Positions 1 through 64,000 of a stretch of DNA of 64,000 nt are shown here, in pieces. The notes under the pieces were generated by a model, which saw nothing but the letters and a program-made list of their open reading frames with translations, had not been told where the DNA came from and ran no database searches. Numbering within the stretch: the first letter of the stretch is position 1; each line of letters starts with the position of its first letter. The position numbers were made by a program, and so were the translations under genes. The DNA is from Shigella phage Sfk20. The stretch lies in the sequence record MW341595; one strand, written 5' to 3'.

Positions 1-384
1 GCTATAGAAATTTTTACTTACACGAGCAAAAATATAACGACTTGCCGCTGCTTTTTGAACGGTACGAGAACCAAAGTTTCCTTGACCATCTAACAAAGGA
101 AAGTTATTATTCCAAGTATTAGCCATCAAAGCACCTGCGTCTTGTGCAGAGTTTTCACCATGATGATATCCAAGGTCTGCTACACCACCTGCAATAGAAG
201 CGAGTTTGTGAAACTTATCTTTATTTCCTCGTGCCAAATCAAGGGCTCGAGCAATAACAAATCGTTGAACTGGCTTAAATCCATCAATCATATTTGGGAT
301 AGCACGATTTTCAACCGTGTACATAGCATAAGCCAATGCTTCATTATCAATGATACTTTTTAAATCACGATTATTCAGTTGCAT
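1..384 (-). CDS. 52: DNA topoisomerase II medium subunit gp52, N-terminal part (gene continues past window start)
   Basis: Reverse translation from ATG at 382-384 gives MQLNNRDLKSIIDNEALAYAMYTVENRAIPNMIDGFKPVQRF..., matching remembered T4 gp52 N-terminus (GyrA-like). Confidence 0.9.
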   Translation of the reverse strand, partial: MQLNNRDLKSIIDNEALAYAMYTVENRAIPNMIDGFKPVQRFVIARALDLARGNKDKFHKLASIAGGVADLGYHHGENSAQDAGALMANTWNNNFPLLDGQGNFGSRTVQKAAASRYIFARVSKNFYS

Positions 385-388
385 AAAT

Positions 389-529
389 TTACCATACTAG
401 TGAATGTAGTGCCATAATAACATCAGAAATGAAAAGCACGACTTGAATTAATCCGAACATTACTCCATAATATAGTGCTACCAATAAAGTAGCAAGGGCT
501 AATGAATAGCCCAAGATTTTCTTAATCAT
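389..529 (-). CDS. small hydrophobic protein, 46 aa (MIKKILGYSLALATLLVALYYGVMFGLIQVV...)
   Basis: Hand-translated ORF ATG 527-529 to TAA 389-391; hydrophobic; overlaps stop of next ORF; below ORF-track size cutoff. Confidence 0.35.
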   Translation of the reverse strand: MIKKILGYSLALATLLVALYYGVMFGLIQVVLFISDVIMALHSLVW

Positions 530-680
530 TAGTAGATAACAACACAAATGTTAAATATGCACACATACCCTGGGCTAAAGCTTGTGAAAACACACTGCTA
601 GCATCGATACAGATAGTTAAAACACATGCTACTATCCAACAAATAAATGAAATAACTCCTAATAATTTTGCGATATTCAT
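522..680 (-). CDS. ac-family small membrane protein, 52 aa
   Basis: ORF-track ORF 522..710 begins at TTG; internal ATG at 678-680 preceded by GAGGAG gives MNIAKLLGVISFICWIVACV...; paralogous to 691..846. Confidence 0.5.
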   Translation of the reverse strand: MNIAKLLGVISFICWIVACVLTICIDASSVFSQALAQGMCAYLTFVLLSTND

Positions 681-690
681 AATATTCTCC

Positions 691-846
691 TCAACTATTT
701 TTAGAACCAATGTACGCGAATAATGATAAAATCGCTAATACGCCCTGAGCTGATGCCTGCAAAAATACTGAAGTTTCTCCAGTTATTACTGTTCCGACGC
801 ATAAAAAGAACCAGCAGAAAAAGGCTATACCGTGAACAAATTTCAT
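691..846 (-). CDS. ac-family small membrane protein, 51 aa (size matches T4 ac)
   Basis: Hand-translated MKFVHGIAFFCWFFLCVGTVITGETSVFLQASAQGVLAILSLFAYIGSKNS; ATG 844-846, stop 691-693; shares SVF-QA-AQG core with 522..680. Confidence 0.45.
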   Translation of the reverse strand: MKFVHGIAFFCWFFLCVGTVITGETSVFLQASAQGVLAILSLFAYIGSKNS

Positions 847-853
847 ATTTTCC

Positions 854-934
854 TCACTGGCGTCCGAAGACGCCTTTGGTTTTAAGATTGTTACGATAGA
901 ACTGCATCACATGTTCGTTATGGAAATTACTCAT
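854..934 (-). CDS. stp: Stp peptide, 26 aa (host anticodon-nuclease/restriction interplay)
   Basis: Hand-translated [26 protein letters not shown], matching the remembered T4 Stp; start overlaps ndd stop (TAATG). Confidence 0.8.
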
Positions 935-1389
935 TAATATGCCTGCAAAACAAATTTAAAGTTATCAGCCAACATACGGTTCATTTCTTCAAGCGTTTGA
1001 TACTCAGAATGATGATTACGAGTAAACGCTAAAGCTAACTGACCTTTTCCAAATCCCGTCGTCAGAGGTTTCATCTTAGAAGCAGGTAGATAAAATACCG
1101 TGTATGGAACATTGTTATTTACAATAGTACGCGCAAGCTGAGACCGACGTTGACGAATATGACTTAAAACTGCACTAAACCCTTGCTTAGAACGCTGATT
1201 ACCTACATAAAATCGTGCAGATACGCATGGACTACTAAATGGACCACCGAGTTTACTCACTAAAAAGTAAAATCCAGGTTTAGATAAAATATCTTTGTGC
1301 GGAGTTCCCAAAAACCATTCACCGCCCTTGATTGTACCAATAACAGTTGCGCCTGCATTATTCAAATCAGTAACAGTCATGTATTTCAT
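934..1389 (-). CDS. ndd: Ndd nucleoid disruption protein
   Basis: 151 aa, same length and map position (next to stp, before denB) as T4 Ndd; AGAGGA SD before ATG. Confidence 0.75.
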
Positions 1390-1420
1390 ATTAATTTCCT
1401 CTAATTATTTTCTACTCCAA

Positions 1421-1442
1421 GGCCGCATGAATACACACGGCC
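1421..1442 (-). terminator. GC stem-loop (ggccg...cggcc) between ndd.1-like ORF and ndd
   Basis: Inverted repeat ggccgcatgaatacacacggcc read from sequence. Confidence 0.35.
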
Positions 1443-1448
1443 GATAAA

Positions 1449-1664
1449 TTAATCGTCGCAGTCGACGCTCAATTCCCAGAACTCTTCTACAGTATAAGTT
1501 TCAGTATCATTTTCAATACAGAAACGTTCATTACTGTTGTTTGCTAAAGTAGCATTAACTGTCATTTTCTCGCTAGTGCTCTTAAGAGGTGAAATACGAA
1601 TTAACTGATCACCGCTATCCAAACAAAAAATTTCGCCAACTTTTACATCTTTAAAAATTTTCAT
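1449..1664 (-). CDS. hypothetical protein (ndd.1 position), 71 aa
   Basis: ORF track; ATG 1662-1664 with GAGGTGA SD. Confidence 0.5.
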   Translation of the reverse strand: MKIFKDVKVGEIFCLDSGDQLIRISPLKSTSEKMTVNATLANNSNERFCIENDTETYTVEEFWELSVDCDD

Positions 1665-1672
1665 AATTCACC

Positions 1673-1783
1673 TCAGGGAGTATAAAATCCAAATGCAGTT
1701 GTTGACCATCCCATCCAATACGGAAAATTTGCACCAACGTAAAACATGAGAATATAAAACCAACCACTCAGCAAATTTATCAT
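1673..1783 (-). CDS. small hydrophobic peptide, 36 aa
   Basis: Hand-translated MINLLSGWFYILMFYVGANFPYWMGWSTTAFGFYTP; ATGA start/stop overlap with upstream ORF. Confidence 0.3.
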   Translation of the reverse strand: MINLLSGWFYILMFYVGANFPYWMGWSTTAFGFYTP

Positions 1784-1977
1784 TTTACACCATTCCAAAT
1801 TGTTTCAACCACAGATTTTAAGCCATTTTGATGAATGTCCATTCCGACAACCGTCATCAAATAAATTCCAACTACAACTGAACCTAAGGCGAAAATCAGC
1901 ATGAAAATGAATAAAGCTGGAAAAATATTATCGAAAAACCATTCAATAAATGTAAAAGCACTGCGTTTACGCTTCAT
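1780..1977 (-). CDS. small membrane protein, 65 aa
   Basis: ORF track 1780..1998 trimmed to ATG 1975-1977 (MKRKRSAFTFIEWFF...) with GAGGAAA SD; hydrophobic core. Confidence 0.45.
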   Translation of the reverse strand: MKRKRSAFTFIEWFFDNIFPALFIFMLIFALGSVVVGIYLMTVVGMDIHQNGLKSVVETIWNGVK

Positions 1978-1984
1978 ATTTTCC

Positions 1985-2098
1985 TCACATAAATCCAAAG
2001 CAAGCGTTTAATACATCAATCATTAAAACGATTGGGAATATACTCAAAACTACTAATATTATAACTACATTCCATATAGCTTTAACAATCTTTTTCAT
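1985..2098 (-). CDS. small membrane peptide, 37 aa
   Basis: ATG 2096-2098 preceded by GGAGG; MKKIVKAIWNVVIILVVLSIFPIVLMIDVLNACFGFM. Confidence 0.4.
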   Translation of the reverse strand: MKKIVKAIWNVVIILVVLSIFPIVLMIDVLNACFGFM

Positions 2099-2126
2099 TT
2101 TGTGTTCCTCCGTAGTTGATAGGGTA

Positions 2127-2155
2127 ATAATACCACAGAGGAACAGTCTTGTAAA
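2127..2155 (-). promoter_or_regulatory. early (sigma70-type) promoter
   Basis: Reverse complement reads TTTACA-17 nt-TATTAT. Confidence 0.55.
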
Positions 2156-2163
2156 CAACTTTT

Positions 2164-2262
2164 TTAAAAATATTCGTAATAAATGTGAATACCAACTACT
2201 ACTGCTGAAACTTGCGCAACCCACCACGCACAAGCAATAAGCACAGAATTCAAAATTTTCAT
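2164..2262 (-). CDS. small hydrophobic peptide, 32 aa
   Basis: Hand-translated MKILNSVLIACAWWVAQVSAVVVGIHIYYEYF; GAGGT SD. Confidence 0.3.
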   Translation of the reverse strand: MKILNSVLIACAWWVAQVSAVVVGIHIYYEYF

Positions 2263-2373
2263 AATAACCTCATCACAAAAGTAAATGTTAAACAAATTAA
2301 TGGAATACTAATTAACCAAATAAAACACCACCACAATGAACTCATAGTTCAATCTCAACGATTTTCATTTTAC

Positions 2374-2580
2374 TCAATAATCTGCTAAAAGATCGACGAT
2401 TGCATCACGAAGACACTTATTCGCAATACGTTTAAGAGCAATTTCAGTTTCTGGAGCATTTTGAATAATCATTGAATTCAATTCAGCCTCAGCAAACTGA
2501 AGTTCTTTAACTAATTCAGCTTTATATTTTCCTTGCCCTTTCTTAGCTTTTGCTCGTTTTAATTCAGCTGTAGTAAACAT
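2374..2580 (-). CDS. hypothetical protein, 68 aa
   Basis: ORF track 2374..2592 trimmed to ATG 2578-2580 (MFTTAELKRAKAKK...) preceded by GGAGaataaa leader. Confidence 0.55.
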   Translation of the reverse strand: MFTTAELKRAKAKKGQGKYKAELVKELQFAEAELNSMIIQNAPETEIALKRIANKCLRDAIVDLLADY

Positions 2581-2614
2581 TTTATTCTCCAAATCCGTAT
2601 CAGTTGATAGTTGT

Positions 2615-2643
2615 ATAGTACCACAGTCCTTGTGGTATGTAAA
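2615..2643 (-). promoter_or_regulatory. early (sigma70-type) promoter with conserved leader
   Basis: Reverse complement TTTACA-17 nt-TACTAT; followed by repeated leader cassette. Confidence 0.55.
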
Positions 2644-2662
2644 CTGTTTTGTGAAAAATTTT

Positions 2663-3220
2663 TTAAATGGAAAGATACCATCCGTTGTAGTTGCTTTTTC
2701 TTACAACCTTACGAAGGTCTTCTCTATCACCGATGAACTTCGGAGTGTACTGGATGACACCTGGATGAATTTCTTTAGTGTTGAATATAATTATACAGTC
2801 AGCGACCTGATGATTCAGAATGGGCCCTAGATTTATTCCAGAACCGTATGGATACTCTCCGCTGCATCCGGTTGTTACCGAAATCCAACGTGAGTCAGTT
2901 TGATGTGTCTTAACTTCTACACGAAGCCCGCAGTATCTTGGATGCGCCAATACATCCCATGCGTATGTATACGGGTCATTAACATCCTCTTGGCCTTTGT
3001 TAACATACCCGCTTAGCCAATCTGCTACAAAAAACTCTGCGTACACCGCGATACGACATCTTTCGATAACTTCTGCTTTATCCTGGTTCGGGTTTTGTTT
3101 TAAAGAGTATCTTGCTGTATCAGCAATTTTGACCTTCATTTCACTAGTCAAGTCACTGTTCGATAGGGTAAATGTCGGAATCTGAAATAGTCTCTGTAAA
3201 CCCGGATTCGTTTTCTGCAT
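2663..3220 (-). CDS. denB: endonuclease IV
   Basis: 185 aa, same length and map position (between ndd region and rIIB) as T4 DenB. Confidence 0.8.
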   Translation of the reverse strand: MQKTNPGLQRLFQIPTFTLSNSDLTSEMKVKIADTARYSLKQNPNQDKAEVIERCRIAVYAEFFVADWLSGYVNKGQEDVNDPYTYAWDVLAHPRYCGLRVEVKTHQTDSRWISVTTGCSGEYPYGSGINLGPILNHQVADCIIIFNTKEIHPGVIQYTPKFIGDREDLRKVVRKSNYNGWYLSI

Positions 3221-3482
3221 TTAGACTTTCCTTTTTACCGCTGAGATAAGCGTTATATACTTTAAGAGTGCCGTAATAAATTCGGTCATTTTCGTCTAAA
3301 GACTCATGGTCGAGTTCATCAAGTTCCTTTTTATCCATGACTATAACATCATTACAGTAAAGAAACCCAAGTTTTTCGTGACCAAACTCAAATTTATTGC
3401 AGTACACAATATTAGCGTGATGGTTTCCGTGCAGTTTAATCTCTTTTATGTCGGAATCACTGATATTCATACAGTAAATCAT
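3153..3482 (-). CDS. hypothetical protein, 109 aa
   Basis: ORF track; overlaps denB start by about 68 nt in another frame. Confidence 0.45.
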   Translation of the reverse strand: MIYCMNISDSDIKEIKLHGNHHANIVYCNKFEFGHEKLGFLYCNDVIVMDKKELDELDHESLDENDRIYYGTLKVYNAYLSGKKESLNAENESGFTETISDSDIYPIEQ

Positions 3483-3500
3483 AATTTTTCCTTAAAACAA

Positions 3501-3517
3501 AAGGGCCGAAGCCCCTT
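3501..3517 (-). terminator. GC stem-loop (aagggccgaagcccctt) with A/T-rich flanks
   Basis: Inverted repeat read from sequence, just downstream of ORF 3521..3715. Confidence 0.5.
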
Positions 3518-3520
3518 ATT

Positions 3521-3715
3521 TTATTTGAATTGTGCAATTCTTTTTTCTAAACAATCTGCGTAAGATTTCATTGAGATGAACTGTGAAAGCAGTAATTCTT
3601 GCTCAACTTCATTAATTGTTAGAAACTTTGTACTTTCTAAAAATTTGCTCAGTGCATTAATTTTGAGCATTAATTGATCGTATTCTTCTTTTACTCGTGC
3701 TTGATAACCTAACAT
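3521..3715 (-). CDS. hypothetical protein, 64 aa
   Basis: ORF track; flanked by stem-loops at 3501-3517 and 3730-3745. Confidence 0.5.
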   Translation of the reverse strand: MLGYQARVKEEYDQLMLKINALSKFLESTKFLTINEVEQELLLSQFISMKSYADCLEKRIAQFK

Positions 3716-3729
3716 AATTTTCCTTAGTT

Positions 3730-3745
3730 AAGGGCCGAAGCCCTT
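3730..3745. terminator. perfect GC stem-loop AAGGGC-CGAA-GCCCTT overlapping the rIIB stop codon
   Basis: Palindrome read from sequence; orientation ambiguous. Confidence 0.45.
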
Positions 3746-4682
3746 ATTTAAATTGTTCAGTAACGTCTTCAACTACTTCGTATTGGCAGGTACGCATTTT
3801 AGCATCGTTGTAATCAATCGGAATTGATACTACATCGCGAGGATGTACTTTAACTTTTACAACTCGACTAGTTGAACTACCAAAGTGACGAATATAAGAT
3901 TTAGAACACACATGCAGACCACGAGAACAAGTTTGTGTATCATCATCGTTCACACGAGTACGTGGCATTTTAACTACTTTACCAGGACTGTTATCAAAAG
4001 TATTTGAATGACAGTCAAAGTAATTGCTGCGAACTACTTTCCAAGCATAGAAGTAGCCATCTTCTGTAATTTCAATATCGTTTGCTACCAAGAAATCAAA
4101 GAGTCGAGATACCGCTTTTTGGCTTGGGTTTTCCAACAGATTTTCCAGGAACGGAAAATAAAATTCAAAGTTTTCACCTTTTTCCATCGAATCGAGAATA
4201 CGATCAACTAAACCAGACCGCAATTCAATATTTTGATAGAACAAGCTTCCACCTTCAATTCGAACATCACCGGAAATATATTTTTCAACAGCGCGACGAA
4301 CATTAATTTTTTGTGCCGCTTCTTCCAATTTATCTGCAACAAGCAGATTAAGAATTTCCTGGAAGTTTGAATGAGTATTAGGAGTTGCGTTATAAGTTAC
4401 ACCGTCAACAGTAATTGAAATGAATTTTTTAGATGCATTCCAAATAATGTCAGATTTAGCAACTGGAGCAATAGCTACATCGCTATTAACTTTAACTGTA
4501 ATATCACCGCTAATAGTAACTTTAGAGCGCTCAGCTTCTTCAGCATTTTTCAAAACACGACGGATTGTGTCAACCGATACACCTTGCCAATCAGCCAATT
4601 CCTGTTGGGTATAATTACCACTTGAATACAGTTTGACAATTTCAGCTTGTTCGTTTTTGGTCAGGCATTTAATATTGTACAT
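3744..4682 (-). CDS. rIIB: rIIB protein
   Basis: 312 aa, same length as T4 rIIB and directly downstream of rIIA. Confidence 0.9.
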   Translation of the reverse strand: MYNIKCLTKNEQAEIVKLYSSGNYTQQELADWQGVSVDTIRRVLKNAEEAERSKVTISGDITVKVNSDVAIAPVAKSDIIWNASKKFISITVDGVTYNATPNTHSNFQEILNLLVADKLEEAAQKINVRRAVEKYISGDVRIEGGSLFYQNIELRSGLVDRILDSMEKGENFEFYFPFLENLLENPSQKAVSRLFDFLVANDIEITEDGYFYAWKVVRSNYFDCHSNTFDNSPGKVVKMPRTRVNDDDTQTCSRGLHVCSKSYIRHFGSSTSRVVKVKVHPRDVVSIPIDYNDAKMRTCQYEVVEDVTEQFK

Positions 4683-4693
4683 AATTTTCCTTA

Positions 4694-6871
4694 TTAGGCC
4701 GCAAGGGCCTTCATAGTTTTAGCGATTTGGGAAACTTCATCATCACTTAAAGAGTTGCGATAACCGATGAAGTCGGAAACAATACGGAATTTCTTGGTAA
4801 ACTCAGCAACCATTTTATCACTGTTTTTTGAAGCATTATATGATAGTGTTTCAAAAAGATTAGTTACTGTCCAGATGTCATGACCGATGGTACCTTTTCC
4901 ACCGTTGAAATATATACCCTGCAATGAACTAACCATATTACCAAGGCGAGTATATTCTTCGGAAACTTCATCTACACTGAAGTACTTCATCATAAAATCT
5001 AACTCAGGATACTTGATAATTTTATCAATATATCGTTTAGCTGAACTTGAATAACCTACATACTTATCATAATCTACATCATCAAAAGCATCTACATATA
5101 AATCACGTAGAGTTTCAAAAATACATTGGCACTGACCAAGTTCTTTTACCTTTTTCTGCAAAAGTGGACGAATAACATAAAATTCATTAATGCCAATAAG
5201 ATTAGCCATACGAGTCAAAATACTCGTAGACGGATTACAGAGCGATGTAGTACCATCCATAGAGAAAATATCAGAACGATGCATGTATGCTACATAACCA
5301 GTAATTTCATCTGCTTCTGACGTAAGTGTAAACAGTTCCTCTTTTTCCCAGCGCCCGTCTTTAATTTCAAACTTAAACGCAGTAGCAGCTTTAGGACGAG
5401 GAGCTTTACTTTTAACTGCCTTCGGAATATAACTTTTAACTAAAGCTTCAATTTCTGACAAATAATGAATGTTAACTTCATCACTTTCAAACATTGCCAT
5501 AATATCAGGGAGTAAATCAATCTGCGATTCTACTTCCGGATTAATAAACAAAAGACGCTCATTATGATGAATATTCAAAGTGTTATTAAATTCTTTATCA
5601 TCTAACGCATGCGCTAATCCACGGACAATATTAACACGATTTTTAATATTATCAATAACGATATTAATTTTTGTTGTATTAATACCGAACAGACGATAAC
5701 TTGATGCAACGGCTGAAGTTTCATGACTTTGCTTAATGCGTTTCAGTCGAGGGTCAAGATTTACTTCATACACAACTCCTGCATTACATAGTTTACTATC
5801 AGGTTCAAACATGCTTTGCATCTTCTTATATGACAGATTTTTAGTCGTAAATTTGACTGAATTACTAATCATATAATCTCGAGCAGAATATCCCATCTTC
5901 ATCAATTCACGGTATGTATGACGAGGAGATGTAGATTCTTTAAATCGTTTTACATCTTCATTGAATGCTTTCTCACTAAGCTCTTTAACACGCTCAATAA
6001 TATTTTTACGGGTACGATCATCTAGTGAAAGAGCTTCGCGTGATGGAGCAATATCAAGTGAACCCATTGGAAACTTAATGTAATTCACTTCATTGCGGAT
6101 GCTTAACCAGTTACGGTCTCTAATAACACCATCGATAGGATAAACAATACCACCATAGATAGCATACAATCCACCACGATCTGGCCAGTATCTTTCTGGA
6201 TTTACGCCGTAATAGTCATCAAAATCCGGAAAATAATCAATTTCGCGGTCAAGACCATTAATGATAGCTAAATCTTTGAATGGTCGCATGATATAAGAAA
6301 CTTCATAAGCAAAGTTTCTAAAGTCTTTTTCTTCAACTGGAACTACGATTTCAATACCAGTTTTATCATCTGGACCCATTTCTTTTACAAATGTAGGTTT
6401 AATTTGTGGACCATCGCCATCCATGTAAGCTACATAACCACGAATTTCGCCTTTATGATATGAAGTAATACTAAACGTATCAGTATAGCTAAACGGGGAT
6501 TTAGAACCTAAACCAAATCCGCCAATGAAATCATTAGATTCAGCCTTAGATGAACTAAAGTATGAATTATACAACCCAGGAGAATTATCATCACCTTGAA
6601 TATCAAAATCGCTCATACCTGGACCAAAATCTCGACAAACAAATCGCGGATCTAATCGTCCTGGAACTTGAATGATAAATTTTTCAGGATTTCCATTAAG
6701 AGCATGGGCATCAATCATGTTGGTAATCAATTCACGGACAACTGCGCGAATCTTGTTTGTATACAAGTCAGATGACAGAATTTTAAATACTTTAGGAGAT
6801 GCTGTGATGCTAAATGCTTTTGATTTAGAACCATTACCAAGAATTGTTTCTTTTTCAGTGGTGATAATCAT
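4694..6871 (-). CDS. rIIA: rIIA protein
   Basis: 725 aa, same length as T4 rIIA; N-terminus [27 protein letters not shown]... recognised. Confidence 0.95.
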
Positions 6872-6881
6872 AATTTCCTCA

Positions 6882-7085
6882 TTAATTCATATTGCGTTTA
6901 ATAACTTCAGCAACTTCTAGTAGTTCATCTTTAGTTGCGGTGTCGGATTGAATTTTATCTCTAATATCCTTAAAGCGGTTTTTAAACTCTTCAGCTTCTC
7001 CCATATCGAAAAAGCGTTGAATGATTCTATATTCTCGATGAACTGCTTTATCAAAAAGTTCTAAATTTACTTTATATGATTTCAT
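6882..7085 (-). CDS. hypothetical protein (rIIA.1 position), 67 aa
   Basis: ORF track; sits between rIIA and 39 as in T4. Confidence 0.55.
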
Positions 7086-7110
7086 TTCAATATCCTCATT
7101 TGCCCAATTA

Positions 7111-7139
7111 ATTATACCACATCCTTGTGGTAAAGTAAA
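7111..7139 (-). promoter_or_regulatory. early (sigma70-type) promoter upstream of rIIA.1/rIIA
   Basis: Reverse complement TTTACT-17 nt-TATAAT; -35 overlaps gene 39 stop. Confidence 0.6.
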
Positions 7140-8957
7140 CTACTGGCTCATCCATTCTTTACGAAGGTCAGCATTATCCCCCATGAGCATTTCAAAAAGC
7201 TCTTTCCAGTTCTCAGGAAGTTTAACAACATCATATACCGGGTTTTGAATCATCTCACGATATTCAGATTTTTCCAAAGAGCCAAGTCCCTTAATATAAC
7301 GGATGCTATGTTTAGGTAGAGCATCTTTGGAACTCTCATATTCAGCGACTGTATAAAACCATTCTTGTTTTTTACCGACCTGAGCGATGATTACGGGAGT
7401 TTTGACGAAGCGAATTCTTCCTTGTTCAAACAGTTCTGGCCAATTACTAAAAAATCCGAGCAGAGAAGGATAAATGCTTCCTAGACCATCGTGGTCAGCA
7501 TCAGTCATAATAGCAATATTATGATAATTCAAGTTTTCAGCCTTTTCACCAAGAACTAATCCAGTGATTGCGCAAATATCAAACAGTTCTTTGTTTTTAA
7601 GCATATCAGCATATGACATACCCCAACTGTTGAGAACTTTACCACGTAATGGATAACCGCCATGAAGTTCTTTATCACGAACATCAATAAGATATCCGAT
7701 AGCAGAATCACCCTCAGTCAAGAAAAGAGTCGTGTCAGCATCTTTACCACAAAGATTCGCTTTAATATGTTTATGAACCTTAGCTTTAGAGGCCTTTTTA
7801 GCTGCTTTAGTTTCTGCTGCTTTTTCTGCCGCCAATTTACGAGCCAAGGCAGCTTCAATAATTGGCATTAAAATTGCTTCATTATTTAAAATAGCGCGTG
7901 AAATCTTTTTAGCATCAAGCTGAATATGACTACGAATTTCACCAAATGGAGAAGTCAAACGCTCTTTAGTCTGAGAATCAAATCGCATGTTTTTCATATC
8001 ACGAACAAACATAACGATAGTCAAACATTCTTTAACACGTGCTTTAGTTACATCAATTTTGAACTTACGTTTGATTTGTGGAATAAGGTCTTCACAAATA
8101 TCATCCATAACGCAGTCAATATGATGGCCACCATTCTTAGTATGAATGTTATTGACGTATGTTAATTGACGAAAACCATCCGGTGAACGACCAACCGCAA
8201 TAGAACAATTTTCTTGTTCTTGAACAATAGCATGCTCATCATATTGGCGTGCATATTTCTTAAAATTACCCTGAACCTTTTTACCATTAAAGGTAAATTG
8301 AATATCAGGATAAACTACTGCAAGTGTCTGGAGACGATCTAATGTAATGTCAAGATAAACTTGAGATAGCTCATTAGTTTCAAATGACATAAAATCAGGA
8401 ATGAAAGTAACACGAGTTCCTTTCCATTTTCCAGGAATAGTTTCCCATGATTTATTTTCCATGCCATTTGAACAACGAACTACAATATTATTTTGACCGT
8501 CGCCAGTTTCACCGACAAACATCACAGAAAAAATGTTAGTTAAACTAGAACCAACACCGTTCATACCGCCAGTGACACGTTCTTTATCATCACCGAAGTT
8601 ACCACCTGCTTTTGGAATAGTCCAGGCGGCAACAGGACCGGGAATTTCTTCACCAGTAAGTGTTTTAACCATCGCTTGTGGAATACCACGACCGTTATCT
8701 TCAACTGTTACTTGATTGTTTTTGATAGTAACATTAATTTTATTCGCGAATTTAAACTTAGTACGAATACCTTCATCTACTGAGTTATCGATAATTTCAT
8801 CAATAAGCTTAACAAGACCAGGTACATACTGAACACTTTCCCATTTACCAAACAGAAAGCGCTCATGCATTTCATTAGCGGAAGAGCCAATGTACATGCC
8901 GCTACGCTTTTTGATATGTTCAATATCGCTCAGAATTTTAATTTCATTCTTAATCAT
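7140..8957 (-). CDS. 39: DNA topoisomerase II large subunit, unsplit 39 (39+60 equivalent), 605 aa
   Basis: ATG 8955-8957 (ORF track starts 3 nt earlier at GTG); MIKNEIKILSDIEHIKKRSGMYIGS... GyrB-like; continuous ORF covers the region split into 39 and 60 in T4. Confidence 0.95.
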   Translation of the reverse strand: MIKNEIKILSDIEHIKKRSGMYIGSSANEMHERFLFGKWESVQYVPGLVKLIDEIIDNSVDEGIRTKFKFANKINVTIKNNQVTVEDNGRGIPQAMVKTLTGEEIPGPVAAWTIPKAGGNFGDDKERVTGGMNGVGSSLTNIFSVMFVGETGDGQNNIVVRCSNGMENKSWETIPGKWKGTRVTFIPDFMSFETNELSQVYLDITLDRLQTLAVVYPDIQFTFNGKKVQGNFKKYARQYDEHAIVQEQENCSIAVGRSPDGFRQLTYVNNIHTKNGGHHIDCVMDDICEDLIPQIKRKFKIDVTKARVKECLTIVMFVRDMKNMRFDSQTKERLTSPFGEIRSHIQLDAKKISRAILNNEAILMPIIEAALARKLAAEKAAETKAAKKASKAKVHKHIKANLCGKDADTTLFLTEGDSAIGYLIDVRDKELHGGYPLRGKVLNSWGMSYADMLKNKELFDICAITGLVLGEKAENLNYHNIAIMTDADHDGLGSIYPSLLGFFSNWPELFEQGRIRFVKTPVIIAQVGKKQEWFYTVAEYESSKDALPKHSIRYIKGLGSLEKSEYREMIQNPVYDVVKLPENWKELFEMLMGDNADLRKEWMSQ

Positions 8958-8984
8958 CACTTATCCTCGTTTGGTTTCGGGAAT

Positions 8985-9009
8985 ATTATACTCCGGTAAT
9001 CATAAAGCT
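8985..9009 (-). promoter_or_regulatory. candidate MotA-dependent middle promoter upstream of 39
   Basis: Reverse complement aGCTTTA-12 nt-TATAAT (one mismatch to the MotA box). Confidence 0.35.
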
Positions 9010-9027
9010 AAAGGCCCGAAGGCCTTT
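9010..9027. terminator. perfect GC stem-loop AAAGGCC-CGAA-GGCCTTT
   Basis: Palindrome read from sequence between the 39.1-like ORF and 39. Confidence 0.45.
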
Positions 9028-9287
9028 TATTTAAAACGGATAGTCGAATCCTTGAAGAATAGACCAGAACATACGGTTCCTTCTACTTTCTGCCCGGTAG
9101 GTCCAATAGCACGAAATCCAGTATGTTGGAAATCATTTTCAGAGCAACCGAACCAATTGTATCCAGTGATTTCAATATTAGTAAACCCACTTGAAGACAA
9201 AACTTTGGTTGCATTATCAGCATCAGTACATCCTACTAAAGATACTGCTAATACTAATGCCGCGATAGAACGATTAACATATTTCAT
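9027..9287 (-). CDS. putative lipoprotein (39.1 position), 86 aa
   Basis: ORF track trimmed to ATG 9285-9287; MKYVNRSIAALVLAVSLVGC... signal peptide with lipobox-like LVGC. Confidence 0.5.
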   Translation of the reverse strand: MKYVNRSIAALVLAVSLVGCTDADNATKVLSSSGFTNIEITGYNWFGCSENDFQHTGFRAIGPTGQKVEGTVCSGLFFKDSTIRFK

Positions 9288-9291
9288 AATT

Positions 9292-9663
9292 TCACTCAAA
9301 TTTAATGGCTTGAAGGAGAATAATAATTCTTAAACGGCTTCTTTCATCTTTAACTGTAAAAGAAAGAGGGTCGCCAGATTTCATAGTGATAGTGCATTCA
9401 AAATCAAAATCTTCAGAAACTTCTTCGAAGAAGTCAAATTCTTCATCATAAATTAGAACATTACTCTGAAAACTGTGAAGAATTTTTCCATCATTTCCAG
9501 ATGCTGTACTAATCATTGTAACATTATTACCTTTCATATCTTCAACGATAAATTCGCTTGTAGATATTACGGCATTAATAGAACCATTCCTATAAATAGA
9601 AGAAAGTAGATATTTCTTTTCTTCACCTTCGCGAACACGATATTTCTTACCGATTTTAAACAT
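9292..9663 (-). CDS. hypothetical protein (39.2 position), 123 aa
   Basis: ORF track trimmed to ATG 9661-9663. Confidence 0.5.
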   Translation of the reverse strand: MFKIGKKYRVREGEEKKYLLSSIYRNGSINAVISTSEFIVEDMKGNNVTMISTASGNDGKILHSFQSNVLIYDEEFDFFEEVSEDFDFECTITMKSGDPLSFTVKDERSRLRIIILLQAIKFE

Positions 9664-9665
9664 AA

Positions 9666-9842
9666 TCACCCTTTAAGTAAGTCGTAAAATCCACCATTCA
9701 CATGCTTAGGAGCAGAAGGCCGACAAGTAGACAGACGATGACATTTAGGGCAAACATCATTTTCTCGTTCAGAAATCTTTTTAATTTTTTCATATTCATG
9801 CCCGCAATCTTCGGATTGGCATTTATAATCATACATTGGCAT
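9666..9842 (-). CDS. zinc-ribbon protein, 58 aa (CxxC-x16-CxxC, FmdB-like)
   Basis: Hand-translated MPMYDYKCQSEDCGHEYEKIKKISERENDVCPKCHRLSTCRPSAPKHVNGGFYDLLKG. Confidence 0.45.
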   Translation of the reverse strand: MPMYDYKCQSEDCGHEYEKIKKISERENDVCPKCHRLSTCRPSAPKHVNGGFYDLLKG

Positions 9843-9844
9843 AA

Positions 9845-10264
9845 TTATTCCTTAAAGTGAGCTTTCAACATCTGATACAAGGACCATGCCTGTTCATTAT
9901 TTTCAATAGTAACTTTCATGACAGGAAATTCTGTGAAATCTTCTATTTGTTCTTGCTCTTCCTGCTCTTGCTCTTCAGATGCCTGATATGGATTTTCCAC
10001 TTCATCAAAAAACCCAGCTTCACTTTTTGAAAGCCAAATAAAGTCTTCATCCAAAACATCTTTATCAGGAGATAGTACTAAATTTCCAGTAGATGACAAA
10101 ATTTTAATAGGACGCCCAAGAGAGTCCACATCTAAAATTTTAAAAGGATACATACCTAAACGGCGCGCATAAATTCCGTTATTAATATGGTCTTTAATAA
10201 AATTTTCTTGGGCTTGTTTATTTTTAAATTGATACCATTTATTAATTTCAAATCTAATAGCCAT
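9845..10264 (-). CDS. hypothetical protein (goF position), 139 aa, acidic EQEQEEQEQ tract
   Basis: ORF track; size and position similar to T4 goF, sequence not recognised. Confidence 0.45.
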
Positions 10265-10479
10265 TAATAAATTTCCTTCCAGTAAGTTGTACCGTCTTCA
10301 GTGATTTCACGGAATACACCATAAATTGGTTGTTTATCACCAACCTTTTCATACACATAAACCGAAGTCAAGTGAGTAAACTTAGCAGTGTTCTCTTTTT
10401 GAACTACTACCAAATCTGGATCGAATAATACATCTTCAAATTCGTCGTTGGTGCAATTTTGAACAATTTTACGTTTCAT
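10264..10479 (-). CDS. cef: hypothetical protein (cef position), 71 aa
   Basis: 71 aa, same length and position as T4 cef; GAGGA SD. Confidence 0.5.
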
Positions 10480-10579
10480 TACAATTTCCTCATTAATTGA
10501 ACATTGGAGCGATGTGTTTCAGAAGAGTAGTAGCACCTTTGGCAAATTTTCCATTTTATTCTCCAAGTTGTTTTCTGTA

Positions 10580-10620
10580 TCAGTAGTTGATATTGATATA
10601 GTACTATAATCAACTACTGA
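10580..10620. repeat. nested palindrome: 12-bp arms tcagtagttgat/atcaactactga around a 12-bp palindrome tatagtactata
   Basis: Read directly from sequence in the cef-motB intergenic region. Confidence 0.6.
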
Positions 10621-10651
10621 TGTATATAGTTTTATGAAAAAATTTTAAACT

Positions 10652-11140
10652 TTATGCATAGAGAGCTTTGCTATAGTGTTTAATCCAGCTTTCAGGAATG
10701 ACTTTGTATGTTCCTAAAAATACCACATTATACAGCTTAACACCGTCTTCTACCCACTGATCGGTAATGTATGCGCACATAGCACGAGTATAAACAGCCG
10801 CACCATCATCTTTGATAAATTTAAATTCACAAGGAGCAATGAACTTAATAGCCTGACCGAGTTTCCACTTAAAGTCTACACCTACGTGCGAAGTATCAAT
10901 CGTTTCAATTCCTTTAGCAGGAACAGCTTTCAAAAACGCAGACTCAAGAAATTTCGCGCGAACATAGCCAAACTGGGGTTTAGACTTTCCATCTTTAGGA
11001 ATGATACGCACTTTTACTTCAGAATCTTCATCTTTAACACCATGTTTAAGCTGAATGCTTACAATTTCAACCAATTTTCCTGCTGCTTTAGAACGGGATT
11101 TATCAGATACACGAGCAATTTCACCAATATTAATAATCAT
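10652..11140 (-). CDS. motB: MotB (modifier of transcription B)
   Basis: 162 aa, same length and position as T4 MotB. Confidence 0.65.
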   Translation of the reverse strand: MIINIGEIARVSDKSRSKAAGKLVEIVSIQLKHGVKDEDSEVKVRIIPKDGKSKPQFGYVRAKFLESAFLKAVPAKGIETIDTSHVGVDFKWKLGQAIKFIAPCEFKFIKDDGAAVYTRAMCAYITDQWVEDGVKLYNVVFLGTYKVIPESWIKHYSKALYA

Positions 11141-11184
11141 AGTTATCTCTCACTTGTTAAAAAGATTTTATACTCCACAGGACC

Positions 11185-11213
11185 ATTATACTCTGGTCCC
11201 AAGAGTTTGTAAA
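11185..11213 (-). promoter_or_regulatory. early (sigma70-type) promoter upstream of motB
   Basis: Reverse complement TTTACA-17 nt-TATAAT. Confidence 0.6.
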
Positions 11214-11216
11214 CTA

Positions 11217-11756
11217 TTAATTCAAAATAGCTACCACTGCACTACGAGGTACTACGCTAAAATCACCTGCATGAACAACGTTCAGAAGTTCAACACCATC
11301 TTCAATCCATTGGTCTGTTACCCAACCACAGACCGAAACAAATGGGGTCTTGATAGCTACAGCACGAGTTAGAAGGTCAGTAGGATCGCATTCTTGGAAG
11401 AGGATAAGCTCTGCTTCAAAGACTATAGTTTTAATTACTTCATCATTATCTAAGCGTTGTGCTCGAATCACATAAGCTTTATTCTTATCATGCCAATTAC
11501 TTTTTGAAAAACTTTTAACCACAAACTCGCCTTCACCCAAAACACTGGTCAATGCTTTATAACCCAAACTTAGTTCAGTAGTTTTAATTTCAGTTTCAAC
11601 CAGTTTGTAGATTTTGCCGATTTCAATAGCGGTAGTCATAGTAGGTTCCTTAATTTCCAGTGGTTTAACAGGGCATACATAAGTGCTTACAACATCAAAA
11701 TCAATCAGTTTAGCTACCGGATTTGGTGTGTATTCAGGATTATAATTAAATTTCAT
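11217..11756 (-). CDS. MotB-like paralogue, 179 aa
   Basis: C-terminal ITDQWIEDGVELLNVVHAGDFSVVP matches MotB ITDQWVEDGVKLYNVVFLGTYKVIP. Confidence 0.55.
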   Translation of the reverse strand: MKFNYNPEYTPNPVAKLIDFDVVSTYVCPVKPLEIKEPTMTTAIEIGKIYKLVETEIKTTELSLGYKALTSVLGEGEFVVKSFSKSNWHDKNKAYVIRAQRLDNDEVIKTIVFEAELILFQECDPTDLLTRAVAIKTPFVSVCGWVTDQWIEDGVELLNVVHAGDFSVVPRSAVVAILN

Positions 11757-11758
11757 AA

Positions 11759-12259
11759 TTATCTCATTTCAATAAAATCTATAAGTTCAGCATGGGATTT
11801 ACGGAACATTACTTGATGTCCGCCAATGATAACTTGGTCATCTGGCACTTCGTATACAGCAAGATAAAATCCTTTAGAAGATAATTCTTCACGCTCTTCT
11901 CGTGTGAACCATCTCATCATATCATATTCACTAGCGAAAGCAAAATGATAAAGAGCTATAAACCATCCTGGAATATGATATTCTACTCCAACATAATCTT
12001 TCTTGAACTTAGTATTAATTACTATATTAGCGTTTTTAACTAACAGTTTATCTTCATGTGGTACAGGAATTCTTTTATTATCATCACTATGATGCATAAA
12101 ATTAGGTCTACTATAACCTACCCGTAATAGCCACTCTTCGCTCCATGAATCTATTATACTCCTGTACGGCGTTATTTGAACACAAAGATTTCGACGTATT
12201 GTTATAGCATCTTCATAATCAAGAATACTAAACGATGATTCAACACGATAAATTTTCAT
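11759..12259 (-). CDS. hypothetical protein, 166 aa
   Basis: ORF track 11759..12298 trimmed to ATG 12257-12259 (MKIYRVESS...) with GAGGA SD. Confidence 0.5.
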   Translation of the reverse strand: MKIYRVESSFSILDYEDAITIRRNLCVQITPYRSIIDSWSEEWLLRVGYSRPNFMHHSDDNKRIPVPHEDKLLVKNANIVINTKFKKDYVGVEYHIPGWFIALYHFAFASEYDMMRWFTREEREELSSKGFYLAVYEVPDDQVIIGGHQVMFRKSHAELIDFIEMR

Positions 12260-12286
12260 TTTATTATCCTCAGTAGCTATGGTGTT

Positions 12287-12315
12287 ATAATACCACAACT
12301 AACAGAGGAAGTAAA
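12287..12315 (-). promoter_or_regulatory. early (sigma70-type) promoter
   Basis: Reverse complement TTTACT-17 nt-TATTAT. Confidence 0.55.
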
Positions 12316-12322
12316 CAACTTT

Positions 12323-13006
12323 TTATCGTTTTGTTGGAAGAGATAGAGGATCGCACTCTTCCTCTGACGGAGCATCTTCAAGACCCATAGCATATCGCAA
12401 AGCATACTTCATCATCAGGATGTCTTTTGCACAGTCATGAATAGAATCATGTGCAACGAATCCGTCTAAAGTTCCCTTTGGAAGAGGACATGTGGTCATA
12501 TCACGAACAAGCAGAAGTGCTTCAATTCTGGTACGAATATCACGTTGATTCCAGAATTTACAAGGTTCTAACTTAAACGTATCAAGCTCATTCTCGGAAA
12601 CGCCGTTAAGACGTTGAATATCACGAATGAGATCAACTAAAATTGGAAAATCAAACGACATTCCACGGCACCAGCCTTGAGATTTCCAAGGATCGATATT
12701 ATGCGCATTGATGTAATCATTAAATTTTGCAATACCATCGATGGTGCTTACATCTTCATCTGATGGTGCAATATTTTTTCGAGCTTCTGGAGATTGGTTT
12801 TTCCACCATTCGATAGTGCTTTTAGTAAAAAGACGATGTCCTTTTTGGCTTTTTAAATCAAATTTGATTTTAATGCCGCGTGAAACTAATTCATCAAATG
12901 TTTCAACTACTTCTGGATTAGGGTCAAAGGCAATAACAGCTAAGTCAATAACAGCTGCCTTTTCACCGCTTCCCATTGTTTCAAAATCTATAATAAAATC
13001 AAACAT
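12323..13006 (-). CDS. dexA: exonuclease A
   Basis: 227 aa, same length and position as T4 DexA; N-terminal DFETMG exonuclease-like motif. Confidence 0.8.
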   Translation of the reverse strand: MFDFIIDFETMGSGEKAAVIDLAVIAFDPNPEVVETFDELVSRGIKIKFDLKSQKGHRLFTKSTIEWWKNQSPEARKNIAPSDEDVSTIDGIAKFNDYINAHNIDPWKSQGWCRGMSFDFPILVDLIRDIQRLNGVSENELDTFKLEPCKFWNQRDIRTRIEALLLVRDMTTCPLPKGTLDGFVAHDSIHDCAKDILMMKYALRYAMGLEDAPSEEECDPLSLPTKR

Positions 13007-13248
13007 TAAATTTTCCTCGCTAAATCGCGAATTTGACCTACAGTATAATCTTGGATATAAACTTTATTAATGGGCTCATCAATAAATTTTGTCATAGATT
13101 CAATATCTTTTTGTATCTCTTCAAGACTGTATACTATCTTTAAAGCTTTTTCGCGAATAGTAACATTATCAGGTCCTGAATTTTCTTGAATGACAGCTTT
13201 AACATTTGCCATAAGAGACTTAAACTGATGCAAACTTAATTCAATCAT
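13006..13248 (-). CDS. small hypothetical protein, 80 aa; member of tandem small-protein set
   Basis: ORF track 13006..13281 trimmed to ATG 13246-13248; shares LEEIQKD and YTVGQI-like blocks with 13241..13501. Confidence 0.45.
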   Translation of the reverse strand: MIELSLHQFKSLMANVKAVIQENSGPDNVTIREKALKIVYSLEEIQKDIESMTKFIDEPINKVYIQDYTVGQIRDLARKI

Positions 13249-13501
13249 TAATAACCGCCTTATAAAGATGGCTAATTTCACCTAAAACATAATCACTGAT
13301 TGTAACAGTTTTCACTTCGCCGCAAAAGAATTCTAACGCAATCAAATCTCGTTCAATTTCTTCCAATTGAAGCATTAACTTGCCTGATTCAATTTTCACG
13401 TTTTTGCGATTTTTACTATAAGCTATTTCATAAATTTCGCTCACTTTATCTTGAAGCAGATAAAACTGGTCTTTAGTTATTTCCACGAATAGCTTCCTCA
13501 A
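13241..13501 (-). CDS. small hypothetical protein, 86 aa; paralogue of 13006..13248
   Basis: ORF track; start codon appears to be TTG. Confidence 0.4.
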   Translation of the reverse strand: MRKLFVEITKDQFYLLQDKVSEIYEIAYSKNRKNVKIESGKLMLQLEEIERDLIALEFFCGEVKTVTISDYVLGEISHLYKAVIND

Positions 13502-13733
13502 ATTTAATCAGCAGCTTACAGACACTTTCATCTAATGTAATTACCGTGTCTGTATTACTATGATATGATTGTTTTTCAATTCGTTTAATTGCTAGTATAG
13601 TATCACTTATAAGATTAAGCTTATAAAGGAGCTCAGCTCCTGTTACCATAACACTGAGGTTATCTTGCTTATCAGTGTGCTTCTTTATACCATCTATTAG
13701 ACGATTTAAATATTTTGAATTGATGTTAATCAT
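13473..13733 (-). CDS. small hypothetical protein, 86 aa
   Basis: ORF track; ATG 13731-13733. Confidence 0.45.
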   Translation of the reverse strand: MININSKYLNRLIDGIKKHTDKQDNLSVMVTGAELLYKLNLISDTILAIKRIEKQSYHSNTDTVITLDESVCKLLIKFEEAIRGNN

Positions 13734-13739
13734 ATATCC

Positions 13740-15059
13740 TCACACATAAAACACATCATAACGACCACGAGTGACACCAACATAAAGAAGCTGCTGAGCC
13801 AATTCAGCATCTGCATAATGAATACAAGGCGTATAGATGAAAGCCCGGTCTACAGACATGCCCTGAGCTTTGTGGAATGTTGATGCAGGAAGTGCTTTCA
13901 CTTTACTAAACTGTGATTTAGCATCCCAAAAATCACTCCACGGAGCTTTTCCACCTTTATTCCAATTTTTATAAGTTTCTGCAGTTTTACCTAAAAATAA
14001 GTTAAACTTATACAGCTCTTCATCAGATGAAATTATTTTAATCTTTTCACGATAATATTCATCATCGCCGTAAGTTTCTACCGTTAAATCCCAATGACGA
14101 ATTAGATATTCTCCAGAAACACCACGAGCTTTAACAAATGTTGATGTATACTCTGCTTCTATAATACGAACTAATTGTCCGTTATTAAAAATAATTTCTG
14201 ACACAGGCTTTCCATCAATTTTATATGTTTTAATTAATGGTTCCTGCATTACAATAATTTCACCAACGATAAAATCTTTATCAGTTTCAAAAATCTTTTT
14301 GCGAATAATGTTATTTAACTTATCAACAGATTTATTCGTAAATGCCATGACGCGATTTTCAAACAAATCATCTAGCGATTTTACGATTGAAAAATAATTT
14401 ACCATAAAATCGCGTAAAGCGGTATCACCAGTAAATCCACGTACTCCATGCCCGTCAACAACTTTATCATAAATCCACTTACCGTTGCGAACATCAGTAG
14501 CTACATCAATAATAGGAGCATTACTGCGTTTAACTTCAGTGAGTTCACACTGATAAAAATCTTTATGCGTAAAGAATGGACTGATATAAGCAGTGTTTTC
14601 TCCTGGGTCAACAGGTCTAATTTGCTTATTATCGCCTATTCCAATTATAGTACACCACGGCGGGATAGTTGAAAGCAGAATTTTAAATAGCTTTCTATCA
14701 TACATTGACACTTCGTCGCAGATTAATACTCTGCATTTAGCTAAATCCGGTACTTCTTTTTGTTCAAAAAGAACGTTTTCTTCATATGTTACTGGGTTAA
14801 TTTTAAGAATACTGTGAATAGTACTCGCTTCTTTCCCTGATAGTTTTGAAAGAATCTTTTTAGCTGCATGAGTAGGAGCTGCTAAAATAATGCCAGTTTC
14901 GCCTGTAGATATTAAAGCTTCAATGATGAACTTAGTAAGAGTAGTCTTACCAGTACCAGCAGGTCCATTAATAGTTACATGATGTTTCTTTTCTTTAATA
15001 GCCCTCATAACGATGTTAAAGGCATTTTTCTGGCCTTCGGTCAAATCATCAAATGTCAT
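13740..15059 (-). CDS. dda: Dda DNA helicase (SF1)
   Basis: 439 aa; Walker A GPAGTGKTT; sequence recognised as T4 Dda-like. Confidence 0.95.
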   Translation of the reverse strand: MTFDDLTEGQKNAFNIVMRAIKEKKHHVTINGPAGTGKTTLTKFIIEALISTGETGIILAAPTHAAKKILSKLSGKEASTIHSILKINPVTYEENVLFEQKEVPDLAKCRVLICDEVSMYDRKLFKILLSTIPPWCTIIGIGDNKQIRPVDPGENTAYISPFFTHKDFYQCELTEVKRSNAPIIDVATDVRNGKWIYDKVVDGHGVRGFTGDTALRDFMVNYFSIVKSLDDLFENRVMAFTNKSVDKLNNIIRKKIFETDKDFIVGEIIVMQEPLIKTYKIDGKPVSEIIFNNGQLVRIIEAEYTSTFVKARGVSGEYLIRHWDLTVETYGDDEYYREKIKIISSDEELYKFNLFLGKTAETYKNWNKGGKAPWSDFWDAKSQFSKVKALPASTFHKAQGMSVDRAFIYTPCIHYADAELAQQLLYVGVTRGRYDVFYV

Positions 15060-15367
15060 CGTAAATTCCCTGCAATTGGTATACTAACAATACGCCCAGT
15101 ATCTAAAATTCGCCGATATAATCTTTGTGTGTCTACATCAGGCTTAACATGTTTAACTTCTATTTTATTAAACCAAAACTTGCGTGGAGTCTCAACTAAT
15201 CTCGGAATTCCCATACCTAAAGCTAGTCGATACTGATCTTTAAGAGTGGTAAATACTTTATCAGCAATCTCCCTTTCAAAAAATACAGCAGGGCGGTGTT
15301 CATCAAGAGGAACAGGCACTGCAAATCCATCTTTGTCTCTATACACTATCGCATATACATAAAACAT
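15056..15367 (-). CDS. hypothetical protein (dda.1 position), 103 aa
   Basis: ORF track. Confidence 0.5.
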   Translation of the reverse strand: MFYVYAIVYRDKDGFAVPVPLDEHRPAVFFEREIADKVFTTLKDQYRLALGMGIPRLVETPRKFWFNKIEVKHVKPDVDTQRLYRRILDTGRIVSIPIAGNLR

Positions 15368-15368
15368 A

Positions 15369-16115
15369 TTATCCTCGGATAAGTTTAAAAATTGAACAAT
15401 TTAGCGGGTATCCTCTTTTCAGTTTAAGTTTATCAATAAAAGACAAGTTTTGATACCGCTCTACACCTTGAATAATTTTATCACACATATCATATTGCAT
15501 TTCTGCTTCTGACAACTTTTTCACAGTTTTCCAATCAGAGCCTTTAAGAAGAACGTTCAATTTAACAACTTCAGTGCCTTCTGCTATACGAGAACCATCA
15601 ATACGAGCTTTGAGTGCTACAATCGTTAGCTTAATGTCAGAGGTTTGTTTTGATTTAGAAAGCTGAGAAATGTGTTCAATTCGGTTTTCACGTTTTTTCT
15701 GTATAGCTTTAATTTGATTATAAGTCTTTTTGATTTTAGCCCATTTCTTTTCATCTAAATTTAGTTTATGAACTTTTTTCGCAGATGAACGACCAATTCG
15801 CAAAGCAAATAAATCACGCTTTTCAATCAACTCTTCTAAAGTATAATCAGAACGAAATGTATTGTACTTTTTCTTTACTGCAATAACATTCCCTTTAATG
15901 TATCCAACGTTATTATCAAAACGTTCTAATGATAATTTCTCTCCTTCAATACGATTATCAAAAGGTTCTCCTGAGTAAGCGCAAACTTTCTGATCTAAAA
16001 TGTTCTTAATGTAATTGAAGTCTAAGTTAAAATCTTTAGAACGTCTTTTAGCAGATGCCTGGGTATGCTCTAGACGACGTGTAATTTTACGAATTTGATT
16101 TTTAGACAGTTTCAT
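15369..16115 (-). CDS. srd: Srd-like protein (sigma-related), 248 aa
   Basis: Size and position between dda and modA as in T4; basic, coiled character. Confidence 0.6.
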   Translation of the reverse strand: MKLSKNQIRKITRRLEHTQASAKRRSKDFNLDFNYIKNILDQKVCAYSGEPFDNRIEGEKLSLERFDNNVGYIKGNVIAVKKKYNTFRSDYTLEELIEKRDLFALRIGRSSAKKVHKLNLDEKKWAKIKKTYNQIKAIQKKRENRIEHISQLSKSKQTSDIKLTIVALKARIDGSRIAEGTEVVKLNVLLKGSDWKTVKKLSEAEMQYDMCDKIIQGVERYQNLSFIDKLKLKRGYPLNCSIFKLIRG

Positions 16116-16146
16116 ATTTTTCTCACGGACGGGTTTAACTACTTAT

Positions 16147-16175
16147 ACTATAACATTTTCACTTCAGCTTGTAAA
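16147..16175 (-). promoter_or_regulatory. early (sigma70-type) promoter upstream of srd
   Basis: Reverse complement TTTACA-17 nt-TATAGT. Confidence 0.55.
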
Positions 16176-16232
16176 CAACTTTATGAAAAATGCTTTAAAA
16201 CTTTCATGGTATAATGAATCTAAGTCCTTCCA

Positions 16233-16835
16233 TTATAGATTAAATCCTTCAAAATCAAGAGTATAGATAGTGTATGTTGAATACTTTTTATACTCGTATC
16301 TATCCGCAATTCTAAATACGCTTCCAGCTGGTATCATTACTTCTTGTTCATCTGAAACTAATTCCATATTACGATAGCGATGGCTATCTGGAAACTTAAA
16401 ACTTGGACTATATTCTTTACAGCGTAGAGCTTTTATAGCATACTCCTGGAAATTAAACACCATAGGAGCTTTGAATTCAAAAATAACTTGCGTGTTGTAT
16501 TCTAATCCAGAAGCAAAATGTAGAGCTATATTTTTATCATATGAAGCTGATACTACTTTATCAAATGTAATAATATCAATTCCTTGATTTAACACCTGCT
16601 TAGTCTCAACTGGAACACCTCTCCAAAGAGGTTTATCGTTTGGTTCCAAACGAGATTTGATTATTTCATTTAACCAAGAATGATCGTCTGGCTTATTAGT
16701 AATACAATGAATTAAAAGTTCAATTTCGGATAAATTAAATCCTTCAGAAAGTAATTCTTCACGAATAGAAGCACGCACAGATGCATCCATTGATTTGATT
16801 TTAAAATCTTTTAATTGCATTGCTGAATATTTCAT
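16233..16835 (-). CDS. modA: ADP-ribosyltransferase ModA
   Basis: 200 aa, same length and position as T4 ModA; tandem with paralogue ModB. Confidence 0.75.
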   Translation of the reverse strand: MKYSAMQLKDFKIKSMDASVRASIREELLSEGFNLSEIELLIHCITNKPDDHSWLNEIIKSRLEPNDKPLWRGVPVETKQVLNQGIDIITFDKVVSASYDKNIALHFASGLEYNTQVIFEFKAPMVFNFQEYAIKALRCKEYSPSFKFPDSHRYRNMELVSDEQEVMIPAGSVFRIADRYEYKKYSTYTIYTLDFEGFNL

Positions 16836-17455
16836 TCAACTACCTCAATATCATACACTTTAAATGTTCCAAATGAATCGTGTAATTTTTCTTTTGAAAT
16901 AGAAGTTATTTTATACTTTCCAATTGGAATCATCCATTCTTGTTCACGCACAATCATCATTAAGTTATCAGTACGTTCTGAATCTAATCCATCAGTATCT
17001 TCATATGTATACTTAAACTCAGTATTAGGAGAAGAAAGTATAATATCACTGATATGGTCAGAATAATTAAAAGCTTTATCAGTTTTTAAGCGAAATATTA
17101 TTTCAGTGGAATATTCAACATAAGAAAAACCACATGCTGTGTGCAAACTAGTAGTAAATGAATCTACTCTGTTCGTTGAAAACACTTCTCCGACTTGTAA
17201 ATCTTTAATGAGTTCTTTTGTCGATTTTGATATACCACGATATAGCTGATAAGGCGATTTAGTTAAATGCTTTTTAACGATTTTATTCAACTGCCGGTGA
17301 AGAGCTTCATTCTTTTTGGCTTCCATACATTGCCAAAGAACTGACTGTTCAAAGTCAGTAAATTTTTCACAGACCTTTTTATACATATCATATTGAAAAT
17401 CGACACTTTCAGCTTTTATAGATAACTGTTCAACATCTGCAAGATTAATAATCAT
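16832..17455 (-). CDS. modB: ADP-ribosyltransferase ModB
   Basis: 207 aa, same length and position as T4 ModB; YRGIS...EQEWMIP pattern parallels ModA. Confidence 0.75.
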   Translation of the reverse strand: MIINLADVEQLSIKAESVDFQYDMYKKVCEKFTDFEQSVLWQCMEAKKNEALHRQLNKIVKKHLTKSPYQLYRGISKSTKELIKDLQVGEVFSTNRVDSFTTSLHTACGFSYVEYSTEIIFRLKTDKAFNYSDHISDIILSSPNTEFKYTYEDTDGLDSERTDNLMMIVREQEWMIPIGKYKITSISKEKLHDSFGTFKVYDIEVVE

Positions 17456-17481
17456 GATAGCCTCCGTATACTTCAGAAGCT

Positions 17482-17510
17482 ATCATATCATTGTTAGGAA
17501 GGAAAGTAAA
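17482..17510 (-). promoter_or_regulatory. early (sigma70-type) promoter upstream of modB
   Basis: Reverse complement TTTACT-17 nt-TATGAT. Confidence 0.55.
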
Positions 17511-17522
17511 CAACTTTTTGAA

Positions 17523-17705
17523 TTATTTTGCCCAGGGAGCCCAGGGCGGAGGGTCAAGATGGTATGAAGCTAGTTCTTCTAGAAGAGCATCTGGGGCTTC
17601 AATTCCATAATTCTGTAATACTATACGGTACTCTTTCTTATAATCACTAGAATCATTCTGGTTATTCGTAGAATGATTATCTTCTAACATCTCAAATAAA
17701 TCCAT
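17523..17705 (-). CDS. hypothetical protein, 60 aa
   Basis: ORF track. Confidence 0.4.
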   Translation of the reverse strand: MDLFEMLEDNHSTNNQNDSSDYKKEYRIVLQNYGIEAPDALLEELASYHLDPPPWAPWAK

Positions 17706-17713
17706 ATTAATTC

Positions 17714-18184
17714 CTAGCGATAAAAACCAAAATGACGATTAGCTTCAATAATCTTTCTTTCTTCTTCTGACATTCTCCAGCGTAGTCCAACATCAAAATG
17801 AGCCCAGACCATCTTAACAAATGCATTTATATCTTTAATATCTTCAATAATGAATGTTTTACTTTTATAAGGTTGACTAGCTAATTTAACTTTATCGTCT
17901 TCAAACAGGTCAAAAAGACCATATTCATGAGCTCTTTTATAGCCTTTAATAGTTAAAGCTTCAGAAGAAGAAAACGGTGAATCGGTATTCTGTAAAATAT
18001 CTTCAGTATGCTTTATAATTAGAATAACATTTTCTGGATATTTTCTTTCTTTTATATCTTTAATTAAAAAATCCGGATTTTCTGCTAAAGGAATAATTAA
18101 TGAGCAATTTTTATTAAGTGTATTTACTGATTTACCTTCTTTAGACATAAATTCTATTGAATATCGTTTTGCTACTTCAATCAT
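17714..18184 (-). CDS. hypothetical protein, 156 aa
   Basis: ORF track; ATG 18182-18184. Confidence 0.5.
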
Positions 18185-18329
18185 GTGATTTCCTTTTGCC
18201 TACTAATGGACCGTCAGGAATTTTGTTTTCCTGGATATATTTCTCATTTTCTTCCATCATTTTACTGCCAATTTTAAGAAGCAAATCCATTGCTTCATTT
18301 GCTTTAGCTTTAGCCTCTTCTAACGTCAT
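18177..18329 (-). CDS. small hypothetical protein, 50 aa
   Basis: Hand-translated [50 protein letters not shown]; overlaps downstream start. Confidence 0.35.
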
Positions 18330-18337
18330 ATCTCTGT

Positions 18338-18541
18338 TCACGATTTATCCCCATAGATGTCTCTCATCAATTTAAGCGCTGAGCGTTCTAATTTCTTTTC
18401 TTTCTCGGCACTAATCATTGATTTCATCCATTCTTCTGATTCATTCTGCATTTCTTTATTTGCTTGTTCAACCCAACCATCATCAATATACATTGAGTTT
18501 GGTCTATTGAACCATTCAAGCATTTTCTTCAGAACTTTCAT
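18338..18541 (-). CDS. hypothetical protein, 67 aa
   Basis: ORF track. Confidence 0.45.
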
Positions 18542-19013
18542 TTGTTTTACCTAAAATAACAGTAGGAGCATCATCAAATTCATGAATTTTTAGCAAATTT
18601 GGATGTAAACTATTCCATACAGAAGAAATAAAGTATGATAAAGCATCTTCACTTGCAATTATAAATTTATTTCCTTTATCTATTTTCCAACTATATACTG
18701 AATCATACGAATAAAAAGATAAAGGTTTATCATTATATTGTTCTGCGCTAACATTAATGTATTCTGATTTAGTAAATGCTTCAATTGCTCTAAATGGAAT
18801 ATTTGGTACAGTTTCAATAATACCAATCTTTTTAAGTTTTATTTCAGCATCTTCTGGAACTGGCATTGAAACGAAATTTTCTACGAGATACATTGGGTCA
18901 CAATAACCCTTATCAATCATTACTGCTACGGTAATTGGAACGTCTTTAGCAAACGACAAACTATTACTGCTAATATACATTTCAAACAAAATCGCTTCCA
19001 TAATTTTCCTCAA
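18516..19013 (-). CDS. hypothetical protein, 165 aa
   Basis: ORF track. Confidence 0.5.
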
Positions 19014-19348
19014 TCACAAGATGTAGATGAACAACTAGAATCACAAGAACTTCCACATGAATCGCCCGTCCATACATGAACAGGAACATTAGTATCATAT
19101 GAATCAGAACTAGACTGTGTATTCTGCGCATTAGATGATGTAGGTGTTGACCAACGCCAAGGATTTTTATAATATTCCTGGGCTTCTTCATAAGTCATAG
19201 TAACTGCTTCTACTGTTCCATCTCCCATATAAACATATTCAACTACAGTTAAAGGGAGGTAGTCATTTGAAATAGGAACTACACCTTCTCCGGGAGTCGT
19301 AGAGAAAAAATCCGTAAAGAAACTTTTAAACCAATTAAAGATAAACAT
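19010..19348 (-). CDS. hypothetical protein, 112 aa, Cys/Ser-rich C-terminal tail ([18 protein letters not shown])
   Basis: ORF track; low-complexity tail visible in translation. Confidence 0.5.
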
Positions 19349-19560
19349 TACAAAAAGCCTCTTTGAAATTCGACTCTTTGAAATCCACCCCAGTCAGTGT
19401 ATCGCATTTCAGCATTGAACTCGACTGAACCATCTGCATGCATCATGAATGAATGCGTGACGATATCACAATCCCAGCTTTTCATACCCCATTTATCAGA
19501 GATAGCTTTATCAAGAACCTTCTGGAGGTCTTCATTTGGTTTAATCCAACGATTTAACAT
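19348..19560 (-). CDS. hypothetical protein, 70 aa
   Basis: ORF track; preceded by early promoter 19587-19615. Confidence 0.45.
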   Translation of the reverse strand: MLNRWIKPNEDLQKVLDKAISDKWGMKSWDCDIVTHSFMMHADGSVEFNAEMRYTDWGGFQRVEFQRGFL

Positions 19561-19586
19561 AGTGCTCTCCTCTATAAGATAATTCT

Positions 19587-19615
19587 ATTATACCATACTT
19601 GTTTTGGAAAGTAAA
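19587..19615 (-). promoter_or_regulatory. early (sigma70-type) promoter
   Basis: Reverse complement TTTACT-17 nt-TATAAT. Confidence 0.6.
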
Positions 19616-19631
19616 CCGGTAAAATGAAAAA

Positions 19632-19651
19632 AGGACTCCCGAAGGAGTCCT
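19632..19651 (-). terminator. rho-independent terminator downstream of soc
   Basis: Stem aggactcc/ggagtcct, loop cgaa, followed on the minus strand by a U-run. Confidence 0.65.
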
Positions 19652-19658
19652 TGAATTA

Positions 19659-19904
19659 TTAACCACCAGTTACTTTCCACAAATCTTCGTTTGCAGTAAT
19701 CCATGCATCACGTTGATTTTCTTCGTATACAGTAGTATATGCTGCTTTTTCTGAAGGGAATGTCTGGTAATGAGCGCCAGAAATTTTGTGAACGTCAGAA
19801 TAAAGAGGGAAAGCTACAGAAATTTCCTTTCCTTCAATTTTCTTATTTCCATCTAATTTCTGCTCAAATGTTTTAATATTAACATAACCGCGAGTACTAG
19901 CCAT
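19659..19904 (-). CDS. soc: small outer capsid protein Soc
   Basis: MASTRGYVNIKTFEQKLDGNKKIEGKEISVAFPLYSDVHKISGAHYQTFPSEKAAY... recognised as T4 Soc-like. Confidence 0.9.
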   Translation of the reverse strand: MASTRGYVNIKTFEQKLDGNKKIEGKEISVAFPLYSDVHKISGAHYQTFPSEKAAYTTVYEENQRDAWITANEDLWKVTGG

Positions 19905-19934
19905 GTAATTCTCCTTTTATTTAAATTACATGAC

Positions 19935-19942
19935 TATTTATA
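19935..19942 (-). promoter_or_regulatory. late promoter TATAAATA upstream of soc
   Basis: Exact TATAAATA on minus strand about 30 nt upstream of soc ATG. Confidence 0.65.
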
Positions 19943-19976
19943 ATAAATTCTCACAGCTTTTAAGCCGTCGTTTATA

Positions 19977-20495
19977 TTAATAACCTCGGTCTTGACGAGC
20001 GAAGTTTTCAGCATTTTTCAGATAATAAAGTTTAAAGATTTCTTCAGCCGTAAGACCGAGACCTTGGAACATGTTCAGAACGAAATGAAGAATATCAATC
20101 ATTTCGAATTTAATTTCCAACTGGTCTTGTGGAGATAAGTCAGTAATCAGAGTTTCACGACGTTCACCGTGTTGCGACTTCCAAGGCTTCCATACAGCAG
20201 ATGCATCTTTTTCGCCATTGCTCATACCACCAAGAGAAGTCAGAAGTTCGCGGAATTCATCATCAATATAATCTTTCTGATTACGCAGCCAATCAACAAC
20301 TTCACCTGCAGTAGCCAAATCATCAGGATGACGGTTATATTCAGGTTTATCTTTAGCTAAACGAACCTGCAGAGATTTCTGCATATCAAGCATAACTTGC
20401 AACGGATCTTTTTCATCACCGAGAATATCCCAGTATTCATTTTGAGCTTTATCAGCGCCTTCAATCAGTTGACTACATTCATTAAAGTAAGCCAT
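19977..20495 (-). CDS. 56: dCTP pyrophosphatase gp56 (MazG-like)
   Basis: ORF track 19977..20588 trimmed to ATG 20493-20495 (MAYFNECSQLIEGADKAQNEYWDILG...), 171 to 172 aa as T4 gp56; AAGGAA SD. Confidence 0.8.
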   Translation of the reverse strand: MAYFNECSQLIEGADKAQNEYWDILGDEKDPLQVMLDMQKSLQVRLAKDKPEYNRHPDDLATAGEVVDWLRNQKDYIDDEFRELLTSLGGMSNGEKDASAVWKPWKSQHGERRETLITDLSPQDQLEIKFEMIDILHFVLNMFQGLGLTAEEIFKLYYLKNAENFARQDRGY

Positions 20496-20529
20496 TATTT
20501 TTCCTTTCAATTCATGGGTTAGTAGATTA

Positions 20530-20553
20530 ATTATACAATAAATATATAAAGCA
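20530..20553 (-). promoter_or_regulatory. candidate MotA-dependent middle promoter upstream of 56
   Basis: Reverse complement TGCTTTA-11 nt-TATAAT. Confidence 0.5.
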
Positions 20554-20566
20554 ATAAGGAGGACAT

Positions 20567-20767
20567 ATGGTACAAAAATTAATGGCACTTGTTAATGCCA
20601 TAAAAGGTAATAAAAAACGTATAGCTTTTACTATTTCTGCTATGGTAGGAATTTTACTCTGGAATTTTGTTTTATCACCAATTGCTATTGCTCATGGTGT
20701 TAATATTCCAGTAATTACTCTTGATACATTCGTAGATTTAGCATTTGCTTTGGTTGGGTTAATTTAA
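20567..20767 (+). CDS. small membrane protein, 66 aa, plus strand
   Basis: ORF track; AAGGAGGA 5 nt before ATG; two hydrophobic segments; convergent with gene 61, stop codons overlap. Confidence 0.4.
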   Translation: MVQKLMALVNAIKGNKKRIAFTISAMVGILLWNFVLSPIAIAHGVNIPVITLDTFVDLAFALVGLI

Positions 20768-21792
20768 ATCTTAGCATATTTAGATAGCCGCATTTTAGCC
20801 ATCAACCCTTGGGCAATATTATTTTTCATATATTCCATAATTTGTTCAGGGGTTGCACCTTCCTTTCTAATCATATCATTAACATCTTTTGATTTCCAGG
20901 GAGATTTATCCCAAAACATAACCCTTTCTCCTGCATCAACTAATTTAGTCATTCGTTTAATAGTGTCAGGGTGACGAGGTTCATTATCTAAAACCCACAC
21001 ACGTCTATCTTTAAATGGAACAATTTCTAGGTCTAATTGACCACCCGTAATAGCTATACCATTTTCAATAAAAAGTGAATCTATAGGTCCTTCTAGAACA
21101 TATACATCACCATCTTTGACTCGTTCAACTCCATAGATTTTTGTTGCCTCAGGATAAGCTTTGATGGTGATATATTTTTGAGGAGCATCTTTCTTTAATG
21201 CACGTCCTTGAAAAGACTCGGCTTTTCCGTTAGCGTTATAAATTGGAATAACAAGACGAGGCTCGGGCATTTCCTTTTTATATGTTCCTGGCGCTATACT
21301 ATTAACTAATTTAGGCCATTCGGTTGTAAACCAAAGATATTTCCATTTATTCTTTGGAATACAACGAGCTTTTACATATTTTATAATTGGATGGTCTTCC
21401 GCCAGTTTATCTAATCTAATGCATGACGGAAGAGATTTAATTATTTTCTTCTCAGGTTGTTTAGGAAGTTCTTTAGGTTTTTCTACTGGACGACTTTTAC
21501 CTTTTTCTTTTCTTATTTCAAAGATATACTCACGATATAAATCAGGTTCAAACTCCTTTAAATATATTCCAATTGGTGCATGATAGTTACAGTTATAACA
21601 ATGAATATTTCCTTCATTATTATCGCCATAATACCATCCACGGGCTTTATTTTGATCGGTTTTTGAATCTCCACAAACAGGGCATCTAAACCGTAATTTA
21701 AAAGTTGAACTATTATTTACTTGTGCGAATTTAGGTAAATGAGCCAATGCACGGTATGCAAACTCATTATCAATCCAAGGTATTGATGACAT
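20764..21792 (-). CDS. 61: DNA primase gp61
   Basis: 342 aa as T4 gp61; zinc-binding CPVCGDS...CYNC and Toprim-like region. Confidence 0.95.
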   Translation of the reverse strand: MSSIPWIDNEFAYRALAHLPKFAQVNNSSTFKLRFRCPVCGDSKTDQNKARGWYYGDNNEGNIHCYNCNYHAPIGIYLKEFEPDLYREYIFEIRKEKGKSRPVEKPKELPKQPEKKIIKSLPSCIRLDKLAEDHPIIKYVKARCIPKNKWKYLWFTTEWPKLVNSIAPGTYKKEMPEPRLVIPIYNANGKAESFQGRALKKDAPQKYITIKAYPEATKIYGVERVKDGDVYVLEGPIDSLFIENGIAITGGQLDLEIVPFKDRRVWVLDNEPRHPDTIKRMTKLVDAGERVMFWDKSPWKSKDVNDMIRKEGATPEQIMEYMKNNIAQGLMAKMRLSKYAKI

Positions 21793-21794
21793 TT

Positions 21795-21959
21795 TTACTC
21801 TTCTTTTTCTTTAGATTCCTCTTTTTTCTTTTTAGGAATCTGTTCAGGACCTTTATTTACTACAGCGCCTGACGTTGTTCCAGTAGAGATATTTTCAGGA
21901 TTACCACCTGAATCTCCAGCTACCATATCTTCTTTGATAAATTCTTTAAACGTTTTCAT
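21795..21959 (-). CDS. small hypothetical protein (61.1 position), 54 aa
   Basis: Hand-translated MKTFKEFIKEDMVAGDSGGNPENISTGTTSGAVVNKGPEQIPKKKKEESKEKEE. Confidence 0.35.
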   Translation of the reverse strand: MKTFKEFIKEDMVAGDSGGNPENISTGTTSGAVVNKGPEQIPKKKKEESKEKEE

Positions 21960-21971
21960 ATTAGCCTCTAA

Positions 21972-22265
21972 TTATTCACCTACCACTTCAGCGATGATAT
22001 TTTTATTATTAAAGTTTTTATCGCAATACAGAACATAATTATACTGCATTACACCACCAGACTTAAGCTGTTTTTGCACTTCGGCTTTCATTTCAGGGCG
22101 ATCACGCTCAACGATATTCATAATATCTGCTTCAATTTGAGTTTCAACCTCAGTCTGATCTGCAGTCATAGACCATTCACACAAATCTTTGTCATAACCC
22201 GCCATAGCAGGCTGAGCAGCACAAGAAGATAAAGCAAAAATTGTAGCAAAGATAAATTTTTTCAT
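21972..22265 (-). CDS. sp: Spackle periplasmic protein
   Basis: 97 aa, same length and position as T4 Sp; N-terminal signal peptide MKKFIFATIFALSSCAAQPAMA. Confidence 0.7.
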   Translation of the reverse strand: MKKFIFATIFALSSCAAQPAMAGYDKDLCEWSMTADQTEVETQIEADIMNIVERDRPEMKAEVQKQLKSGGVMQYNYVLYCDKNFNNKNIIAEVVGE

Positions 22266-22291
22266 GATAATCTCCTCAGTAGTTTATGTTT

Positions 22292-22320
22292 ATAGTATCT
22301 CAATTTCTAATAAAAGTAAA
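22292..22320 (-). promoter_or_regulatory. early (sigma70-type) promoter upstream of sp
   Basis: Reverse complement TTTACT-17 nt-TACTAT. Confidence 0.55.
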
Positions 22321-22323
22321 CAG

Positions 22324-22623
22324 TTATTTTAAAACTTCTGCATAATCACATGTTACAAACTGTTTCTCTAACTTGGCGATTTTACGAAAGTATCTTTTGC
22401 ATTGACGAATCTGTCGCTTTGTAGGGCGCACAGCAAACTTAATAAATTCCACTCGACCAAATGGAGGGCTTTCTTCTGCCGGAATATCTAATACTAATTC
22501 CCACGTATCTGCAATAAGTGCTTTGAATTGAGTATTTTTCCTGACGTTATACGGTGTAGGTTTAAATAAAACAATATGCATATTATCCTCGGCAATCCAC
22601 TTCGCATACTTTCTTGTCATCAA
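22324..22623 (-). CDS. hypothetical protein (61.4 position), 99 aa
   Basis: ORF track; synteny only. Confidence 0.45.
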   Translation of the reverse strand: MMTRKYAKWIAEDNMHIVLFKPTPYNVRKNTQFKALIADTWELVLDIPAEESPPFGRVEFIKFAVRPTKRQIRQCKRYFRKIAKLEKQFVTCDYAEVLK

Positions 22624-22765
22624 TGAAAGCTTTAACTAATGCTTTATTAACTTCAGCATATTGAGTAGTAGCCCATTGAACGTCATCTTTCATCATTGTG
22701 ATTTCTTTAGTAAACATGCTTTCATTCTTAAACCACCCCATAAAAACTACCTTTACCAATTCCAT
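22583..22765 (-). CDS. dmd: Dmd-like protein (61.5 position), 60 aa
   Basis: 60 aa, same length and position immediately upstream of gene 41 as T4 Dmd. Confidence 0.6.
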   Translation of the reverse strand: MELVKVVFMGWFKNESMFTKEITMMKDDVQWATTQYAEVNKALVKAFIDDKKVCEVDCRG

Positions 22766-22794
22766 AACAATCTCCTCATTTAACCAACAAGACT

Positions 22795-22823
22795 ACTATA
22801 CCATAGTCTTGTCGGCTTGTAAA
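22795..22823 (-). promoter_or_regulatory. early (sigma70-type) promoter upstream of dmd
   Basis: Reverse complement TTTACA-17 nt-TATAGT. Confidence 0.6.
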
Positions 22824-24251
22824 CTAAAATTTTAATTCATTTGCCAAAGCATCTAACTGAGCTCGAGCTGATTCGTTTCTTTGATAGCGATTCTGTTCAG
22901 CCTGAATCTGCTGTGAACCTGCTACTTCGTTCACTTCGGTTGGAGTAGAATCTTGCTCAATTTCTACCCATTTTTGATTTCCTTTTTGAACACCCATCAA
23001 AAACTTATTCCATTTATTCTTATCACCATATCGTGATTTGATTTGCTTAATGAGTTGTTGTTCAGCGGCTGCTAACTCCTCGGTTTCAATGACCGCAAGC
23101 ATAAAATCGGCTGTTGCTGGAAGACCGGCAGATTCTGCAATATCGCTCATGTTAACATCAGAAGAATCCCAAGCTTGTTTACCAACTTGTGCTGCGGTCC
23201 AAAGAACAGTTTCGGTTTCAACAGCCAGAGCACGCAATTCCTCTGCGATAGCTTTAACAGTTGTGTAACTATTTTCTGAATAAACTCTAATGCGGCAAGA
23301 TTTACAAATACCCAGATAGTCAACAATAATGATTGTTGGAACAAAATTCTTCTTGAGCTTCAATTCATTCAAGAGAGACCTGAATGTATTAGCGTCTGCT
23401 CCACCAGTAGGATACTGTTTAACGATTAAACGGCCGAGAGTAGATTTCTCACGCCATTTTTCCATTTTTCCTTTATACTCAGCGTAAGAAATATGCCCAT
23501 CATCAATGTCATCAAGAGAAACATCAAGCATATTAGCATCAATACGCTTAGCACAGACTTCTTCTGCCATTTCCATGGAAATGTAAAGAACATTATGTCC
23601 GAGCTGCAAATAATCTGCTGCCAATGAACACAATCCTAATGACTTACCGACGTTAACACCAGCCATTAAAACGTTCAGTGTTCCAGTTTCAGCTCCGCCT
23701 TTAGTAATTTTATTTAGAATTTTGAGTCTAAATGGAACCTTACGAGCTTTATTCATATAAGATAGCCAACGTGCTTCGTAGTCATCCATCCAATCATGAC
23801 CAACGTAACTATCAAATGAAATTGATAATGCTTGGCGCATGATGTCAGGAATAGCACCAACATCCGGCATTTTCTTATTTCGTTTTTCCGGAGGAAGCTC
23901 AGCATTAGTTTGAATTTCAATTATTTTAGATGTGGCGTTAAACATCGCCCTTTGCTGAACATATTTTTCTGTTTCTTTTACTAACCAGCTGTGGTCTTCT
24001 GGAGAATCGGCTAGTTTCGAAATAAGTGTTTTTACACCAGAATATTCTGTTTCAGTAAATGAACTATTTTCTAATGCAACATTTAACGCATTAATAGATG
24101 GAACGCTATGGTACTCATTAACATGAGATTTAATTAATTTGAATGTATTTTTAGCTGGACCACTTTCAAAATATTCTGAATCCATATATGGCCAAACTTT
24201 TGAAAAATAAGCTTGATCAAATATGAGATGAGAAAGAATAATTTCTACCAC
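22824..24251 (-). CDS. 41: replicative DNA helicase gp41 (DnaB-like)
   Basis: 475 aa as T4 gp41; Walker A GVNVGKS. Confidence 0.95.
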   Translation of the reverse strand: MVEIILSHLIFDQAYFSKVWPYMDSEYFESGPAKNTFKLIKSHVNEYHSVPSINALNVALENSSFTETEYSGVKTLISKLADSPEDHSWLVKETEKYVQQRAMFNATSKIIEIQTNAELPPEKRNKKMPDVGAIPDIMRQALSISFDSYVGHDWMDDYEARWLSYMNKARKVPFRLKILNKITKGGAETGTLNVLMAGVNVGKSLGLCSLAADYLQLGHNVLYISMEMAEEVCAKRIDANMLDVSLDDIDDGHISYAEYKGKMEKWREKSTLGRLIVKQYPTGGADANTFRSLLNELKLKKNFVPTIIIVDYLGICKSCRIRVYSENSYTTVKAIAEELRALAVETETVLWTAAQVGKQAWDSSDVNMSDIAESAGLPATADFMLAVIETEELAAAEQQLIKQIKSRYGDKNKWNKFLMGVQKGNQKWVEIEQDSTPTEVNEVAGSQQIQAEQNRYQRNESARAQLDALANELKF

Positions 24252-24260
24252 ACTTACTCC

Positions 24261-24605
24261 TTAAAAGAATTTAAATTTTTTCTTTGACCTTTTATTAAAT
24301 GCATCTTGTAGCTGCATTGTAATACATTTTTCTACATGAGGAGCTAACTCAGCTTTTCTTTCTTGGTCAAGAACAGCAAAGTCCATTACGACTTTTCCAT
24401 CAACCCAATCTAATTTTGTCACATACACAATGTGTGTAGAACCGTCTTCTAGTTTAATGACAATCTCCTGGATAACATTTTCCATGGCAGATTTAATTAT
24501 CTTAAGAGATTCATTAAAAAGACGTTCTTTTCTTTCTTCTTCCCCCTCCGAAGAGGGGGATTCGTCGATAATTTCTAGATCTAAATCCAAATCATCTTTA
24601 TTCAT
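24261..24605 (-). CDS. 40: gp40 head-assembly accessory protein
   Basis: ORF track 24261..24623 trimmed to in-frame ATG 24603-24605; 114 aa as T4 gp40; start overlaps uvsX stop. Confidence 0.65.
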   Translation of the reverse strand: MNKDDLDLDLEIIDESPSSEGEEERKERLFNESLKIIKSAMENVIQEIVIKLEDGSTHIVYVTKLDWVDGKVVMDFAVLDQERKAELAPHVEKCITMQLQDAFNKRSKKKFKFF

Positions 24606-25779
24606 TAAATTCTTCCATATCACTTAACTGATCTAGGTCAGTTTCTAAATCAGCTGCTGATTTACTTTTACTTTCTGGAGATTTAAATTTTTCAACCTTT
24701 GAGTTAATCAATTCATCAACTTCAGCTTCAACAATTTCATTACTATCAATAGCACCTAACTGATAAGCGCGTTTAATAGCATCTCGGAATGGTTGATGCT
24801 TAAATAAAGGACCCCAGAATGTAGTGCAGTTGGTATCTTTTGCACGCCAAGATTTTTCTTCGCGAATCATCTCGCCGGTTTCTTCGTCAAGAAATTCACG
24901 AGCATACCAGCCATTTTTAGGTTTTACCACAAATCCTAATTCAAGAGCCATATCTAACAATCCAGAATAAGGATCGATACCACCGTCAAATTTAACATCA
25001 ATAAAGAATTTACTTTTTTCTTTAACAGTGCGAGATTTTTCTACATTTAGAACAAATTGATACCCCTGAAGATCAGAACCATCTTTAATCTGGCGCTTAC
25101 CGATAATGAATACAGTATCAGCCGAATACATTACGCCTGTACCACCTGTCATCACGGTTTTACTAAACATTTCAATGGTTTCAATTGTATGGTTAACCGC
25201 AACACATGGAATGTTTTTAATACTAAAATAAGGAGTAACAATACGGAATAATGACTTCAGTGATTTAGCACGAGTCATATCTGCCACAGATTTTTCATTT
25301 AAGGCATCTTCCGTTTCTTTCTTAGAAGCCATATTACCAATTGAGTCGATGAATACAATAACTTTTTCACCGCGCTCAATAGCTTCAAGCTGATTCACCA
25401 TATCAATTTTCAGCTGTTCAACTGACTGAATTGGTGTATGAATTACTCGTTCCGGGTCAACTCCCATGGATCGCAAATAAGCTGGAGTAATACCAAATTC
25501 GCTATCATAAAATAGACATACCGCGTCAGGATATTTGTTCAAATACGCCGCAACCATAGTCAAAGACATATTTGATTTAAAGTGTTTAGAAGGACCTGCA
25601 AAAATGGTTAAACCAGACTGCATACCACCATCAATCGCACCAGAAATAGCGATATTAAGCATTGGGATTTTTGTACGGATTACATCCTTTTCATTAAAGA
25701 ATTTAGATGTAGTCAGTTCAGCAGTCATTTTAGAAGTGGAAGCTTTAATCAAACGGGATTTTAAATCTGCAATAGACAT
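24598..25779 (-). CDS. uvsX: UvsX recombinase (RecA-like)
   Basis: 393 aa; sequence recognised as T4 UvsX-like. Confidence 0.95.
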   Translation of the reverse strand: MSIADLKSRLIKASTSKMTAELTTSKFFNEKDVIRTKIPMLNIAISGAIDGGMQSGLTIFAGPSKHFKSNMSLTMVAAYLNKYPDAVCLFYDSEFGITPAYLRSMGVDPERVIHTPIQSVEQLKIDMVNQLEAIERGEKVIVFIDSIGNMASKKETEDALNEKSVADMTRAKSLKSLFRIVTPYFSIKNIPCVAVNHTIETIEMFSKTVMTGGTGVMYSADTVFIIGKRQIKDGSDLQGYQFVLNVEKSRTVKEKSKFFIDVKFDGGIDPYSGLLDMALELGFVVKPKNGWYAREFLDEETGEMIREEKSWRAKDTNCTTFWGPLFKHQPFRDAIKRAYQLGAIDSNEIVEAEVDELINSKVEKFKSPESKSKSAADLETDLDQLSDMEEFNE

Positions 25780-25856
25780 TCATTTTTTCCATAGGCAACA
25801 TTATATTTTCCTCACTGGTTAAAGATAGAATAATTATAACACAATAAATTTAGGCA

Positions 25857-26705
25857 TTAATCAACTGCTATTGGATGAATAGCATTAAACTTATGAAACG
25901 CTTCTGATTTTTCTTTGCGCGAAACACACATGCGAAGAACCTTTAATGGCTCGTCTTCTTCACCCAACGATTTTCTCTTTTCAATATTCGATGTTTTCCA
26001 ACGAGCTTGCTCTGGAAACTCTCTATTGATTTGCTCAAGAGCTCTATTATGTTTTGAATTACTACGAATTGAACTGCACCCGCCAGGAGCTTGCGCTTTT
26101 CCGGATACAACCAGATATTTGAACAAGGCCAAATGCGGATAACCTTGATTAATTAAATTGAGAAATGCATACATATCTTCGCATAAATCAATTTTTCCAT
26201 ACCCAATTTGTTCTGTTGTAAGTTTTCCGAGGTCATACCAAGTATTCGTGAATCCATATGAATTTTCACGATAATTACCCCAAGATGAAGTAATTTTAAA
26301 AATTGGTAAACGAGCATGACCATGATAATACCCGCAATCCATGGCATCTTCAACGTATTGAATCAATTCATAGAACTGTTCACGAGTTAACTGATTAATT
26401 TTATCTACGCAGCGACGATCATCTTTCTTTCGCATTGAACTCATACGAATAGTAGTATCATCATCAATCATCCAAATTCGTTGACCTGCATACATATCAG
26501 TAATTGCTTTACGAGTACCAGCAATTCCATTAACATCATCAGGAATAGTTATAATTTTAGCTCTAGACCCGTAAGCGTCATAATAAGCTTTTTCTTCGTG
26601 TTCACGTACTACAATATGAGGTTCATAATCAGTCGGAAACATATCAAGGGCAGAAACTGCCCCTACGCGTTGATAGCTTGGAATTACGAATTGAATCATT
26701 TCCAC
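25857..26705 (-). CDS. putative glycosyltransferase occupying the beta-gt locus (candidate beta-alpha glucosyltransferase), 282 aa
   Basis: Position between uvsX and 42; sequence does not match remembered T4 beta-gt (351 aa); DxD-like MIDDD motif. Confidence 0.5.
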   Translation of the reverse strand: MEMIQFVIPSYQRVGAVSALDMFPTDYEPHIVVREHEEKAYYDAYGSRAKIITIPDDVNGIAGTRKAITDMYAGQRIWMIDDDTTIRMSSMRKKDDRRCVDKINQLTREQFYELIQYVEDAMDCGYYHGHARLPIFKITSSWGNYRENSYGFTNTWYDLGKLTTEQIGYGKIDLCEDMYAFLNLINQGYPHLALFKYLVVSGKAQAPGGCSSIRSNSKHNRALEQINREFPEQARWKTSNIEKRKSLGEEDEPLKVLRMCVSRKEKSEAFHKFNAIHPIAVD

Positions 26706-27436
26706 TCACCATTATAATCTTTTTTCGCAATATGAGTTTCGCCAGTTTTCCACCAATGGTCAACCAAATAAAAATGACGGGAATACACATGAAGGCTTCC
26801 GACATTCCATATAATGGAACCTGCTTTATACTGACGAGTTGAATCACCTGCATTCAAATCAGATACTAATTTATCTAGTACGTATTTTTGCCATGCATAA
26901 TCATTACGGAATCCGAAGACCACGTCATTTGAACGCATGCTTACTACTGCATTGACTTTCTTATCACGAATCAGGTACTGTACTGTATTCGTACACATGA
27001 AATCTGACATACCATCTTTATTGTAGTCAAACTGCATGGATGGACGAGTATAAATCATGATACCACGTCGAGAATCAGGATTTTGACCAAGTTCAGCTAA
27101 ACACATATCATACTGGGCATAGTTATCTTCTGACCAGATGGCCCAACCATAATTCGAGTTAATTTCGCCTTTAGAAGATGCTACCTGTTGCCAAATCTTC
27201 GGTGTTTCACCCGGAATATCTTTAACAAACAAACTTTTAGATTTATACCATTCAAGTTCACGCTGAATGTATTCATCATTAAGAGCGCCAAAAATAAACG
27301 GTTCATCTGCTACAAATGATGCGCCAATAATTTCAATAGTTTTAACGCCAGTTTTATCAATTACGAAATCTTTTTCCTTTAACGCAATTCCCAAATGAAG
27401 ACGAGTTTCTTCAACTGTCAAAGAGTCATTAATCAT
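26696..27436 (-). CDS. 42: dCMP hydroxymethylase gp42
   Basis: 246 aa as T4 gp42; sequence recognised. Confidence 0.95.
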   Translation of the reverse strand: MINDSLTVEETRLHLGIALKEKDFVIDKTGVKTIEIIGASFVADEPFIFGALNDEYIQRELEWYKSKSLFVKDIPGETPKIWQQVASSKGEINSNYGWAIWSEDNYAQYDMCLAELGQNPDSRRGIMIYTRPSMQFDYNKDGMSDFMCTNTVQYLIRDKKVNAVVSMRSNDVVFGFRNDYAWQKYVLDKLVSDLNAGDSTRQYKAGSIIWNVGSLHVYSRHFYLVDHWWKTGETHIAKKDYNGEWK

Positions 27437-27443
27437 TTAAACC

Positions 27444-27593
27444 TCAATTGATACATTCATATTTAACTTGTAACAGTAATAAACTCCACCCTATAATAAG
27501 CGTTGGAATCATACAAGGAACCGTTACGCTATAGTATATACTTATTATAATCATCAAGATTAAAAGCAATACTGTTAAAATTTTGCTTTTCAT
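27444..27593 (-). CDS. small membrane peptide, 49 aa
   Basis: Hand-translated MKSKILTVLLLILMIIISIYYSVTVPCMIPTLIIGWSLLLLQVKYECIN; ATGA overlap with imm stop; GAAGGA SD. Confidence 0.35.
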   Translation of the reverse strand: MKSKILTVLLLILMIIISIYYSVTVPCMIPTLIIGWSLLLLQVKYECIN

Positions 27594-27841
27594 TCCTTCT
27601 CTCTGATGATAATTACTTGATTTGGTTGTGCGGATTTTTTAGTTTCACCCGCAATTGACCAAATAAATGTAATAAACCAACCAATAATTGACCAGTTAAA
27701 CAGTAAAGATGTAAAAAAGATTCCTACTGTCGATTTTGACCCGCGCATCAAGGCGATGAACCATGGAAGCATGTATATAATAATAGCCAACACGCCTGAT
27801 ACTAAAACCATAAAAATTGAACCTGCTACTAAAGTTTCCAT
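27590..27841 (-). CDS. imm: Imm superinfection immunity membrane protein
   Basis: 83 aa as T4 Imm; two hydrophobic helices. Confidence 0.9.
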   Translation of the reverse strand: METLVAGSIFMVLVSGVLAIIIYMLPWFIALMRGSKSTVGIFFTSLLFNWSIIGWFITFIWSIAGETKKSAQPNQVIIIREKE

Positions 27842-27848
27842 GCTTTCC

Positions 27849-28229
27849 TCACTTAGTCAAATTTTTTACACATGAATTATAAGAATTCACTACATACTCC
27901 ATCGGAGCATTTTTACCTGTGCGCCATTGGTAATTATTAGCCCAATTAGCCCAAAGTTCGGCGCAGTAGTTTTCAATTTTTTCTTCGCGTGTAATTACAT
28001 CTGAATTACGATATGCTTGAGCAGATTCATCTGGACGAATAGCTTCGTCAAAATTCGCCTGCATTTGTTCTACTGTCTGTTTTGGAGCCTCTTTATAACA
28101 CTTAACATTAGGATTATAAAATTTGCTTGAACAATTTACAATTTTTCCTGCATCAGACTGATTTACTACCGGTCCTTGAGCTACACAACCAGTAAGACCC
28201 AATGCAATAACCAAAATAGCGATTTTCAT
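27849..28229 (-). CDS. putative lipoprotein (imm.1 position), 126 aa
   Basis: ORF track trimmed to ATG 28227-28229; MKIAILVIALGLTGC... lipobox; GGAG SD in conserved leader. Confidence 0.55.
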   Translation of the reverse strand: MKIAILVIALGLTGCVAQGPVVNQSDAGKIVNCSSKFYNPNVKCYKEAPKQTVEQMQANFDEAIRPDESAQAYRNSDVITREEKIENYCAELWANWANNYQWRTGKNAPMEYVVNSYNSCVKNLTK

Positions 28230-28263
28230 TTCATTCTCCAAATCTGTATCAGTTGATAGTTAT

Positions 28264-28292
28264 ATAGTACCAAAGAGGAACAGTCTTGTAAA
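28264..28292 (-). promoter_or_regulatory. early (sigma70-type) promoter with conserved leader
   Basis: Reverse complement TTTACA-17 nt-TACTAT. Confidence 0.6.
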
Positions 28293-28382
28293 CAGTTTTG
28301 TGAAAAATTTTTTAATGAATTCCAAAGGTCCAGAATCATCTATTTTTTCCTAAGTATAGATTTATATTACTTGTATGAAAAA

Positions 28383-28398
28383 GGGACCCGGAGGTCCC
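28383..28398 (-). terminator. rho-independent terminator downstream of gene 43
   Basis: Stem gggacc/ggtccc, loop cgga, then U-run on the minus strand. Confidence 0.6.
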
Positions 28399-28411
28399 CA
28401 GATTTATTCTA

Positions 28412-31108
28412 TCAGCCAAACAGGAAGTCTAACGAAGCTTTTTCCTCATAGTCCATACCTGCCGATTCACACATACCAGCAAGAGGTTTAACAAACGATT
28501 TTTGGAACAAAGTTGAGTAGTCAATCCAAGACAGTACGTCAGAACGAATTTCTTTTGGAAGTTCTGTACCCGACGGCCAAGCAATGCACTTGTCACCAAA
28601 CGGATTTCCTTCGCGTAATGGAAGAACCATTACCTTATTTCCATCCAAAATTGGAGCTACACCTAAACCGCTAACAGCTCGACGATAAGTTAGCACACCG
28701 CGAATATGGAACGGGCATTTAAATCCTGGCCAGCCTTTATCATCATATTTCGCTATATCGTTCGCAGTTTTTACTTCAGCAATAACTTTATAGTCAAGTT
28801 GACGATATTCTTTCTCAAAGTTCTTGTAGTATTCTTGGACAGACTCTTCACCTTCCTGAAGAATACGACGAATACTTTCTTCGAGAGCTTCTTGTACTGC
28901 TTTTGGTGTTGAACTCTGTTGAGTTTCCATACCCATGATTTTTAAATGCGGTTCGGCAAATCGCTTATCTTCCATATCATAAACGTTCAGAGCATAACGT
29001 TTTTTCGCTTTCCAAAATCCACCAACACCCTTTGAACCAAGTGGAGGGCAAGAAATAGCTTCACGGTCCATATGCATCAGATGCTCGCGGTTATTCATAT
29101 AATCACATAACTCACGATATGCAACATCAATCATAGGTTCCATCTTTTTCTTACCAAACTGATTCATGAATTCAACTAAATCATTTTGTTCTTTAAAGCG
29201 ATCAAGACCTACTTTTTCAATAACTTTATCTACACAAACATATACCGAATCAGTATCACCTGCTGCGATGAAATCTTCACCATTAGTTCCACATACTTTA
29301 TTTAGATACTCATTAATTTTACGAGCAATCCATTGAATACCGACTTGACCGAAAATTGTGATAGCAGTAGCATTTCGCAAATCATAGTAGCGAAAATGAA
29401 TATTACCAAGAGCACCATAAAGACTGTTAATAAGAATTTTACGGTTCAGCTGATTTGTGTTAGCAAGCGTAGCTGCTTTTTCACATTCTTCGATCAGACT
29501 ATTAAGAACAGATTCAGTGTAATTCGATAATTCGTTTAAGAAATCATCATTGAACTTAACATATCGTTCAACTTCCGGTTTAGTTGAACAGGACCCTGCA
29601 CCTTTCATAATAATCTTTTTAATAGCTTCGGCATTCATTTCTTCCGCGAACATTTTCTTTTTCCAATCTTTACGCTGGAAAAATACTTTAGCGATTTCCT
29701 TTGGAATGATACCTTCTTGGTGCTTATCATACATCCATCCATTCGGAGAGCAAGAATATTCATCACTTGGCTTAGGAGCTGTTCCTGCGATATATTCATG
29801 AATTGGATGAACTTTAAACTGCCCACGAATAGTCTCAGGACTAATGTTAACCTGACGAATAATGCTAGGATACAGAGACGTCAAGTCAAAACTCATAATG
29901 TATCGACGAGCAATCGGTTTAGGTTCAAACACAAATGCACCTGGAAAACTCTGTTTAACGTGCGAACCTTGTTGAGGAATAACCTTATGTTCACCTTTCA
30001 GTGAGTTAAAAATAATAGCATCCCAAGTTTTAATAGGACTCATTACACCAGAAAAAGGCATTTTAGCGTAATAAGACATACTTAAAACTAGATCGATAAA
30101 CCCACGAATTTTATCAATTGCTTGAACTGATTCTACGTCAATGATGTTATAACTAATGTATCGTTGATGATTAGTCTCACGAAGTTTATTAATAGGACCA
30201 TCGTACGGCAATTTACCTTTTTTGGTTTCATGTTGAGCAACTGATTCCAAAGAGAACGATGGCAAATTAGTAAATGCGAATTTCTTGTACAAATCTAAAT
30301 AATCAAGAATAGATACGCCATCAATAGAATAAATTTCTTTACTACCGTACATATTTTGAATTAGTTTAGATTTTACTCGACCGATTGGAGAGAAGCGTTT
30401 CATACTACGTTCACCGAGAACCATTTTAACACGATTCATGATATACGGAACGTCAAATCCCTCAATATTCCAACCGGTAAAAATAGCAGGTCGTTTCTGT
30501 TCCCAGAGATTAATATATTCCATGAGCATATCACGCTCATTATCAAATGGCATATAAATTACTCGGTCAAGAATTTCTTGAGGAACTTCATCACCACCTT
30601 CACAGTCAAGCTTAGCAGCTAACTTTGCGTCCCATTTTGATACTGAACCGTACATTGAATTCAACAAATCAAAGACGTAAAAACGGTCGTCAATTGAATC
30701 ATAATGAGTGATAGCATCAATTTCATATTCTGCTTTCATTGGGTCAGGAAATTTATCACCAGTAACCTCAATGTCACAGTTAGCTACACGAACAAATTTT
30801 CGGTCATAAACAATTTCTGAACCATATGTATCACTGATATAAGCGAGTTTAAAATCGTTCATACCGAGAGCTTCGAGACCGATGTCTTCCATTCGCTTCA
30901 TCCAGTCTCGTGCATCTTTCATTGATGGAAATTTTTGAGGAGCACAGTTTTTACCATAAATGTCTTTGTACTTTGACTCTTCCTTACAATGCCTAAACAT
31001 AGTCGGAAGATATTCTACTTCACGAGTACGTTCCTTTCCATTTTCATCAATATAACGCTCAACAATATTATTTCCGACTGTTTCGATAGAGATATAAAAT
31101 TCTTTCAT
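28412..31108 (-). CDS. 43: DNA polymerase gp43 (family B)
   Basis: 898 aa as T4 gp43; sequence recognised (exonuclease and polymerase motifs incl. YGDTDS). Confidence 0.97.
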   Translation of the reverse strand: MKEFYISIETVGNNIVERYIDENGKERTREVEYLPTMFRHCKEESKYKDIYGKNCAPQKFPSMKDARDWMKRMEDIGLEALGMNDFKLAYISDTYGSEIVYDRKFVRVANCDIEVTGDKFPDPMKAEYEIDAITHYDSIDDRFYVFDLLNSMYGSVSKWDAKLAAKLDCEGGDEVPQEILDRVIYMPFDNERDMLMEYINLWEQKRPAIFTGWNIEGFDVPYIMNRVKMVLGERSMKRFSPIGRVKSKLIQNMYGSKEIYSIDGVSILDYLDLYKKFAFTNLPSFSLESVAQHETKKGKLPYDGPINKLRETNHQRYISYNIIDVESVQAIDKIRGFIDLVLSMSYYAKMPFSGVMSPIKTWDAIIFNSLKGEHKVIPQQGSHVKQSFPGAFVFEPKPIARRYIMSFDLTSLYPSIIRQVNISPETIRGQFKVHPIHEYIAGTAPKPSDEYSCSPNGWMYDKHQEGIIPKEIAKVFFQRKDWKKKMFAEEMNAEAIKKIIMKGAGSCSTKPEVERYVKFNDDFLNELSNYTESVLNSLIEECEKAATLANTNQLNRKILINSLYGALGNIHFRYYDLRNATAITIFGQVGIQWIARKINEYLNKVCGTNGEDFIAAGDTDSVYVCVDKVIEKVGLDRFKEQNDLVEFMNQFGKKKMEPMIDVAYRELCDYMNNREHLMHMDREAISCPPLGSKGVGGFWKAKKRYALNVYDMEDKRFAEPHLKIMGMETQQSSTPKAVQEALEESIRRILQEGEESVQEYYKNFEKEYRQLDYKVIAEVKTANDIAKYDDKGWPGFKCPFHIRGVLTYRRAVSGLGVAPILDGNKVMVLPLREGNPFGDKCIAWPSGTELPKEIRSDVLSWIDYSTLFQKSFVKPLAGMCESAGMDYEEKASLDFLFG

Positions 31109-31126
31109 AGATATTCCTTAGTTTAT

Positions 31127-31145
31127 AGCCCGAGTTATTAGGCTC
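31127..31145 (-). promoter_or_regulatory. stem-loop at the position of the gp43 translational operator
   Basis: Hairpin gagcc-taataact-cgggct about 20 nt upstream of gene 43 ATG; T4 gp43 autoregulates via an operator hairpin here. Confidence 0.5.
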
Positions 31146-31166
31146 TTGATATATTATACTCCAAAT

Positions 31167-31184
31167 AAGGGGCCGAAGCCCCTT
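31167..31184 (-). terminator. GC stem-loop AAGGGGC-CGAA-GCCCCTT just downstream of regA
   Basis: Palindrome read from sequence. Confidence 0.5.
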
Positions 31185-31186
31185 GC

Positions 31187-31555
31187 TTAATTACCAATCG
31201 TATATTTAGGAACGAGTTTCCATTCATGTTTTTGTTTAAAAGAAATAACTCGGAAGTTATTGGTTAAATCTTTCATAAAAGTTCTTTGACCAGGAACGAT
31301 TTCAATCAATCCCCAATCTTCTAATAGCCATGCAATCGAATCACGACGAACTTCATCTTCTTCTGTCATTTCAACCTGACGGCCATCCATACGAAGCATT
31401 TCTTTAAAATGGACGATATAGTATAGTCCTTTTTTCTGAAGAATGTGGCAGGACTGATACAGAACTTTATCTTTATTATTAGCAATTCCCATACGAGTCA
31501 AAGTTTCTTTTACTTTCAGAAAATCTTCAGGTTTTTTAAGAGTAATTTCAATCAT
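31187..31555 (-). CDS. regA: RegA translational repressor
   Basis: 122 aa as T4 RegA; sequence recognised. Confidence 0.9.
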   Translation of the reverse strand: MIEITLKKPEDFLKVKETLTRMGIANNKDKVLYQSCHILQKKGLYYIVHFKEMLRMDGRQVEMTEEDEVRRDSIAWLLEDWGLIEIVPGQRTFMKDLTNNFRVISFKQKHEWKLVPKYTIGN

Positions 31556-31556
31556 T

Positions 31557-32120
31557 TTACCATTCCAATGCTAGTTTTTTGAGTTGTTTCTGTTCTTTTA
31601 CGTTCTTAGTCACTTCTTTCAAAAAATCATCCGTGACTAAACCTTTTAGTTCTTTTAATACTAAAGGAAGTTTTCCATTTTTAGTAAGAATTGATTTATA
31701 GTTAATTGCATCATTTGTATTAACTTGATACCGCTTAGCAAGTAACTTAATAATCAATACTTCAGTAGAATCTTCGACAAGTTTTGCCCATTTACCATAT
31801 CTTTTACCCCGAGGAACAGCAGCCATCAGATAATTAAAATGGGCTTCATCGCTTAAACCTGATCCAATTAAATTCATAGCATATACAGCTGGCATGCATT
31901 CAGGAAATTGTGATAATGCATTCTCAACCATGTATTTTGAATAATCTTTTTGAACAATAGAGCATTTAGTTTTATTATTAATAGCTCCAATTATTTCAAA
32001 AAATTCATTTTCAGCTTTTTCCTTAAAAGAATCAGCAGCAGATTGGACAGCTGTCCAATCTTTTGAATACCAAGCAACTTGATGCTCGTTTAATTGAATA
32101 TCATCTTCAAATAAGCTCAT
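31557..32120 (-). CDS. 62: clamp loader small subunit gp62
   Basis: 187 aa as T4 gp62; position between regA and 44. Confidence 0.9.
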
Positions 32121-32121
32121 A

Positions 32122-33081
32122 TCACTTCCACTGCATTTCGCATGCTAATTGAATGAAAAGATATGCTAAATGTAATTCCGTATTAGCCGCAATTCCATGA
32201 TACTGGTTATTTTCACCAACAATTTCATACATACGAATAATACTTTGCGGAGTTACGCGTGTATAGATTTCTTCGGCAAGTTTACCAACGAACCACGAAT
32301 AATCAGCTGCATATTTTGGCGCTAAAGCTCTGAGCTGTTTAACATCTTTATTTTTGAGAGATTCAAGAACATCATCAATAGCACCACGATCGTTAGTAAC
32401 CAGTGATAAAATACCAGCATCCAAAACACCTTTAGATGAATAACTATCGAGCTCACCAATAGTTTTACGAAAATCAGGAAAATTCTTTTTAACCAAAGCT
32501 GCTACAACTTTCATATCAGCTATAGCAATTCCTTCATGCTTGCAGATTTCAGTCAATCGACGAATCATCTGCTTCATCATTTCAATTTTATCTTCATCGG
32601 TCGGTTGACCGAATGTAATAACTCGGCAGCGTGACTGAAGCGGTTTAATAATACCATCAATATTGTTAGCAGTAATAATAATACTGCAGTTTGAACTATA
32701 AGCTTCCATAAAGGAACGAAGATGTCGCTGAGACTCTGCTAACCCTGAGCGGTCAAATTCATCAATAACGATTACTTTTTGACGACCATCAAATGAAGCT
32801 GCACTAGCAAAATTAGTCAAAGGACCACGAACGAAATCAATTTTACAGTCTGATCCATTCACAAACATCATATCAGCATTTACATCATGACACAATGCTT
32901 TTGCTACAGTTGTTTTACCTGTTCCTGGAGAAGGAGAATGAAGAATAATATGTGGAATTTTACCTTTACTTGTAATAGATTTAAAGGTTTCTTTATCAAA
33001 GGCGGGAAGAATACATTCATCGATAGTAGATGGACGATATTTCTGTTCAAGAATGTGTTCTTTTTCATTTACAGTAATCAT
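32122..33081 (-). CDS. 44: clamp loader subunit gp44 (AAA+)
   Basis: ORF track trimmed to ATG 33079-33081 (319 aa as T4 gp44); Walker [11 protein letters not shown]. Confidence 0.95.
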
Positions 33082-33112
33082 AATTTCCTCATTCAAGTTT
33101 TAGTGTAAATTT

Positions 33113-33128
33113 AAGGGCCGAAGCCCTT
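33113..33128. terminator. GC stem-loop AAGGGC-CGAA-GCCCTT between 45 and 44
   Basis: Palindrome read from sequence. Confidence 0.45.
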
Positions 33129-33130
33129 TA

Positions 33131-33817
33131 TTAAAAGTCGTGGGTAGAATCAGCTTCAAGAGCTACTACATAATTCGCGTGTTCACCTTCAAATTTAGCA
33201 GCACCTTGTTTACCTTTTGCCCAGAGCAGAAGTTTATAATTTCCTGGTTGCATTTTCATATTTGCCATGTTGATAATGAAATTAAATGTATTTTCACCAT
33301 CATAATCACCAAGAGTCAAAGAATATTTAACACGGGTCAAAGCAGAATCTTCTACTTTATTAAAACCGTTAATTACGATTTTACCTTCTTTTACTGTGAT
33401 AGCAATTGTATCAATCTGCAGACCACGAGATACACGCAACAGCTGTTGAAGGTCTTCAGCTTTAATTTCAGTAACAACAGATGCTACCGGGAATGGAATT
33501 GGTTTATTAGGAGCAACTACTGTGCTCGGATCGGCTGCTGGCCAAAAAATTGTTGAACGAGCATCAGCAATTTTAATATTTCCATCTTCTGACTGGGAAA
33601 TTTCTGCATCGTCATTAACTAGGGACAGAATACCGAGAAAACCGTTCAAATCGTAAATTGCTACATCAAAATCAATAGTGTCAGAAATATTTGCTTCCGC
33701 ATAAGTTGTACCATTAACTGCGCGAGTCATAATAAATTGACCAGATTTAAGCATAATACCAGAGTTAATAGTAGCGAAATTTTTAAGCAGAGCAGTAGTA
33801 TCTTTAGACAGTTTCAT
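33131..33817 (-). CDS. 45: sliding clamp gp45
   Basis: 228 aa as T4 gp45; sequence recognised. Confidence 0.95.
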   Translation of the reverse strand: MKLSKDTTALLKNFATINSGIMLKSGQFIMTRAVNGTTYAEANISDTIDFDVAIYDLNGFLGILSLVNDDAEISQSEDGNIKIADARSTIFWPAADPSTVVAPNKPIPFPVASVVTEIKAEDLQQLLRVSRGLQIDTIAITVKEGKIVINGFNKVEDSALTRVKYSLTLGDYDGENTFNFIINMANMKMQPGNYKLLLWAKGKQGAAKFEGEHANYVVALEADSTHDF

Positions 33818-33848
33818 GTAATTTCCTTCAATTCAAATGAGATTTAAT

Positions 33849-33871
33849 TTTATAACTAATTTAATAAAGCA
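33849..33871 (-). promoter_or_regulatory. candidate MotA-dependent middle promoter upstream of 45
   Basis: Reverse complement TGCTTTA followed about 10 nt later by TATAAA; spacing slightly short. Confidence 0.4.
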
Positions 33872-33872
33872 A

Positions 33873-34262
33873 TTAACGATTAAAATCGGCAGCAATTGTT
33901 TCCGCGACAATTTGAGCAGCAACAATTAGACGTTCATCTGCATTACCGCAATAATCATCTTCAAGGCGTTCACCACATGAAGTCATAATAAATTTAGCAC
34001 CAGCATTTAAAGATTCTGTCGTATGTTTGCGCATTAGTTCAATCCATTTATTACTTACTTCACGATCGATAGCTTCATAATACGCATGACGAGCAGGTGC
34101 AGATTTAATTTTGTTCTGAATAACTTCCATCGCGTTATCAGAAAGAGACAAAACCCATGCTCGACGAATTTTATTTTGGTTTTGTGGATTTGAATCAGAA
34201 CGCACGTGTTTTGGCTGAATATCTTTTACATCAACAGTATAATTCACAGTAATTTTAGTCAT
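33873..34262 (-). CDS. rpbA: RpbA (RNA polymerase-binding protein)
   Basis: 129 aa as T4 RpbA; position between 45 and 46. Confidence 0.6.
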
Positions 34263-34271
34263 AATACACCT

Positions 34272-34460
34272 TTAGTCATAATAATCAGTAACAGTCCAAG
34301 CTTCATTTCTGTTGGACATTATTTTCGTATATTCTGCTTTAAATGCATTCTTAAGCATAGATTCAGTAACTATATGCTCTTCATTAGAAAAATTATTTCT
34401 CAGAATATATCGTTTTATTTCAGGAATAGTTAATAGATGCTGTCCAGTTGAATATTCCAT
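34272..34460 (-). CDS. hypothetical protein (45.2 position), 62 aa
   Basis: ORF track. Confidence 0.45.
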   Translation of the reverse strand: MEYSTGQHLLTIPEIKRYILRNNFSNEEHIVTESMLKNAFKAEYTKIMSNRNEAWTVTDYYD

Positions 34461-34477
34461 GTTTTTCCTCCATAGAG

Positions 34478-34501
34478 ATTATACTCTAATAAATTAAAGC
34501 A
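34478..34501 (-). promoter_or_regulatory. candidate MotA-dependent middle promoter
   Basis: Reverse complement aTGCTTTA-11 nt-TATAAT, both elements canonical. Confidence 0.55.
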
Positions 34502-34515
34502 TAATCTCTTATAAA

Positions 34516-36198
34516 TTAAACCATTACAGTAAATCGACCAACTTTCTTCATTTGAAGATGCTGACCATATGCTTGCGGGTCGTGGTCTCTATGTGAAATA
34601 ACAAAAACATTAGTATTTTTTAAACTATCTAAAATAGTTGAAATAGCTTTTACACCTTCAACATCAGTTGCTGAATCAAAAACTTCATCGAGAATTAGTG
34701 TGTTTATTTTAACACCTGAAACTTTTTCAGCAATATCACGCCAAGTAAATAGAAGAGCAATATCAATTCGTGCTTTTTCGCCTTGACTAAATGAAGCATA
34801 ACTAAAATCTTCGCGACCGCGGGATTTAATTGTCTCATTAAATTCTTCATCTAATGTAAACACATAATCCGCTTCCATTATTTTAAGATAATGGTTAATC
34901 TGCTTATTAAATAATGGAATGTACTTTTTAATAATAGCACCTTTAATACCAGAATCTTTGAGCATATCAGTCAAAATTCCTCTGTGGTATTTTTCCATTA
35001 CTAAATTAGTTTTTGTCTTAACAATTTTATCAAGTTCTTCTTGAAGCAGTGCTATTTCATCAGCATGGTCAATAAACTCAGATGATGCTTTTTCTATAGC
35101 TGCTTTAACTTTTTTAGCTTTATCTACAGTCGTGATTAGAGATTGCTTTTTATTGCGAATATCATTCGCCAACGTCTGTTGGGTTTTAATATTATCTCGG
35201 TATTCATCAACGAGAACTTTTAAATTATCACGATGTGTTGAAAGCTGTTCAAACGAATGCGTGCATTCAGAAACTTTATCTTTAATTTTAGAAACAACTT
35301 TATCGCCGGAACTTAATTGTGACAAACAGGTTGGACATAATCCACCTTCGTGATACATATTAATGACTTTATTATATGAGTCAATTTTTGATTTAATTAA
35401 AAATGCTTCTTGACCAATTTTATTAAATGCATCAGTCGGGTCTTCATCCAAAACAATATTAACTAATCTTTCATTAGCTTCTTCTATTTCCGATTTTAGC
35501 GTTCTAGCTTCTTTTGCCAAATCATCATACATATTCTGTAGACGAGTAAGGTTATCACCAGTTAATTTTTTCTGGCGTTCAACGTTATCATTATATATTT
35601 TAATTTGTTGGATAATACTATCTTTTTTAACATCAAGCACTTGGTTTTGTGAATTCAATTCACGTATTAGTGCTTTATTAAGCTTATCCATTTCAGCTAA
35701 TGTTCCTACCTCGAGCAGGTCTTCGACGAGTTTTCTTCTTGCAGGAGTGGATAGGCCCATAAAAGGGGTATATCCAGCCGTGCCGAGTACGACGATCTGT
35801 TTGAAACTGGCATATGACATTCCGATAAGCTGTTCAAATTCTGCTTGGAAATCTTTACTGCTGGCAGATTCATTAAGACGTGTACCGTTAACGGTGATTT
35901 CGAAAACGTTTGGTTTTTGTCCTCTTTTGATATAGTACTTTTTCTCATCATATTCCATCCACAGTTCAACTAAAAGTTCTTTCTTATTCGTGCTGTTTAT
36001 TAATTGACCTTTCTTTACATCACGAAATGGCTTGCCAAAAAGCCCAAATGTGATGGCTTCTAACATAGTAGACTTACCACCGCCATTTCGCCCAGTAATA
36101 AGAGTTTTTTGAACCTTATCTAGTTGAATGTCAATAGGATTTCCACCTACTGACATTATATTTTGATACCTAACTCGGTTTAGTTTAAAATTCTTCAC
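34516..36198 (-). CDS. 46: recombination nuclease subunit gp46 (SbcC/Rad50-like ATPase)
   Basis: 560 aa as T4 gp46; Walker A GRNGGGKST, long coiled coil, CPTC zinc hook. Confidence 0.95.
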   Translation of the reverse strand: MKNFKLNRVRYQNIMSVGGNPIDIQLDKVQKTLITGRNGGGKSTMLEAITFGLFGKPFRDVKKGQLINSTNKKELLVELWMEYDEKKYYIKRGQKPNVFEITVNGTRLNESASSKDFQAEFEQLIGMSYASFKQIVVLGTAGYTPFMGLSTPARRKLVEDLLEVGTLAEMDKLNKALIRELNSQNQVLDVKKDSIIQQIKIYNDNVERQKKLTGDNLTRLQNMYDDLAKEARTLKSEIEEANERLVNIVLDEDPTDAFNKIGQEAFLIKSKIDSYNKVINMYHEGGLCPTCLSQLSSGDKVVSKIKDKVSECTHSFEQLSTHRDNLKVLVDEYRDNIKTQQTLANDIRNKKQSLITTVDKAKKVKAAIEKASSEFIDHADEIALLQEELDKIVKTKTNLVMEKYHRGILTDMLKDSGIKGAIIKKYIPLFNKQINHYLKIMEADYVFTLDEEFNETIKSRGREDFSYASFSQGEKARIDIALLFTWRDIAEKVSGVKINTLILDEVFDSATDVEGVKAISTILDSLKNTNVFVISHRDHDPQAYGQHLQMKKVGRFTVMV

Positions 36199-36410
36199 AA
36201 AAGATTCCTTTTAATGTATCTTTTAGACCATTCTATCATATCATCATAATCTAAAAAGTATTCATCAAATTCAGCCATGCAAACAACACCTTGTGCTGCT
36301 TTTGATGTGATATAAATTATTCCAACATATCTAGAATCTTCTTCGGTGTAATCAATATTTGCTATGAATTCATCGTTAATGTCAAATGTCGAAAACTTCA
36401 CAGTATGCAT
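36195..36410 (-). CDS. hypothetical protein (46.1 position), about 71 aa
   Basis: ORF track 36195..36458 trimmed to an internal ATG; start uncertain. Confidence 0.35.
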   Translation of the reverse strand: MHTVKFSTFDINDEFIANIDYTEEDSRYVGIIYITSKAAQGVVCMAEFDEYFLDYDDMIEWSKRYIKRNLL

Positions 36411-36645
36411 CCTTAATACAAGATACAGCCATATCTTGTAATGATTTAGGTGTGTCATTATCTAAAATGTTGAAGTTAAAAGATACAGCCCAGTCAGTGC
36501 AGACCGTAACCTTTTTAATACAATTATCTTCAACCTCTAGCGGTTCAAACCAATATTCAATAATTTCTTTATGCCCAATATCATCTTTTACTTCGCATTC
36601 AAAATGCTGACTCATCATAACATTTTTAAATTCATCAAAAGTCAT
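36382..36645 (-). CDS. hypothetical protein (46.2 position), 87 aa
   Basis: ORF track. Confidence 0.45.
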   Translation of the reverse strand: MTFDEFKNVMMSQHFECEVKDDIGHKEIIEYWFEPLEVEDNCIKKVTVCTDWAVSFNFNILDNDTPKSLQDMAVSCIKDAYCEVFDI

Positions 36646-37661
36646 TGTGTTGCCTCTACATATAACTGATTTGCATATTGAATAAGTGCTTCGCGATCAG
36701 AATCAGTGATGTCTGGAATTGCATTAATGTATTCTTCCATCAATGTCTGGAGAGATTGAACTTCAACTTCTTCACTATCATCTGACTCGACAGAGTTATC
36801 AATCTTTGACACAACTCGTAATGAATGCACAACTTTTTCTAGTTCAGATTCGAACTTCGTTAGATTTTTGTCTACTTCAGTTACTATAACACGCACTGAT
36901 AGATTTGTAAAATCTTTATAGTCAATTTTTCCCTTAAATGGATATTGAATTCGACGATGCCAGGTAGTGTTGTTTGGAATAAATTCCATTCGTTCTGTTT
37001 CTGTATCAAACATCCAGAACCCACGAGGGTCATTCTCGTCACCCGCAGTTAGTGTCCATGGTGTCCCAATATATCTGACGTTAGCAGCCTCAGAGATAGT
37101 ATGGAAGTGACCAGACCACACCTCTTTATAAGTCTTAAGGAAATCAGGTTCAAGACCGTGAGATTTCATTCCTTTATAAAAATAAAATCCATTCAGTTCC
37201 CAGTGACCAACACAAAAAGAAGCAGATGAAGTTTTGATGTGTTCAAGAATTTCACCAGTATTTTCTTCGCACATCCAAGGAATTAAATCAATCAAACATC
37301 CGTCAAAATCTACTGTAGTAGGCTTATCATATACTTTAACATTAGGATATTTAGCCAAAAGCTCAGTAGAAGCATTTGGAGTTAAAGTATTTTTAAAGTG
37401 CATATCATGGTTTCCTACGACAGTATGTAGGGTAATACCAGCATCATCAAGCATTTGAACTATTTCACGAGCGAACTCCATAGTTTTATGTGTGATTGCT
37501 TTTCGCACATCAAAAATATCGCCGTATTGAATCCATGTAGTAATTCCGTTTTTCTTAGAATATTCTATTGCTTGTTTAATTCCATCCAACTGAATGGATT
37601 GAACCCACTCATCATCGGCTTTAACACCTAAATGCCAATCACCTAAATTTAAAATTTTCAT
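36642..37661 (-). CDS. 47: recombination nuclease subunit gp47 (SbcD/Mre11-like phosphoesterase)
   Basis: 339 aa as T4 gp47; N-terminal GDWHLG and GNHD phosphoesterase motifs. Confidence 0.95.
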   Translation of the reverse strand: MKILNLGDWHLGVKADDEWVQSIQLDGIKQAIEYSKKNGITTWIQYGDIFDVRKAITHKTMEFAREIVQMLDDAGITLHTVVGNHDMHFKNTLTPNASTELLAKYPNVKVYDKPTTVDFDGCLIDLIPWMCEENTGEILEHIKTSSASFCVGHWELNGFYFYKGMKSHGLEPDFLKTYKEVWSGHFHTISEAANVRYIGTPWTLTAGDENDPRGFWMFDTETERMEFIPNNTTWHRRIQYPFKGKIDYKDFTNLSVRVIVTEVDKNLTKFESELEKVVHSLRVVSKIDNSVESDDSEEVEVQSLQTLMEEYINAIPDITDSDREALIQYANQLYVEATQ

Positions 37662-37821
37662 ATATCAAGAACCGTCATTGAAATGCAAAATAAAATTATT
37701 GAAATAAATCCATCTGGAGTGCTAAAGAACCCAATCCAACATGCTCTAGTGAATAGATAAAACGCGAGAAAAAGTATCACATATCCAAGAAATATCATTA
37801 TATCAAACTCCGTATAAAGCT

Positions 37822-37839
37822 AAAGGGCCGAAGCCCTTT
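37822..37839. terminator. GC stem-loop AAAGGGC-CGAA-GCCCTTT overlapping the alpha-gt stop
   Basis: Palindrome read from sequence. Confidence 0.45.
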
Positions 37840-39040
37840 ATTTTGTAATAATGTCAAACTGTTCTTTAAAGCAGAAGCTTGAATCTTGATGCTGATACAA
37901 AAATTCATAAGCTTTTTCGCGTTCACGGTCATAAAGATTTCGGTCAGATGACAGTTCTTTAATACGCTCAAATGTTGATTCCATGTCATTTTCATCAAAC
38001 CAAACGATACCGCTATCATGAGAAATTAACGGAGTATTATCAACACGGAATTTTAAATTTTCGCCAGTAGATTTCCAAAATACTGGAATTGTTCCACATG
38101 CACCAAGCTCGAGATGAGTATATTCTAAAGAACGTTGTAGATATTTTTTATCCAACTTACTCAGCTGATAACCAAATCCGGATTTACTCATGCGTTCAAG
38201 CATTTCGCTATTTACATAACGGTCAAGAATTTGCGTTGGCAAATTAGGAGCAATTTTAATTTGGTCTACTTGATGAAGACGATAATACTCATATGGAATT
38301 CCTTTTTCTTTAATAGGAATGAACGCAGGAGAACGTTCCAGACCTTCCATAATAGTACTTAGCCCAGCAGGTTTAAGATGTTTTTCGTGAAAATCAAACA
38401 TCTGATAAAAACCTTTCCATGTAGTCGTACGACCAATCCAACGGTTGACATTCATGTTAATTTCAGAAACATCTTTCCAGTAGGTTGATCGAACTTTCGC
38501 AATATCCATAGGAGGCTGAAAGTTGTATACGGTCGGTGCTTCTTCAATATCATCAAACAGAGAAACGGTTTCTGGATACCATTCTTTCATCAGAACTTTA
38601 TTAAAATCACCATTATCAGAATGACTAAAAATAACATCTGCTCGACGAACAGTTTCTTCTAATCCCAAATTTCGGCGCAAAGAAAGAGAAGAATGGTCAT
38701 GTTGATAAACTACAACACGAACCGAAGGTTTAATGTTATCAATAATTTTTTTATAGTTATTAATAGTGTCTTCTTCGACTGAAGTAGCAGGAACTGAATT
38801 GATAATTAGAATATCACAATCATTTACCAGCTTAAGTGTTTTATCGTATTCTTTTGCCAATAAAACCGGAATTGAAAATGATTTATAATCATGCGCGCAA
38901 TTACGGGTAAATGATTTATCTTTAGCATAAACCAAAGTTACTTCATGACCATTTTTAATAAACCAATCACGCTGCTCGAGAGAAAATTTAGTTACGCCGC
39001 AACCTTCAAGACCTCGAGCCATAAAAATGCATACTTTCAT
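37838..39040 (-). CDS. a-gt: alpha-glucosyltransferase (hydroxymethylcytosine DNA)
   Basis: 400 aa; MKVCIFMARGLEGCGVTKFSLEQRDWFIKNGHEVTLVYAKDK... recognised as T4 alpha-gt-like. Confidence 0.9.
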   Translation of the reverse strand: MKVCIFMARGLEGCGVTKFSLEQRDWFIKNGHEVTLVYAKDKSFTRNCAHDYKSFSIPVLLAKEYDKTLKLVNDCDILIINSVPATSVEEDTINNYKKIIDNIKPSVRVVVYQHDHSSLSLRRNLGLEETVRRADVIFSHSDNGDFNKVLMKEWYPETVSLFDDIEEAPTVYNFQPPMDIAKVRSTYWKDVSEINMNVNRWIGRTTTWKGFYQMFDFHEKHLKPAGLSTIMEGLERSPAFIPIKEKGIPYEYYRLHQVDQIKIAPNLPTQILDRYVNSEMLERMSKSGFGYQLSKLDKKYLQRSLEYTHLELGACGTIPVFWKSTGENLKFRVDNTPLISHDSGIVWFDENDMESTFERIKELSSDRNLYDREREKAYEFLYQHQDSSFCFKEQFDIITK

Positions 39041-39064
39041 TTAATATCCTCATTGTTTTGGTTT

Positions 39065-39088
39065 ATTTTACCAAAAATTTATAAAGCA
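39065..39088 (-). promoter_or_regulatory. candidate MotA-dependent middle promoter upstream of alpha-gt
   Basis: Reverse complement TGCTTTA-11 nt-TAAAAT. Confidence 0.45.
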
Positions 39089-39090
39089 AT

Positions 39091-39110
39091 ATAGGAGCCG
39101 AAGCTCCTAT
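39091..39110 (-). terminator. GC stem-loop ataggagc-cgaa-gctcctat
   Basis: Palindrome read from sequence, overlapping stop of small ORF 39107..39280. Confidence 0.45.
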
Positions 39111-39280
39111 CCGCATAATACACCATACAGAGGCTCATTAGAGCTTCTAAATTTTATACGCTTATATGTTATAGTTCCTTCTGCTTTAGCTTTATCATGA
39201 GACTCTTTAAAGCGTCTCATCATTTCTGCTTTAGAGGAACGAATTTTATTATAATCTATTTCAGAAGTCTGGGTGTTCAT
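39107..39280 (-). CDS. small hypothetical protein, 57 aa
   Basis: Hand-translated MNTQTSEIDYNKIRSSKAEMMRRFKESHDKAKAEGTITYKRIKFRSSNEPLYGVLCG. Confidence 0.3.
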   Translation of the reverse strand: MNTQTSEIDYNKIRSSKAEMMRRFKESHDKAKAEGTITYKRIKFRSSNEPLYGVLCG

Positions 39281-39283
39281 CTT

Positions 39284-39490
39284 TCACAGTTGCCACCATT
39301 TTTTGACTTGATAGGAATCAACCCACACTTTCATATTAGGGTCTGCTCTTACAATAGGAGGATTAACTTCTTTAATTGAACTATCATGGTATTCTTTTTC
39401 AGAAATTTTCACACAAAGATGACCGTTCAAAGATTCAGTAAATCCTGCATTAATTTTAAGACGCTTGAATTTTACGTGTGTAAGCATCAA
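39284..39490 (-). CDS. hypothetical protein, 68 aa
   Basis: ORF track. Confidence 0.4.
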   Translation of the reverse strand: MMLTHVKFKRLKINAGFTESLNGHLCVKISEKEYHDSSIKEVNPPIVRADPNMKVWVDSYQVKKWWQL

Positions 39491-39773
39491 TCATATCCTC
39501 AATCTGCGATCTAGTAGTCTTCCAAAGAATACTAATGAGTTCATCGTTATATGGCTGTTTTAGAATATCCCGACTTTTCTTGATAGCATATTCGTATTGA
39601 GCAAAATTATTGTTTTCAGCTGCAATCTGAGCGTGTTTATAAAGACGGTTCAGTTCGCGTTTGTTTTTAGACAATAACTTATTTGCTTTTCTTTCTGCTT
39701 CAAGACGGTTCTTTTCTTCAATAGAAGAAATAAGCTTTTCCACTTCATCATTAATTTCGGGTTTATCAGTCAT
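39456..39773 (-). CDS. hypothetical protein, 105 aa
   Basis: ORF track. Confidence 0.45.
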   Translation of the reverse strand: MTDKPEINDEVEKLISSIEEKNRLEAERKANKLLSKNKRELNRLYKHAQIAAENNNFAQYEYAIKKSRDILKQPYNDELISILWKTTRSQIEDMIDAYTRKIQAS

Positions 39774-39774
39774 A

Positions 39775-39993
39775 TTATTTCTCTAATATAAAATAAAAAT
39801 CATCATCTGTTAAATGATACCGATAGTTTAATTCTACACCATTAGATTTAAAAGCGGTATCGTACGGATTTTCTGGATCAATATCAATGTCAAGAGCTAA
39901 AACTTCCCTGAGATACATTTTAAGTAAATAGGGAATAGCTTCAACTTCAGGTATTTCTTCCAAGAATCCGGAGAGGTTAATCGTTAGCCTCAT
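39775..39993 (-). CDS. hypothetical protein, 72 aa
   Basis: ORF track. Confidence 0.45.
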
Positions 39994-40534
39994 ATAAAAA
40001 ATCCAAACTAGGAGAATCGTCTACAACACTTTTCTTTTCAGCCCCCGGTGTTCTATAGGTTGATTCTTCGTAATGCGTCATTTTATCGTAGATGTCTTGA
40101 ATAAAAGTTTCATCTACTAACGCAACCATATCGTCGTCACGACTGTCATAGACATTGTGAACGAAGTAACTGTATTTCTTTGCAACTTCCTTACGTTCTT
40201 TTTTAATACGTTGGACGAATGCATTAAAACAAGCTTGAGTTATATATGCATGCGGGTTTTTATATTTCGTTTCATCAAAATTATGAAGCCCCTTAATAGA
40301 AGCTTCTATACCATCTGCAATCATTTCTTGTTTCCAGGATTGGGTGTATCCTGAAAAGTTGAAACGTTTAGATAAGCCTTCTGCAATAAGCATAATGGCT
40401 AATCCGATAGTATCATTCTGACGAACTACTTTATTTGGGTCTTTATTATTTGCTAATTCTGTTTTCCAATCAATAATAGCTTGTAAAAGCTCTTTATTGT
40501 TTACGTAATTATATTTAGGCTTAGTTTCTGACAT
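39977..40534 (-). CDS. 55: late sigma factor gp55
   Basis: ORF track trimmed to ATG 40532-40534 ([24 protein letters not shown]..., 185 aa as T4 gp55); AGAGGTGA SD. Confidence 0.9.
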
Positions 40535-40612
40535 TTTCACCTCTTAGCTCAATTCATAGATCTATTATATCATAATATTTGAAGATCTATCTTAAAGCAT
40601 AGAGGATATCAG

Positions 40613-40882
40613 TTATCTAAGTAAGCAGTATGCTTGGAACACTTTCTCCATCATCTTTTTAAATTCATGAATATCTATGTAATGACTAGTTAAATCAGCG
40701 TGATATAAAAAGTCTAAAAACTTTTCATGCGTGCTAACATATTCACTTTCATTTAATTCAGAAACATGGCTTTCCCAATATCCAACACCAGTCTTATTTG
40801 GGAAAAATGAAATTTTCATGTATTGATCAACATAGAAAATGCCATAATTTTCAATAGTAATAGAAATATTAATAAATTTCAT
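40613..40882 (-). CDS. hypothetical protein, 89 aa
   Basis: ORF track. Confidence 0.45.
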   Translation of the reverse strand: MKFINISITIENYGIFYVDQYMKISFFPNKTGVGYWESHVSELNESEYVSTHEKFLDFLYHADLTSHYIDIHEFKKMMEKVFQAYCLLR

Positions 40883-41100
40883 GCATTCATCAACTTAGCC
40901 GCTTCAAGAGCTGCATCTAGTGAATCAAACTGGTCAACGTATTCAATCAATTCGCCATAATTAGCGTATAACCACCATTGGCTAAATTCATACTCAAGGA
41001 TGAATCCATTTCCTTCAATTTGAGTTAAACCAATGCCATTTGTATTTACTTCATATCCGGCAAGACGTAAATCGTTAATAAGAGCTTCGTTCATATTCAT
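40879..41100 (-). CDS. hypothetical protein, 73 aa
   Basis: ORF track. Confidence 0.45.
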   Translation of the reverse strand: MNMNEALINDLRLAGYEVNTNGIGLTQIEGNGFILEYEFSQWWLYANYGELIEYVDQFDSLDAALEAAKLMNA

Positions 41101-41423
41101 ACCTTAGCAATTTTCAGATCAGCAAATTTTTTCTTGCGTTGATTTTTCATACGACGAATAGTTTTATCAGAAATTTCATGCTTTTGATAAGCTTTAGATT
41201 CTACGCCAAAAGCTTTAACATCAAATTCTGACAAGATATATTGAACCAACAATTCACGGACAGTATTGCGACCAATTTTCTGATCATTCTGTTTCATCGT
41301 CTGATGAAGCTCTTTTTCCCATTTATCCAAAATTTGAGGAGTTACAATATTGCCTTTTTCTAGCAAAGAAACTACTTTATCATATGCGTAAGAATTGATG
41401 GCGTTTTTAATTTGAATAGTCAT
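41097..41423 (-). CDS. hypothetical protein, 108 aa
   Basis: ORF track. Confidence 0.45.
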   Translation of the reverse strand: MTIQIKNAINSYAYDKVVSLLEKGNIVTPQILDKWEKELHQTMKQNDQKIGRNTVRELLVQYILSEFDVKAFGVESKAYQKHEISDKTIRRMKNQRKKKFADLKIAKV

Positions 41424-41461
41424 ACATTATCCTCAATTTCATTAAAATTTTATTATCCAAA

Positions 41462-41477
41462 AAGGGCCGAAGCCCTT
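41462..41477 (-). terminator. GC stem-loop AAGGGC-CGAA-GCCCTT with A-rich downstream flank
   Basis: Palindrome read from sequence at the stop of ORF 41476..41676. Confidence 0.5.
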
Positions 41478-41676
41478 AGCTAAACTGTTTGGCACCCTTC
41501 CAGCCTTCGTACATCATTGCAGCTGATATTAATATTGCTCCTGCGCATTTTGAATATTTGTGATTCCAAAACCAATTTAGAAAAACTTCGTCATCAATAC
41601 CTTGGGCTATCATATTTTCAAAGAACTGACGACGAGCTTCAGCAATTCGTTGCGATAATTTAGATTCAGGATTCAT
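41476..41676 (-). CDS. hypothetical protein, 66 aa
   Basis: ORF track. Confidence 0.45.
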   Translation of the reverse strand: MNPESKLSQRIAEARRQFFENMIAQGIDDEVFLNWFWNHKYSKCAGAILISAAMMYEGWKGAKQFS

Positions 41677-41808
41677 TTAAATTTTCCAGTTACCATTTTC
41701 ATCAATAAATTTAATCCAATCATTTACTGACCACTTGGTCGTATCGCCTTTTGGAGCAACATTTAAAGTGTATAATCCTTGTTTAAAAAGCATGCGTTTG
41801 ATATTCAT
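41677..41808 (-). CDS. small hypothetical protein, 43 aa
   Basis: ORF track 41677..41892 trimmed to ATG 41806-41808 with GAGGA SD. Confidence 0.35.
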   Translation of the reverse strand: MNIKRMLFKQGLYTLNVAPKGDTTKWSVNDWIKFIDENGNWKI

Positions 41809-41815
41809 ATTTTCC

Positions 41816-42109
41816 TCAGCTGTAACGATAGCACTCGTTTGATTTGCGCTTAGCAACTCGTTGAGAAGTATTATAATCAAAATCATCATCAATGTAAACT
41901 GATTTTTTCAACTTTCTTACTTCACCACGTAATTGGCGATTTAGCTCATCTTTAACTTCTGAATCAATGCCTTTCATTCTACGCCATTTATCTGAGCGAA
42001 AAATGTTTTCAACCATATCTTTATGACTTACACCATCAGGAGCTTTACGCTTTCCGAAATAGTCATAATCACGAACTTTCAAGTCTTTACGACGATACGT
42101 TTTACCCAT
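41816..42109 (-). CDS. hypothetical basic protein, 97 aa
   Basis: ORF track 41816..42148 trimmed to ATG 42107-42109. Confidence 0.4.
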   Translation of the reverse strand: MGKTYRRKDLKVRDYDYFGKRKAPDGVSHKDMVENIFRSDKWRRMKGIDSEVKDELNRQLRGEVRKLKKSVYIDDDFDYNTSQRVAKRKSNECYRYS

Positions 42110-42278
42110 GGAGTTTAATTTCCTTAGCAACTGAACTAAATACAGCACGATCGCAAATCATCTGTTTATTCCATTTAAGTACAGTATAATGAACATCTAG
42201 ATCATCTACTGCTGTAACAATAACAATATGTCCGTTAACACGATAATACTGATCTCTTTTAATCTCTTTATCAACCAT
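42102..42278 (-). CDS. small hypothetical protein, 58 aa
   Basis: Hand-translated MVDKEIKRDQYYRVNGHIVIVTAVDDLDVHYTVLKWNKQMICDRAVFSSVAKEIKLHG; GAGGA SD. Confidence 0.35.
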   Translation of the reverse strand: MVDKEIKRDQYYRVNGHIVIVTAVDDLDVHYTVLKWNKQMICDRAVFSSVAKEIKLHG

Positions 42279-42308
42279 ATCAAATCCTCAAAGGCAATTC
42301 ATATGTTA

Positions 42309-42337
42309 ATAATACCACAGTTTGAACTTGTTGTAAA
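42309..42337 (-). promoter_or_regulatory. early (sigma70-type) promoter
   Basis: Reverse complement TTTACA-17 nt-TATTAT. Confidence 0.55.
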
Positions 42338-42418
42338 CAACTTTGTGAAAATTATTTTAGGGAATGATAAGAAGGGAACGATAGTTAGAATGGTAATATA
42401 CAGAATGTGAGAAAGAAA

Positions 42419-42431
42419 GGCCCAGAGGGCC
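42419..42431 (-). terminator. GC stem-loop ggccc-aga-gggcc downstream of nrdH
   Basis: Palindrome read from sequence. Confidence 0.45.
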
Positions 42432-42435
42432 CATC

Positions 42436-42744
42436 TTAGTCTTCTATGATATCTCTATCATATCCAAGTGAAATGAGAGTTTCTTTGAAGTGTTTAATGT
42501 TCTTTTGTCTAGAATCATTGATGAAAATGACTGGATAACGAATGTTAAGAGATGTGAATCCAGCGCGTTTAGCAAGAGATACAATCAGTGGACGATCATA
42601 CTCAATCTTACCATTATTTGTAAGAACTTTATAGAAAGTAAAAGGAGCATTGAGCTCCTTTAGAAGTTTTGTAACTGATTGACATCCAGGACAACGACCT
42701 ACTTCATCTGGAATTCCATAGACTTCAATCTTGTTCTGTTTCAC
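42436..42744 (-). CDS. nrdH: glutaredoxin-like protein NrdH
   Basis: 102 aa; CPGC redox motif; position upstream of nrdG/nrdD. Confidence 0.8.
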   Translation of the reverse strand: MKQNKIEVYGIPDEVGRCPGCQSVTKLLKELNAPFTFYKVLTNNGKIEYDRPLIVSLAKRAGFTSLNIRYPVIFINDSRQKNIKHFKETLISLGYDRDIIED

Positions 42745-42746
42745 AA

Positions 42747-42959
42747 CTATTCCTTACTAAGAGCAGAATTCAGCTTATTAGTAATTTTATCCAGACGCTC
42801 ATTGAACTCGCTAGAAGACAGTCCTTTTTCTGGAGAAATCAAACTAATCACGAAAAATATAGCAATAAAAGGAATAAGGAAAATAGCTCCAACTGCCATA
42901 AACAGAAAGAATGTTACAGTTGTAAGAAAATCAGCTAAACCTTTGCGAAATTTATACAT
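42747..42959 (-). CDS. small membrane protein, 70 aa
   Basis: ORF track; hydrophobic segment. Confidence 0.45.
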   Translation of the reverse strand: MYKFRKGLADFLTTVTFFLFMAVGAIFLIPFIAIFFVISLISPEKGLSSSEFNERLDKITNKLNSALSKE

Positions 42960-43074
42960 ATTTTACCCTTAATTGATTAACCAAGCATTGATAAGCACTA
43001 AACTATATTGCGAATAAAATTCTGGACCAAAATGAAAAATCATATCATTTATAGTGTCCATAATATAATTCAAT

Positions 43075-43545
43075 TTAATCATGTTTCCACACCCCATCGG
43101 TATTTGACCAAAGTCGCTGATTATCTGATCCTCGCCACAGCTTTTTAGTCGGAAGATTTTTCTCATACTTCCCATCAATAATAACATCAACATATTTAAG
43201 CATTTCTAGTTGTTTAATATCTTCAAATTTATATCCTGTCCACAACCAAATGCTTTTATTGGGATAAAGATTTTTTACTGTTTGAACCACAGAGTGAACA
43301 ACATCTCGGTTATCAGGATAGAGAGGGTCTCCTCCAGTTATAGTTAATCCTTCTATATAATCGTTATTCAAACATTCAATTAATTGTTCCAGTGTTTCAC
43401 CAGTGAATGGAACGCCATTTCTAGCATTCCATGTTGATTTATTATAACACCCTTCGCATTTATGCAAACAGCCTGTGACGAAAAGAACGACCCTGCATCC
43501 AGGGCCATTCACAAAATCGCATGGATAAAATCTATCATAATTCAT
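43075..43545 (-). CDS. nrdG: anaerobic ribonucleotide reductase activating protein NrdG (radical SAM)
   Basis: 156 aa; radical SAM cysteine cluster CLHKCEGC. Confidence 0.9.
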   Translation of the reverse strand: MNYDRFYPCDFVNGPGCRVVLFVTGCLHKCEGCYNKSTWNARNGVPFTGETLEQLIECLNNDYIEGLTITGGDPLYPDNRDVVHSVVQTVKNLYPNKSIWLWTGYKFEDIKQLEMLKYVDVIIDGKYEKNLPTKKLWRGSDNQRLWSNTDGVWKHD

Positions 43546-45359
43546 TGGTGTTTAACCCTATGCATGATTTCTTTATTTTTGCCGAGATTAAATCCGCGTT
43601 CGTTCGGATTTCCTAAATAACCGCAAGTTCTTCTTATTGTGTTCATCTTTTTAGGATCAGTTTCTCCACAAATAGAACAAACAAACCCGTTTTCAGTAGG
43701 AGTCATTTCATGTGTACTTCCGCATGTAAAACACTTATCTACTGGCATATTAACGCCAAAATAATCTAAATGCTGTGCAGCATAATCCCATACAGCCTCA
43801 AGACCTTTTAGGTTATTTTTCATATCAGGAAGTTCAACATAAGAAATGTGACCACCTGTCGCAATGAAATGATATGGAGCTTCGCGGGAAATCTTTTCAA
43901 ATGGAGTAATATTTTCTTCTACTGAAACATGGAAACTATTAGTGTACCAGCCTTTATCAGTAACATCCTTTACACTTCCATATTTTTCAGTATCAAGTTT
44001 ACAGAAGCGATAGCACAGGTTTTCAGCAGGTGTAGAATACAAACTAAAAGCAAAACCGGTTCTTTCAGTCCACTGCTTAAGACGAGCATTCATTTTAGTT
44101 AAAATTTCCTGTCCAATATCACGACCGACAAGAATATTCAATTCGTGAATACCAATGTATCCCAAAGACACTGAACTTCTACCGTTTTTAAATAACTCAA
44201 TTATGTCGTCATCAGGTTTAAGACGAACCCCGAATGCACCTTCTTGGTAAAGAATAGGAGCAACAGTCGCTTTAACTCCTTTTAAAGAATTAATTCTACA
44301 CATCAAAGCTTCAAAGCATAAATCCATTCGCTCATTGAACAATTCGGCAAATTTTTGTTCATTGAACTGTGTTCCAATATAAGAATCTAACGCAATGCGA
44401 GGAAGATTCAGTGTTACAACACCAAGATTATTACGTCCATCAAGAATTTCATTACCAGTCGAATCTTTCCATACGCTTAAGAAACTACGGCAACCCATTG
44501 GAGAAACAGGAATAGATGAACCAGTGATAGCTTTATTGTTCTTAGCTGAAATAATATCAGGATACATTCTTTTGCTTGCACACTCTAGAGCAAGCTGCTT
44601 AATATCATAGTTCGGATCATCTTTATAAAGATTAACACCTTCTTCAACGAACATAACAAGCTTAGGGAAAATAGGAGTTATCCCATCGCGACCAAGACCT
44701 TTAATACGATTTTTCAGAATTGCTTTCTGAATCATTCGTTCAGTCCAGTCAGTTCCCGTACCAAATGTAATTGTTACAAAAGGCGTTTGTCCGTTTGAAC
44801 TAAAAAGAGTATTTACTTCATATTCATAAGCTTGGAATGCATCGTATACGTCTTTTTCTGTTTTAGATTGAGCATAATTCAACGCATCAGCGATTTGCCA
44901 TTTTTCTGCGTCCTCAATATGTTTTGCATAGGTGCGTTTAACATAAGGAGAAAGTACTTTATCTACATTCGCAAAAGTCGTTCCACCATATTGGTGAGAA
45001 GCAACCTGTGCAGTAATTTGTGCCATAATTGCAGTAGCAACGCCGATTGATTTAGGAGTTTCAATCTGTGCATTACCGAGCTTAAATCCGTTTTCAAGCA
45101 TTCCTTTTAAATCTACTAAACAGCAATTAGTAAATGGAAGAGCAGGGGAATAATCAATATCATGGAAATGGATAATTCCGCTTTCATGCGCTTTCATAAT
45201 AAAAGACGGGACCATATTTTTGGCAATGTGTTTAGACACAATACCAGCCATAAGGTCCCGTTGAGTTGGAAAAACACGAGAATCTTTATTAGCATTCTCG
45301 TTCAAAAGGTCTTTATTAGTTTTATGAATCAATCCTTCAATTTCTTTTTCAATTGTCAT
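43542..45359 (-). CDS. nrdD: anaerobic ribonucleoside-triphosphate reductase NrdD, uninterrupted
   Basis: 605 aa continuous ORF; C-terminal glycyl-radical motif RRTCGYLG and zinc-ribbon cysteines; overlaps nrdG by 4 nt. Confidence 0.95.
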   Translation of the reverse strand: MTIEKEIEGLIHKTNKDLLNENANKDSRVFPTQRDLMAGIVSKHIAKNMVPSFIMKAHESGIIHFHDIDYSPALPFTNCCLVDLKGMLENGFKLGNAQIETPKSIGVATAIMAQITAQVASHQYGGTTFANVDKVLSPYVKRTYAKHIEDAEKWQIADALNYAQSKTEKDVYDAFQAYEYEVNTLFSSNGQTPFVTITFGTGTDWTERMIQKAILKNRIKGLGRDGITPIFPKLVMFVEEGVNLYKDDPNYDIKQLALECASKRMYPDIISAKNNKAITGSSIPVSPMGCRSFLSVWKDSTGNEILDGRNNLGVVTLNLPRIALDSYIGTQFNEQKFAELFNERMDLCFEALMCRINSLKGVKATVAPILYQEGAFGVRLKPDDDIIELFKNGRSSVSLGYIGIHELNILVGRDIGQEILTKMNARLKQWTERTGFAFSLYSTPAENLCYRFCKLDTEKYGSVKDVTDKGWYTNSFHVSVEENITPFEKISREAPYHFIATGGHISYVELPDMKNNLKGLEAVWDYAAQHLDYFGVNMPVDKCFTCGSTHEMTPTENGFVCSICGETDPKKMNTIRRTCGYLGNPNERGFNLGKNKEIMHRVKHQ

Positions 45360-45829
45360 TTTAAACTCTTTCTAAGCTGCTTCTTAAATGAAGCTATTAA
45401 TTGTGTTTTAGTGTCAGATTCATTATATTCAAATCCTCTTTGAAGCATCTCAGCCATCATTTCCTCTTTTCCTAAACGAGAAAATTCCTTTGATTTATCT
45501 CCAACGAAGTTAGGGTGAATATTATTTTGGGTGTAATCGGATTTTAAATAAGTAAGTAAATTTTCTAACCATTCAAGATAATCAACGCCTTGTCCCTTTA
45601 AGCCAGAACGATTAAATTTGTGCTTCATTTGACCTTCCGCTGCATTGCAAAGATTACAGAGCAATCCACGCACCTTTCCTGCTTTTGGTCCATTTAATTC
45701 ATGGTCATGGTCAAGGTGATTAGCTTGAACATCAGGATTTAGTTCTCGTTGGCAAATTAAGCATTTACCATTTTGTGCATTATAAAATTTTTGTTTTTCT
45801 TCTTTGTATAATTTGCCAGTCAATAACAT
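45356..45829 (-). CDS. 49: endonuclease VII gp49 (Holliday junction resolvase)
   Basis: 157 aa as T4 gp49; N-terminal zinc-binding cysteines. Confidence 0.9.
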   Translation of the reverse strand: MLLTGKLYKEEKQKFYNAQNGKCLICQRELNPDVQANHLDHDHELNGPKAGKVRGLLCNLCNAAEGQMKHKFNRSGLKGQGVDYLEWLENLLTYLKSDYTQNNIHPNFVGDKSKEFSRLGKEEMMAEMLQRGFEYNESDTKTQLIASFKKQLRKSLK

Positions 45830-45835
45830 AATAAA

Positions 45836-45860
45836 ACCCTTACCTTGAATAGATAAGGGT
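45836..45860 (-). promoter_or_regulatory. stem-loop immediately upstream of the gene 49 start
   Basis: 7-bp stem accctta/taagggt with 11-nt loop; only a U-run lies between it and the ATG, no SD visible. Confidence 0.45.
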
Positions 45861-45871
45861 ATTTATTATTT

Positions 45872-46048
45872 TCAAGTATTGTAAAACATTCGATGCAATC
45901 GCTTATATTGCCGAATCATCTTTTTAGTAGGACGAGAATAAGTTCCTACACAAGTGGTCATATTAGAGTCGGTATGACTTCCTTTAATAAAAAGTTTCCA
46001 AACCTTACCACCATTTAACTTTTCAGTATAAATTAATTCGGTTTTCAT
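45872..46048 (-). CDS. small hypothetical protein, 58 aa
   Basis: Hand-translated MKTELIYTEKLNGGKVWKLFIKGSHTDSNMTTCVGTYSRPTKKMIRQYKRLHRMFYNT. Confidence 0.3.
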   Translation of the reverse strand: MKTELIYTEKLNGGKVWKLFIKGSHTDSNMTTCVGTYSRPTKKMIRQYKRLHRMFYNT

Positions 46049-46512
46049 TAAAACGCTCGGTCAGAAAAAGAATTTTGAGTTTCAAGCCATTCAATATATT
46101 CTGCCGCAGCTTGCATCAAATTTCCTTCATAACCATCGTTATTTTCTTGTGCAGCTAATTTAGCTAATGCGTATGAAATACGTTCACCTTGAAAAGCGGC
46201 TTCAGGTTTATGAATAACTTGATCAACTCGTTCTACGACCTCTTCAATTTCGCCATTTTCTACTGATTCAGTATTCCATAAGCACCAATAGGCAGTTGGC
46301 TTATCGTAGATGTTAATAATCTTTCCACCAGAAAGTTCAATTTCAATAATTCCAGTATCAGGTTCTATATCATCTTCACATTCTTTTACAAGTTCACGAA
46401 CTTTAAAGACAGTACCTGCACCAAGTTCCGGCCAGTAATTACACAGCTCTTTATCAGCACGATTAATTTTAAACCACTTATCTACTGCAATCATATCCCA
46501 TCTCCATATCAA
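46048..46512 (-). CDS. hypothetical protein (pin position), 154 aa
   Basis: ORF track; synteny with T4 pin only. Confidence 0.4.
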   Translation of the reverse strand: MIWRWDMIAVDKWFKINRADKELCNYWPELGAGTVFKVRELVKECEDDIEPDTGIIEIELSGGKIINIYDKPTAYWCLWNTESVENGEIEEVVERVDQVIHKPEAAFQGERISYALAKLAAQENNDGYEGNLMQAAAEYIEWLETQNSFSDRAF

Positions 46513-46617
46513 TTAAGTCGTTTATCGTTGGTTCATTATATACTGTTTCTTCATCAGTGTAAACCGGTTCTTCCGGCTCTGGCTCTACAGTTTCCCATCT
46601 AGCCGCCCACCAAGGTT

Positions 46618-46938
46618 TTATAGCGTAATCCATTCTCGTACTGTCTGAGTTACTACACGTTCACGGGGCTCGACTAGTTCAACAGTCGGAACTGCATAAT
46701 ACCAGTCAGAATGGTAAGAACCTGAGCGAGTTTCATTTACTGAAACATGTACATTGTGTTTTGGACTAAAATAAACACACTGGCGATATTGGCATTTACC
46801 ATCTTGTACCCAATCTTCTATTTCGATAGGTTTAAGATAATCCGAAAAATCGAAATCATAATTTTCTGAAAATGCATCATGGTCTTCGATGATTTCACTC
46901 AGAACTGCATCAACATCTAATTTATTTTCAATATTCAT
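46618..46938 (-). CDS. hypothetical protein, 106 aa
   Basis: ORF track. Confidence 0.45.
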   Translation of the reverse strand: MNIENKLDVDAVLSEIIEDHDAFSENYDFDFSDYLKPIEIEDWVQDGKCQYRQCVYFSPKHNVHVSVNETRSGSYHSDWYYAVPTVELVEPRERVVTQTVREWITL

Positions 46939-46948
46939 TTTTCACCAA

Positions 46949-47158
46949 TTAATTTCGCAATTTATTAAGTTCTTCATAATCAATCCAGGATTCTAGTCCT
47001 GATGGCAAATCAGATTCAATTTCCCAAAGAAGTTCTTCAATTTTCTGAAGACGATCCAGTTCTTCAGCTGGAATAGTAACCATTGATGGAGCTCTTGATA
47101 CACTAATATCGTAAATCATATTTACCCCAGTTTGACCATACAATCGCCATATTTCCAT
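46949..47158 (-). CDS. hypothetical protein, 69 aa
   Basis: ORF track. Confidence 0.4.
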   Translation of the reverse strand: MEIWRLYGQTGVNMIYDISVSRAPSMVTIPAEELDRLQKIEELLWEIESDLPSGLESWIDYEELNKLRN

Positions 47159-47337
47159 TTAGAAATAGACTTTTCACCATTAGAATAATAAACTTCGAGT
47201 TTAGCGCGGCCATTTTTAATTTGAATAACCTTTGCTGTCATCAAAGTTCCATATCCATAATAAACTGCAACCTCATCACCTACATATACCGCGCTTCCGC
47301 GGTAGTCATGGATATAATCAGTTCTTTCGAGCATCAT
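47122..47337 (-). CDS. hypothetical protein, 71 aa
   Basis: ORF track. Confidence 0.4.
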   Translation of the reverse strand: MMLERTDYIHDYRGSAVYVGDEVAVYYGYGTLMTAKVIQIKNGRAKLEVYYSNGEKSISKWKYGDCMVKLG

Positions 47338-47597
47338 TTAAAGTATTCCCGCAATTGATCAAATCCACCAATATGACTTCCATCAGGAGCAAATACTTGT
47401 GGCATTGTCAAACCAATTTGAGTATCACGACCTAGTTTCGTCAGAAGCTCAGCGATTTTCTCATCATCAAAAACACCTTTTTCCGGCATAATATTGATAA
47501 ATTCAAACGGTTGTTTCTTAACAGTCAAAAGACGTTTTGCATTATCGCAATACACACATTTGTGGATGTTGCTATCATAACCATATACTTTAAACAT
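47334..47597 (-). CDS. nrdC: thioredoxin/glutaredoxin NrdC
   Basis: 87 aa; MFKVYGYDSNIHKCVYCDNAKRLL... with CVYC active site, recognised as T4 NrdC-like. Confidence 0.9.
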   Translation of the reverse strand: MFKVYGYDSNIHKCVYCDNAKRLLTVKKQPFEFINIMPEKGVFDDEKIAELLTKLGRDTQIGLTMPQVFAPDGSHIGGFDQLREYFK

Positions 47598-47598
47598 A

Positions 47599-47856
47599 TT
47601 ATTCCTTAATTCCTAGTACTTGTTTAAAAGTCTCGTCGTAATCAAGACTTTGGCCCGTTTGTTCTTTATGTTTGTATATAATATCACTTACTTCTGATAG
47701 CATATTTTTATATGAACGAGTTAAAGCAGATTTAAGCACGCTGTATCTATCAGGAAATTTACCGTGTTCATTATAATACGCTATTGCTAATTCACGGACT
47801 GCCTTTTCAGCAATCTCCATATATTCTTTACGCTTGGTCATTTTCTTCTCGGTCAA
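47599..47856 (-). CDS. hypothetical protein, 85 aa
   Basis: ORF track. Confidence 0.45.
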
Positions 47857-48145
47857 ATCGGTGTTTGCAATGACGGCATTTATAACGAAGATTACTAGTC
47901 TGCCAATGGACTAATTGAACCTGTTCAGTACCGCATTCAGGACAATTAGGAACGTTTTTAGAAGCCCTTTCGCGACGTTCAACCATAGTCATAATAGCAT
48001 CCCAGGCTGGAGGTTTAAAATCTAAATCATCACAACCATGAATCTTTCCACGCATTTCCAGATCGTCTTCTTCACCATCCATAATAATTTTAATTAGACT
48101 GGAATTACTTGAAGCTGCAATGTCTTCTAATAGACGCTTTTTCAT
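47828..48145 (-). CDS. zinc-ribbon protein, 105 aa (CPECG...CRHC)
   Basis: ORF track; CxxC-x17-CxxC visible. Confidence 0.5.
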
Positions 48146-49071
48146 TTCAATACCTCAATGGCATTACGTAAACCATTTGCTTTTGCATTAAGAGCTTTTA
48201 ACAATTTGGTGTGTTCTGCAATTTGGGCTTCAACTTCAATCAAACGAGCATTGAGATATTCGCGTTCTTCGCTCAGGTTATCAACCTTTTCTACTTTAGG
48301 TTCTTTTACAACTGGCTTATACGTATTAGGGTTCTTCAGTTTAATTAGAATGCGTGAGCTGTATAACATTGAACCATTATCTTCGGTTTCATCATACATT
48401 TCCACTACGTCCATGATTTTTAACATCATGCGGAGTTTATAAGACAACGAACGAATAGTTTTGTTGTGCTTATTAATTTCTCTAGAGTTCATGGTGCCGA
48501 GATTACGTGAGTAATAATAAGGAACCTGGATATTAATTAACACTGATGAACCACCTGACTTGTGTGTTACTTCATCAGCAATAACCCAATCCTTAACATG
48601 AACTGTATTTGTACGGTCATCGCCTGCGGTAAATAGTTTGCGAGCATGCTTAAAAAGCATATTCACTTGGGTATTGAATTGACAAGCAAATTTATCAGCA
48701 AATTTAGTTTCAGGAATGGTAGATAACCAATCAGCTAAATGGGTCTTTTTAACATCGTTAACAATAGTAAATTCAACCAAATCGGTTATAGATGTCGCAG
48801 ATTTAATGAAGCTCGGCTTCATAAAGTTTTTAATGTTATCGCGAGCTACAGTAGAAGATAACATACGAGAACGTTTAAACCATTCAAGCAAATTGCCTAA
48901 CGAATGAGAATAAGCGTTTTGAGTATCTTTACAGATATGATTTTCCTGGCCAACATATTGAAGGAAATCACGAAGAATATTATTGATTACTGCTCTGTGT
49001 CCGATCTGATAATTACGGTGTTTAGTAATAAGACTGTCAAAATAATCAATATAATGTTTACGAGTTTTCAT
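48142..49071 (-). CDS. hypothetical protein with C-terminal coiled coil, 309 aa
   Basis: ORF track; C-terminal heptad-like segment; first of four similar-architecture genes. Confidence 0.55.
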   Translation of the reverse strand: MKTRKHYIDYFDSLITKHRNYQIGHRAVINNILRDFLQYVGQENHICKDTQNAYSHSLGNLLEWFKRSRMLSSTVARDNIKNFMKPSFIKSATSITDLVEFTIVNDVKKTHLADWLSTIPETKFADKFACQFNTQVNMLFKHARKLFTAGDDRTNTVHVKDWVIADEVTHKSGGSSVLINIQVPYYYSRNLGTMNSREINKHNKTIRSLSYKLRMMLKIMDVVEMYDETEDNGSMLYSSRILIKLKNPNTYKPVVKEPKVEKVDNLSEEREYLNARLIEVEAQIAEHTKLLKALNAKANGLRNAIEVLK

Positions 49072-49123
49072 GTTCTTCTCACTTGGTTAATGATTTATAC
49101 TCCGAGCCATCCTTGGCTTTAAA

Positions 49124-50125
49124 TTACTTAATTAATTGTAAAGCTTGTTCAAGACGATCCAGGCGATTAACAGATTCTTCCCAAATCCTTTTAGCCTGCT
49201 CATATTCTTTCTGCGCTTTATTAGAAATTTCTAGAACTTCCTTATAAGCTTTTTCTAATGCAATAACTTCTGGACGAATTTCTACCGGTTCAGGTGAATC
49301 ATCAAGATTATCCATTAGTTCCTCAAGGGTAGTTTCTTCTTTAGGAGTATTCACAATTTCTTCACATTTTTGTTGGTAAATTTCTTTATCAGTCGGTGAG
49401 TACGCACATTTCACTTCACGAAGGCTAATTATAATTTTATATCCTTCCCAACCACACATATTTTTGAAAGGATATGTATGAATACTTTTTACAGTTTCCA
49501 TACAGCCCAAAGCCGCCTCTAATTGATAAGTTATAGTGCTAGCAATTGAGAAAAATTTATTAATATTCTTTTGGTTAGCGTTTGGTGTAAAAAATCCATA
49601 ATTCACAAAAATAGCTACTTTATTTTTATCAAGCTCATTTTCTTTTACGATAATCATATCAGAAGCCAAAGGATGAATTTGACGATAATCGCCATAACAT
49701 AATTTAGAAGCTGATTTTAGAATTTGTCCTTTGAAAAGTCTGAAATTACTAATCCACCGACGAGTAAAAATATTCTCAGGGTCTTCTTTATTATTAAGAT
49801 GATAAGAATTAACATCACCGAACCAATTATATCCTACTACATCTTTAGTTCGTTTAATTTCTTTCCCAAATTTACTAAGAATATCTCTGTTGACTAAGTA
49901 TGAAAGAAGACGAGAACCTTTAAAGGTTTCCTTAATGTCATCTTTATATGTACGACTAGAAATTTCACAAACTTCATAAATAAATTTGTCGGAAGAAACA
50001 ATACTTGCACTAGTATTATTGATCCATTGATTGATAATAGAAATCACACTATTCTGACTAGACATAGGTTTAACTTTATCATCAATAACGCTATTGAACG
50101 ATTTGATATATTCGTTACGAGTCAT
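49124..50125 (-). CDS. hypothetical protein with C-terminal coiled coil, 333 aa
   Basis: ORF track 49124..50176 trimmed to ATG 50123-50125 with GAGGAG SD. Confidence 0.55.
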   Translation of the reverse strand: MTRNEYIKSFNSVIDDKVKPMSSQNSVISIINQWINNTSASIVSSDKFIYEVCEISSRTYKDDIKETFKGSRLLSYLVNRDILSKFGKEIKRTKDVVGYNWFGDVNSYHLNNKEDPENIFTRRWISNFRLFKGQILKSASKLCYGDYRQIHPLASDMIIVKENELDKNKVAIFVNYGFFTPNANQKNINKFFSIASTITYQLEAALGCMETVKSIHTYPFKNMCGWEGYKIIISLREVKCAYSPTDKEIYQQKCEEIVNTPKEETTLEELMDNLDDSPEPVEIRPEVIALEKAYKEVLEISNKAQKEYEQAKRIWEESVNRLDRLEQALQLIK

Positions 50126-50153
50126 ATTAATCTCCTCAGTAGAAAGTAAGAAC

Positions 50154-50182
50154 ATTATACCACATCCTTGTGGCAAAGTAAA
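50154..50182 (-). promoter_or_regulatory. early (sigma70-type) promoter
   Basis: Reverse complement TTTACT-17 nt-TATAAT. Confidence 0.6.
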
Positions 50183-51205
50183 CTAGTTCAGTGCATTTAG
50201 TGCATTGTTCAGTTTAGAACGTTGCTTTGTCAGATTTTGAACCCTTGACTGAGCTTGTTCTAACACCTTTTCAGCTTCTAGCACTTCATTGGTCGCTTTA
50301 ACGAGTTCATCATCTACTGCCTTAAGAGACTTCTCAATCGCGTCAGCGTGCCATTTTTCTACAGGTTTAAAATTTGAATTTTCAGTAGGAAGAAAACTCA
50401 CTTTATTAAGTTTACATGCATCTATATTGCTTGAGCTATACATCCAAAATTTAGGATCGTTTGATGAGTAATTGGATAAATTTAAGTTATCTTGCACTTC
50501 CTGCTTTTTCTCTTGCGGGACTTCGTCCTTTCTCAAAAAATCGTATTTAAATGAAACGATCATATCAAGTTCATATGTTGTTGTGTCTAATTTAAATCGC
50601 TCAAAACGAGGTAAAATCTTAGACTGAACAGCGGCAACAACATTCATATACTTAAATGCTTCTGTCAACTGCGATTTAAGGCATTCGCAAATTGAAAGAG
50701 AATTTTTTGTATTAGGTTTAAAGCTAATTCGCGCAGTTCTGTTATTTTCTTTTAATGGTCTTACTTCCATCTGAAGAGTATAACCATCAAATTTCAGGTT
50801 CTTTAAGTTAATGTCAGAACCTTTTAATCGACTAGCAGTCGACAAAATTTGCTTTAATTGTCTACGGAACAGAGCAATAAATCTCCATTCAATACGATAA
50901 TGATTTGGATTAAAAAATCCAGATGATAAATCGACCTTACTTTGACCAACACCTTGAACAAATAGAGGATTTTTATAATCAATAGTTTTACAGAAATTGG
51001 TGAGTTGCTCACGAGCCGTCATTTGTGTAATATACCCCGCTTTACTAAAATTACTCACCCATTCACTGCTATTTAGATATTTAAAGTGATGAATAGCACG
51101 ATTAACTTTATCAGGGTCTAAATTATTTTCGCACAAAAATGTCATAACATTACGAGTATCGCTGGCAGTACGAACCATATCTTCAATTTGAGAACGAGTT
51201 TTCAT
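50183..51205 (-). CDS. hypothetical protein with C-terminal coiled coil, 340 aa
   Basis: ORF track; C-terminal heptad-like segment. Confidence 0.55.
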   Translation of the reverse strand: MKTRSQIEDMVRTASDTRNVMTFLCENNLDPDKVNRAIHHFKYLNSSEWVSNFSKAGYITQMTAREQLTNFCKTIDYKNPLFVQGVGQSKVDLSSGFFNPNHYRIEWRFIALFRRQLKQILSTASRLKGSDINLKNLKFDGYTLQMEVRPLKENNRTARISFKPNTKNSLSICECLKSQLTEAFKYMNVVAAVQSKILPRFERFKLDTTTYELDMIVSFKYDFLRKDEVPQEKKQEVQDNLNLSNYSSNDPKFWMYSSSNIDACKLNKVSFLPTENSNFKPVEKWHADAIEKSLKAVDDELVKATNEVLEAEKVLEQAQSRVQNLTKQRSKLNNALNALN

Positions 51206-51213
51206 GGTATTCC

Positions 51214-52119
51214 TTAAGATTTAAGTAAATCGACAATTTTAATTAACTTTTCACGCTCAGATTTAGCTTTACTACTCAGTCCAGATAGTCTGAAAATTTC
51301 ATCATCATATTGTTGAATAGAAATATTCAGCTCTTCAATCTGTTTATTAAAATAATCAATTTGTTCAGAATGTTTTTCGTTACTACGAACTGGTACAGGT
51401 GTCGTAGGCAATGTAGTTGAACTGGATTCATCCGGGCGATAAATTAAAATACAACTTGAACCAATAGGGCATTTTGCACCAGATGAATATTCTAATGTTC
51501 CAGCTTCTTTTAAAACTTCAAAAGCTAAACAGAGATGATGACCCATATTGACATAATCTGTAGAGTGAGCTCTGATATAATAATCATCGCCACGAGTAAT
51601 AAATTTAAAGCATTTAAGGTCTTCTGTATTATTAGTCTTAAAAATCATTTGTTTATCTAGACCTTTAGCTAATCGAGCGCCTAATGCTAATAATCGTCTT
51701 TGATTTTCCCACAAATCCACAATCATTTGATCGAATGATAATTTTGGCATTAGTCGACCATAAAGGTCATATCCTTTATTATAATTACGAAGGATTTCAC
51801 TCGCGTTAATACGAGACAATGCTCCAATTTTATTAAGGGCTTTCATAATGCGATTAGATAAACTCATTCCAGACCCATTTGTTCGCTGCAAATGTTTTTC
51901 TAATCCAAATCCAATATCAACTTTAAACTTATCTAAAATTTCTGCATGAACATCTCTGTCAATAACATTCAAATCCAAAGTTGGGTTAAATCTATGAAAA
52001 AATTTATCCGGCTCTCCACGGCGAAATACAGTCCATTCATTCATCATTTTTTTATTAACTAAAGATTTAATTACTACATTGACATTATTAATTACTACTG
52101 ACATATTTTCCTCACTCAA
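51214..52119 (-). CDS. hypothetical protein with C-terminal coiled coil, 301 aa
   Basis: ORF track; C-terminal heptad-like segment. Confidence 0.55.
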   Translation of the reverse strand: MSEENMSVVINNVNVVIKSLVNKKMMNEWTVFRRGEPDKFFHRFNPTLDLNVIDRDVHAEILDKFKVDIGFGLEKHLQRTNGSGMSLSNRIMKALNKIGALSRINASEILRNYNKGYDLYGRLMPKLSFDQMIVDLWENQRRLLALGARLAKGLDKQMIFKTNNTEDLKCFKFITRGDDYYIRAHSTDYVNMGHHLCLAFEVLKEAGTLEYSSGAKCPIGSSCILIYRPDESSSTTLPTTPVPVRSNEKHSEQIDYFNKQIEELNISIQQYDDEIFRLSGLSSKAKSEREKLIKIVDLLKS

Positions 52120-52513
52120 TTTTACTAATTACGCGAAATAAGATTGAACAGACTATATAAGTACCGCATATAGACTGAACTAATGCCATTCCAAAGAACC
52201 AAATAATATTATCAAACCATGTCTGTTTTACGTCGAAAGGACGTAAACTTACAGTAATATTATCACCTTTTTCTATTGAAGAATACATCTCTGGGGAAAT
52301 ATATTCACTAAATCTATAACCGTCTTTGAGTTCATATACGGCAATAAACGATAAACTAGACCCTTTTCCTTGTGTTCCTGTAATGGTATTAACTACAGTA
52401 GCATCATAATCTTTATAATGCATATAATCATTAATTGCGTAATAACCATATGCAATTACTACACATAAACAACATATCAATAAATTCAATCTTTTAATTA
52501 TCAACTGTTTCAT
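52112..52513 (-). CDS. membrane protein, 133 aa
   Basis: ORF track; N- and C-terminal hydrophobic segments. Confidence 0.5.
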   Translation of the reverse strand: MKQLIIKRLNLLICCLCVVIAYGYYAINDYMHYKDYDATVVNTITGTQGKGSSLSFIAVYELKDGYRFSEYISPEMYSSIEKGDNITVSLRPFDVKQTWFDNIIWFFGMALVQSICGTYIVCSILFRVISKIE

Positions 52514-52568
52514 AATAATCTCAATTAAAAGGGCTTAGAACCATTATACCATCCTTGGTATAAAGCGG

Positions 52569-53096
52569 TTATGCGAGTACCGTCTTTAACCGTTCTTCAA
52601 ACTTCCGAAGAGTATTTTGGCGTTCAGCTCTTTGCTTTTTGTAAGTTTCAATACGCTCTGAAATGAGAGTGTATCGTTCATTTACCGATTCTTTCATAAA
52701 ATCAGGAATTTCACGAGAAGCTTTAATCTCGTCAAATTTATCAATAACAGCTTGCTCTTCAGCAATTAAGTTATCATACATCAAAATATCTTTCTTGATG
52801 AACTCAATATCTTCTTGAGTTACACGAGATAATTTAGATGCTTTATCCTTTTTGTACTGTTCATTAGTATCACGAGACCAGTGTAATGTACGATTTTTAT
52901 TCGTATTCTTGTAAATTTCTACAATACCGATCTCATCGATAATAACGATCCAATTCCAACGGGATTTGTAAATTTGTCCTCCATCAACAGTGATTTCACC
53001 TCCGATTGAGATGTCATTAAAGAACTTGCTTTGTGCCTCAGATTTAAATTTACCATCGTTGTAATTTACCAAGTTGAAAATATCTTTAGCGTTCAT
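52569..53096 (-). CDS. hypothetical protein, 175 aa, C-terminal coiled coil
   Basis: ORF track; ATG 53094-53096 with GGAGG SD. Confidence 0.5.
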   Translation of the reverse strand: MNAKDIFNLVNYNDGKFKSEAQSKFFNDISIGGEITVDGGQIYKSRWNWIVIIDEIGIVEIYKNTNKNRTLHWSRDTNEQYKKDKASKLSRVTQEDIEFIKKDILMYDNLIAEEQAVIDKFDEIKASREIPDFMKESVNERYTLISERIETYKKQRAERQNTLRKFEERLKTVLA

Positions 53097-53124
53097 TTTC
53101 TGTTCCTCCGTAGTTGATAGTTGT

Positions 53125-53153
53125 ATAGTACCACAGAGGAACAGTCTTGTAAA
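53125..53153 (-). promoter_or_regulatory. early (sigma70-type) promoter
   Basis: Reverse complement TTTACA-17 nt-TACTAT; cassette near-identical to 2107-2156. Confidence 0.6.
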
Positions 53154-53156
53154 CCA

Positions 53157-53471
53157 CTAAAAGAAACTTCTTTCACAATTTTTTCCACTGAACCATGCAC
53201 TTACCGCTTTCTTAGTCTCAGGAGCAGTGTTATCCATAAACCATTCAAAGGCAGCCTTTTTGTGATTCTGGAGGGCTTCTCGGGCTTTAATCTGCTCACG
53301 GTCTATTAACACTAACATATGAGCCTTTCTTGTCACCATGGGCTTCTTATGATTTTTTGAATACTCCCAGTCATTTGTCCATCGCATTGTCGTTGCGAAC
53401 TGAAATACTGCTTCTTTAATTTTAGTTTCGTAAATTTCACGAGCCTTTGAGTATAACATCACTACCTCCAT
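53157..53471 (-). CDS. hypothetical protein, 104 aa
   Basis: ORF track. Confidence 0.45.
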   Translation of the reverse strand: MEVVMLYSKAREIYETKIKEAVFQFATTMRWTNDWEYSKNHKKPMVTRKAHMLVLIDREQIKAREALQNHKKAAFEWFMDNTAPETKKAVSAWFSGKNCERSFF

Positions 53472-53560
53472 TCACCAGTTTAATTCTAGTCATCTTTTTA
53501 ATGGCAGTCCATATAATCTATTTCTGAACTGCCTTTTTGTCATAGAAGTCCTCTTATGAA

Positions 53561-54529
53561 TTATTTCAGAAGAGTAACCTCAGCGATTTCTTCCCAACCA
53601 TTTTTGTCGGTCATAATAAAGTCAGCAAGATAAAGAGCAGTACGCAGTGAAACATTGCGTAAACGATTAACATTAACTTTCATCCATGATAATGCTTTAT
53701 AAGTTTCTTCATCAGAAAGACCACGCTTTTGCATCATGTCAGTTGAAAGAATAACATCTTCAACCCTGACCATAATTTCTTCATTAGTGTGAACACCCAA
53801 ATCTAAATAAACTGAGCGGGACACTAATGCTTGTAAATGTGGAGCAAGTTTAGTACCACGGTCTAATTCGCGGTCAATGTCAACGTTTGTGATAAAAACA
53901 ATCGTTCCTTTAAATTCAAACTCACGCTCAATGCCTTTTTCTTCTAAGTAAGAAGATGCAGTGCTCCAGCAGACTTTACGGGTCTCTCCAGTGTCCAGAG
54001 CGGCTTTTAGAAGATTAAGAATGTCCATATCAGAGAAAACATCCACATCATCAATCAAAAGGACAGAATTCTCTTCACGATTATTCCAAAGCTGCTCATA
54101 AAGACCAATACCAGAGATTTTACCATTAATGCTTTTATATTCAATGTATCCAATATCATTTGCTTTATTTAAAGCTTTATCTAAAGAATACGTTTTACCA
54201 ATACCTGCTGCGCCAGAGATAATTAATGAACGAATATTTCCGTTAATAATACCATTCGTCATCATTCCCATAACATTAAATCTTTTATTAATGCGGGTTT
54301 TCATATCTTCATATGATTCTTTAACTTCTTCAACTTTTACACCATCATATGAAATATCTGATTTGTAAACCCAAACACCGCGACGTTTACCGTCAATTTC
54401 AACAAAAACTTTACCATCTCCTTGCGCATCTACTGGAGCATTATCTGGGAACCATTCGCCTAAGAGCTCAAAAGTTCCAGAGATTTCTTTACCGAAGTAG
54501 ATACCCTTATTGATAGTTACAGTTTTCAT
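53561..54529 (-). CDS. P-loop NTPase, 322 aa
   Basis: ORF track 53561..54598 trimmed to ATG 54527-54529 (GGAGaataaa leader); Walker A GAAGIGKT, Walker B LLIDDVD. Confidence 0.6.
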   Translation of the reverse strand: MKTVTINKGIYFGKEISGTFELLGEWFPDNAPVDAQGDGKVFVEIDGKRRGVWVYKSDISYDGVKVEEVKESYEDMKTRINKRFNVMGMMTNGIINGNIRSLIISGAAGIGKTYSLDKALNKANDIGYIEYKSINGKISGIGLYEQLWNNREENSVLLIDDVDVFSDMDILNLLKAALDTGETRKVCWSTASSYLEEKGIEREFEFKGTIVFITNVDIDRELDRGTKLAPHLQALVSRSVYLDLGVHTNEEIMVRVEDVILSTDMMQKRGLSDEETYKALSWMKVNVNRLRNVSLRTALYLADFIMTDKNGWEEIAEVTLLK

Positions 54530-54574
54530 TTTATTCTCCAAATCCGTATCAGTTGATAGTTGTATAGTACCATA

Positions 54575-54592
54575 GGGAGCCCGAAGGCTCCC
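54575..54592 (-). terminator. GC stem-loop gggagcc-cgaa-ggctccc
   Basis: Palindrome just downstream of the NTase stop, directly abutting a -10 element and conserved leader. Confidence 0.45.
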
Positions 54593-54594
54593 TA

Positions 54595-55608
54595 TCATTT
54601 ATAATAACTTCGGTGGTTTTCAAGATAAACCCTCTCAAGGAAGTCATCCCAGAAACCCATGTCTACTTTTTGCTGCATACCGTTCTTAGAAGCTTCAATG
54701 GATGCTGCTTCTACTTGATCGACCACATCTTCCAAAAACTCTTGAACAGTTTTAAATGGATGTTTACCCAACTTCACGTCGAGAATAAATGGAGCGTCTT
54801 GAAGTGGATAGACTAAGTCACCAGTTTTGTAAATTTCCAATAGTTGGAGCCCACCACGACAAGCATGACTCAGAGCTTTCCAGTCAATGCCCTCATTCGC
54901 TTCAGCCTTACGAGCACGTTCGCCGTATTCAGCATCAAGTTTATTCAAAGATTGCTTAAGCTCGATAAGAGAAAGTGTTGTTTGATATTTACGACCCAAC
55001 ACAGTGTAGAACGTTTGTGGACCTGTTTTCTCATGATTATGGAATACCCATTCACAGAATTCGTTCTCTGGAAGACGATGCTTAATATCTTCAACTTTAG
55101 TTCGACGCTGCTTAATGGAACCGTCTTCTTGGTAATCAACCCATTGCTCAGGGATTTGATTAACTACTTTCAATACATCACGTAATGCGGCCAAACGAGA
55201 ACCCTTAACACCGTATTTAGAAGCTTGCTTGCGAACATATCCTAAGTAGGATTTCATGTTAGTCGTATAAAAACGAGAACGATTGTCTTGAATAAACTTC
55301 CATACATCAGGCAAATCAGATTTAATTACTAGTTCCGGTGGAGTGTGGAGCATATCCAATGCTACAGTTTCACCATCTGCTGCTAATTTAAAGAAATACT
55401 TAAGACTGTATAGTTCATGGTCAATATCATCTTTAGTGTTTTTAGATGATGTGTTGTTAGTGTTTTTACTCATATGCTCTTTAACATTTCCGATAAGAAT
55501 ATCACGAGCAGGAGGAACAAAGATTTCTTTAAAATCTACATCAGATTCTGGAGTAGAAGTTCCATAAAGATGACTACCAAAATAGCTTTTCATTACTGTT
55601 TTCATCAT
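54595..55608 (-). CDS. putative nucleotidyltransferase (Pol-beta superfamily fold), 337 aa
   Basis: N-terminal GS-x9-DxD signature (GSHLYGTSTPESDVDF) in ORF-track translation. Confidence 0.55.
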   Translation of the reverse strand: MMKTVMKSYFGSHLYGTSTPESDVDFKEIFVPPARDILIGNVKEHMSKNTNNTSSKNTKDDIDHELYSLKYFFKLAADGETVALDMLHTPPELVIKSDLPDVWKFIQDNRSRFYTTNMKSYLGYVRKQASKYGVKGSRLAALRDVLKVVNQIPEQWVDYQEDGSIKQRRTKVEDIKHRLPENEFCEWVFHNHEKTGPQTFYTVLGRKYQTTLSLIELKQSLNKLDAEYGERARKAEANEGIDWKALSHACRGGLQLLEIYKTGDLVYPLQDAPFILDVKLGKHPFKTVQEFLEDVVDQVEAASIEASKNGMQQKVDMGFWDDFLERVYLENHRSYYK

Positions 55609-56066
55609 TCAGCCTTATATTCAATAACAGGACATACTTTAGCTTTACGCACTTTTAAAAATTCGACGATAATAGATTTCTTGGGTTGAATAGGAGGTAA
55701 ACCTTTATACGCCCTATCAATATTTTCTACATGTAAAGCATAATCCTTTTTCCATTTATAATCTTTATATTTTTCATGCAGTTGTGCAGGAATAACAAAT
55801 GAACCAATAATAAGTAAAACAAGCAAAATGGCAAGTATAAATGCTGATGGAATAAGAGTCCATAAACTACCAAAAATAAACCATTTCTGCATGATTTCTG
55901 CACAGATAATAGTTAGACCTGTGAGTATAGTACATCCGAAAAAAGAAACGAAAAATGTAGGGATAACAATAGACCAAAAGTATGCGCACAGTGTCTTAGG
56001 TCGTTTCCATTCATCATTAAACAGTTTGAATAATTTATAGTGCCAAGAGTTTTCATTAATAATCAT
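55605..56066 (-). CDS. membrane protein, 153 aa
   Basis: ORF track; several hydrophobic helices. Confidence 0.5.
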   Translation of the reverse strand: MIINENSWHYKLFKLFNDEWKRPKTLCAYFWSIVIPTFFVSFFGCTILTGLTIICAEIMQKWFIFGSLWTLIPSAFILAILLVLLIIGSFVIPAQLHEKYKDYKWKKDYALHVENIDRAYKGLPPIQPKKSIIVEFLKVRKAKVCPVIEYKAE

Positions 56067-56068
56067 AA

Positions 56069-56590
56069 TTATCCTTTCATTGAAGGTGTAACAGTTGTTA
56101 AATACTTAATCATAGCTTCAGCTTCTGATTTTGATAATGAAATTTCTCCATTGTTTTGACGAATAGAAATAAAATCCGGATGACGGTCACCACCAGCTTT
56201 TAAAACACACATATAAGTATCAGTTTCATCTTCAATATCTGAAATAATTGAAGCAGTTCCGCATGAATGTGGTTTTTGATAAATCAATGCAGCTTTTCTT
56301 CCACCGTTTGACTGTTCATAAACTTTTAACACATCAAACAAATCGCTTCTTTTATCAATAGCTAAGATGTTGTTTTCATCTTCAATGTTAAATCCTTCGG
56401 ATACTTCATAAAGTGTCACCCATAAATCACCTATATCGATAGTAGCATTTCCTTTTCCACGACTTTCAAGAATGTGACAAATTTTCTTAATTTCATCATA
56501 ACTCATTTTAATAATATCATCTCCTTGACTAAGGAAGATGTCATTTTTAAATTCAACGCGAATTAAACCACTTCCACTTGAAATAAACAT
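56069..56590 (-). CDS. hypothetical protein, 173 aa; paralogue of 56597..57154
   Basis: Shared GFNIE(D/S)E and C-terminal I-RQ...E(A/E)...YL..V.P.M blocks. Confidence 0.5.
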   Translation of the reverse strand: MFISSGSGLIRVEFKNDIFLSQGDDIIKMSYDEIKKICHILESRGKGNATIDIGDLWVTLYEVSEGFNIEDENNILAIDKRSDLFDVLKVYEQSNGGRKAALIYQKPHSCGTASIISDIEDETDTYMCVLKAGGDRHPDFISIRQNNGEISLSKSEAEAMIKYLTTVTPSMKG

Positions 56591-56596
56591 ATTTCC

Positions 56597-57154
56597 TCAC
56601 TTTGAAATCATAGTTGGAATGACAGAATCAAGATAAGTCTTTAGCGCAATAGCTTCGTCTTTGGTAAATGTGACAATATGCGATCGAAAATCATCAATTT
56701 GACGAATAGTTAAGACATCACCATCTTCATAGCATTTTGATACGTTTAAAACAGTTTCATCATTCTGATTGCAAGCGTTAGTAATAATAGCATTGCAATT
56801 TTTGAGCCATTTTAAACTATGTTTTCTTTCATTAGAATAATAAAAATATTTAATCTTATCTATAAAACTATCCCAATGAATAACTGATAAACATATTGAC
56901 TCGCTTTCAATATTAAATCCTGGGCATGAAGAATAAAAATGAATTTTATGCTCATCATTAATGCTTACAATTTTATCAGTATAAGGATTTTCAATTTGGG
57001 TTAAATGAATGATTTCACTAGGCGTAAAATACATCATATCATCTTCTTGCGTCAAACGATACATATTATTTACTTTTTCTATAGCTAATTCACCAAAAAG
57101 TGAACTAACTTCTAATACTAATCGTTTCATATTGATTCTCTTCGACTCACTCAC
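56597..57154 (-). CDS. hypothetical protein, 185 aa; paralogue of 56069..56590
   Basis: ORF track (GTG start; alternative ATG at 57130). Confidence 0.5.
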   Translation of the reverse strand: MSESKRINMKRLVLEVSSLFGELAIEKVNNMYRLTQEDDMMYFTPSEIIHLTQIENPYTDKIVSINDEHKIHFYSSCPGFNIESESICLSVIHWDSFIDKIKYFYYSNERKHSLKWLKNCNAIITNACNQNDETVLNVSKCYEDGDVLTIRQIDDFRSHIVTFTKDEAIALKTYLDSVIPTMISK

Positions 57155-57156
57155 AA

Positions 57157-57261
57157 TTACATACTCCTTTGAATAATATCAATAATGTTGTTCACCAGAT
57201 TATAAGTAAACATTGGGTAATTATATTGAATCATCACATACACAACAAACAAAACTTTCAT
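57157..57261 (-). CDS. small upstream ORF, 34 aa
   Basis: AAGGAG SD and ATG 57259-57261; stop 2 nt before the GTG start of the downstream gene. Confidence 0.3.
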   Translation of the reverse strand: MKVLFVVYVMIQYNYPMFTYNLVNNIIDIIQRSM

Positions 57262-57289
57262 TCTCTTCTCCTTGACAGTTGACAAGATT

Positions 57290-57318
57290 ACTATACCATA
57301 ACCTTGCCAACTTGTAAA
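57290..57318 (-). promoter_or_regulatory. early (sigma70-type) promoter
   Basis: Reverse complement TTTACA-17 nt-TATAGT. Confidence 0.55.
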
Positions 57319-57321
57319 CCA

Positions 57322-57495
57322 TTAAATGACGTTTTCAATAAAATTCTGAAGCTTTGTGTGAGCATCAACCATGATTTTCATTTCTTCCTTTGCGAAAGCT
57401 GTACCTCTTTCTCGAGCAGAATACTCATAGTCAGAAACTGCATTAGCATATTCTTCAATTAGCTTCATTAAAAACATCTGCTTTTCAGTTTTCAT
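57322..57495 (-). CDS. small hypothetical protein, 57 aa
   Basis: Hand-translated MKTEKQMFLMKLIEEYANAVSDYEYSARERGTAFAKEEMKIMVDAHTKLQNFIENVI; AGGTGG SD. Confidence 0.4.
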   Translation of the reverse strand: MKTEKQMFLMKLIEEYANAVSDYEYSARERGTAFAKEEMKIMVDAHTKLQNFIENVI

Positions 57496-57679
57496 TATTC
57501 CACCTAATCATTTCAAGATATTGAACTAACTTAGCTTTGGATTTATCCAAATCCTTTTTAGCTGCTTCTATACCATCGTATGAGTATCCTTCACAATGCT
57601 CAACTGCTAATTGGTATGAATCTATTTCAATATCACGTGCTAATTTAATGATTTTTTCAAACTGTTCACGTGTTAGCAT
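57485..57679 (-). CDS. hypothetical protein, 64 aa
   Basis: ORF track. Confidence 0.45.
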   Translation of the reverse strand: MLTREQFEKIIKLARDIEIDSYQLAVEHCEGYSYDGIEAAKKDLDKSKAKLVQYLEMIRWNNEN

Positions 57680-57681
57680 AC

Positions 57682-57921
57682 TTAAACTCTCGTATTATGA
57701 TCGATAATTTCATCAAGAAACATATCTAAAGCTTCTACAGCATTATCAACTTTAGCTTCAAGTTCTTCAGCACCTTTATTTGCAATGCCCGACGAAAACC
57801 AAGCAAAGTCACTAAGTTCCTCATCTGCTTTGCGAATTAAAGCTACCAATTCTTTAATTTTATCTGCTTGTTCAATGCTAATCATTATTCCACCACATAT
57901 GAAAGAGAGAATATTGCACAC
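57682..57921 (-). CDS. hypothetical protein, 79 aa
   Basis: ORF track. Confidence 0.45.
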
Positions 57922-58073
57922 GCCATGTGAGTTGCAGCTTCATCACACATATCATAACGTTTCTTAAGAAGTTCTACAAGTTCTTCACTAGTAACGTCAT
58001 CCATGTTGACGAAAAAATCACCATTAATGATGACGTAGATGTTTCCTTCTTGATTGAGTGCTTCAATTTTCAT
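57885..58073 (-). CDS. hypothetical protein, 62 aa
   Basis: ORF track 57885..58118 trimmed to ATG 58071-58073 with GAGGAG SD. Confidence 0.4.
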
Positions 58074-58100
58074 GATGTTCTCCTCTTTATCCGATAGTTG

Positions 58101-58129
58101 TATAGTATCACAGCTCAAATGGAAAGTAA
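58101..58129 (-). promoter_or_regulatory. early (sigma70-type) promoter
   Basis: Reverse complement TTTACT-17 nt-TACTAT. Confidence 0.6.
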
Positions 58130-58145
58130 ACCGGTAAAATGAAAA

Positions 58146-58163
58146 AAGTCTCCCGAAGGAGAC
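58146..58163 (-). terminator. rho-independent terminator
   Basis: Stem gtctcc/ggagac, loop cgaa, U-run on the minus strand; same module as 19632-19651. Confidence 0.6.
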
Positions 58164-58168
58164 TAATG

Positions 58169-58555
58169 TTATTCGAGGGAAAGAAGATATTTGCTCTGGT
58201 AAAACATCCCAGTAATATCATCTATCGTGCTTTGAATGGCTGGAGGCATTTCTTTATAAATGCTGTTAGATTGGTCTAGTATGCGATCAATCATTTTAAT
58301 TGTGTCGGTAGGAAGTTTACTGGCATCTGGAATAGAAGGCGTGTATTTTCTACCAGAATACCCCAAATATTGCTCACCAAATTTATCAATCAAATCTGGC
58401 AACTCAGAGAAAATAAAATCGTATGCTTTGTGTCTAGCATAACTTTTAGTTTCAAAATGCGCAGAATGAAAATAAGCTTGTGCAGCCATTAATAAACCTA
58501 AGTATTCATCTGCCTTTGAAGGTTTTCCACTTTGTGAAAAGTCGCTGAATTTCAT
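58169..58555 (-). CDS. hypothetical protein, 128 aa
   Basis: ORF track. Confidence 0.5.
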
Positions 58556-58845
58556 TCAGTCTCCAATTTAATGTTCATAATTCTAGCGTATGATTGTGCC
58601 ATCTCCGCGCCTCGCTCTATACATTCAAAATCGGAAGAGCACGGGTCATTTTTATAAGTCGTTCGCATAAAACTATAGAACTGTTCAGATGATTCTACGC
58701 TTTTATTTTCAAAAAGCGTGTAAACATGTCTAATACCAGATTCCATAAATTTATCAAAATGAGGATCGACATTCGCTTCAATTGGTGGAGATAAAGCAAA
58801 CGCTAATCCTAGCATGGCAAATAGTGCCGTTGCTTTTAAGGCCAT
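58552..58845 (-). CDS. rI: lysis inhibition regulator rI
   Basis: 97 aa; MALKATALFAMLGLAFALSPPIEANVDPHFDKFMESGIRHVY... recognised as T4 RI-like. Confidence 0.9.
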   Translation of the reverse strand: MALKATALFAMLGLAFALSPPIEANVDPHFDKFMESGIRHVYTLFENKSVESSEQFYSFMRTTYKNDPCSSDFECIERGAEMAQSYARIMNIKLETE

Positions 58846-58857
58846 AAAGGCCTCCTA

Positions 58858-59070
58858 TCATTTTTGTCCTGTATTTACTTTATGCCGATGCACGGCCTTA
58901 ACTTTATCAAGGTATTTTTCAAAATTTCGCAATCTAGTATAGTCTGCCGGAGATTGGTTGAGTGATACTTCTCGACGCAAAGCTGAAATGATATTTCCAA
59001 CTTCCCTACGAATTTCATCTAATTGAAGAACAGTAAGATTGCGAAGTTGCTTTTCAGTTAATTGTAGCAT
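58858..59070 (-). CDS. hypothetical protein (rI.1 position), 70 aa
   Basis: ORF track; AAGGGG SD. Confidence 0.5.
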
Positions 59071-59095
59071 ATATACCCCTTTAGTTAGATAAACC

Positions 59096-59103
59096 TATTT
59101 ATA
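59096..59103 (-). promoter_or_regulatory. late promoter TATAAATA upstream of rI.1/rI
   Basis: Exact TATAAATA on minus strand about 26 nt upstream of the rI.1 ATG. Confidence 0.6.
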
Positions 59104-59112
59104 ACTTTTGCA

Positions 59113-59694
59113 CTAACCGAGCTTTTTAGTTAATTCATTCCAATGTTTTCTACACAAAGAAACATAAATTTCATCACCAATACAGATTTGATTACCTTCT
59201 TTAACTGGTGTTCCATCTTCCATTAATCGAGCTGTCATAATCGCTTTTTTACCACAATGACAAACTGCCTTTAGTTCAATAAGTTTATCTGCAATCGCCA
59301 AAAGTTCTTTAGAACCTTCAAATAATTTTCCAGCGAAATCAGTCCTTAGCCCATAAGCCATAACAGGAACATTATATGTATCAACAATTCGGCTTAATTG
59401 ATGCACCTGTTCAGTTTTTAAAAACTGGGCTTCATCTACAAATACGCAATGAATATCTTTTTGTGCTTCAGCCCATTTATAGAACTCAAAAATATCCATA
59501 TCATCCGTAATAATATTCGCTTCCTGTTTAATTCCAATGCGAGAAACGACTTCACAGACAGAATCGCGAGTATCAATAGCAGGCTTAAGAACTAATACAC
59601 CCATTCCACGTTCTTTATAATTATGTGCAGCAGTCAAAAGAGAAGCAGATTTTCCAGCATTCATTGCTGCATAAGTAAAAATTAAACTCGCCAT
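59113..59694 (-). CDS. tk: thymidine kinase
   Basis: 193 aa as T4 Tk; P-loop AAMNAGKS and C-terminal zinc cysteines. Confidence 0.95.
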   Translation of the reverse strand: MASLIFTYAAMNAGKSASLLTAAHNYKERGMGVLVLKPAIDTRDSVCEVVSRIGIKQEANIITDDMDIFEFYKWAEAQKDIHCVFVDEAQFLKTEQVHQLSRIVDTYNVPVMAYGLRTDFAGKLFEGSKELLAIADKLIELKAVCHCGKKAIMTARLMEDGTPVKEGNQICIGDEIYVSLCRKHWNELTKKLG

Positions 59695-59695
59695 C

Positions 59696-59884
59696 TTAGT
59701 CCTTAGTTAAATTTTCTAAATATGTTTCTAAATCATTTTCAGCTTTATCGATAGATTTTACTAATTCGTAATATGTTTCGGCATCTCCATAATCTGAAGC
59801 CGCTTCAAAAGATAAATCTCGTTCTAAACTAATAATTTCACCAACTAAAAATAATATTTCGTTCTTTTGTTCGCGGGTAATCAT
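59696..59884 (-). CDS. hypothetical acidic protein, 62 aa
   Basis: ORF track. Confidence 0.45.
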   Translation of the reverse strand: MITREQKNEILFLVGEIISLERDLSFEAASDYGDAETYYELVKSIDKAENDLETYLENLTKD

Positions 59885-60066
59885 AAGGAATTTATATAAT
59901 CAATAAGTTCTTGTTCTTTATCGTCGAAATCTTTACACAGTTCTTCGTATTCGTCAGTATTAAAAGGACCGCATTCATCACAAACTTTTTCCAATTCACT
60001 GTTTTTATCCATAACTTCGTGAATAAGAGAAAACAGCTTGTCTTTTTGTTCTTTACTTAGGCTCAT
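59881..60066 (-). CDS. hypothetical acidic protein, 61 aa
   Basis: ORF track. Confidence 0.45.
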   Translation of the reverse strand: MSLSKEQKDKLFSLIHEVMDKNSELEKVCDECGPFNTDEYEELCKDFDDKEQELIDYINSL

Positions 60067-60236
60067 ATATTAATTTCCAAAAGTTTTAAAATAATTCGCT
60101 TTTGCTTAAATATTTCCATAGTTAAATGATCAGTATCTTTTTGGCCAATTCCAATTGCAAAACCTTTATTAACAGCTAGTTCAATTAAATTATCAAGTTC
60201 ACGTAACACTTCATATTGTAGCTCAGAACTATTCAT
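60063..60236 (-). CDS. small hypothetical protein, 57 aa
   Basis: Hand-translated MNSSELQYEVLRELDNLIELAVNKGFAIGIGQKDTDHLTMEIFKQKRIILKLLEINI. Confidence 0.3.
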   Translation of the reverse strand: MNSSELQYEVLRELDNLIELAVNKGFAIGIGQKDTDHLTMEIFKQKRIILKLLEINI

Positions 60237-60460
60237 TTCGGTTTACCTTCTTTAACGAAATCAGGATAAGGATAAAATCCTGAATAAAATCCTTCACCTT
60301 TATGATTGATGCATCCTTTATTAGAACAATAGCACCAATAATCGAAATCACAAGCCATTTCATCATTACATAAAGCAAAAACAACCGGCCATTCACACTT
60401 TTCGCAGTGGGCATTTTTAAGAATACTAGTTTGACTCATAACCATGTAACCTTTAAGCAA
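60233..60460 (-). CDS. Cys-rich small protein, 75 aa
   Basis: ORF track; 8 cysteines (CEKCE, CNDEMAC, CYC, GC). Confidence 0.45.
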   Translation of the reverse strand: MLKGYMVMSQTSILKNAHCEKCEWPVVFALCNDEMACDFDYWCYCSNKGCINHKGEGFYSGFYPYPDFVKEGKPK

Positions 60461-60648
60461 TATTCTTCTACATGTTGTTTACGACCTTTTTTATCAATAA
60501 AGGTATATTCAACGAATGTTCCAATATAATCTTTATCTACATCATGTGGACTATTAATTGGGCATTTAGTACGGCAAATGCGTTCCCATTGACGAATAAT
60601 TTCCACTTTGTTTTTAGGATCAAACGGATGCGGGTAATGTACTTTCAT
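60436..60648 (-). CDS. hypothetical protein, 70 aa
   Basis: ORF track. Confidence 0.45.
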   Translation of the reverse strand: MKVHYPHPFDPKNKVEIIRQWERICRTKCPINSPHDVDKDYIGTFVEYTFIDKKGRKQHVEEYCLKVTWL

Positions 60649-61099
60649 AATCCACCACTATTAAATCAATATCAGGAGTAAACATGTCGATTAATTTAGA
60701 AACCTTATCCCAATCGCCGCCAGCAATACCACAACCGATGCGTGGAATGTAAATTACTGGTTTAAACAAAAGGGTTTCTGCCTGTAGATTTAATTCTATC
60801 ATACAGTTTACTAAAGCACCATAATCAAGATTAGGACCCGGTTCGTATTGCGTATACAAATTATAGCACATACTAAATCCTGTAGGATTATGTTTAAAAA
60901 CAATAGACATATCGCCTAATTTATCACGAGAACCGTACTCGGTAGTGGTTTTATCTATTTCTAAAATTTTGGGATAGGCTCTTGCTAATTGACCTGCTAC
61001 GCCAGAGCCCATTGTGTGGAAGCAATTACACCCGTGCGCAATAATATTACCTTGAAGAAATAGGGCGACAATATCGCCCTTGATATATTTTACAATCAT
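60620..61099 (-). CDS. macro-domain-like protein (predicted ADP-ribose binding/processing), 159 aa
   Basis: N-terminal GDI...IAHGCNC...GSGVAG and later GCGIAGGDW resemble the macro-domain ligand-binding loops. Confidence 0.5.
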   Translation of the reverse strand: MIVKYIKGDIVALFLQGNIIAHGCNCFHTMGSGVAGQLARAYPKILEIDKTTTEYGSRDKLGDMSIVFKHNPTGFSMCYNLYTQYEPGPNLDYGALVNCMIELNLQAETLLFKPVIYIPRIGCGIAGGDWDKVSKLIDMFTPDIDLIVVDYESTLPASV

Positions 61100-61443
61100 C
61101 TAGTACTCAATCCTCGATTATAAGAATCTACTAAACGGTCAACCATTGAATGACAAGCGGCTTTATCTTTCTCCTCCGCAACTGAACATTCTAAGGTATT
61201 CCACTTTTTAGCATATCGTTTTAACAATGTATCATTTTTGTATCTGCTTGATTTATCTCTTTCTCCGTCTTTATATGCATATATTAATTTCTGTGCAAAT
61301 TCAGCTTGGCATGCTTTATTTTTCCCGCAATAATCTGCGGCAGTACGGTTTACATACTCTCTAATTTCAGTATATGATGTATCTGCTGATGCAGAAGCAG
61401 AAAATGAAATTAATCCTATACATAAAACCAAAATTTTAGTCAT
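61096..61443 (-). CDS. secreted/periplasmic protein, 115 aa
   Basis: ORF track; N-terminal signal peptide MTKILVLCIGLISFSASASA. Confidence 0.5.
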   Translation of the reverse strand: MTKILVLCIGLISFSASASADTSYTEIREYVNRTAADYCGKNKACQAEFAQKLIYAYKDGERDKSSRYKNDTLLKRYAKKWNTLECSVAEEKDKAACHSMVDRLVDSYNRGLSTR

Positions 61444-61981
61444 TTACTATTTCCAAAAGTTTATTATTTTTAAGGTAATTAGCCTTTTCTAGGACTTCAG
61501 AAGCATATTTAGAACCTGCTTTAACGTTCCATCCCGAATTATAAGAGGATATCGCCTTTCTTATATCGCCCTTATGTATATTTAACCAATAAGAAAGTTC
61601 AATGTACGCCCAGGAAGCTGAATTGGATCGTTTATTCAACATTCTTTTTATTTCAGCATCGGTCATATTATAACCAAGTTCCTTAACTCTCGCTCGCATA
61701 GTCGGCAAATAATTTTGGAACATTCCATAGGCATGATGCTTTGGTTTAGATTTTAAATTAACTCCGGCAGAGCTTTCTTGCCATAAAATAGCAGCCATTA
61801 TATGACCCAATCCGCTCTTGTGGATATTTTTGTGTGTTTTATATTTTCCATCCTTAGAAAATTGTTCCCCGAATTGATATGCGTAGCGCATGTTATCGAG
61901 TTGGACATTACTGAAAGTATGCTCGGAGCTATGTGCCATCATTGAAATGGCCAATAGACCAGCGAGTAGTGCTTTTCTCAT
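61436..61981 (-). CDS. periplasmic lytic transglycosylase-like protein, 181 aa
   Basis: Signal peptide plus ILWQESS...YGMFQ resembling the SLT catalytic E-S / G-MQ motif. Confidence 0.5.
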   Translation of the reverse strand: MRKALLAGLLAISMMAHSSEHTFSNVQLDNMRYAYQFGEQFSKDGKYKTHKNIHKSGLGHIMAAILWQESSAGVNLKSKPKHHAYGMFQNYLPTMRARVKELGYNMTDAEIKRMLNKRSNSASWAYIELSYWLNIHKGDIRKAISSYNSGWNVKAGSKYASEVLEKANYLKNNKLLEIVND

Positions 61982-61988
61982 GCTTACC

Positions 61989-62450
61989 TCATTGAGTTTT
62001 AATTACTGCTTTAGAAGCCTTTCCTGGTAAACGACGACTGTTGATAATTGCCATCCTACATTGAAGCGACGGGTCTTTGAACTTCGCATTAGGTTTACAA
62101 ACTGTAAATCCAAGCCAAAGATTTCCATCTGTGATTTCTAAACGTCCAGGGCGATATTCAACCCCATCAATAAAATCCTCGTCAATGTCAGGACGCGGAG
62201 GCATACTCAGGAATTCATTAACTTCTAAAACATGGTCTTTTATTTTGTGGAATAATTCAAAAACATATGTCTCATCAATCTCTCGTTGAATTGCACGATC
62301 AAGAAGATGCTGAGAATATTTTAGATGAAACGATGAGACCCCTGCTGCTTTTGATGCCTCACGAATCTCATTGTTAATTTGACGAAACTCCGACTCAAAG
62401 TGACGACGAAGCTTATTTCGACGGATAAAAACTTCTGTGTTGATAGTCAT
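61989..62450 (-). CDS. regB: RegB site-specific endoribonuclease
   Basis: 153 aa as T4 RegB; position downstream of the tk block. Confidence 0.8.
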   Translation of the reverse strand: MTINTEVFIRRNKLRRHFESEFRQINNEIREASKAAGVSSFHLKYSQHLLDRAIQREIDETYVFELFHKIKDHVLEVNEFLSMPPRPDIDEDFIDGVEYRPGRLEITDGNLWLGFTVCKPNAKFKDPSLQCRMAIINSRRLPGKASKAVIKTQ

Positions 62451-62477
62451 GTTATTCTCCTCTTAACTGATAGAAAA

Positions 62478-62506
62478 ATTATACCACAGTCAAGAGGAAA
62501 AGTAAA
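62478..62506 (-). promoter_or_regulatory. early (sigma70-type) promoter upstream of regB
   Basis: Reverse complement TTTACT-17 nt-TATAAT. Confidence 0.6.
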
Positions 62507-62509
62507 CAG

Positions 62510-62830
62510 TTATTCTTTAAATCTAATCAATTTATTCATAGACTTTGAAACTTCTGCACGGACCTCATGTAGGTTTTTAAGCTGTTCAAGACGTTGCTCA
62601 TAATAAGCAATTTCATCTTCTTCAAGACAGTCCTGTGAATCTTCTTTAAGATAACGCGCATAGTCCTGGAAAGCTTTACGGACTACTTCCTGGAAGTCAT
62701 CAAGACTTTGAATTTTCTTAGGAGCAACAGATACACGACGAGGGGCAGTATAATACTCATAACCAAACCCTGCGCTTAATTGAGCCATTAATATTTTTCC
62801 TCTGGTTGGAACACAGCACGACAAGCCCAC
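62510..62830 (-). CDS. hypothetical protein (vs.3 position), 106 aa
   Basis: ORF track. Confidence 0.45.
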
Positions 62831-63090
62831 ATACTGGCTTCTTTGAGTTTCGTTTTAGCAATAGTTAACTGATCGAGGCTTTCAGCATAATTCTTCGCGA
62901 ATTCACAGTCTTCACAATTATCCAGTGCTTCCCAGAATTCATCGTATAAAGCGTCAAAGATAAGTCCTAAACGAACTTCAGCATCTTTGATAGCATTCAC
63001 TTTACCGATTTTCTCTTCAGTATGTGGCTTATAACCTTTAATATCTTCAATCATATTTGACTTCCTCACCAGTACATAAATCATATTCAA
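62788..63090 (-). CDS. hypothetical protein (vs.4 position), 100 aa
   Basis: ORF track; synteny only. Confidence 0.45.
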
Positions 63091-63268
63091 CTAAACGAAT
63101 AGGTTCATGAATGCCATATCCTTGAACAGAAATTTCTGTCGTAGGATAAATTCCATCAATATCACCCATGGTCCACGCTTCATTAAATTGCTGTTCGCCT
63201 GAATTACTAAACCACTCGGCGAAAGCATTTAACACATCTTTAGAACCTTCAATAATTATCTTTGCCAT
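63047..63268 (-). CDS. hypothetical protein, 73 aa
   Basis: ORF track. Confidence 0.45.
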   Translation of the reverse strand: MAKIIIEGSKDVLNAFAEWFSNSGEQQFNEAWTMGDIDGIYPTTEISVQGYGIHEPIRLVEYDLCTGEEVKYD

Positions 63269-63630
63269 TACAAGCTCTCAGTAAAGGTACGAGCGATAAC
63301 GTCGCGCTGCTGTTCCGGAGTCAGAGAGTTAAAGCGAACTGCATAACCGGATACACGGATGGTCAGCTGCGGATATTTTTCCGGATGCTTAACTGCATCT
63401 TCCAGAGTTTCACGACGCAGAACGTTAACGTTCAGGTGCTGACCACCTTCAATTTTAACTGTAGGCTGTGGTTCAATTTCAATTTCACGGGTGTGCAAAC
63501 CGTAGAAAATTTCTGGGTCTACAAAAGAGTCCTCTTTAAAGGTTTTAGAAACAATAATTCGTGCTTGAATACCATCTTCAAAATAAATAGTACCTTTATG
63601 TGTGCCTTCAAGAATTTGATATGCTTTCAT
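63268..63630 (-). CDS. autonomous glycyl-radical cofactor (GrcA/YfiD-like), 120 aa
   Basis: C-terminal 59 aa [60 protein letters not shown] match remembered E. coli GrcA incl. RVSGY motif; 3' part visibly GC-rich. Confidence 0.85.
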
Positions 63631-63636
63631 ATAACC

Positions 63637-63966
63637 TCAATTAGAAAATAAATTTATCCAAGACTGTTCTTTAATTAAAAATGGCTCAGAATCATATGCC
63701 ATTAAACTTTGGGTGATTAGTCCTTTAAAAGGTCCATCAATAAATTCCATGGTAAAATATGGAATTTTATTCATTAATCTTGCATTAGGAGCAGTACACA
63801 AAACTCTGCATCCTTTGAATACACCTTTTTGTAATTTGTATTGCTTAGGATAAAATTCGCTCAAGACGTTGTTATTTGCCAAAATTTCAAAATGATTCAC
63901 CAATTTATTTTTAATAGTTTTTGGCGAAAAATAAAGATATTCGAAAAGCTGTGTGTCTGTCATCAT
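63637..63966 (-). CDS. hypothetical protein, 109 aa
   Basis: ORF track. Confidence 0.45.
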   Translation of the reverse strand: MMTDTQLFEYLYFSPKTIKNKLVNHFEILANNNVLSEFYPKQYKLQKGVFKGCRVLCTAPNARLMNKIPYFTMEFIDGPFKGLITQSLMAYDSEPFLIKEQSWINLFSN

Positions 63967-64000
63967 TGCATTCCGATTACGAAAAACTGCGGACGAGTAA

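Follow-up and report, generated by a model that had tools for sequence, protein, structure and literature searches.

The segment between gene 52 and denB of Shigella phage Sfk20 raises the question of whether its arrays of tiny, mostly hydrophobic ORFs are genes and, if so, how many of them are related to ac. It was examined in a window of 64,000 nucleotides (sequence record MW341595), that is, the whole stretch of DNA that was analysed. The genome is that of a Tequatrovirus, the closest phage was Ec_MI-02 (97.7% identity), and 485 phage records covered at least 80% of the region. The ORFs listed in an earlier note, which was made from the sequence alone, were all present where it had placed them, on the minus strand and with ATG starts and proper stops, and its identification of gene 52, stp, ndd and denB agreed with the T4 matches (Table 1). 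Every one of the small ORFs is already a named T4 gene: the ORFs of the stretch could each be matched with annotated T4 genes 52.1, ac, stp, ndd, ndd.1, ndd.2, ndd.2a, ndd.4, ndd.5, and ndd.6, and the genes of the region match annotated genes of T4 and RB14 one-to-one. The tiny hydrophobic ORFs represent genuine genes, conserved and named before, of the well-known non-essential early region of T4-like phages. The stretch as a whole is very probably a T4-like early region of small membrane-protein genes, in which a tandem ac derives from the stacking of old alleles. The one mildly unusual point is this second, divergent ac copy beside the usual ac, which is also found in about 50 sequenced relatives. 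Since the ORFs have been named in T4 since the 1990s–2003 annotation and the double ac is already annotated in GenBank, the discovery value is small, while three small points on which annotators go wrong are tidied: 52.1 is not an ac paralogue, ndd.3/ndd.2a of T4 reflects a frameshift, and there are two deep Ac subtypes, which occur alone or together.

Table 1. Features of the region between gene 52 and denB (positions in the window)
Feature	Position	Strand	Description
gene 52 5′ part	1..385	-	DNA topoisomerase II medium subunit; start codon 385-383; annotated in RB14, vB_SsoM_113, Ec_MI-02, T4
52.1	389..529	-	46 aa; hydrophobic; 45/46 identical to T4 gp52.1; phrog_3595; DUF7396
ac ("Ac1", T4-type)	522..680	-	52 aa; 51/52 identical to T4 Ac; phrog_2501
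ac2	691..846	-	51 aa; divergent Ac-family paralogue, RB32/RB51 type; phrog_2501
stp	854..934	-	26 aa; 26/26 identical to T4 Stp; phrog_6763; PF08133
C(UUCG)G tetraloop hairpin in mRNA	859..874	-	folding and shuffles
ndd, nucleoid disruption protein	934..1389	-	151 aa; 148/151 identical to T4 Ndd
ndd.1	1449..1664	-	71 aa; 68/71 identical to T4 Ndd.1; phrog_2183
ndd.2	1673..1783	-	36 aa; aromatic-rich; 33/36 identical to T4 Ndd.2; phrog_4135
ndd.2a	1780..1977	-	65 aa; predicted single-helix membrane protein; phrog_2401; DUF7248
ndd.4	1985..2098	-	37 aa; predicted single-helix; 33/37 identical to T4 Ndd.4; phrog_3098
T4-early-type promoter upstream of ndd.4	2127..2155	-	consensus scan
ndd.5	2164..2262	-	32 aa; predicted single-helix; 32/32 identical to T4 Ndd.5; phrog_5011
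ndd.6	2259..2345	-	28 aa; predicted single-helix; 26/28 identical to T4 Ndd.6; phrog_8851
68-aa soluble ORF, RB32ORF266c homologue	2374..2580	-	annotated in RB14, vB_SsoM_113; missing from T4
Early-type promoter preceding 68-aa ORF	2643-2615	-	promoter scan
denB, endonuclease IV, region boundary	2663..3220	-	182/185 identical to T4 DenB

Three ac-like paralogues had been claimed between gene 52 and stp, two of them on account of a common SVF-QA-AQG core. For these two the claim was correct: the products of 522–680 and 691–846 were aligned by BLASTP at E = 4e-10 (45% identity over 40 aa, SVFxQAxAQG core), and, as the note had presumed, one is ac (522–680) and the other a paralogue (691–846), referred to here as ac2. 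Both fall into phrog_2501 (ac with E = 3.7e-25 over residues 1–51, ac2 with E = 4.9e-26 over residues 1–50 of the 50-position profile). The third ORF, 52.1, could not be aligned with either ac or ac2 by BLASTP even at E ≤ 100 and belongs to other families, phrog_3595 (E = 1e-25) and DUF7396 (81.9 bits against a cut-off of 27, over its full length, 1–46); it was therefore rejected as an ac paralogue. Both ac ORFs fit the family pattern of approximately 45–52 aa, two hydrophobic segments and a W...T...(E/A)(T/S)SVxxQAxAQG core, and they occupy the family's position between ndd/stp and 52.1-52, as seen in a census of 50 loci and in the annotations of T4, RB14, RB32, and RB51. The core (E/A)(T/S)SV(F/I)xQAxAQG was invariant when 19 distinct sequences of the Ac family were aligned. 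Exhaustive profile search of 1.84 billion representatives yielded five Ac-family clusters only, all of 48–52 aa; phrog_2501 is a narrow family restricted to T4-like phages.

The two ORFs represent different types. ORF 522–680 differs from T4 Ac (P18924) by one extra Thr, lies at the same position, and has the same 8-nt overlap onto 52.1; this type was found by tblastn in 462 phage records, in 412 of them at ≥95% identity. Ac2 resembles T4 Ac in its PHROG family, its length, the two-segment hydrophobic layout, and the SVFxQAxAQG core with the Gly at which a T4 variant resistant to acridines carries a mutation, but it ends with GSKNS, has its own stop without overlapping 52.1, and is only about 37–45% identical to the T4-type ac. 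T4 has no second ac copy. Ac2 is of the same subtype as the single ac of RB32 and RB51 (72–76% identity), which likewise lies immediately after stp behind the same Shine–Dalgarno (SD) motif and of which the RB32 annotators remarked that it was "more similar to RB69" (RB32ORF258c). In RB32 and RB51, however, this gene is the sole ac and overlaps 52.1, while in the window it lies upstream of the T4-type ac. The ac2 type alone is present in RB32 and RB51 and the ac1 type alone in T4 and RB14, in each case between nearly identical flanks. T6, which was historically reported to be more proflavine-sensitive, was considered as a carrier of the tandem and rejected, as its only ac is of the T4 type and has a frameshift at the C-terminus.

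The proposal that the ac genes are tandem duplicates holds as far as paralogy is concerned; a recent duplication, on the other hand, does not fit, since ac2 is 72–76% identical to the RB32/RB51 ac and ac is identical to T4 Ac at 51 of 52 residues. Judged from these identities, the pair looks like either two old alleles that were stacked or an old duplication that was lost differentially. The ac2/ac1 junction was covered in 50 GenBank records, and in all five tandem genomes that were read (the window, vB_SsoM_113, Ec_MI-02, ESh29, and T4_ev151) it was base-for-base identical. Several GenBank records contain the annotation "acridine resistance" twice, and ac2 is labelled so in ESh29 and T4_ev151. 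The tandem pair would have arisen once in Tequatrovirus, when an RB32/RB51-type and a T4-type ac were stacked between stp and 52.1. Alternatively, a unit of SD motif and ORF was duplicated in situ in an ancestral Tequatrovirus, and divergence and differential loss followed, in which case the tandem is the ancestral state. As the duplicated unit would include the SD motif, a likeness of the spacers is expected, and the ac2/ac spacer (AGTTGAGGAGAATATTATGAA) indeed resembles the stp/ac spacer (AGTGAGGAAAATATGAA); moreover, the ac1 type was seen at ≥80% identity only (459 of the 462 records) and was missing from every diverged IMG/VR locus, so that it could be a derived copy. Nevertheless, the cassettes are only about 37–45% identical, whereas stp and 52.1, which flank them, show almost no DNA difference when T4, RB14, RB32, RB51, and the window are compared, and the ac2 type occurs alone in the slot of Jiaodavirus KP179 and Gaprivervirus DCP80. 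Other lineages show unambiguous stacking of cassettes with fragments of 52.1 and stp as scars, one of them with a piece of Tequatrovirus-type stp in an IME281-like genome, so that an ancestral duplication appears possible but unlikely.

The stacking of old alleles is also in line with the variability of the slot itself. In the census of 50 loci, the cassettes preceding 52.1 were stp, phrog_5941, phrog_2501, and phrog_9347 in various combinations, and truncated copies of 52.1 were retained between cassettes in the IME281-like and DCP80 loci. In the IME281-like locus, the sole one that was read base by base, the microhomology GAGTAAT marks the joint between a 52.1 piece and a truncated stp. In T4-like phages as a group, the ndd–52.1 interval is a slot in which small membrane-peptide cassettes occur in varying combinations and recombination has left scars, and the part between stp and 52.1 would be an array of such cassettes shuffled by recombination. 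In iterated HMM searches that were seeded with the window Ac and covered the ORFs of 36 related loci, the profile drifted onto phrog_9347, an unrelated two-helix family in the same slot; these matches were rejected after sequence reading and PHROG scans. Hyperplastic regions in T4-like phages were reportedly described by Arbiol in 2010. The region shares with hyperplastic/PeSL shuffling (Comeau, 2014; PMC4122927) its indel-rich nature among relatives and early promoters of the TTTACW-N17-TAYWAT form, which here precede ndd.4 and the 68-aa ORF, and the exchange of ndd.4/ndd.5 is a published example of PeSL shuffling (PMC4122927). Unlike cassettes exchanged through PeSL (promoter-early stem-loop) elements, in which an early promoter has a stem-loop next to it on the upstream side, the ac cassettes are not flanked by a promoter-stem-loop, and the joints lie in coding or SD sequence (5′-end of 52.1, stp, SD motif) with short microhomology. 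In a more speculative and rather doubtful extension, the slot would serve small two-helix membrane peptides (Ac of types 1 and 2, phrog_9347, and phrog_5941), whose cassettes would be stacked and swapped by microhomology, each disabling a different host inner-membrane target. If so, the targets could be, for instance, various RND efflux pumps or defence components embedded in the membrane, swaps would take place between co-infecting phages and always upstream of the conserved partner 52.1, and a phage with the tandem Ac2+Ac1 would have a broader range of host-envelope takeover than T4.

Experimental work on T4 showed that a Δac mutant resists acriflavine, that plasmid-expressed ac sensitises E. 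coli by ~3 logs, and that G38R abolishes this sensitising effect (bioRxiv 10.1101/2025.06.30.662393). Blockage of AcrAB-TolC efflux by Ac was proposed in the same preprint (bioRxiv 10.1101/2025.06.30.662393; repeated in PMC13250531). Ac1 (522–680) is the T4 protein that causes acridine accumulation in infected cells, as proposed via obstruction of AcrAB-TolC, and both Ac proteins would form a two-helix hairpin with the invariant core near the turn. Because the whole core is kept in Ac2, including the Gly affected by the inactivating G38R mutation of T4 Ac, Ac2 probably acts like Ac1, possibly with a different target preference. If the AcrAB-TolC proposal holds, natural phages that encode two divergent Ac proteins would lend themselves to the search for binding partners of these peptides. 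E. coli AcrZ, a 49-aa small membrane protein that binds AcrB, offers a functional analogy only, as an example of a small inner-membrane peptide likewise proposed to act on AcrAB-TolC: AcrZ is a single-helix modulator of the pump, while the proposed role of Ac, with its two hydrophobic segments, is to block it.

Most relatives have a single ac gene and the region as a whole can be dispensed with under laboratory conditions, which would suit the notion that the tandem ac2 is a redundant, decaying passenger copy without a function of its own. This appears improbable, as ac2 was full length (residues 1–51 without a stop) in all 16 records listed at ≥96% identity by tblastn, where the 95–99% identity band comprised 47 records. 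Within the ac2 type, pS exceeded pN (pN/pS about 0.2–0.6; between the window and ECO78 pS was 0.40 and pN 0.076), and alignment of the distinct alleles showed that the core TGETSVFLQ(A/S)(S/T)AQG is conserved, with variation at the two indicated positions only, while the helices are variable. In addition, ac2 has its own strong SD motif (GAGGAAAAT).

As for the small ORFs in general, ATG-ORFs of ≥26 aa covered 92% of the coding strand between 389 and 2345, but 15% of the opposite strand, and in 500 shuffled sequences the coverage was 26% on average (sd 11%, maximum 61%). Every small ORF matched a PHROG family at E ≤ 4e-17, and stp, 52.1, and ndd.2a also had Pfam matches above the curated cut-offs: PF08133 Nuclease_act for stp, encoding a 26-aa peptide downstream of ndd (75.3 bits, cut-off 25), and DUF7248 for ndd.2a (71 bits, cut-off 27, residues 6–63). 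Comparison across T4-like genomes, suggested in the earlier note as a check, showed that frames and lengths persist in IMG/VR relatives with 45–66% Ndd identity. Among 36 diverged IMG/VR loci, 52.1 and ndd.4 were each found in 31 and ndd.6 in 20, while ndd.5 was limited to close relatives (5/36). The pN/pS values of the small ORFs were 0.10–0.61, similar to those of ndd (0.43) and denB (0.44) (uncorrected proportions, with pS partly saturated). The small ORFs are conserved and under purifying selection. The 68-aa ORF, which falls just beyond the range covered by the earlier note (389–2370), had a pN/pS of 0.30.

Transcripts of the T4 orthologues were all classed as early (PMC9697503 Table S2), while the T4 time-course proteome has the entry "NA" (not detected) for each of 52.1, Ac, Stp, and Ndd.2 to Ndd.6, and among the proteins of the region only Ndd and Ndd.1 were detected, the latter as an early protein (PMC9697503). 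Such non-detection is expected, since the proteins are tiny and hydrophobic. Our literature search on ribosome profiling of T4 small proteins found nothing relevant. The deletion saΔ9, which removed 52.1 through denB, was viable (PMC6071114). Although the ORFs are very short, escaped detection in the T4 proteome, and in the case of ndd.2 and ndd.6 have weak SD motifs, the idea that they are untranslated chance frames in AT-rich early intergenic DNA is effectively refuted already by conservation and has next to no likelihood, given the ORF coverage of one strand far above that of the shuffles, the preservation of frames and lengths in diverged relatives, a pN/pS below 1 for every ORF, a separate PHROG family for each, and the genetic proof for ac and stp in the literature. 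The region is the non-essential early "D region" of a T4-like (Tequatrovirus) genome, which early promoters would transcribe leftward as soon as infection begins. The battery encoded here would consist of very small proteins, mostly one- or two-helix inner-membrane peptides (52.1, Ac, Ac2, Ndd.2, Ndd.2a, Ndd.4, Ndd.5, and Ndd.6), together with the 26-aa Stp peptide, Ndd, and the soluble Ndd.1. Any function given to 52.1 and Ndd.2 to Ndd.6 is inferred, and that of Ac is taken from work on T4.

Genes 52.1 and ndd.1 to ndd.6 of T4 are said to have been annotated by Miller et al. in 2003; their orthologues in the window correspond one-to-one, with 89–100% identity and in the same order. The differences from T4 were that ndd.2a is an intact 65-aa ORF in the window but split in the T4 reference, that the window ndd.4 lacks the upstream ATG for the 42-aa form of T4, and that an extra ORF of 68 aa lies between ndd.6 and denB. 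DNA alignment with T4, RB14, and RB32 indicated that a missing base splits the gene in the T4 reference into ndd.3 and ndd.2a, and the pair represents a conserved 65-aa gene broken by a frameshift. All-against-all BLASTP among the ndd.x peptides gave a best E of 0.098, ac/ac2 aside, and hence no paralogy among them.

Stp is the activator of the host PrrC anticodon nuclease. The Stp sequence of the window and its TAATG junction with ndd were the same as in T4, with no difference detected. This junction, in which the ndd stop and the stp start share one base (932–936), had been described in the earlier note, as had the ATGA overlaps, which were found at 1780–1783 (ndd.2a/ndd.2) and 2259–2262 (ndd.6/ndd.5). 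The ac stop and the 52.1 start overlap by 8 nt (ATGATTAA). The tight packing by TAATG, ATGA, and ATGATTAA overlaps suggests that the overlapping ORFs are translationally coupled. Each ORF between ndd and denB had been credited with its own SD motif, which proved true for ndd.1, ndd.2a, ndd.4 (a strong GGAGG), and ndd.5, while those of ndd.2 and ndd.6 were weak. Clear motifs also precede ac, ac2, and ndd, that of stp is weak, and 52.1 has none of its own, being coupled to ac by the overlap. Hydropathy analysis agreed with the description of the ndd–denB ORFs as small, mostly single-helix membrane peptides. The best 19-residue Kyte–Doolittle windows of 52.1, ac, ac2, ndd.2a, ndd.4, ndd.5, and ndd.6 scored 2.1–3.05, which points to a membrane topology for these small proteins; the aromatic-rich ndd.2 was borderline (1.29), and ndd.1 is a soluble acidic protein (GRAVY −0.38) and no membrane peptide.

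Scanning of the whole window against Rfam gave no family at the gathering score. The hairpin at 859..874 is contained in the final codons of stp, shortly before the ac2 SD motif, and has a ΔG of −12.2 kcal/mol (z = −3.98; none of 200 shuffles folded as well). Its stem and loop (GGCGTCTTCGGACGC) do not vary between the window, T4, RB14, RB32, and RB51, while the stem-closing base differs in RB51. The promoter at 2127..2155 (TTTACA-17-TATTAT with TG) matches the consensus at 10 of 12 positions and fits the TTTACW-N17-TAYWAT form reported for PeSL elements of T4 and PST (PMC4122927).

A nucleotide search with window bases 1–3500 matched 725 phage records, of which Escherichia phage Ec_MI-02 was the closest (97.7% identity, full length), while RB14 showed 96% identity. 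The annotations of RB14, vB_SsoM_113, Ec_MI-02, ESh29 and T4 gave the minus-strand order denB, an extra 68-aa ORF, ndd.6, ndd.5, ndd.4, ndd.2a, ndd.2, ndd.1, ndd, stp, ac2 (the RB32/RB51-type Ac-family paralogue), ac, 52.1, 52, and the whole stretch is one-directional, every gene lying on the minus strand. The region has textbook T4 gene content, its genes are real, and the second ac copy is a polymorphism that is already known and annotated. All ORFs listed in the earlier note were found where it had placed them (table), each with an ATG start and a stop codon, and the TAATG junction of ndd and stp and the ATGA junctions at ndd.2a/ndd.2 and ndd.6/ndd.5 were confirmed in the sequence. The claim that each ORF has its own Shine-Dalgarno (SD) motif held for seven genes with strong motifs (ac, ac2, ndd, ndd.1, ndd.2a, ndd.4 and ndd.5); the motif is weak in stp, ndd.2 and ndd.6 and missing in 52.1. 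On the coding strand 92% of the sequence falls in ATG-ORFs of 26 aa or more, on the opposite strand 15%, and shuffled sequences (n = 500) gave a mean coverage of 26% (sd 11%, maximum 61%), thus the ORF tiling is far above chance. The best 19-residue hydropathy window reached 2.1–3.05 in 52.1, ac, ac2, ndd.2a, ndd.4, ndd.5 and ndd.6 and 1.29 in the aromatic-rich ndd.2, and ndd.1 and the 68-aa ORF are soluble.

Window and T4 products are 89–100% identical (Stp 26/26, Ndd.5 32/32, gp52.1 45/46, Ac 51/52). Each small ORF matched its own PHROG family (E 4e-17 to 2e-37), and stp (PF08133), 52.1 (DUF7396) and ndd.2a (DUF7248) passed the Pfam gathering scores. Frame conservation was followed in 36 IMG/VR loci anchored on Ndd (Ndd identity 45–97%; counts in the table). 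The mean pN/pS of the small ORFs (distinct alleles, uncorrected) was 0.10–0.61, that of ndd 0.43 and of denB 0.44 (uncorrected). A T4 time course (PMC9697503, Table S2) put 52.1, ac, stp and ndd.2 to ndd.6 without exception in the early transcript class. None of their proteins was detected in that study, which recorded Ndd and Ndd.1 as early proteins. No direct translation evidence for the hydrophobic peptides was found in the searchable literature. Early-type promoters precede ndd.4 and the 68-aa ORF (table). The reading frames of the small ORFs are thus clearly conserved in relatives.

Positions of the features in the window and in fetched loci (L numbers), with the number of IMG/VR loci (of 36) that hold an intact homologous frame
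Feature	Position	Strand	Intact frames	Remark
52.1	389-529	-	31	
ac	522-680	-		
ac2	691-846	-		
stp	854-934	-	13	
ndd	934-1389	-		
ndd.1	1449-1664	-	14	
ndd.2	1673-1783	-	14	
ndd.2a	1780-1977	-	18	
ndd.4	1985-2098	-	31	
ndd.5	2164-2262	-	5	
ndd.6	2259-2345	-	20	
68-aa ORF	2374-2580	-		RB32ORF266c-like
109-aa ORF	3153-3482	-		RB32ORF268c-like
Early-type promoter upstream of ndd.4	2155-2127	-		TTTACA-17-TATTAT, extended TG
Early-type promoter upstream of 68-aa ORF	2643-2615	-		TTTACA-17-TACTAT, extended TG
C(UUCG)G hairpin, last codons of stp	859-874	-		dG -12.2, z -3.98
C(UUCG)G hairpin upstream of 109-aa ORF	3500-3517	-		followed by U-run
GC-rich hairpin, 9 bp, ndd.1/ndd gap	1413-1434	-		dG -16 with flanks, z -2.5
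T4 ndd.2a region	L006:3933-4129			
KP179 52.1 homologue	L009:1641-1781			
Scar, L017	L017:3178-3324			
Scar, L019	L019:3346-3492			
T6 ac and stp	L052:4678-4924			

Three ac-like paralogues had been proposed between gene 52 and stp. BLASTP found no similarity of 52.1 to ac or ac2, and 52.1 belongs to phrog_3595 / DUF7396, therefore the ac-family genes are two. The product of ac is T4 Ac with one additional Thr near the C-terminus, a common variant that is phenotypically neutral in phage PP01 (2025 preprint, bioRxiv 10.1101/2025.06.30.662393). Ac2 is identical to Ac at 19/51 positions in global alignment and shows 45% identity over 40 residues locally (BLASTP E = 4e-10), and both match phrog_2501, the Ac family, over their full length. 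Alignment of 19 distinct family sequences revealed an invariant or near-invariant core, W...T...(E/A)(T/S)SV(F/I)xQAxAQG...A, flanked by two variable hydrophobic segments. The Gly of AQG is G38 in T4 Ac, where G38R makes T4 acridine-resistant (bioRxiv 10.1101/2025.06.30.662393), and is kept as G35 in Ac2. Within the ac2 type, synonymous change exceeds non-synonymous (window vs ECO78: pS 0.40, pN 0.076), which together with the conserved core indicates that this copy is maintained. When 1.84 billion representative proteins were searched exhaustively with the family profile, only five Ac-family clusters emerged, all of 48–52 aa and all matching T4-type or ac2-type sequences of T4-like phage loci. 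The family is thus small and, as far as we can see, confined to T4-like phages.

T4-type Ac was found by tblastn in 462 phage records (412 at ≥95% identity) and the ac2 type in 173, including Klebsiella phages, with identities from 98% down to 45%. T4, RB14 and T6 carry the T4-type ac alone; in RB32, RB51, wV7, ECO78 and Yersinia phage P8 the sole ac gene is of the ac2 type, located directly after stp and overlapping 52.1. DNA alignment of the window, T4, RB14, RB32 and RB51 showed that stp (with its SD) and 52.1 are nearly identical in all five, and the cassette (small-peptide ORF) between them is of the ac type, the ac2 type, or both. A 181-nt ac2|ac junction query was at least 80% covered in 50 records, and the junction TCTAAAAATAGTTGAGGAGAATATTATGAATAT is identical in the window, vB_SsoM_113, Ec_MI-02, ESh29 and T4_ev151, which argues for a single origin of the tandem pair.

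Classifying the ORFs of the ndd–52 interval across 50 loci gave nineteen arrangements of five building elements: stp, a phrog_5941 peptide (51–53 aa), Ac-family peptides, a phrog_9347 peptide (51–55 aa, unrelated to Ac) and the nearly constant 52.1. Scars were seen in three of the loci: L017 (identical to phage IME281), L019 and L051 (Gaprivervirus DCP80) have two cassettes apiece with a truncated 52.1 between them, in the order Ac2, 52.1′, phrog_9347, 52.1 or phrog_9347, 52.1′, Ac2, 52.1. The scar of L017, the only one read base by base, joins a frameshifted 52.1 fragment to a truncated stp through the microhomology GAGTAAT; this stp piece is 91–93% identical to Tequatrovirus stp and differs from the resident stp. 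The cassette and 52.1-fragment proteins of L019 are the same as in L017, and L051 has a 22-aa 52.1 fragment. The foreign-type stp piece joined to 52.1 in L017 is direct evidence that illegitimate recombination between different phages stacks whole stp–cassette–52.1 modules. For the tandem ac pair, cassette stacking is likewise the favoured reading, since divergence is far greater in the cassettes than in the sequences flanking them; a tandem duplication, long ago, of one unit made up of SD and ORF is less likely. The ac2|ac spacer of the window resembles the stp|ac spacer, which fits either event, stacking then having left a cleaner joint.

Database annotations describe Stp as activating PrrC, the host lysyl-tRNA (anticodon) nuclease, and T4 Stp is also an anti-restriction peptide. 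In T4, mutation or deletion of ac confers acridine resistance, plasmid-expressed ac makes E. coli about 1000-fold more acriflavine-sensitive, and the authors of the preprint proposed that Ac inserts into the inner membrane and obstructs AcrAB-TolC (bioRxiv 10.1101/2025.06.30.662393; taken up in PMC13250531). The deletion saΔ9, which removes 52.1 through denB, is viable, gives about half the yield and no longer brings about the rise in phosphatidylglycerol synthesis that T4 induces (PMC6071114). By the positive-inside rule (K2/H5 and K49 of Ac2), Ac and Ac2 would form helical hairpins of N-in/C-in topology, the turn that carries the conserved polar core facing the periplasm. Ac2 probably acts like Ac, its target being possibly another pump or host variant. 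The conserved 8-nt overlap of ac and 52.1 (ATGATTAA) suggests coordinated production of 52.1 and the last cassette, whose partner 52.1 may be. For 52.1 and Ndd.2 to Ndd.6, early remodelling of the host inner membrane is our best guess.

Klebsiella phage KP179 has, behind its ac gene, a 52.1 homologue (MIKKILIGAALVAALLLILYYGMIYGVVYIVLFISDVIVQIGSLIW) that its record leaves unannotated, and the two genes again overlap by ATGATTAA, thus ac–52.1 coupling is conserved across genera. T6 Ac diverges after G38 into MWCIFNICVVI and the 8-nt overlap is gone; judging from the translations, its C-terminus is apparently frameshifted. The C-terminus of T6 Stp (28 aa) likewise differs and is extended, ending in …KNFGILGFKNS. 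In the T4 reference one G is missing directly behind ATGAA at the start of the 65-aa ndd.2a ORF, which the window, RB14, RB32 and T6 all have intact, so T4 'ndd.3' (26 aa, other frame) and the 40-aa 'ndd.2a' result from a conserved DUF7248 gene that was disrupted by a frameshift or sequencing error. T4 ndd.4 is annotated as five residues longer at the N-terminus (MEEQK); in the window no ATG lies upstream and a GGAGG SD stands before the MKK start, therefore the conserved Ndd.4 is the 37-aa form.

The 68-aa and 109-aa ORFs, both soluble, are absent from T4 and annotated in RB14, RB32 and T6. The latter shares 68 nt with the long (185-aa) reading of denB, and some records begin denB later (477 nt), making its start in the window ambiguous. 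Misleading product names have spread through relatives' GenBank records, where Ndd is called 'naphthalene 1,2-dioxygenase', Ac 'sugar ABC transporter permease', 52.1 'recombination endonuclease subunit', and Ndd.x peptides 'outer membrane' or 'periplasmic protein'. The GC-rich hairpin (GGCCGUGUG...CAUGCGGCC) in the 59-nt ndd.1/ndd gap has no U-run. The stem and loop of the stp tetraloop hairpin are the same in the five aligned phages, save one closing base in RB51, and both C(UUCG)G hairpins are probably mRNA-stabilising or terminator elements.

Follow-up and report, generated by a model that had tools for sequence, protein, structure and literature searches.

Repeated promoter and leader sequences in the early region of Shigella phage Sfk20 as probable PeSL cassettes

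Introduction

Six sites in the early region of Shigella phage Sfk20 are very probably T4-type immediate-early promoter plus 5'-leader cassettes of the promoter-early stem-loop (PeSL) kind. The near-identical subset among them would owe its likeness to shared descent and ongoing exchange, a few of the cassettes head gene slots, and an anti-Shine-Dalgarno (anti-SD) element is a putative secondary feature. The window, meaning the whole stretch of 64,000 nucleotides that was analysed (record MW341595), is a Tequatrovirus early region with 94-97% identity to T4 (megablast, T4 annotation). Gene identities were taken from the T4 annotation, and the minus strand is the coding strand of every gene in the window. 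The promoter-leader cassette idea is not new. It is the published PeSL model (Arbiol et al., 2010, PMC2839356; Comeau, Arbiol and Krisch, 2014, PMC4122927), which has already been applied to T4/PST, including the ndd region; these papers give TTTACW-N17-TAYWAT for T4/PST and describe an exchange at ndd.4/.5.

Early promoters and cassettes of the window

Approximately 17-18 T4-type early promoters are present in the window, on the minus strand only, each with an SD-ATG 25-45 nt downstream. Like the T4 early promoter class, they have a GTTTAC -35, a 17-bp spacer, a TGn-extended -10 and an upstream, UP-like A-tract, and they lie on the early strand 5' of early genes (PMC2988021). To judge from their letters, each of the six flagged sites is a sigma70 promoter of the immediate-early kind together with its 5' leader. 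A cassette consists of an A/T-rich UP-like tract, a -35 GTTTAC(A/T), the 17-bp spacer, a TGn-extended -10 and the start region CTATCAA; its 3' part leads from a GGAG-type Shine-Dalgarno (SD) through an A-rich stretch to the ATG. The stem-loop that goes with a cassette overlaps the promoter or stands upstream of it as a terminator. This anatomy bears out the sequence-only reading, which had taken the sites for early promoter and leader cassettes of the PeSL kind. Transcription was assumed to start about 7 nt past the -10. The features are as follows, all on the minus strand.

2096-2180, minus: ndd.4 early promoter/leader cassette; A/T tract, -35 at 2150-2155, spacer S1, -10 at 2127-2132, leader L2, ATG at 2096-2098
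2133-2145 with 2103-2115, minus: ndd.4 cassette stem, spacer arm paired with SD arm; 13 bp, dG -21, z -4.7
2374-2580, minus: ORF A, 68 aa, PHROG 4535, slot gene behind the 2615 cassette
2578-2668, minus: cassette heading the slot after denB; U1 A/T block, -35 at 2638-2643, -10 at 2615-2620, leader L1 at 2578-2614 including the ATG
7083-7139, minus: rIIA.1 early promoter, module S2; matches the nrdC.4 promoter at 97% over 32 nt
12257-12315, minus: motB.2 early promoter; spacer 12292-12309 complementary to leader/SD 12267-12283
17453-17510, minus: modB early promoter; stem of the -10/+1 region 17476-17484 with SD 17456-17465
19558-19652, minus: mrh.2 cassette, true partner of the 58.1-kb copy
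22763-22823, minus: dmd early promoter; inverted repeat of 14 bp across the -10, arms 22803-22816 and 22783-22796; the 57.3-kb copy is its paralog
28227-28316, minus: imm.1 cassette, downstream of gene 43; U1, spacer S1 and an L1 leader variant, -35 at 28287-28292, -10 at 28264-28269
50123-50182, minus: nrdC.4 early promoter with module S2, counterpart of the one at rIIA.1
53094-53180, minus: nrdC.8 cassette; spacer S1, leader L2, -35 at 53148-53153, -10 at 53125-53130
53131-53143 with 53101-53113, minus: nrdC.8 cassette stem, spacer arm with SD arm; 15 bp, dG -25.7, z -5.4
54527-54595, minus: nrdC.10 truncated cassette; leader L1 at 54527-54563, TGn and -10 at 54564-54569
57259-57318, minus: mobD.2 early promoter; same -10-straddling hairpin as dmd, arms 57298-57311 and 57278-57291
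58071-58165, minus: mobD.5 cassette; terminator hairpin 58147-58164, U2 block, -35 at 58125-58130, -10 at 58102-58107
62448-62506, minus: regB early promoter; spacer arm 62487-62501 complementary to SD arm 62455-62469

The PeSL promoter sequence TTTAC(A/T)-N17-TA...T was found at 2127, 2615, 28264, 53125 and 58102. A further sequence feature of PeSL cassettes is present as well, for example as AAAAAATTTTTCACAAAAC (2615, 28264) and TTTTTAAAAAAGTTG (2127). A -35, a 17-bp spacer and a -10 had been read at every site; this holds for these five and fails at 54536-54570. Here a 52-bp deletion, relative to T4, Ac3, UGKSEcP2, L026 and L027, has removed the T-run, UP element, -35 and spacer, and the -10 of the nrdC.10 cassette is fused directly to the nrdC.11 terminator hairpin (hairpin GGGAGCCTTCGGGCTCCC abuts TATGGTACTAT). 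Upstream terminator hairpins are present at 58147-58164, 19631-19652 and 54575-54592, belonging to the 58102, 19587 and 54564 copies, and promoter-overlapping stems at 2127 and 53125. The spacer of the 2615 cassette holds a small, weak CCACA..TGTGG hairpin (7 bp), and folding gave no stem-loop at the 28264 cassette. The SD and start codon of the downstream gene form the 3' end, as in PeSL cassettes.

The copies form a mosaic of modules

The 21-mer GTTGATAGTTGTATAGTACCA occurs four times in the window at one mismatch or fewer, against zero expected from 100 shuffles. In the repeat search, 2094-2160 and 53092-53158 were 90% identical over 67 nt, in line with the value of about 90% read earlier for 2101-2160 and 53101-53160, and 2574-2626, 28223-28275 and 54523-54575 were 87-92% identical over 53 nt. 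The repeats are direct, as had been supposed, because all copies lie on the minus strand. Similarity beyond the promoter consensus was confirmed: the median pairwise identity over -45..+32 is 45% for the 18 early promoters of the window, whereas flagged pairs reach 81%, and their leaders are 84-100% identical against a class median of 34%. Unlike the T4 early promoter class at large, the flagged subset thus shares spacer and leader past the class consensus. Exact matches extend over at most 46 nt (2615/54564), followed by 29 nt (58102/19587, in the hairpin tail and U2 block) and 26 nt (2127/53125).

The cassettes are a mosaic of modules and no single repeat; the modules are a spacer (S1), two leaders (L1, L2) and two upstream blocks (U1, U2). 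The promoter half of the 28236-28293 copy, spacer S1, recurs at 2127 and 53125, and its leader half, L1, recurs at 2615 and 54564. One consensus had been drawn over all six sites; it describes in essence the 28236-28293 copy alone, and the others share only the promoter half or the leader half. The leader at 2107-2156 and 53105-53153 is CTACGGAGGAACAnAAAATG and not, as first given, GGAGAATAAAATG. The 58091-58129 site has only a 15-nt core in common with the other flagged copies (TACTATACAACTATC is all that the mobD.5 cassette shares with the L1/L2 copies), and the copy that truly matches it is 19562-19633 (72 nt, 75% identical). Spacer module S2, CCACAAGGATGTGG, is common to the rIIA.1 and nrdC.4 promoters. 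Additional related promoter copies beyond the six sites are the pairs 7111/50154 and 22795/57290, and also 42309.

We propose that the copies descend from a common source and keep trading segments by ectopic homologous recombination or gene conversion, for which exact runs of 20-46 bp are available as substrate. The phage's own UvsX-type system would perform the recombination, and the module mosaic (U1/U2, S1/S2, L1/L2) would arise because copies exchange segments.

Exchange between copies and gene slots in relatives

As far as aligned genomes can tell, relatives show ectopic exchange between cassette copies. The -10/+1 variants TATTATTACCC and TACTATACAAC trade places between the ndd.4 and nrdC.8 loci across genomes; L030 has the ndd.4-type -10 variant at nrdC.8, and L037 has the nrdC.8-type variant at ndd.4. 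The variant CTATCAACTACTGATACGG is confined to T4, where it is present in two paralogs and missing from their orthologs. ORF B has leader L1 in L034 and L035 and an L2-like leader in L037 and UGKSEcP2. The same -10/+1 core stands ahead of at least 13 different genes in a handful of genomes, T4 motA included.

A cassette would head a slot where small accessory genes come, go or get replaced, because the copy directly precedes the start codon. Multi-allelic slots, with at least three alternative contents in relatives, lie directly behind three of the six flagged cassettes. The denB slot is empty or holds ORF A or ORF B; ORF A is not in T4, and the unrelated ORF B (PHROG 2390) takes its place in UGKSEcP2 and L034-L038. 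The 43-imm.1 slot is empty, holds gene Y behind an L2 leader (T2, Ac3) or holds the unrelated gene Z behind an L1 leader (UGKSEcP2). The nrdC.11-nrdC.10 slot contains 0, 2 or 3 extra genes in relatives, or in T2 a 670-bp insert with an ORF matching a family of RNA-polymerase ADP-ribosylases; cassettes of their own come with the inserts of this slot. Slot events have one end in the leader and the other usually at about 10 bp of SD-ATG microhomology. In our proposal, small accessory genes would be gained, lost or replaced behind the cassette in this way. The non-cassette end of an event has only about 10 bp of homology, and selection for expression right behind a strong promoter could also produce the slot pattern with no cassette-cassette crossover.

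Gene-content breakpoints in relatives

Breakpoints were surveyed in T4, T2, Ac3, UGKSEcP2, ECp13 and nine IMG/VR loci. Among the roughly 30 distinct indels and replacements, only about 4 touch an early-promoter cassette. Many of the events are homing-endonuclease or intron insertions, or end at SD-ATG microhomology of about 10 bp. Polymorphic junctions were not enriched at cassettes (3/17 versus 33/113 elsewhere, Fisher one-sided p ~0.9); the 54564 junction was missed by the crude ORF caller, and adding it by hand gives 4/18. For the six-site family, 2/5 versus 34/125 junctions were polymorphic (3/6 with 54564 added by hand), which is not significant. Gene-content breakpoints are thus not enriched at cassettes, and the cassettes explain only a minority of the gene-content change in the window. 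The earlier proposal of recombination and gene shuffling is supported by the mosaic modules, swapped variants and slots, but not in its strong form.

The promoter spacer as anti-Shine-Dalgarno sequence

The promoter spacer is complementary to the downstream SD in the ndd.4, nrdC.8, regB and motB.2 cassettes, and at 7 of the 17 promoters the own spacer-leader complementarity beats that of mismatched promoter pairs. In a read-through context, the SD is predicted to be mostly paired at 9/18 promoter junctions versus 15% of 93 controls (p = 0.002), and it is predicted to be accessible in all own-promoter transcripts. Five divergent regB lineages each have perfect complementarity of 10-15 bp amid different flanking sequence, with the SD as the 3' arm of the stem in each. 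The nrdC.8 orthologs at 70% identity keep the same pairing logic with other bases. Since the complementarity is kept in the five regB lineages, the predicted structures suggest that only transcripts begun at the cassette's own promoter would be translatable. At ndd.4, nrdC.8 and regB, the predicted structures have the SD in the 3' arm, the 5' arm upstream of the assumed start, and covariation.

It is conceivable, at somewhat under even chances, that in a considerable share of T4-type early promoters the -35/-10 spacer itself contains an anti-SD. In the L2-type copies and several further early promoters, read-through RNA coming from early or middle promoters upstream would then bury the RBS and the RegB site in a stem of 10-15 bp, and RNA from the cassette's own promoter would start inside the loop and remain translatable, so that only own immediate-early transcripts are translated. 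The L1, L2 and regB leaders have GGAG in the SD with an A-rich tract after it, a putative RegB/S1 target; from the T4 literature, GGAG plus the A-run would be the RegB/S1 cleavage site and the cassette would drive an early-expression burst. The 28264 copy has spacer S1 but not the L2 leader that goes with it, and folding gave no strong hairpin for L1, so the anti-SD feature is neither required for promoter function nor universal.

Less likely, though a serious contender, is that the promoter-overlapping stem-loops are terminator/attenuator and promoter insulators which act on upstream transcription by termination or pausing and not on translation, with repeats and slots as proposed above. Stem-loops of RB49 PeSLs lie mostly between -35 and -10 or over the -10, and terminator activity was shown for one (PMC2839356). 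The 19587 and 58102 promoters, and in relatives also the 54564 copy, come after classical terminator hairpins with T-runs. The dmd and mobD.2 hairpins, which are 100% paired, with compensatory changes so that pairing survives changes on both sides, exclude the SD. However, no U-run follows the spacer-SD stems at ndd.4, nrdC.8, regB and motB.2, the SD forms the 3' arm throughout the regB lineages, and predicted SD occlusion is specific to promoter-bearing junctions. The predicted stems as a whole may also act at the DNA level, or in the terminator/attenuator role put forward by Arbiol et al.

Discussion

The repeats could also reflect pure functional convergence, in which selection drives strong early promoters and leaders to one optimum (UP, -35, TGn/-10, start, RegB/S1) and recombination has no role in similarity or gene turnover. 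T4 early promoters do have additional consensus regions beyond the sigma70 elements (PMC2988021), GTTTAC and TGG-TA..T are common to all 17 promoters of the window and CTATCA to many, orthologous cassette copies are highly conserved between genomes, and breakpoints show no statistical excess at cassettes. This explanation is nonetheless improbable. Identity among the flagged copies runs through positions without class consensus (spacer AAGACTGTTCCTCT, leader CTGATACGGATTT), other equally strong-looking early promoters are only about 45% alike, and block mosaicism, paralog-specific shared variants and locus-swapped variants are signatures of exchange. Consensus work on T4 early promoters includes that of Liebig and Rueger (1989) and Wilkens and Rueger (1996).

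A dedicated mobile element, meaning a gene cassette system, site-specific or mini-circle, that has a recombinase of its own and resembles integron attC cassettes, is very improbable. In its favour, gene-plus-cassette units are alternative inserts in fixed slots, and PeSL mini-circles were detected for RB49/phi1 (PMC2839356). Against it, the slots come with no gene for a recombinase or integrase and hold genes from small phage families of unknown function, the junctions vary in position (leader, CTATCAA, SD-ATG) and have no conserved core for crossover, and the majority of indels in the window have no cassette.

PeSL cassettes descended from a common source remain our preferred reading. The copies resemble published PeSLs in their A/T tract, sigma70-type early promoter, stem-loop, and SD and ATG at the 3' end. 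Published PeSLs also form many direct copies in hyperplastic early regions and adjoin indels between close relatives, ndd.4/.5 being the published example; here the copies are direct and three of the six sites head multi-allelic slots, with no enrichment over other gene junctions. They differ in that the T4/PST stem-loop lies just upstream of the promoter (PMC4122927), whereas several here span promoter sequence and involve the SD or +1 in their pairing, as in RB49, and in the small share of gene-content events for which they account. The T-even internal-protein loci, as far as Repoila et al. (1994) is cited in PMC4122927 and PMC2839356, show short-homology modular shuffling with a similar gene replacement between regulatory motifs of adjoining small genes; that is another locus, and the ends here are 40-60 bp of cassette and about 10 bp of SD-ATG homology.

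The spacer-SD stems recall another T4 arrangement. In T4 e, soc, 49 and I-TevI, a hairpin with an internal promoter sequesters the RBS; late transcripts starting inside are translatable and early read-through RNA is not. The stems proposed here likewise have a 5' arm upstream of the start and the SD in the 3' arm, and only promoter-proximal transcripts would expose the SD. The internal promoter of these stems, in contrast, is of the early sigma70 type and supplies its own spacer as the 5' arm, and the predicted effect would confine translation to the immediate-early burst and not the late period. No description of spacer-armed SD gating at early promoters was found in the T4 reviews PMC3014915 and PMC2988021. 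If such gating holds, synthesis of RegB, Ndd.4, NrdC.8 and MotB.2 would be hard-wired to the first minutes of infection, and the coupling of spacer and leader would account for both travelling as one recombining cassette.

Materials and methods

Local alignment was used to compare the window with T4 (NC_000866), and chained alignments, obtained by dynamic-programming chaining of BLAST hits, to compare it with 14 comparators. Orthologous cassettes were taken from T4, T2, Ac3, UGKSEcP2, ECp13 and IMG/VR genomes with BLAST anchors. A generic sigma70 consensus scan did not rise above shuffles in this AT-rich window (78 vs 85.7 and 92 vs 83.5), so that it was unable to identify promoters alone; the T4-specific pattern TTTAC(A/T), 16-18 bp, TA...T was therefore used for the early-promoter inventory, with scores for a G at -36, for TGG preceding the -10 and for an A/T tract.

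Relation of the window to T4

The window belongs to Tequatrovirus, with 94-98% identity to T4-like coliphages and Shigella phages (megablast). All of its genes lie on the minus strand. Positions 1-4690 align with T4 164.8-168.9 kb (gene 52 through ndd, denB and rIIB) and 4694-64000 with T4 1-64.3 kb (rIIA through vs.7). The region is a classical early/middle region with 'hyperplastic' stretches of small non-essential genes. Relative to T4, the gene 60/mobA split of the topoisomerase gene, segF, dam, segA, mobB, mobC, the nrdD intron with I-TevII, and mobD are absent. A 282-aa ORF (25857-26705) replaces the T4 beta-gt region; its counterpart in T2 and UGKSEcP2 is annotated as beta-glucosyl-HMC-alpha-glucosyltransferase. 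A second family of dispersed repeats (repeat families D3, D7 and D11) consists of near-identical intergenic hairpins, AAGGGCCGAAGCCCTT with flanking A/T, some of which are terminator-like by score on either strand. GGGC/GCCC motifs have been reported at T4 deletion endpoints (Mosig, 1998, as mentioned in PMC2839356).

Table. Differences from T4 and hairpin repeats in the window
7475-7540, 19942-20556, 25767-26714, 39031-39056, 43522-43545, 44821-44824, 55609-56572: missing genes, beta-gt replacement
693-842, 3234-3430, 9289-9661, 13510-13740, 40607-40868, 45917-46059, 60067-60434: window-specific extra segments, either small ORFs or intergenic; no early-promoter cassette at these junctions
3483-3520, 3730-3757, 9002-9032, 31150-31187, 33095-33132, 37805-37842, 41444-41481: AAGGGCCGAAGCCCTT hairpins (repeat search)

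Repeated early-promoter cassettes

The inventory gave about 17 strong T4-type early promoters. All are minus-strand, and an SD-ATG follows each at 25-45 nt. The loci that they precede are ndd.4, the slot after denB, rIIA.1, motB, motB.2, srd, modB, mrh.2, sp, dmd, imm.1, 55.6, nrdC.4, nrdC.8, mobD.2, mobD.5 and regB. The repeats proposed by the sequence-only reading at six sites are real: the window has four copies of a 21-mer core, none with more than one mismatch, and the core was seen in 0 of 100 shuffles. The likeness noted between 2101-2160 and 53101-53160 was recovered by the repeat search as 90% identity over 67 nt (2094-2160 vs 53092-53158), and 2574-2626, 28223-28275 and 54523-54575 share 87-92% over 53 nt. 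Every listed pair is direct, as described. The similarity also exceeds promoter consensus. When the promoter class was aligned on the -10, median identity was 45% over -45 to +32 and 34% in the leader; the six-site pairs reach 81% overall and 84-100% in leaders, and the longest exact runs common to copies are 46, 29, 26 and 25 nt.

The six sites had been presented as variants of one sequence. The copies are indeed related, but they form a mosaic of modules, and the quoted consensus is essentially the 28264 copy.

Table. Module composition of cassette copies (-10 position; minus strand)
2127: ndd.4; spacer S1 (AAGACTGTTCCTCTGTGG), leader L2 (..CTATCAACTACGGAGGAACAnAAAATG)
2615: denB slot; upstream block U1 (AAAAAATTTTTCACAAAAC), leader L1 (ACAACTATCAACTGATACGGATTTGGAGAATAAAATG)
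28264: imm.1; U1, S1, L1
53125: nrdC.8; S1, L2
54564: nrdC.10; L1
58102: mobD.5; overlap with L1/L2 copies limited to TACTATACAACTATC; terminator tail and U2 block in common with 19587 (75% over 72 nt)
19587: mrh.2; terminator tail and U2 block
42309: U1 in part

A -35 element had been claimed for all six sites; none is present at the 54.5-kb copy, where the nrdC.11 terminator hairpin directly adjoins TATGGTACTAT. Because the terminator T-run, UP element, -35 and spacer are present in full at the nrdC.10 site of T4, Ac3, UGKSEcP2 and the comparator loci L026 and L027, the window has a 52-bp deletion there (54564-54595). The nrdC.10 promoter thus keeps only its TGn/-10 and leader, fused to the nrdC.11 hairpin; locus L030 has a similar, non-identical fusion.

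Signs of exchange between copies

The sequence-only reading proposed the copies as recombination substrates, and the distribution of variants agrees with this. The -10/+1 variants TATTATTACCC and TACTATACAAC have no locus specificity: nrdC.8 carries the ndd.4-type variant in L030, and ndd.4 the nrdC.8-type variant in L037. CTATCAACTACTGATACGG is found only in T4, where both the denB-slot and the imm.1 paralog carry it; CTATCAACTGATACGG stands in its place in the orthologs of other phages and in the nrdC.10 copy of T4 itself. The leader of ORF B, a small gene of the denB slot, is L1 in L034 and L035 and L2-like in L037 and UGKSEcP2. Judged from these sequence patterns, the locus-swapped and paralog-shared variants indicate ectopic conversion or recombination, not convergence. 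Segmental gene duplication was rejected, as the genes beside the copies show no relationship and homology stops at the cassette edges; a mobile-element or integron-like reading was also rejected, since the slots have neither a recombinase nor a fixed point of crossover.

Gene slots and breakpoints

Three of the six sites are hot slots for gene content. The denB slot (2370-2578/2602) contains no gene in T4, ORF A in the window and the unrelated ORF B in UGKSEcP2 and L034-L038; its upstream end lies exactly at leader..AAAATG and its downstream end at the ..TAAAATG of a 9-codon mini-ORF. This mini-ORF (2342-2368; 8 residues plus stop, MKIVEIEL) has its own SD and an ATGA overlap with the ndd.6 start; it is driven directly by the L1 cassette in T4, forms the in-frame C-terminus of ORF B in L034, and appears to serve as the slot's fixed downstream joint. 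The 43-imm.1 slot (28222-28251) is empty in the window and T4, and holds gene Y behind an L2 leader in T2 and Ac3 and gene Z behind an L1 leader in UGKSEcP2. The nrdC.11-nrdC.10 slot (54521-54575) holds 0, 2 or 3 extra small genes in relatives, with own cassettes per group. T2 has a 670-bp insert there, with an ORF matching the RNA-polymerase ADP-ribosylase family; the remaining slot genes are members of phage families without a known function. The T2 ORF (161 aa; L044, PV648364, 9669-10154; equivalent window position about 54575) matches the C-terminal part of PHROG 832 'RNA polymerase ADP-ribosylase' (E = 2e-23) and has an early promoter of its own. In a handful of genomes, at least 13 different genes, T4 motA among them, have the same -10/+1 core in front of them.

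The proposal that cassettes mediate gain, loss and shuffling of genes is partly supported: three sites head multi-allelic slots, but only about 4 of the about 30 distinct indel or replacement events in the chained alignments touch any early-promoter cassette. Gene-content breakpoints showed no enrichment at cassettes: 3/17 cassette junctions were polymorphic vs 33/113 others (Fisher one-sided p about 0.9), or 4/18 after hand addition of the junction at 54564 that crude ORF calling had overlooked. For the six-site family the count was 2/5 as computed (3/6 with 54564) vs 34/125, which is not significant. Many events are T4 homing-endonuclease or intron insertions (mobA/60, segF, segA, mobB, mobC, I-TevII and mobD), and no early promoters were found within inserts at cassette-less junctions. 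The cassettes are recombining regulatory modules heading a few gene-swap slots; gene-content change in the window is not driven mainly by them.

Predicted pairing of spacer and Shine-Dalgarno sequence

In the predicted read-through RNA fold of L2-type cassettes, the spacer (UGUUCCUCUGUGG) pairs with the SD region (CUACGGAGGAACA) in stems of 13-15 bp (dG -21 and -25.7 kcal/mol; z -4.7 and -5.4). With halves swapped between promoters for comparison, own-spacer/own-leader complementarity was strong at 7/17 promoters (ndd.4, motB, motB.2, dmd, nrdC.8, mobD.2 and regB); modB has a predicted -10/SD stem. The modB leader (17453-17487) forms 14 pairs between the -10/+1 region and the SD and ATG (TATGATAGCTTC...GGAGGCTATCATG), and was picked up by the terminator scan, without a clear U-run. 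The SD was predicted to be mostly paired in read-through RNA at 9/18 promoter junctions vs 15% of 93 control junctions (Fisher p = 0.002), and accessible in all transcripts begun 7 nt after the -10 (Wilcoxon p = 3e-5).

Covariation was drawn from few lineages (8-11 T4-like loci per query; IMG/VR and metagenome scan). At regB, perfect 10-15 bp spacer-SD complementarity was present in 5/5 divergent lineages (100, 77, 68, 60 and 57% protein identity) with differing flanking bases; RNAalifold recovered the stem, with five compensatory pairs, from a MAFFT alignment that is not structure-aware. nrdC.8 orthologs at 70% identity keep the spacer-SD logic with other sequence (CTCCAGTAG / CTACTGGAG). The dmd and mobD.2 promoters, which are paralogs, share a 14-bp stem that spans the -10; it is 100% paired in eight sequences, and seven of its pairs vary, two of them on both sides.

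Discussion

PeSLs (promoter-early stem-loops) were defined in RB49 and phi1 as elements in which an A/T tract and a strong sigma70 promoter are combined with a stem-loop, which often lies between -35 and -10 or over the -10, and with an SD-ATG; they recur in hyperplastic regions, undergo recombination and are able to form mini-circles (Arbiol et al., 2010; PMC2839356). Comeau, Arbiol and Krisch (2014; PMC4122927) carried the concept over to T4 and PST, gave the consensus TTTACW-N17-TAYWAT and illustrated the concept with the ndd.4/.5 exchange; they also described 'half' PeSLs, as well as events not involving PeSLs, for example 49.2/49.3. T4 early promoters share a consensus beyond sigma70 elements (Hinton's review, PMC2988021), and early promoters precede many novel ORFs (Nolan et al., 2006; PMC1524935). 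The PeSL-type reading of the window is the same as the published model (PMC2839356, PMC4122927); the recombining-cassette interpretation is partly supported and already published.

Arbiol et al. (PMC2839356) take stems that overlap the promoter to be terminators or attenuators; the spacer-SD stems of the window have no U-runs but may still have such a role. From predicted folds and by analogy, we read the spacer-SD pairing as a putative translational gate separating promoter-proximal from read-through RNA, which may possibly confer RegB protection too. The T4 e/soc/49 hairpins are a known case of such gating, to which the proposed gate of the window's early promoters would be analogous. The pairing is not mentioned in the T4 reviews consulted (PMC3014915, PMC2988021), and older literature may have it; it is the sole possibly new element here.

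The main finding is a rediscovery of a published genome-plasticity mechanism in T4-like phages and has confirmatory value, with base-level module swapping between copies and three multi-allelic accessory-gene slots as added detail. The PeSL model is tempered, since the majority of gene-content changes in this 64-kb early region occurred without cassette involvement. If confirmed, the spacer/anti-SD pairing would give the T4 early programme a simple gate at the level of translation, and in phage engineering, genes inserted behind cassettes, or read-through, would have predictable translation effects.

Follow-up and report, generated by a model that had tools for sequence, protein, structure and literature searches.

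What is a short block of DNA that recurs letter for letter at two distant places doing in the genome of Shigella phage Sfk20? The stretch analysed here, which we call the window, is the 64-kb segment of sequence record MW341595 in which both places lie. It belongs to a Tequatrovirus (T4-like) genome in which the minus strand carries the early genes, and both regions are 95–99% identical to several hundred Tequatrovirus genomes. According to the records of relatives and of T4, with which the open reading frames of the window agree, the genes at both regions lie on the minus strand. Site 1 falls between soc and a homologue of mrh.2 (assigned by T4 synteny and an identical start, MLNRW), and site 2 falls between rI.-1 and a homologue of mobD.5 (assigned by T4 annotation and an identical start, MKIEA). 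We are highly confident that each copy is a minus-strand composite of a terminator and an early promoter of a T4-like phage. Features of this kind have been described before, and the window contains two ordinary examples of a T4-type intrinsic terminator fused to an early promoter. The positions of all features are collected in Table 1.

Table 1. Features of the two sites, their flanking genes, and other C(UUCG)G hairpins in the window
Feature	Position in window	Strand	Basis
28-nt identical block, copy 1 (T-run, CATTTTACCG, GTTTAC, TTTCCA)	19605..19632	.	sequence comparison
28-nt identical block, copy 2	58120..58147	.	sequence comparison
Hairpin, copy 1 (AAGGACUCC-UUCG-GGAGUCCUU, 9 pairs, loop 19640-19643)	19631..19652	-	fold, terminator scan, orthologue covariation
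Hairpin, copy 2 (AGUCUCC-UUCG-GGAGACU, 7 pairs, loop 58154-58157)	58147..58164	-	fold, scan, fPS-65 and other records
U-run, copy 1 (six T)	19627..19632	-	sequence; terminator scan
U-run, copy 2 (six T)	58142..58147	-	sequence; terminator scan
Predicted early promoter, copy 1	19587..19616	-	scan (10/12 matches, TG present); T4 and ASO78A annotation
Predicted early promoter, copy 2	58102..58131	-	sequence; prediction in fPS-65
GAGGAG ribosome-binding site, site 1	19567-19572	-	sequence
GAGGAG ribosome-binding site, site 2	58080-58085	-	sequence
soc (small outer capsid protein), 81 aa, upstream of copy 1	19659..19904	-	ORF; relatives' matches annotated soc
mrh.2 homologue, 70 aa, first gene the copy 1 promoter would serve	19348-19560	-	ORF
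rI.1, upstream of copy 2	58858-59070	-	ORF; T4 annotation
rI, upstream of copy 2	58552-58845	-	ORF; T4 annotation
rI.-1, directly upstream of copy 2	58169-58555	-	ORF; T4 annotation
mobD.5 homologue, first gene the copy 2 promoter would serve	57885-58073	-	ORF
Late-promoter match TATAAATA, 31 nt upstream of soc start	19935..19942	-	exact T4 consensus
Late-promoter match TATAAATA, 26 nt upstream of rI.1 start	59096..59103	-	exact T4 consensus
13 C(UUCG)G hairpins, 6-10 pairs, 5' ends	874, 3517, 3746, 9027, 19652, 24560, 31184	-	
13 C(UUCG)G hairpins, remaining 5' ends	33128, 37840, 39110, 41477, 54595, 58164	-	

The identity that drew attention to the locus is real. The 27-mer GGAAAGTAAACCGGTAAAATGAAAAAA occurs exactly twice in the window, at 19606-19632 and 58121-58147 on the plus strand, so that the initial annotation had the duplication right and its coordinates wrong by one base at two ends. 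Allowing up to three mismatches brought up no further match in the window, and 100 dinucleotide shuffles contained none, with none expected by chance. One extra base (T) extends the identity to 28 nt. A local alignment with a single gap spans 43 nt at 95% identity, starting in the inner stem and taking in the -35 region (GTTTACTTTCCA), with E = 1.4e-12 within the window, and ungapped similarity of 75% continues over 72 nt as far as the ribosome-binding site (repeat family D10).

Read on the sense strand, site 1 runs from the soc stop codon through the hairpin, six U, CAUUUUACCG and GTTTAC to a 17-nt spacer ending in TGG, then TATAAT, about 15 nt, GAGGAG, and the ATG of mrh.2. Site 2 begins at the rI.-1 stop codon and has its own hairpin, six U and the same CAUUUUACCG-GTTTAC, followed by a 17-nt spacer ending in TGA, TACTAT, GAGGAG, and the ATG of mobD.5. 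Both downstream homologues have a GGAG Shine-Dalgarno sequence at the ribosome-binding sites of Table 1. At site 2, the published consensus for strong RegB cleavage, GGAGRAYARAA (PMC3014915), is matched over its first eight bases by GGAGAACA; the GGAG within the hairpin stems, being base-paired, should be shielded.

A hairpin does adjoin each block, as had been proposed, but the loop described as cgaa is the plus-strand reading. Because the genes lie on the minus strand, the loop in the RNA is UUCG closed by a C-G pair, and the plus-strand run of six A is a U-run. Folding of the two RNA segments bears the hairpins out, giving -15.1 kcal/mol (z = -3.8) for copy 1 and -10.8 kcal/mol (z = -3.6) for copy 2 relative to shuffled sequences. 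The C(UUCG)G tetraloop is very stable. G-C pairs make up five of the nine pairs of the copy 1 stem and four of the seven of copy 2, both loops are 4 nt long, and at copy 1 the first two T of the U-run pair with AA at the foot of the stem. Each hairpin stands in sense orientation just beyond a gene, starting 6 nt past the soc stop codon and about 4–7 nt past that of rI.-1.

A consensus scan returned a terminator-like call with a T-run for both copies, and on the minus strand only; the copy 2 stem was also listed on the plus strand, where tails are not T-rich. In a stricter scan of the whole window, the copies were two of seven minus-strand sites with a hairpin plus T-run, and the only two of those seven to combine a UUCG loop with an unbroken T-run. 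In the records of ASO78A, fPS-65, and G2469, these sites are annotated with a terminator, with or without an accompanying early promoter, and several further phage records have terminators annotated at both. Together, the T-run-tailed folds after stop codons and the annotations in relatives support the original description of two intrinsic terminators, each joined to the early promoter that follows it. The published description of T4 terminators is similar, with a GC-rich stem, a loop of 4 nt, and a poly(U) tail (PMC2988022), and a review (PMC4371310) cites a 1988 report of a UUCG hairpin in T4 mRNA; from T4 C(UUCG)G hairpins and intrinsic terminators the two copies do not differ substantially, and both are ordinary examples. 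A search against Rfam gave matches at chance level, far below the gathering score, at site 1 and none at site 2. The 3' ends of T4 soc transcripts have been examined, although the review that reports this gives no position (PMC3014915), and the T4 omics and DksA papers mention neither these genes nor these terminators.

Downstream of the T-run, copy 1 has GTTTAC at 19611-19616, a 17-nt spacer, TGG at 19593-19595, and TATAAT at 19587-19592; its sigma-70 hexamer is TTTACT, and it scores 10/12 against the sigma-70 consensus. Copy 2 has GTTTAC at 58126-58131, a 17-nt spacer, TGA at 58108-58110, and TACTAT at 58102-58107, and with 8/12 matches to the plain sigma-70 consensus by hand count it is weak and falls below the threshold of the generic scan. 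Both fit the published PST/T4 form TTTACW-N17-TAYWAT (PMC4122927), and both resemble about 20 GTTTAC...TGGTAyTAT promoters on the minus strand of the window. At the orthologue of site 1, the T4 record M30001 in GenBank names "early promoter 14.95", which has the same flanking genes, -35, TGn, and -10 and differs in the spacer from the T-run to the -35, TTTTACCGG here versus TTTAAATGG in T4. ASO78A has a "rho-independent terminator" and a "T4 early promoter" annotated at site 1, and fPS-65 has a terminator and a predicted early promoter at site 2. For site 2, we found predictions only and no named experimental promoter.

One element of the initial annotation fails outright: the U-run does not overlap the -35 of the promoter, since ten bases (CATTTTACCG) lie between it and GTTTAC. 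With the -10 box taken as -12 to -7, the U-run falls within the UP-element zone (about -47 to -52), and the hairpin occupies about -53 to -74; TTTTTTCATTTTA forms an A/T-rich upstream region at about -40 to -52. T4 early promoters belong to the UP/-35/TGn/-10 class (PMC2988021), and the 23 candidate early promoters of the window are T-rich 10–14 nt upstream of GTTTAC. At that upstream position, 6 of the 23, including these two sites, have TTTTCA, which has a background frequency of 0.0005 per nt. Because both occupy about -47 to -52, the terminator T-run coincides with the T-tract of the promoter family, and the same bases therefore probably serve both as the U-tract of the terminator and as part of the A/T-rich upstream element of the promoter.

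We compared the two stems pair by pair, and they differ as described with pairing kept. Counting from the loop, pairs 1–4 are identical (C-G, C-G, U-A, C-G); at pair 5 copy 1 has A-U where copy 2 has U-A, and copy 1 is longer by two pairs. The step from this covariation to selection on RNA structure is weak if the two copies stand alone, because all that they offer is a single flipped pair and stems of unequal length; it gains its support from soc orthologues in other genera. Within Tequatrovirus the stems are invariant at each site (about 13 site 1 and 11 site 2 sequences from phage records, viral contigs, and metagenomes), and close relatives are therefore uninformative on covariation. A search with a 21-base anchor returned 8 viral and 14 metagenome loci, which were close relatives except for two chance matches and which revealed the polymorphism of the site 1 spacer; a 14-base anchor (GGTTTACTTTCCAWWT) run against viral contigs gave nothing but chance matches among the matches listed.

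Beyond the genus, the soc hairpin is retained with other stem sequences in Dhakavirus, Mosigvirus, Mosugukvirus, Gaprivervirus, Karamvirus, Gelderlandvirus, Winklervirus, Marfavirus, and a Klebsiella phage. The stem is GGACUCC/GGAGUCC in Tequatrovirus, PM2, and PWKp18, GGAAUCC/GGAUUCC in VR5 and Mosigvirus, GGAACC/GGUUCC in UP19, GGGAACC/GGUUCCC in VR25, and GGGACUCC/GGAGUCCC in PG7 and a Gelderlandvirus, all with a UUCG loop. Roth01 has the T4 stem with a UCCG loop and CHI14 a different stem with a 5-nt loop, so that 11 of 13 soc orthologues have UUCG with C-G closure. The T-run is present in all soc orthologues examined except Roth01, which has UUUUAU. We aligned, anchored on the loop, 10 distinct sequences comprising nine soc orthologues and site 2 of the window; 95.6% of cells are paired and five of nine pairs change on both sides, counts that may be inflated because loop anchoring makes differences in stem length look like pair changes. 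The covariation score of these 10 sequences is 0.467 versus 0.157 for shuffled alignments, none of 500 shuffles attained the observed score, and slid registers of the alignment reach at most 68% paired. Unpaired stem substitutions in relatives, which the initial annotation had named as evidence against its reading, occur once, in T2. There the soc hairpin (600-712 of the T2 locus) reads GGAAUCC-UUCG-GGGUUCA. Its stem contains a single G.U pair and a single mismatch; six pairs, the UUCG loop, and the T-run are retained, and the whole T2 soc intergenic region folds at only -14.6 kcal/mol. The T2 hairpin is thus weakened, and the reading is not overturned. Across genera, the alignment of homologous loci makes selection for pairing in this hairpin well supported as an interpretation of the sequences.

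What follows the soc terminator differs among these phages. A GTTTAC-type early promoter comes next in Tequatrovirus, Dhakavirus, and Mosigvirus. In PM2, VR25, CHI14, PG7, a Gelderlandvirus, and PWKp18, the terminator is followed by TTTTT(T)GCTTT...TA(T/G)AAT, the MotA-box middle-promoter pattern, a fusion that resembles the "PmSL" (stem-loop plus middle promoter) of Comeau et al. (2014), whereas the copies in the window carry early (-35 type) and not MotA-box promoters. Judged by these patterns, the class of promoter predicted to restart transcription after soc varies between genera, and the presence of a soc terminator plus promoter across them suggests that the stop-restart arrangement is old. 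In Klebsiella T4-like phages, a hairpin AAGGAAUCC-UUCG-GGAUUCCUU with a T-run lies beside the long-tail-fibre genes (for example NC_031095, 122792-122821), which suggests that this terminator sequence also stands after other late genes.

All 13 C(UUCG)G hairpins of at least six pairs in the window lie on the sense strand. Seven of them have AAGGGC/GCCCUU, or a sequence close to it, as their stem (repeat families D3, D7, and D11), and most of the 13 lack a T-run and are therefore probably not terminators. Three on the minus strand (37840..37790, 9027..8980, and 39110..39060) are directly followed by (T)GCTTTA, with TATAAT about 12–13 nt beyond at 37840 and 9027 and only a weak TAAAAT at 39110; this MotA-box pattern suggests that cassettes of a stem-loop and a middle promoter also occur in the window. 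The other repeat families, D1-D8 and D11, are mostly promoter and hairpin cassettes. One early-promoter cassette repeats together with its 5' leader and ribosome-binding site (2094-2160 versus 53092-53158, 90% over 67 nt), further repeats of this kind lie at 28231-28297, 2574-2626, 28223-28275, and 54523-54575 (families D1 and D6), and some are far longer than the pair formed by sites 1 and 2. At 54610..54540 (minus), a 10-pair UUCG hairpin (54595..54572) abuts GGTACTATACAACTATC, a -10 plus leader of the early-promoter family. This hairpin occupies the place where a -35 would be, and just upstream of it is TATAAATG, one mismatch from the late-promoter consensus; the segment may be a degraded or rearranged cassette.

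Both sites lie at the ends of units that begin with a late-promoter match. The exact consensus TATAAATA has three matches in the window, counting both strands, versus about 9.9 expected from shuffles, a scarcity that fits avoidance of late promoters in the early region. Only two of the matches in the 64 kb are on the minus strand, one before soc and one before rI.1; a late promoter is annotated at the soc place in ASO78A and predicted at the rI.1 place in fPS-65. From these positions it follows that the two cassettes end the only two minus-strand units opened by an exact late-promoter match. In T4, soc is a late gene that is also carried on longer early and middle transcripts, in which its ribosome-binding site is masked (PMC3014915, PMC2988022).

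These features suggest how the cassette would work. In the transcript of a polymerase leaving soc or rI.-1, a G+C-rich hairpin capped by C(UUCG)G would form ahead of six U, which together would act as a standard Rho-independent terminator and leave the upstream mRNA with a protected 3' end. Ten bases further on, the T4-type early promoter, with its GTTTAC, 17-nt spacer, TGn, and TATAAT or TACTAT, would be used by unmodified host sigma-70 polymerase right after infection, which would transcribe mrh.2 onward at site 1 and mobD.5 onward at site 2. The effect would be insulation, in that late and early read-through transcripts would be kept out of the downstream early genes while those genes retain an early start of their own. 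Such an insulating role is likely, as judged from the layout of just two late-unit cases. More tentative, and in our view somewhat doubtful, is the fuller proposal of a single dedicated insulator of late units, duplicated in the Tequatrovirus ancestor from an ancient soc junction to the end of the rI unit, which would have a T-run selected for dual use as U-tract and UP element and would exist specifically to wall off late units that lie inside early regions.

Could the block have a different job? The hairpins might act mainly after transcription, as barriers to 3' exonucleases or as folding nuclei that stabilize the upstream mRNA, with little termination and mostly read-through. Many sense-strand C(UUCG)G hairpins of the window (33128, 3746, and 24560, for example) lack a T-run and are therefore not classical terminators, so this type of hairpin has other uses, and the review of UUCG hairpins (PMC4371310) relates that the first study of them proposed a folding nucleation site. 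We nevertheless consider a mainly post-transcriptional role unlikely at these two sites, since among the UUCG hairpins of the window these are the ones that directly precede an unbroken six T, and the T-run, the defining feature of a terminator and one that a 3' barrier would not need, is retained by all the soc orthologues examined but Roth01. A role of this kind can also coexist with termination. That the block instead codes on the plus strand, for instance through a small ORF starting in the shared ATGAAAAAAG, merits almost no credence. The shared block does contain an ATG, and at site 2 an ORF of 46 aa runs from 58139 to 58279, but at site 1 the same ATG yields 12 codons only, the products diverge after MKK, and the annotated genes there are all on the opposite strand. 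Dhakavirus, Mosigvirus, and T2 moreover have CGT for CAT and so lack the ATG; we rejected the small ORF.

The likeness of the copies also admits other origins. GTTTAC, TTTCC, the T-tract, and the C(UUCG)G loop all recur in the window, so that two independent sites might have come to look alike by convergence on the same consensus elements; this we judge improbable, because the identity also covers non-consensus bases, CATTTTACCG and the inner stem CUCC/GGAG, which are absent from the other candidate early promoters and UUCG hairpins of the window, and because the 43-nt alignment is so significant. Somewhat less improbable, though still not favored, is recent recombination, either ectopic gene conversion or a mobile cassette of the promoter-early stem-loop (PeSL) type, in which case near-identity would say little about function. 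Site 2 was found in Tequatrovirus only (two places per record, versus one in Dhakavirus and Mosigvirus). The site 1 spacer (19617-19620, four bases before GGTTTAC) is polymorphic, with TACC, TACT, AAAT (T4), AAAC, and in PST a form 1 nt shorter; at site 2 it is always TACC, and only the TACC form of site 1 equals it. PeSLs have also been proposed to recombine with one another (PMC2839356, PMC4122927). The outgroup VR5 (Dhakavirus), however, has TTTTACTGG at site 1 with the spacer TACT, so TAC(C/T) looks ancestral and the T4 AAAT derived, and the exact identity in the window therefore requires no recent conversion. The spacer variants occur in mixed combinations with the flanking soc alleles, which ordinary recombination between phages would explain. 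Both junctions are also stable, with the same neighbors in 703 of 726 records at site 1 and 498 of 509 at site 2 (records retaining at least 80% of a 141-nt query across both flanking genes). An old ancestral duplication is possible and compatible with the terminator-plus-promoter reading, and duplication of the cassette in the Tequatrovirus ancestor would be the simplest account. In phage Shinka, the one exception seen to this stability, about 4.2 kb is missing downstream of the site 2 promoter (window 58100 joined to 53859), with a 9-nt microhomology, GTGGTACTA, at the junction (2579-2590 of the Shinka locus) between the promoter -10 region and coding sequence; we rejected this deletion as PeSL-mediated, as its distal end lies within coding sequence and no second cassette is present.

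PeSLs were described in RB49/phi1 and then in PST/T4 (Arbiol et al. 2010, PMC2839356; Comeau et al. 2014, PMC4122927), the latter having a stem-loop immediately upstream of TTTACW-N17-TAYWAT (PMC4122927). Like them, each copy sets a stem-loop and an A/T-rich stretch before an early promoter of sigma-70 type, which leads into a Shine-Dalgarno sequence and the start codon of a small gene of unknown function; the copies also recur within the genome (family D10), so that the structural definition of a PeSL and its repetition apply to both. PeSLs are notable, however, for recombination, gene shuffling, and mini-circles, whereas the sites here are stable in some 500–700 genomes, and the junction counts reveal no pattern of PeSL-type insertions, deletions, or gene replacements among relatives. 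Their stems also fit the quoted "AGNA-loop-TCNT" form only loosely. The PST record contained no PeSL annotation, and the text of the PeSL paper does not name soc, mrh, rI, or mobD.

Beyond correct annotation, the two copies have little significance. For annotation, the composite of terminator and early promoter would mark where the soc mRNA and the rI-unit mRNAs end and where the mrh.2 and mobD.5 early transcripts begin. Of modest interest are the T-run that a terminator probably shares with the next promoter and the fact that the copies close the sole two late units of their strand. As a compact natural "stop-and-restart" part, the cassette could be tested or reused for phage engineering.
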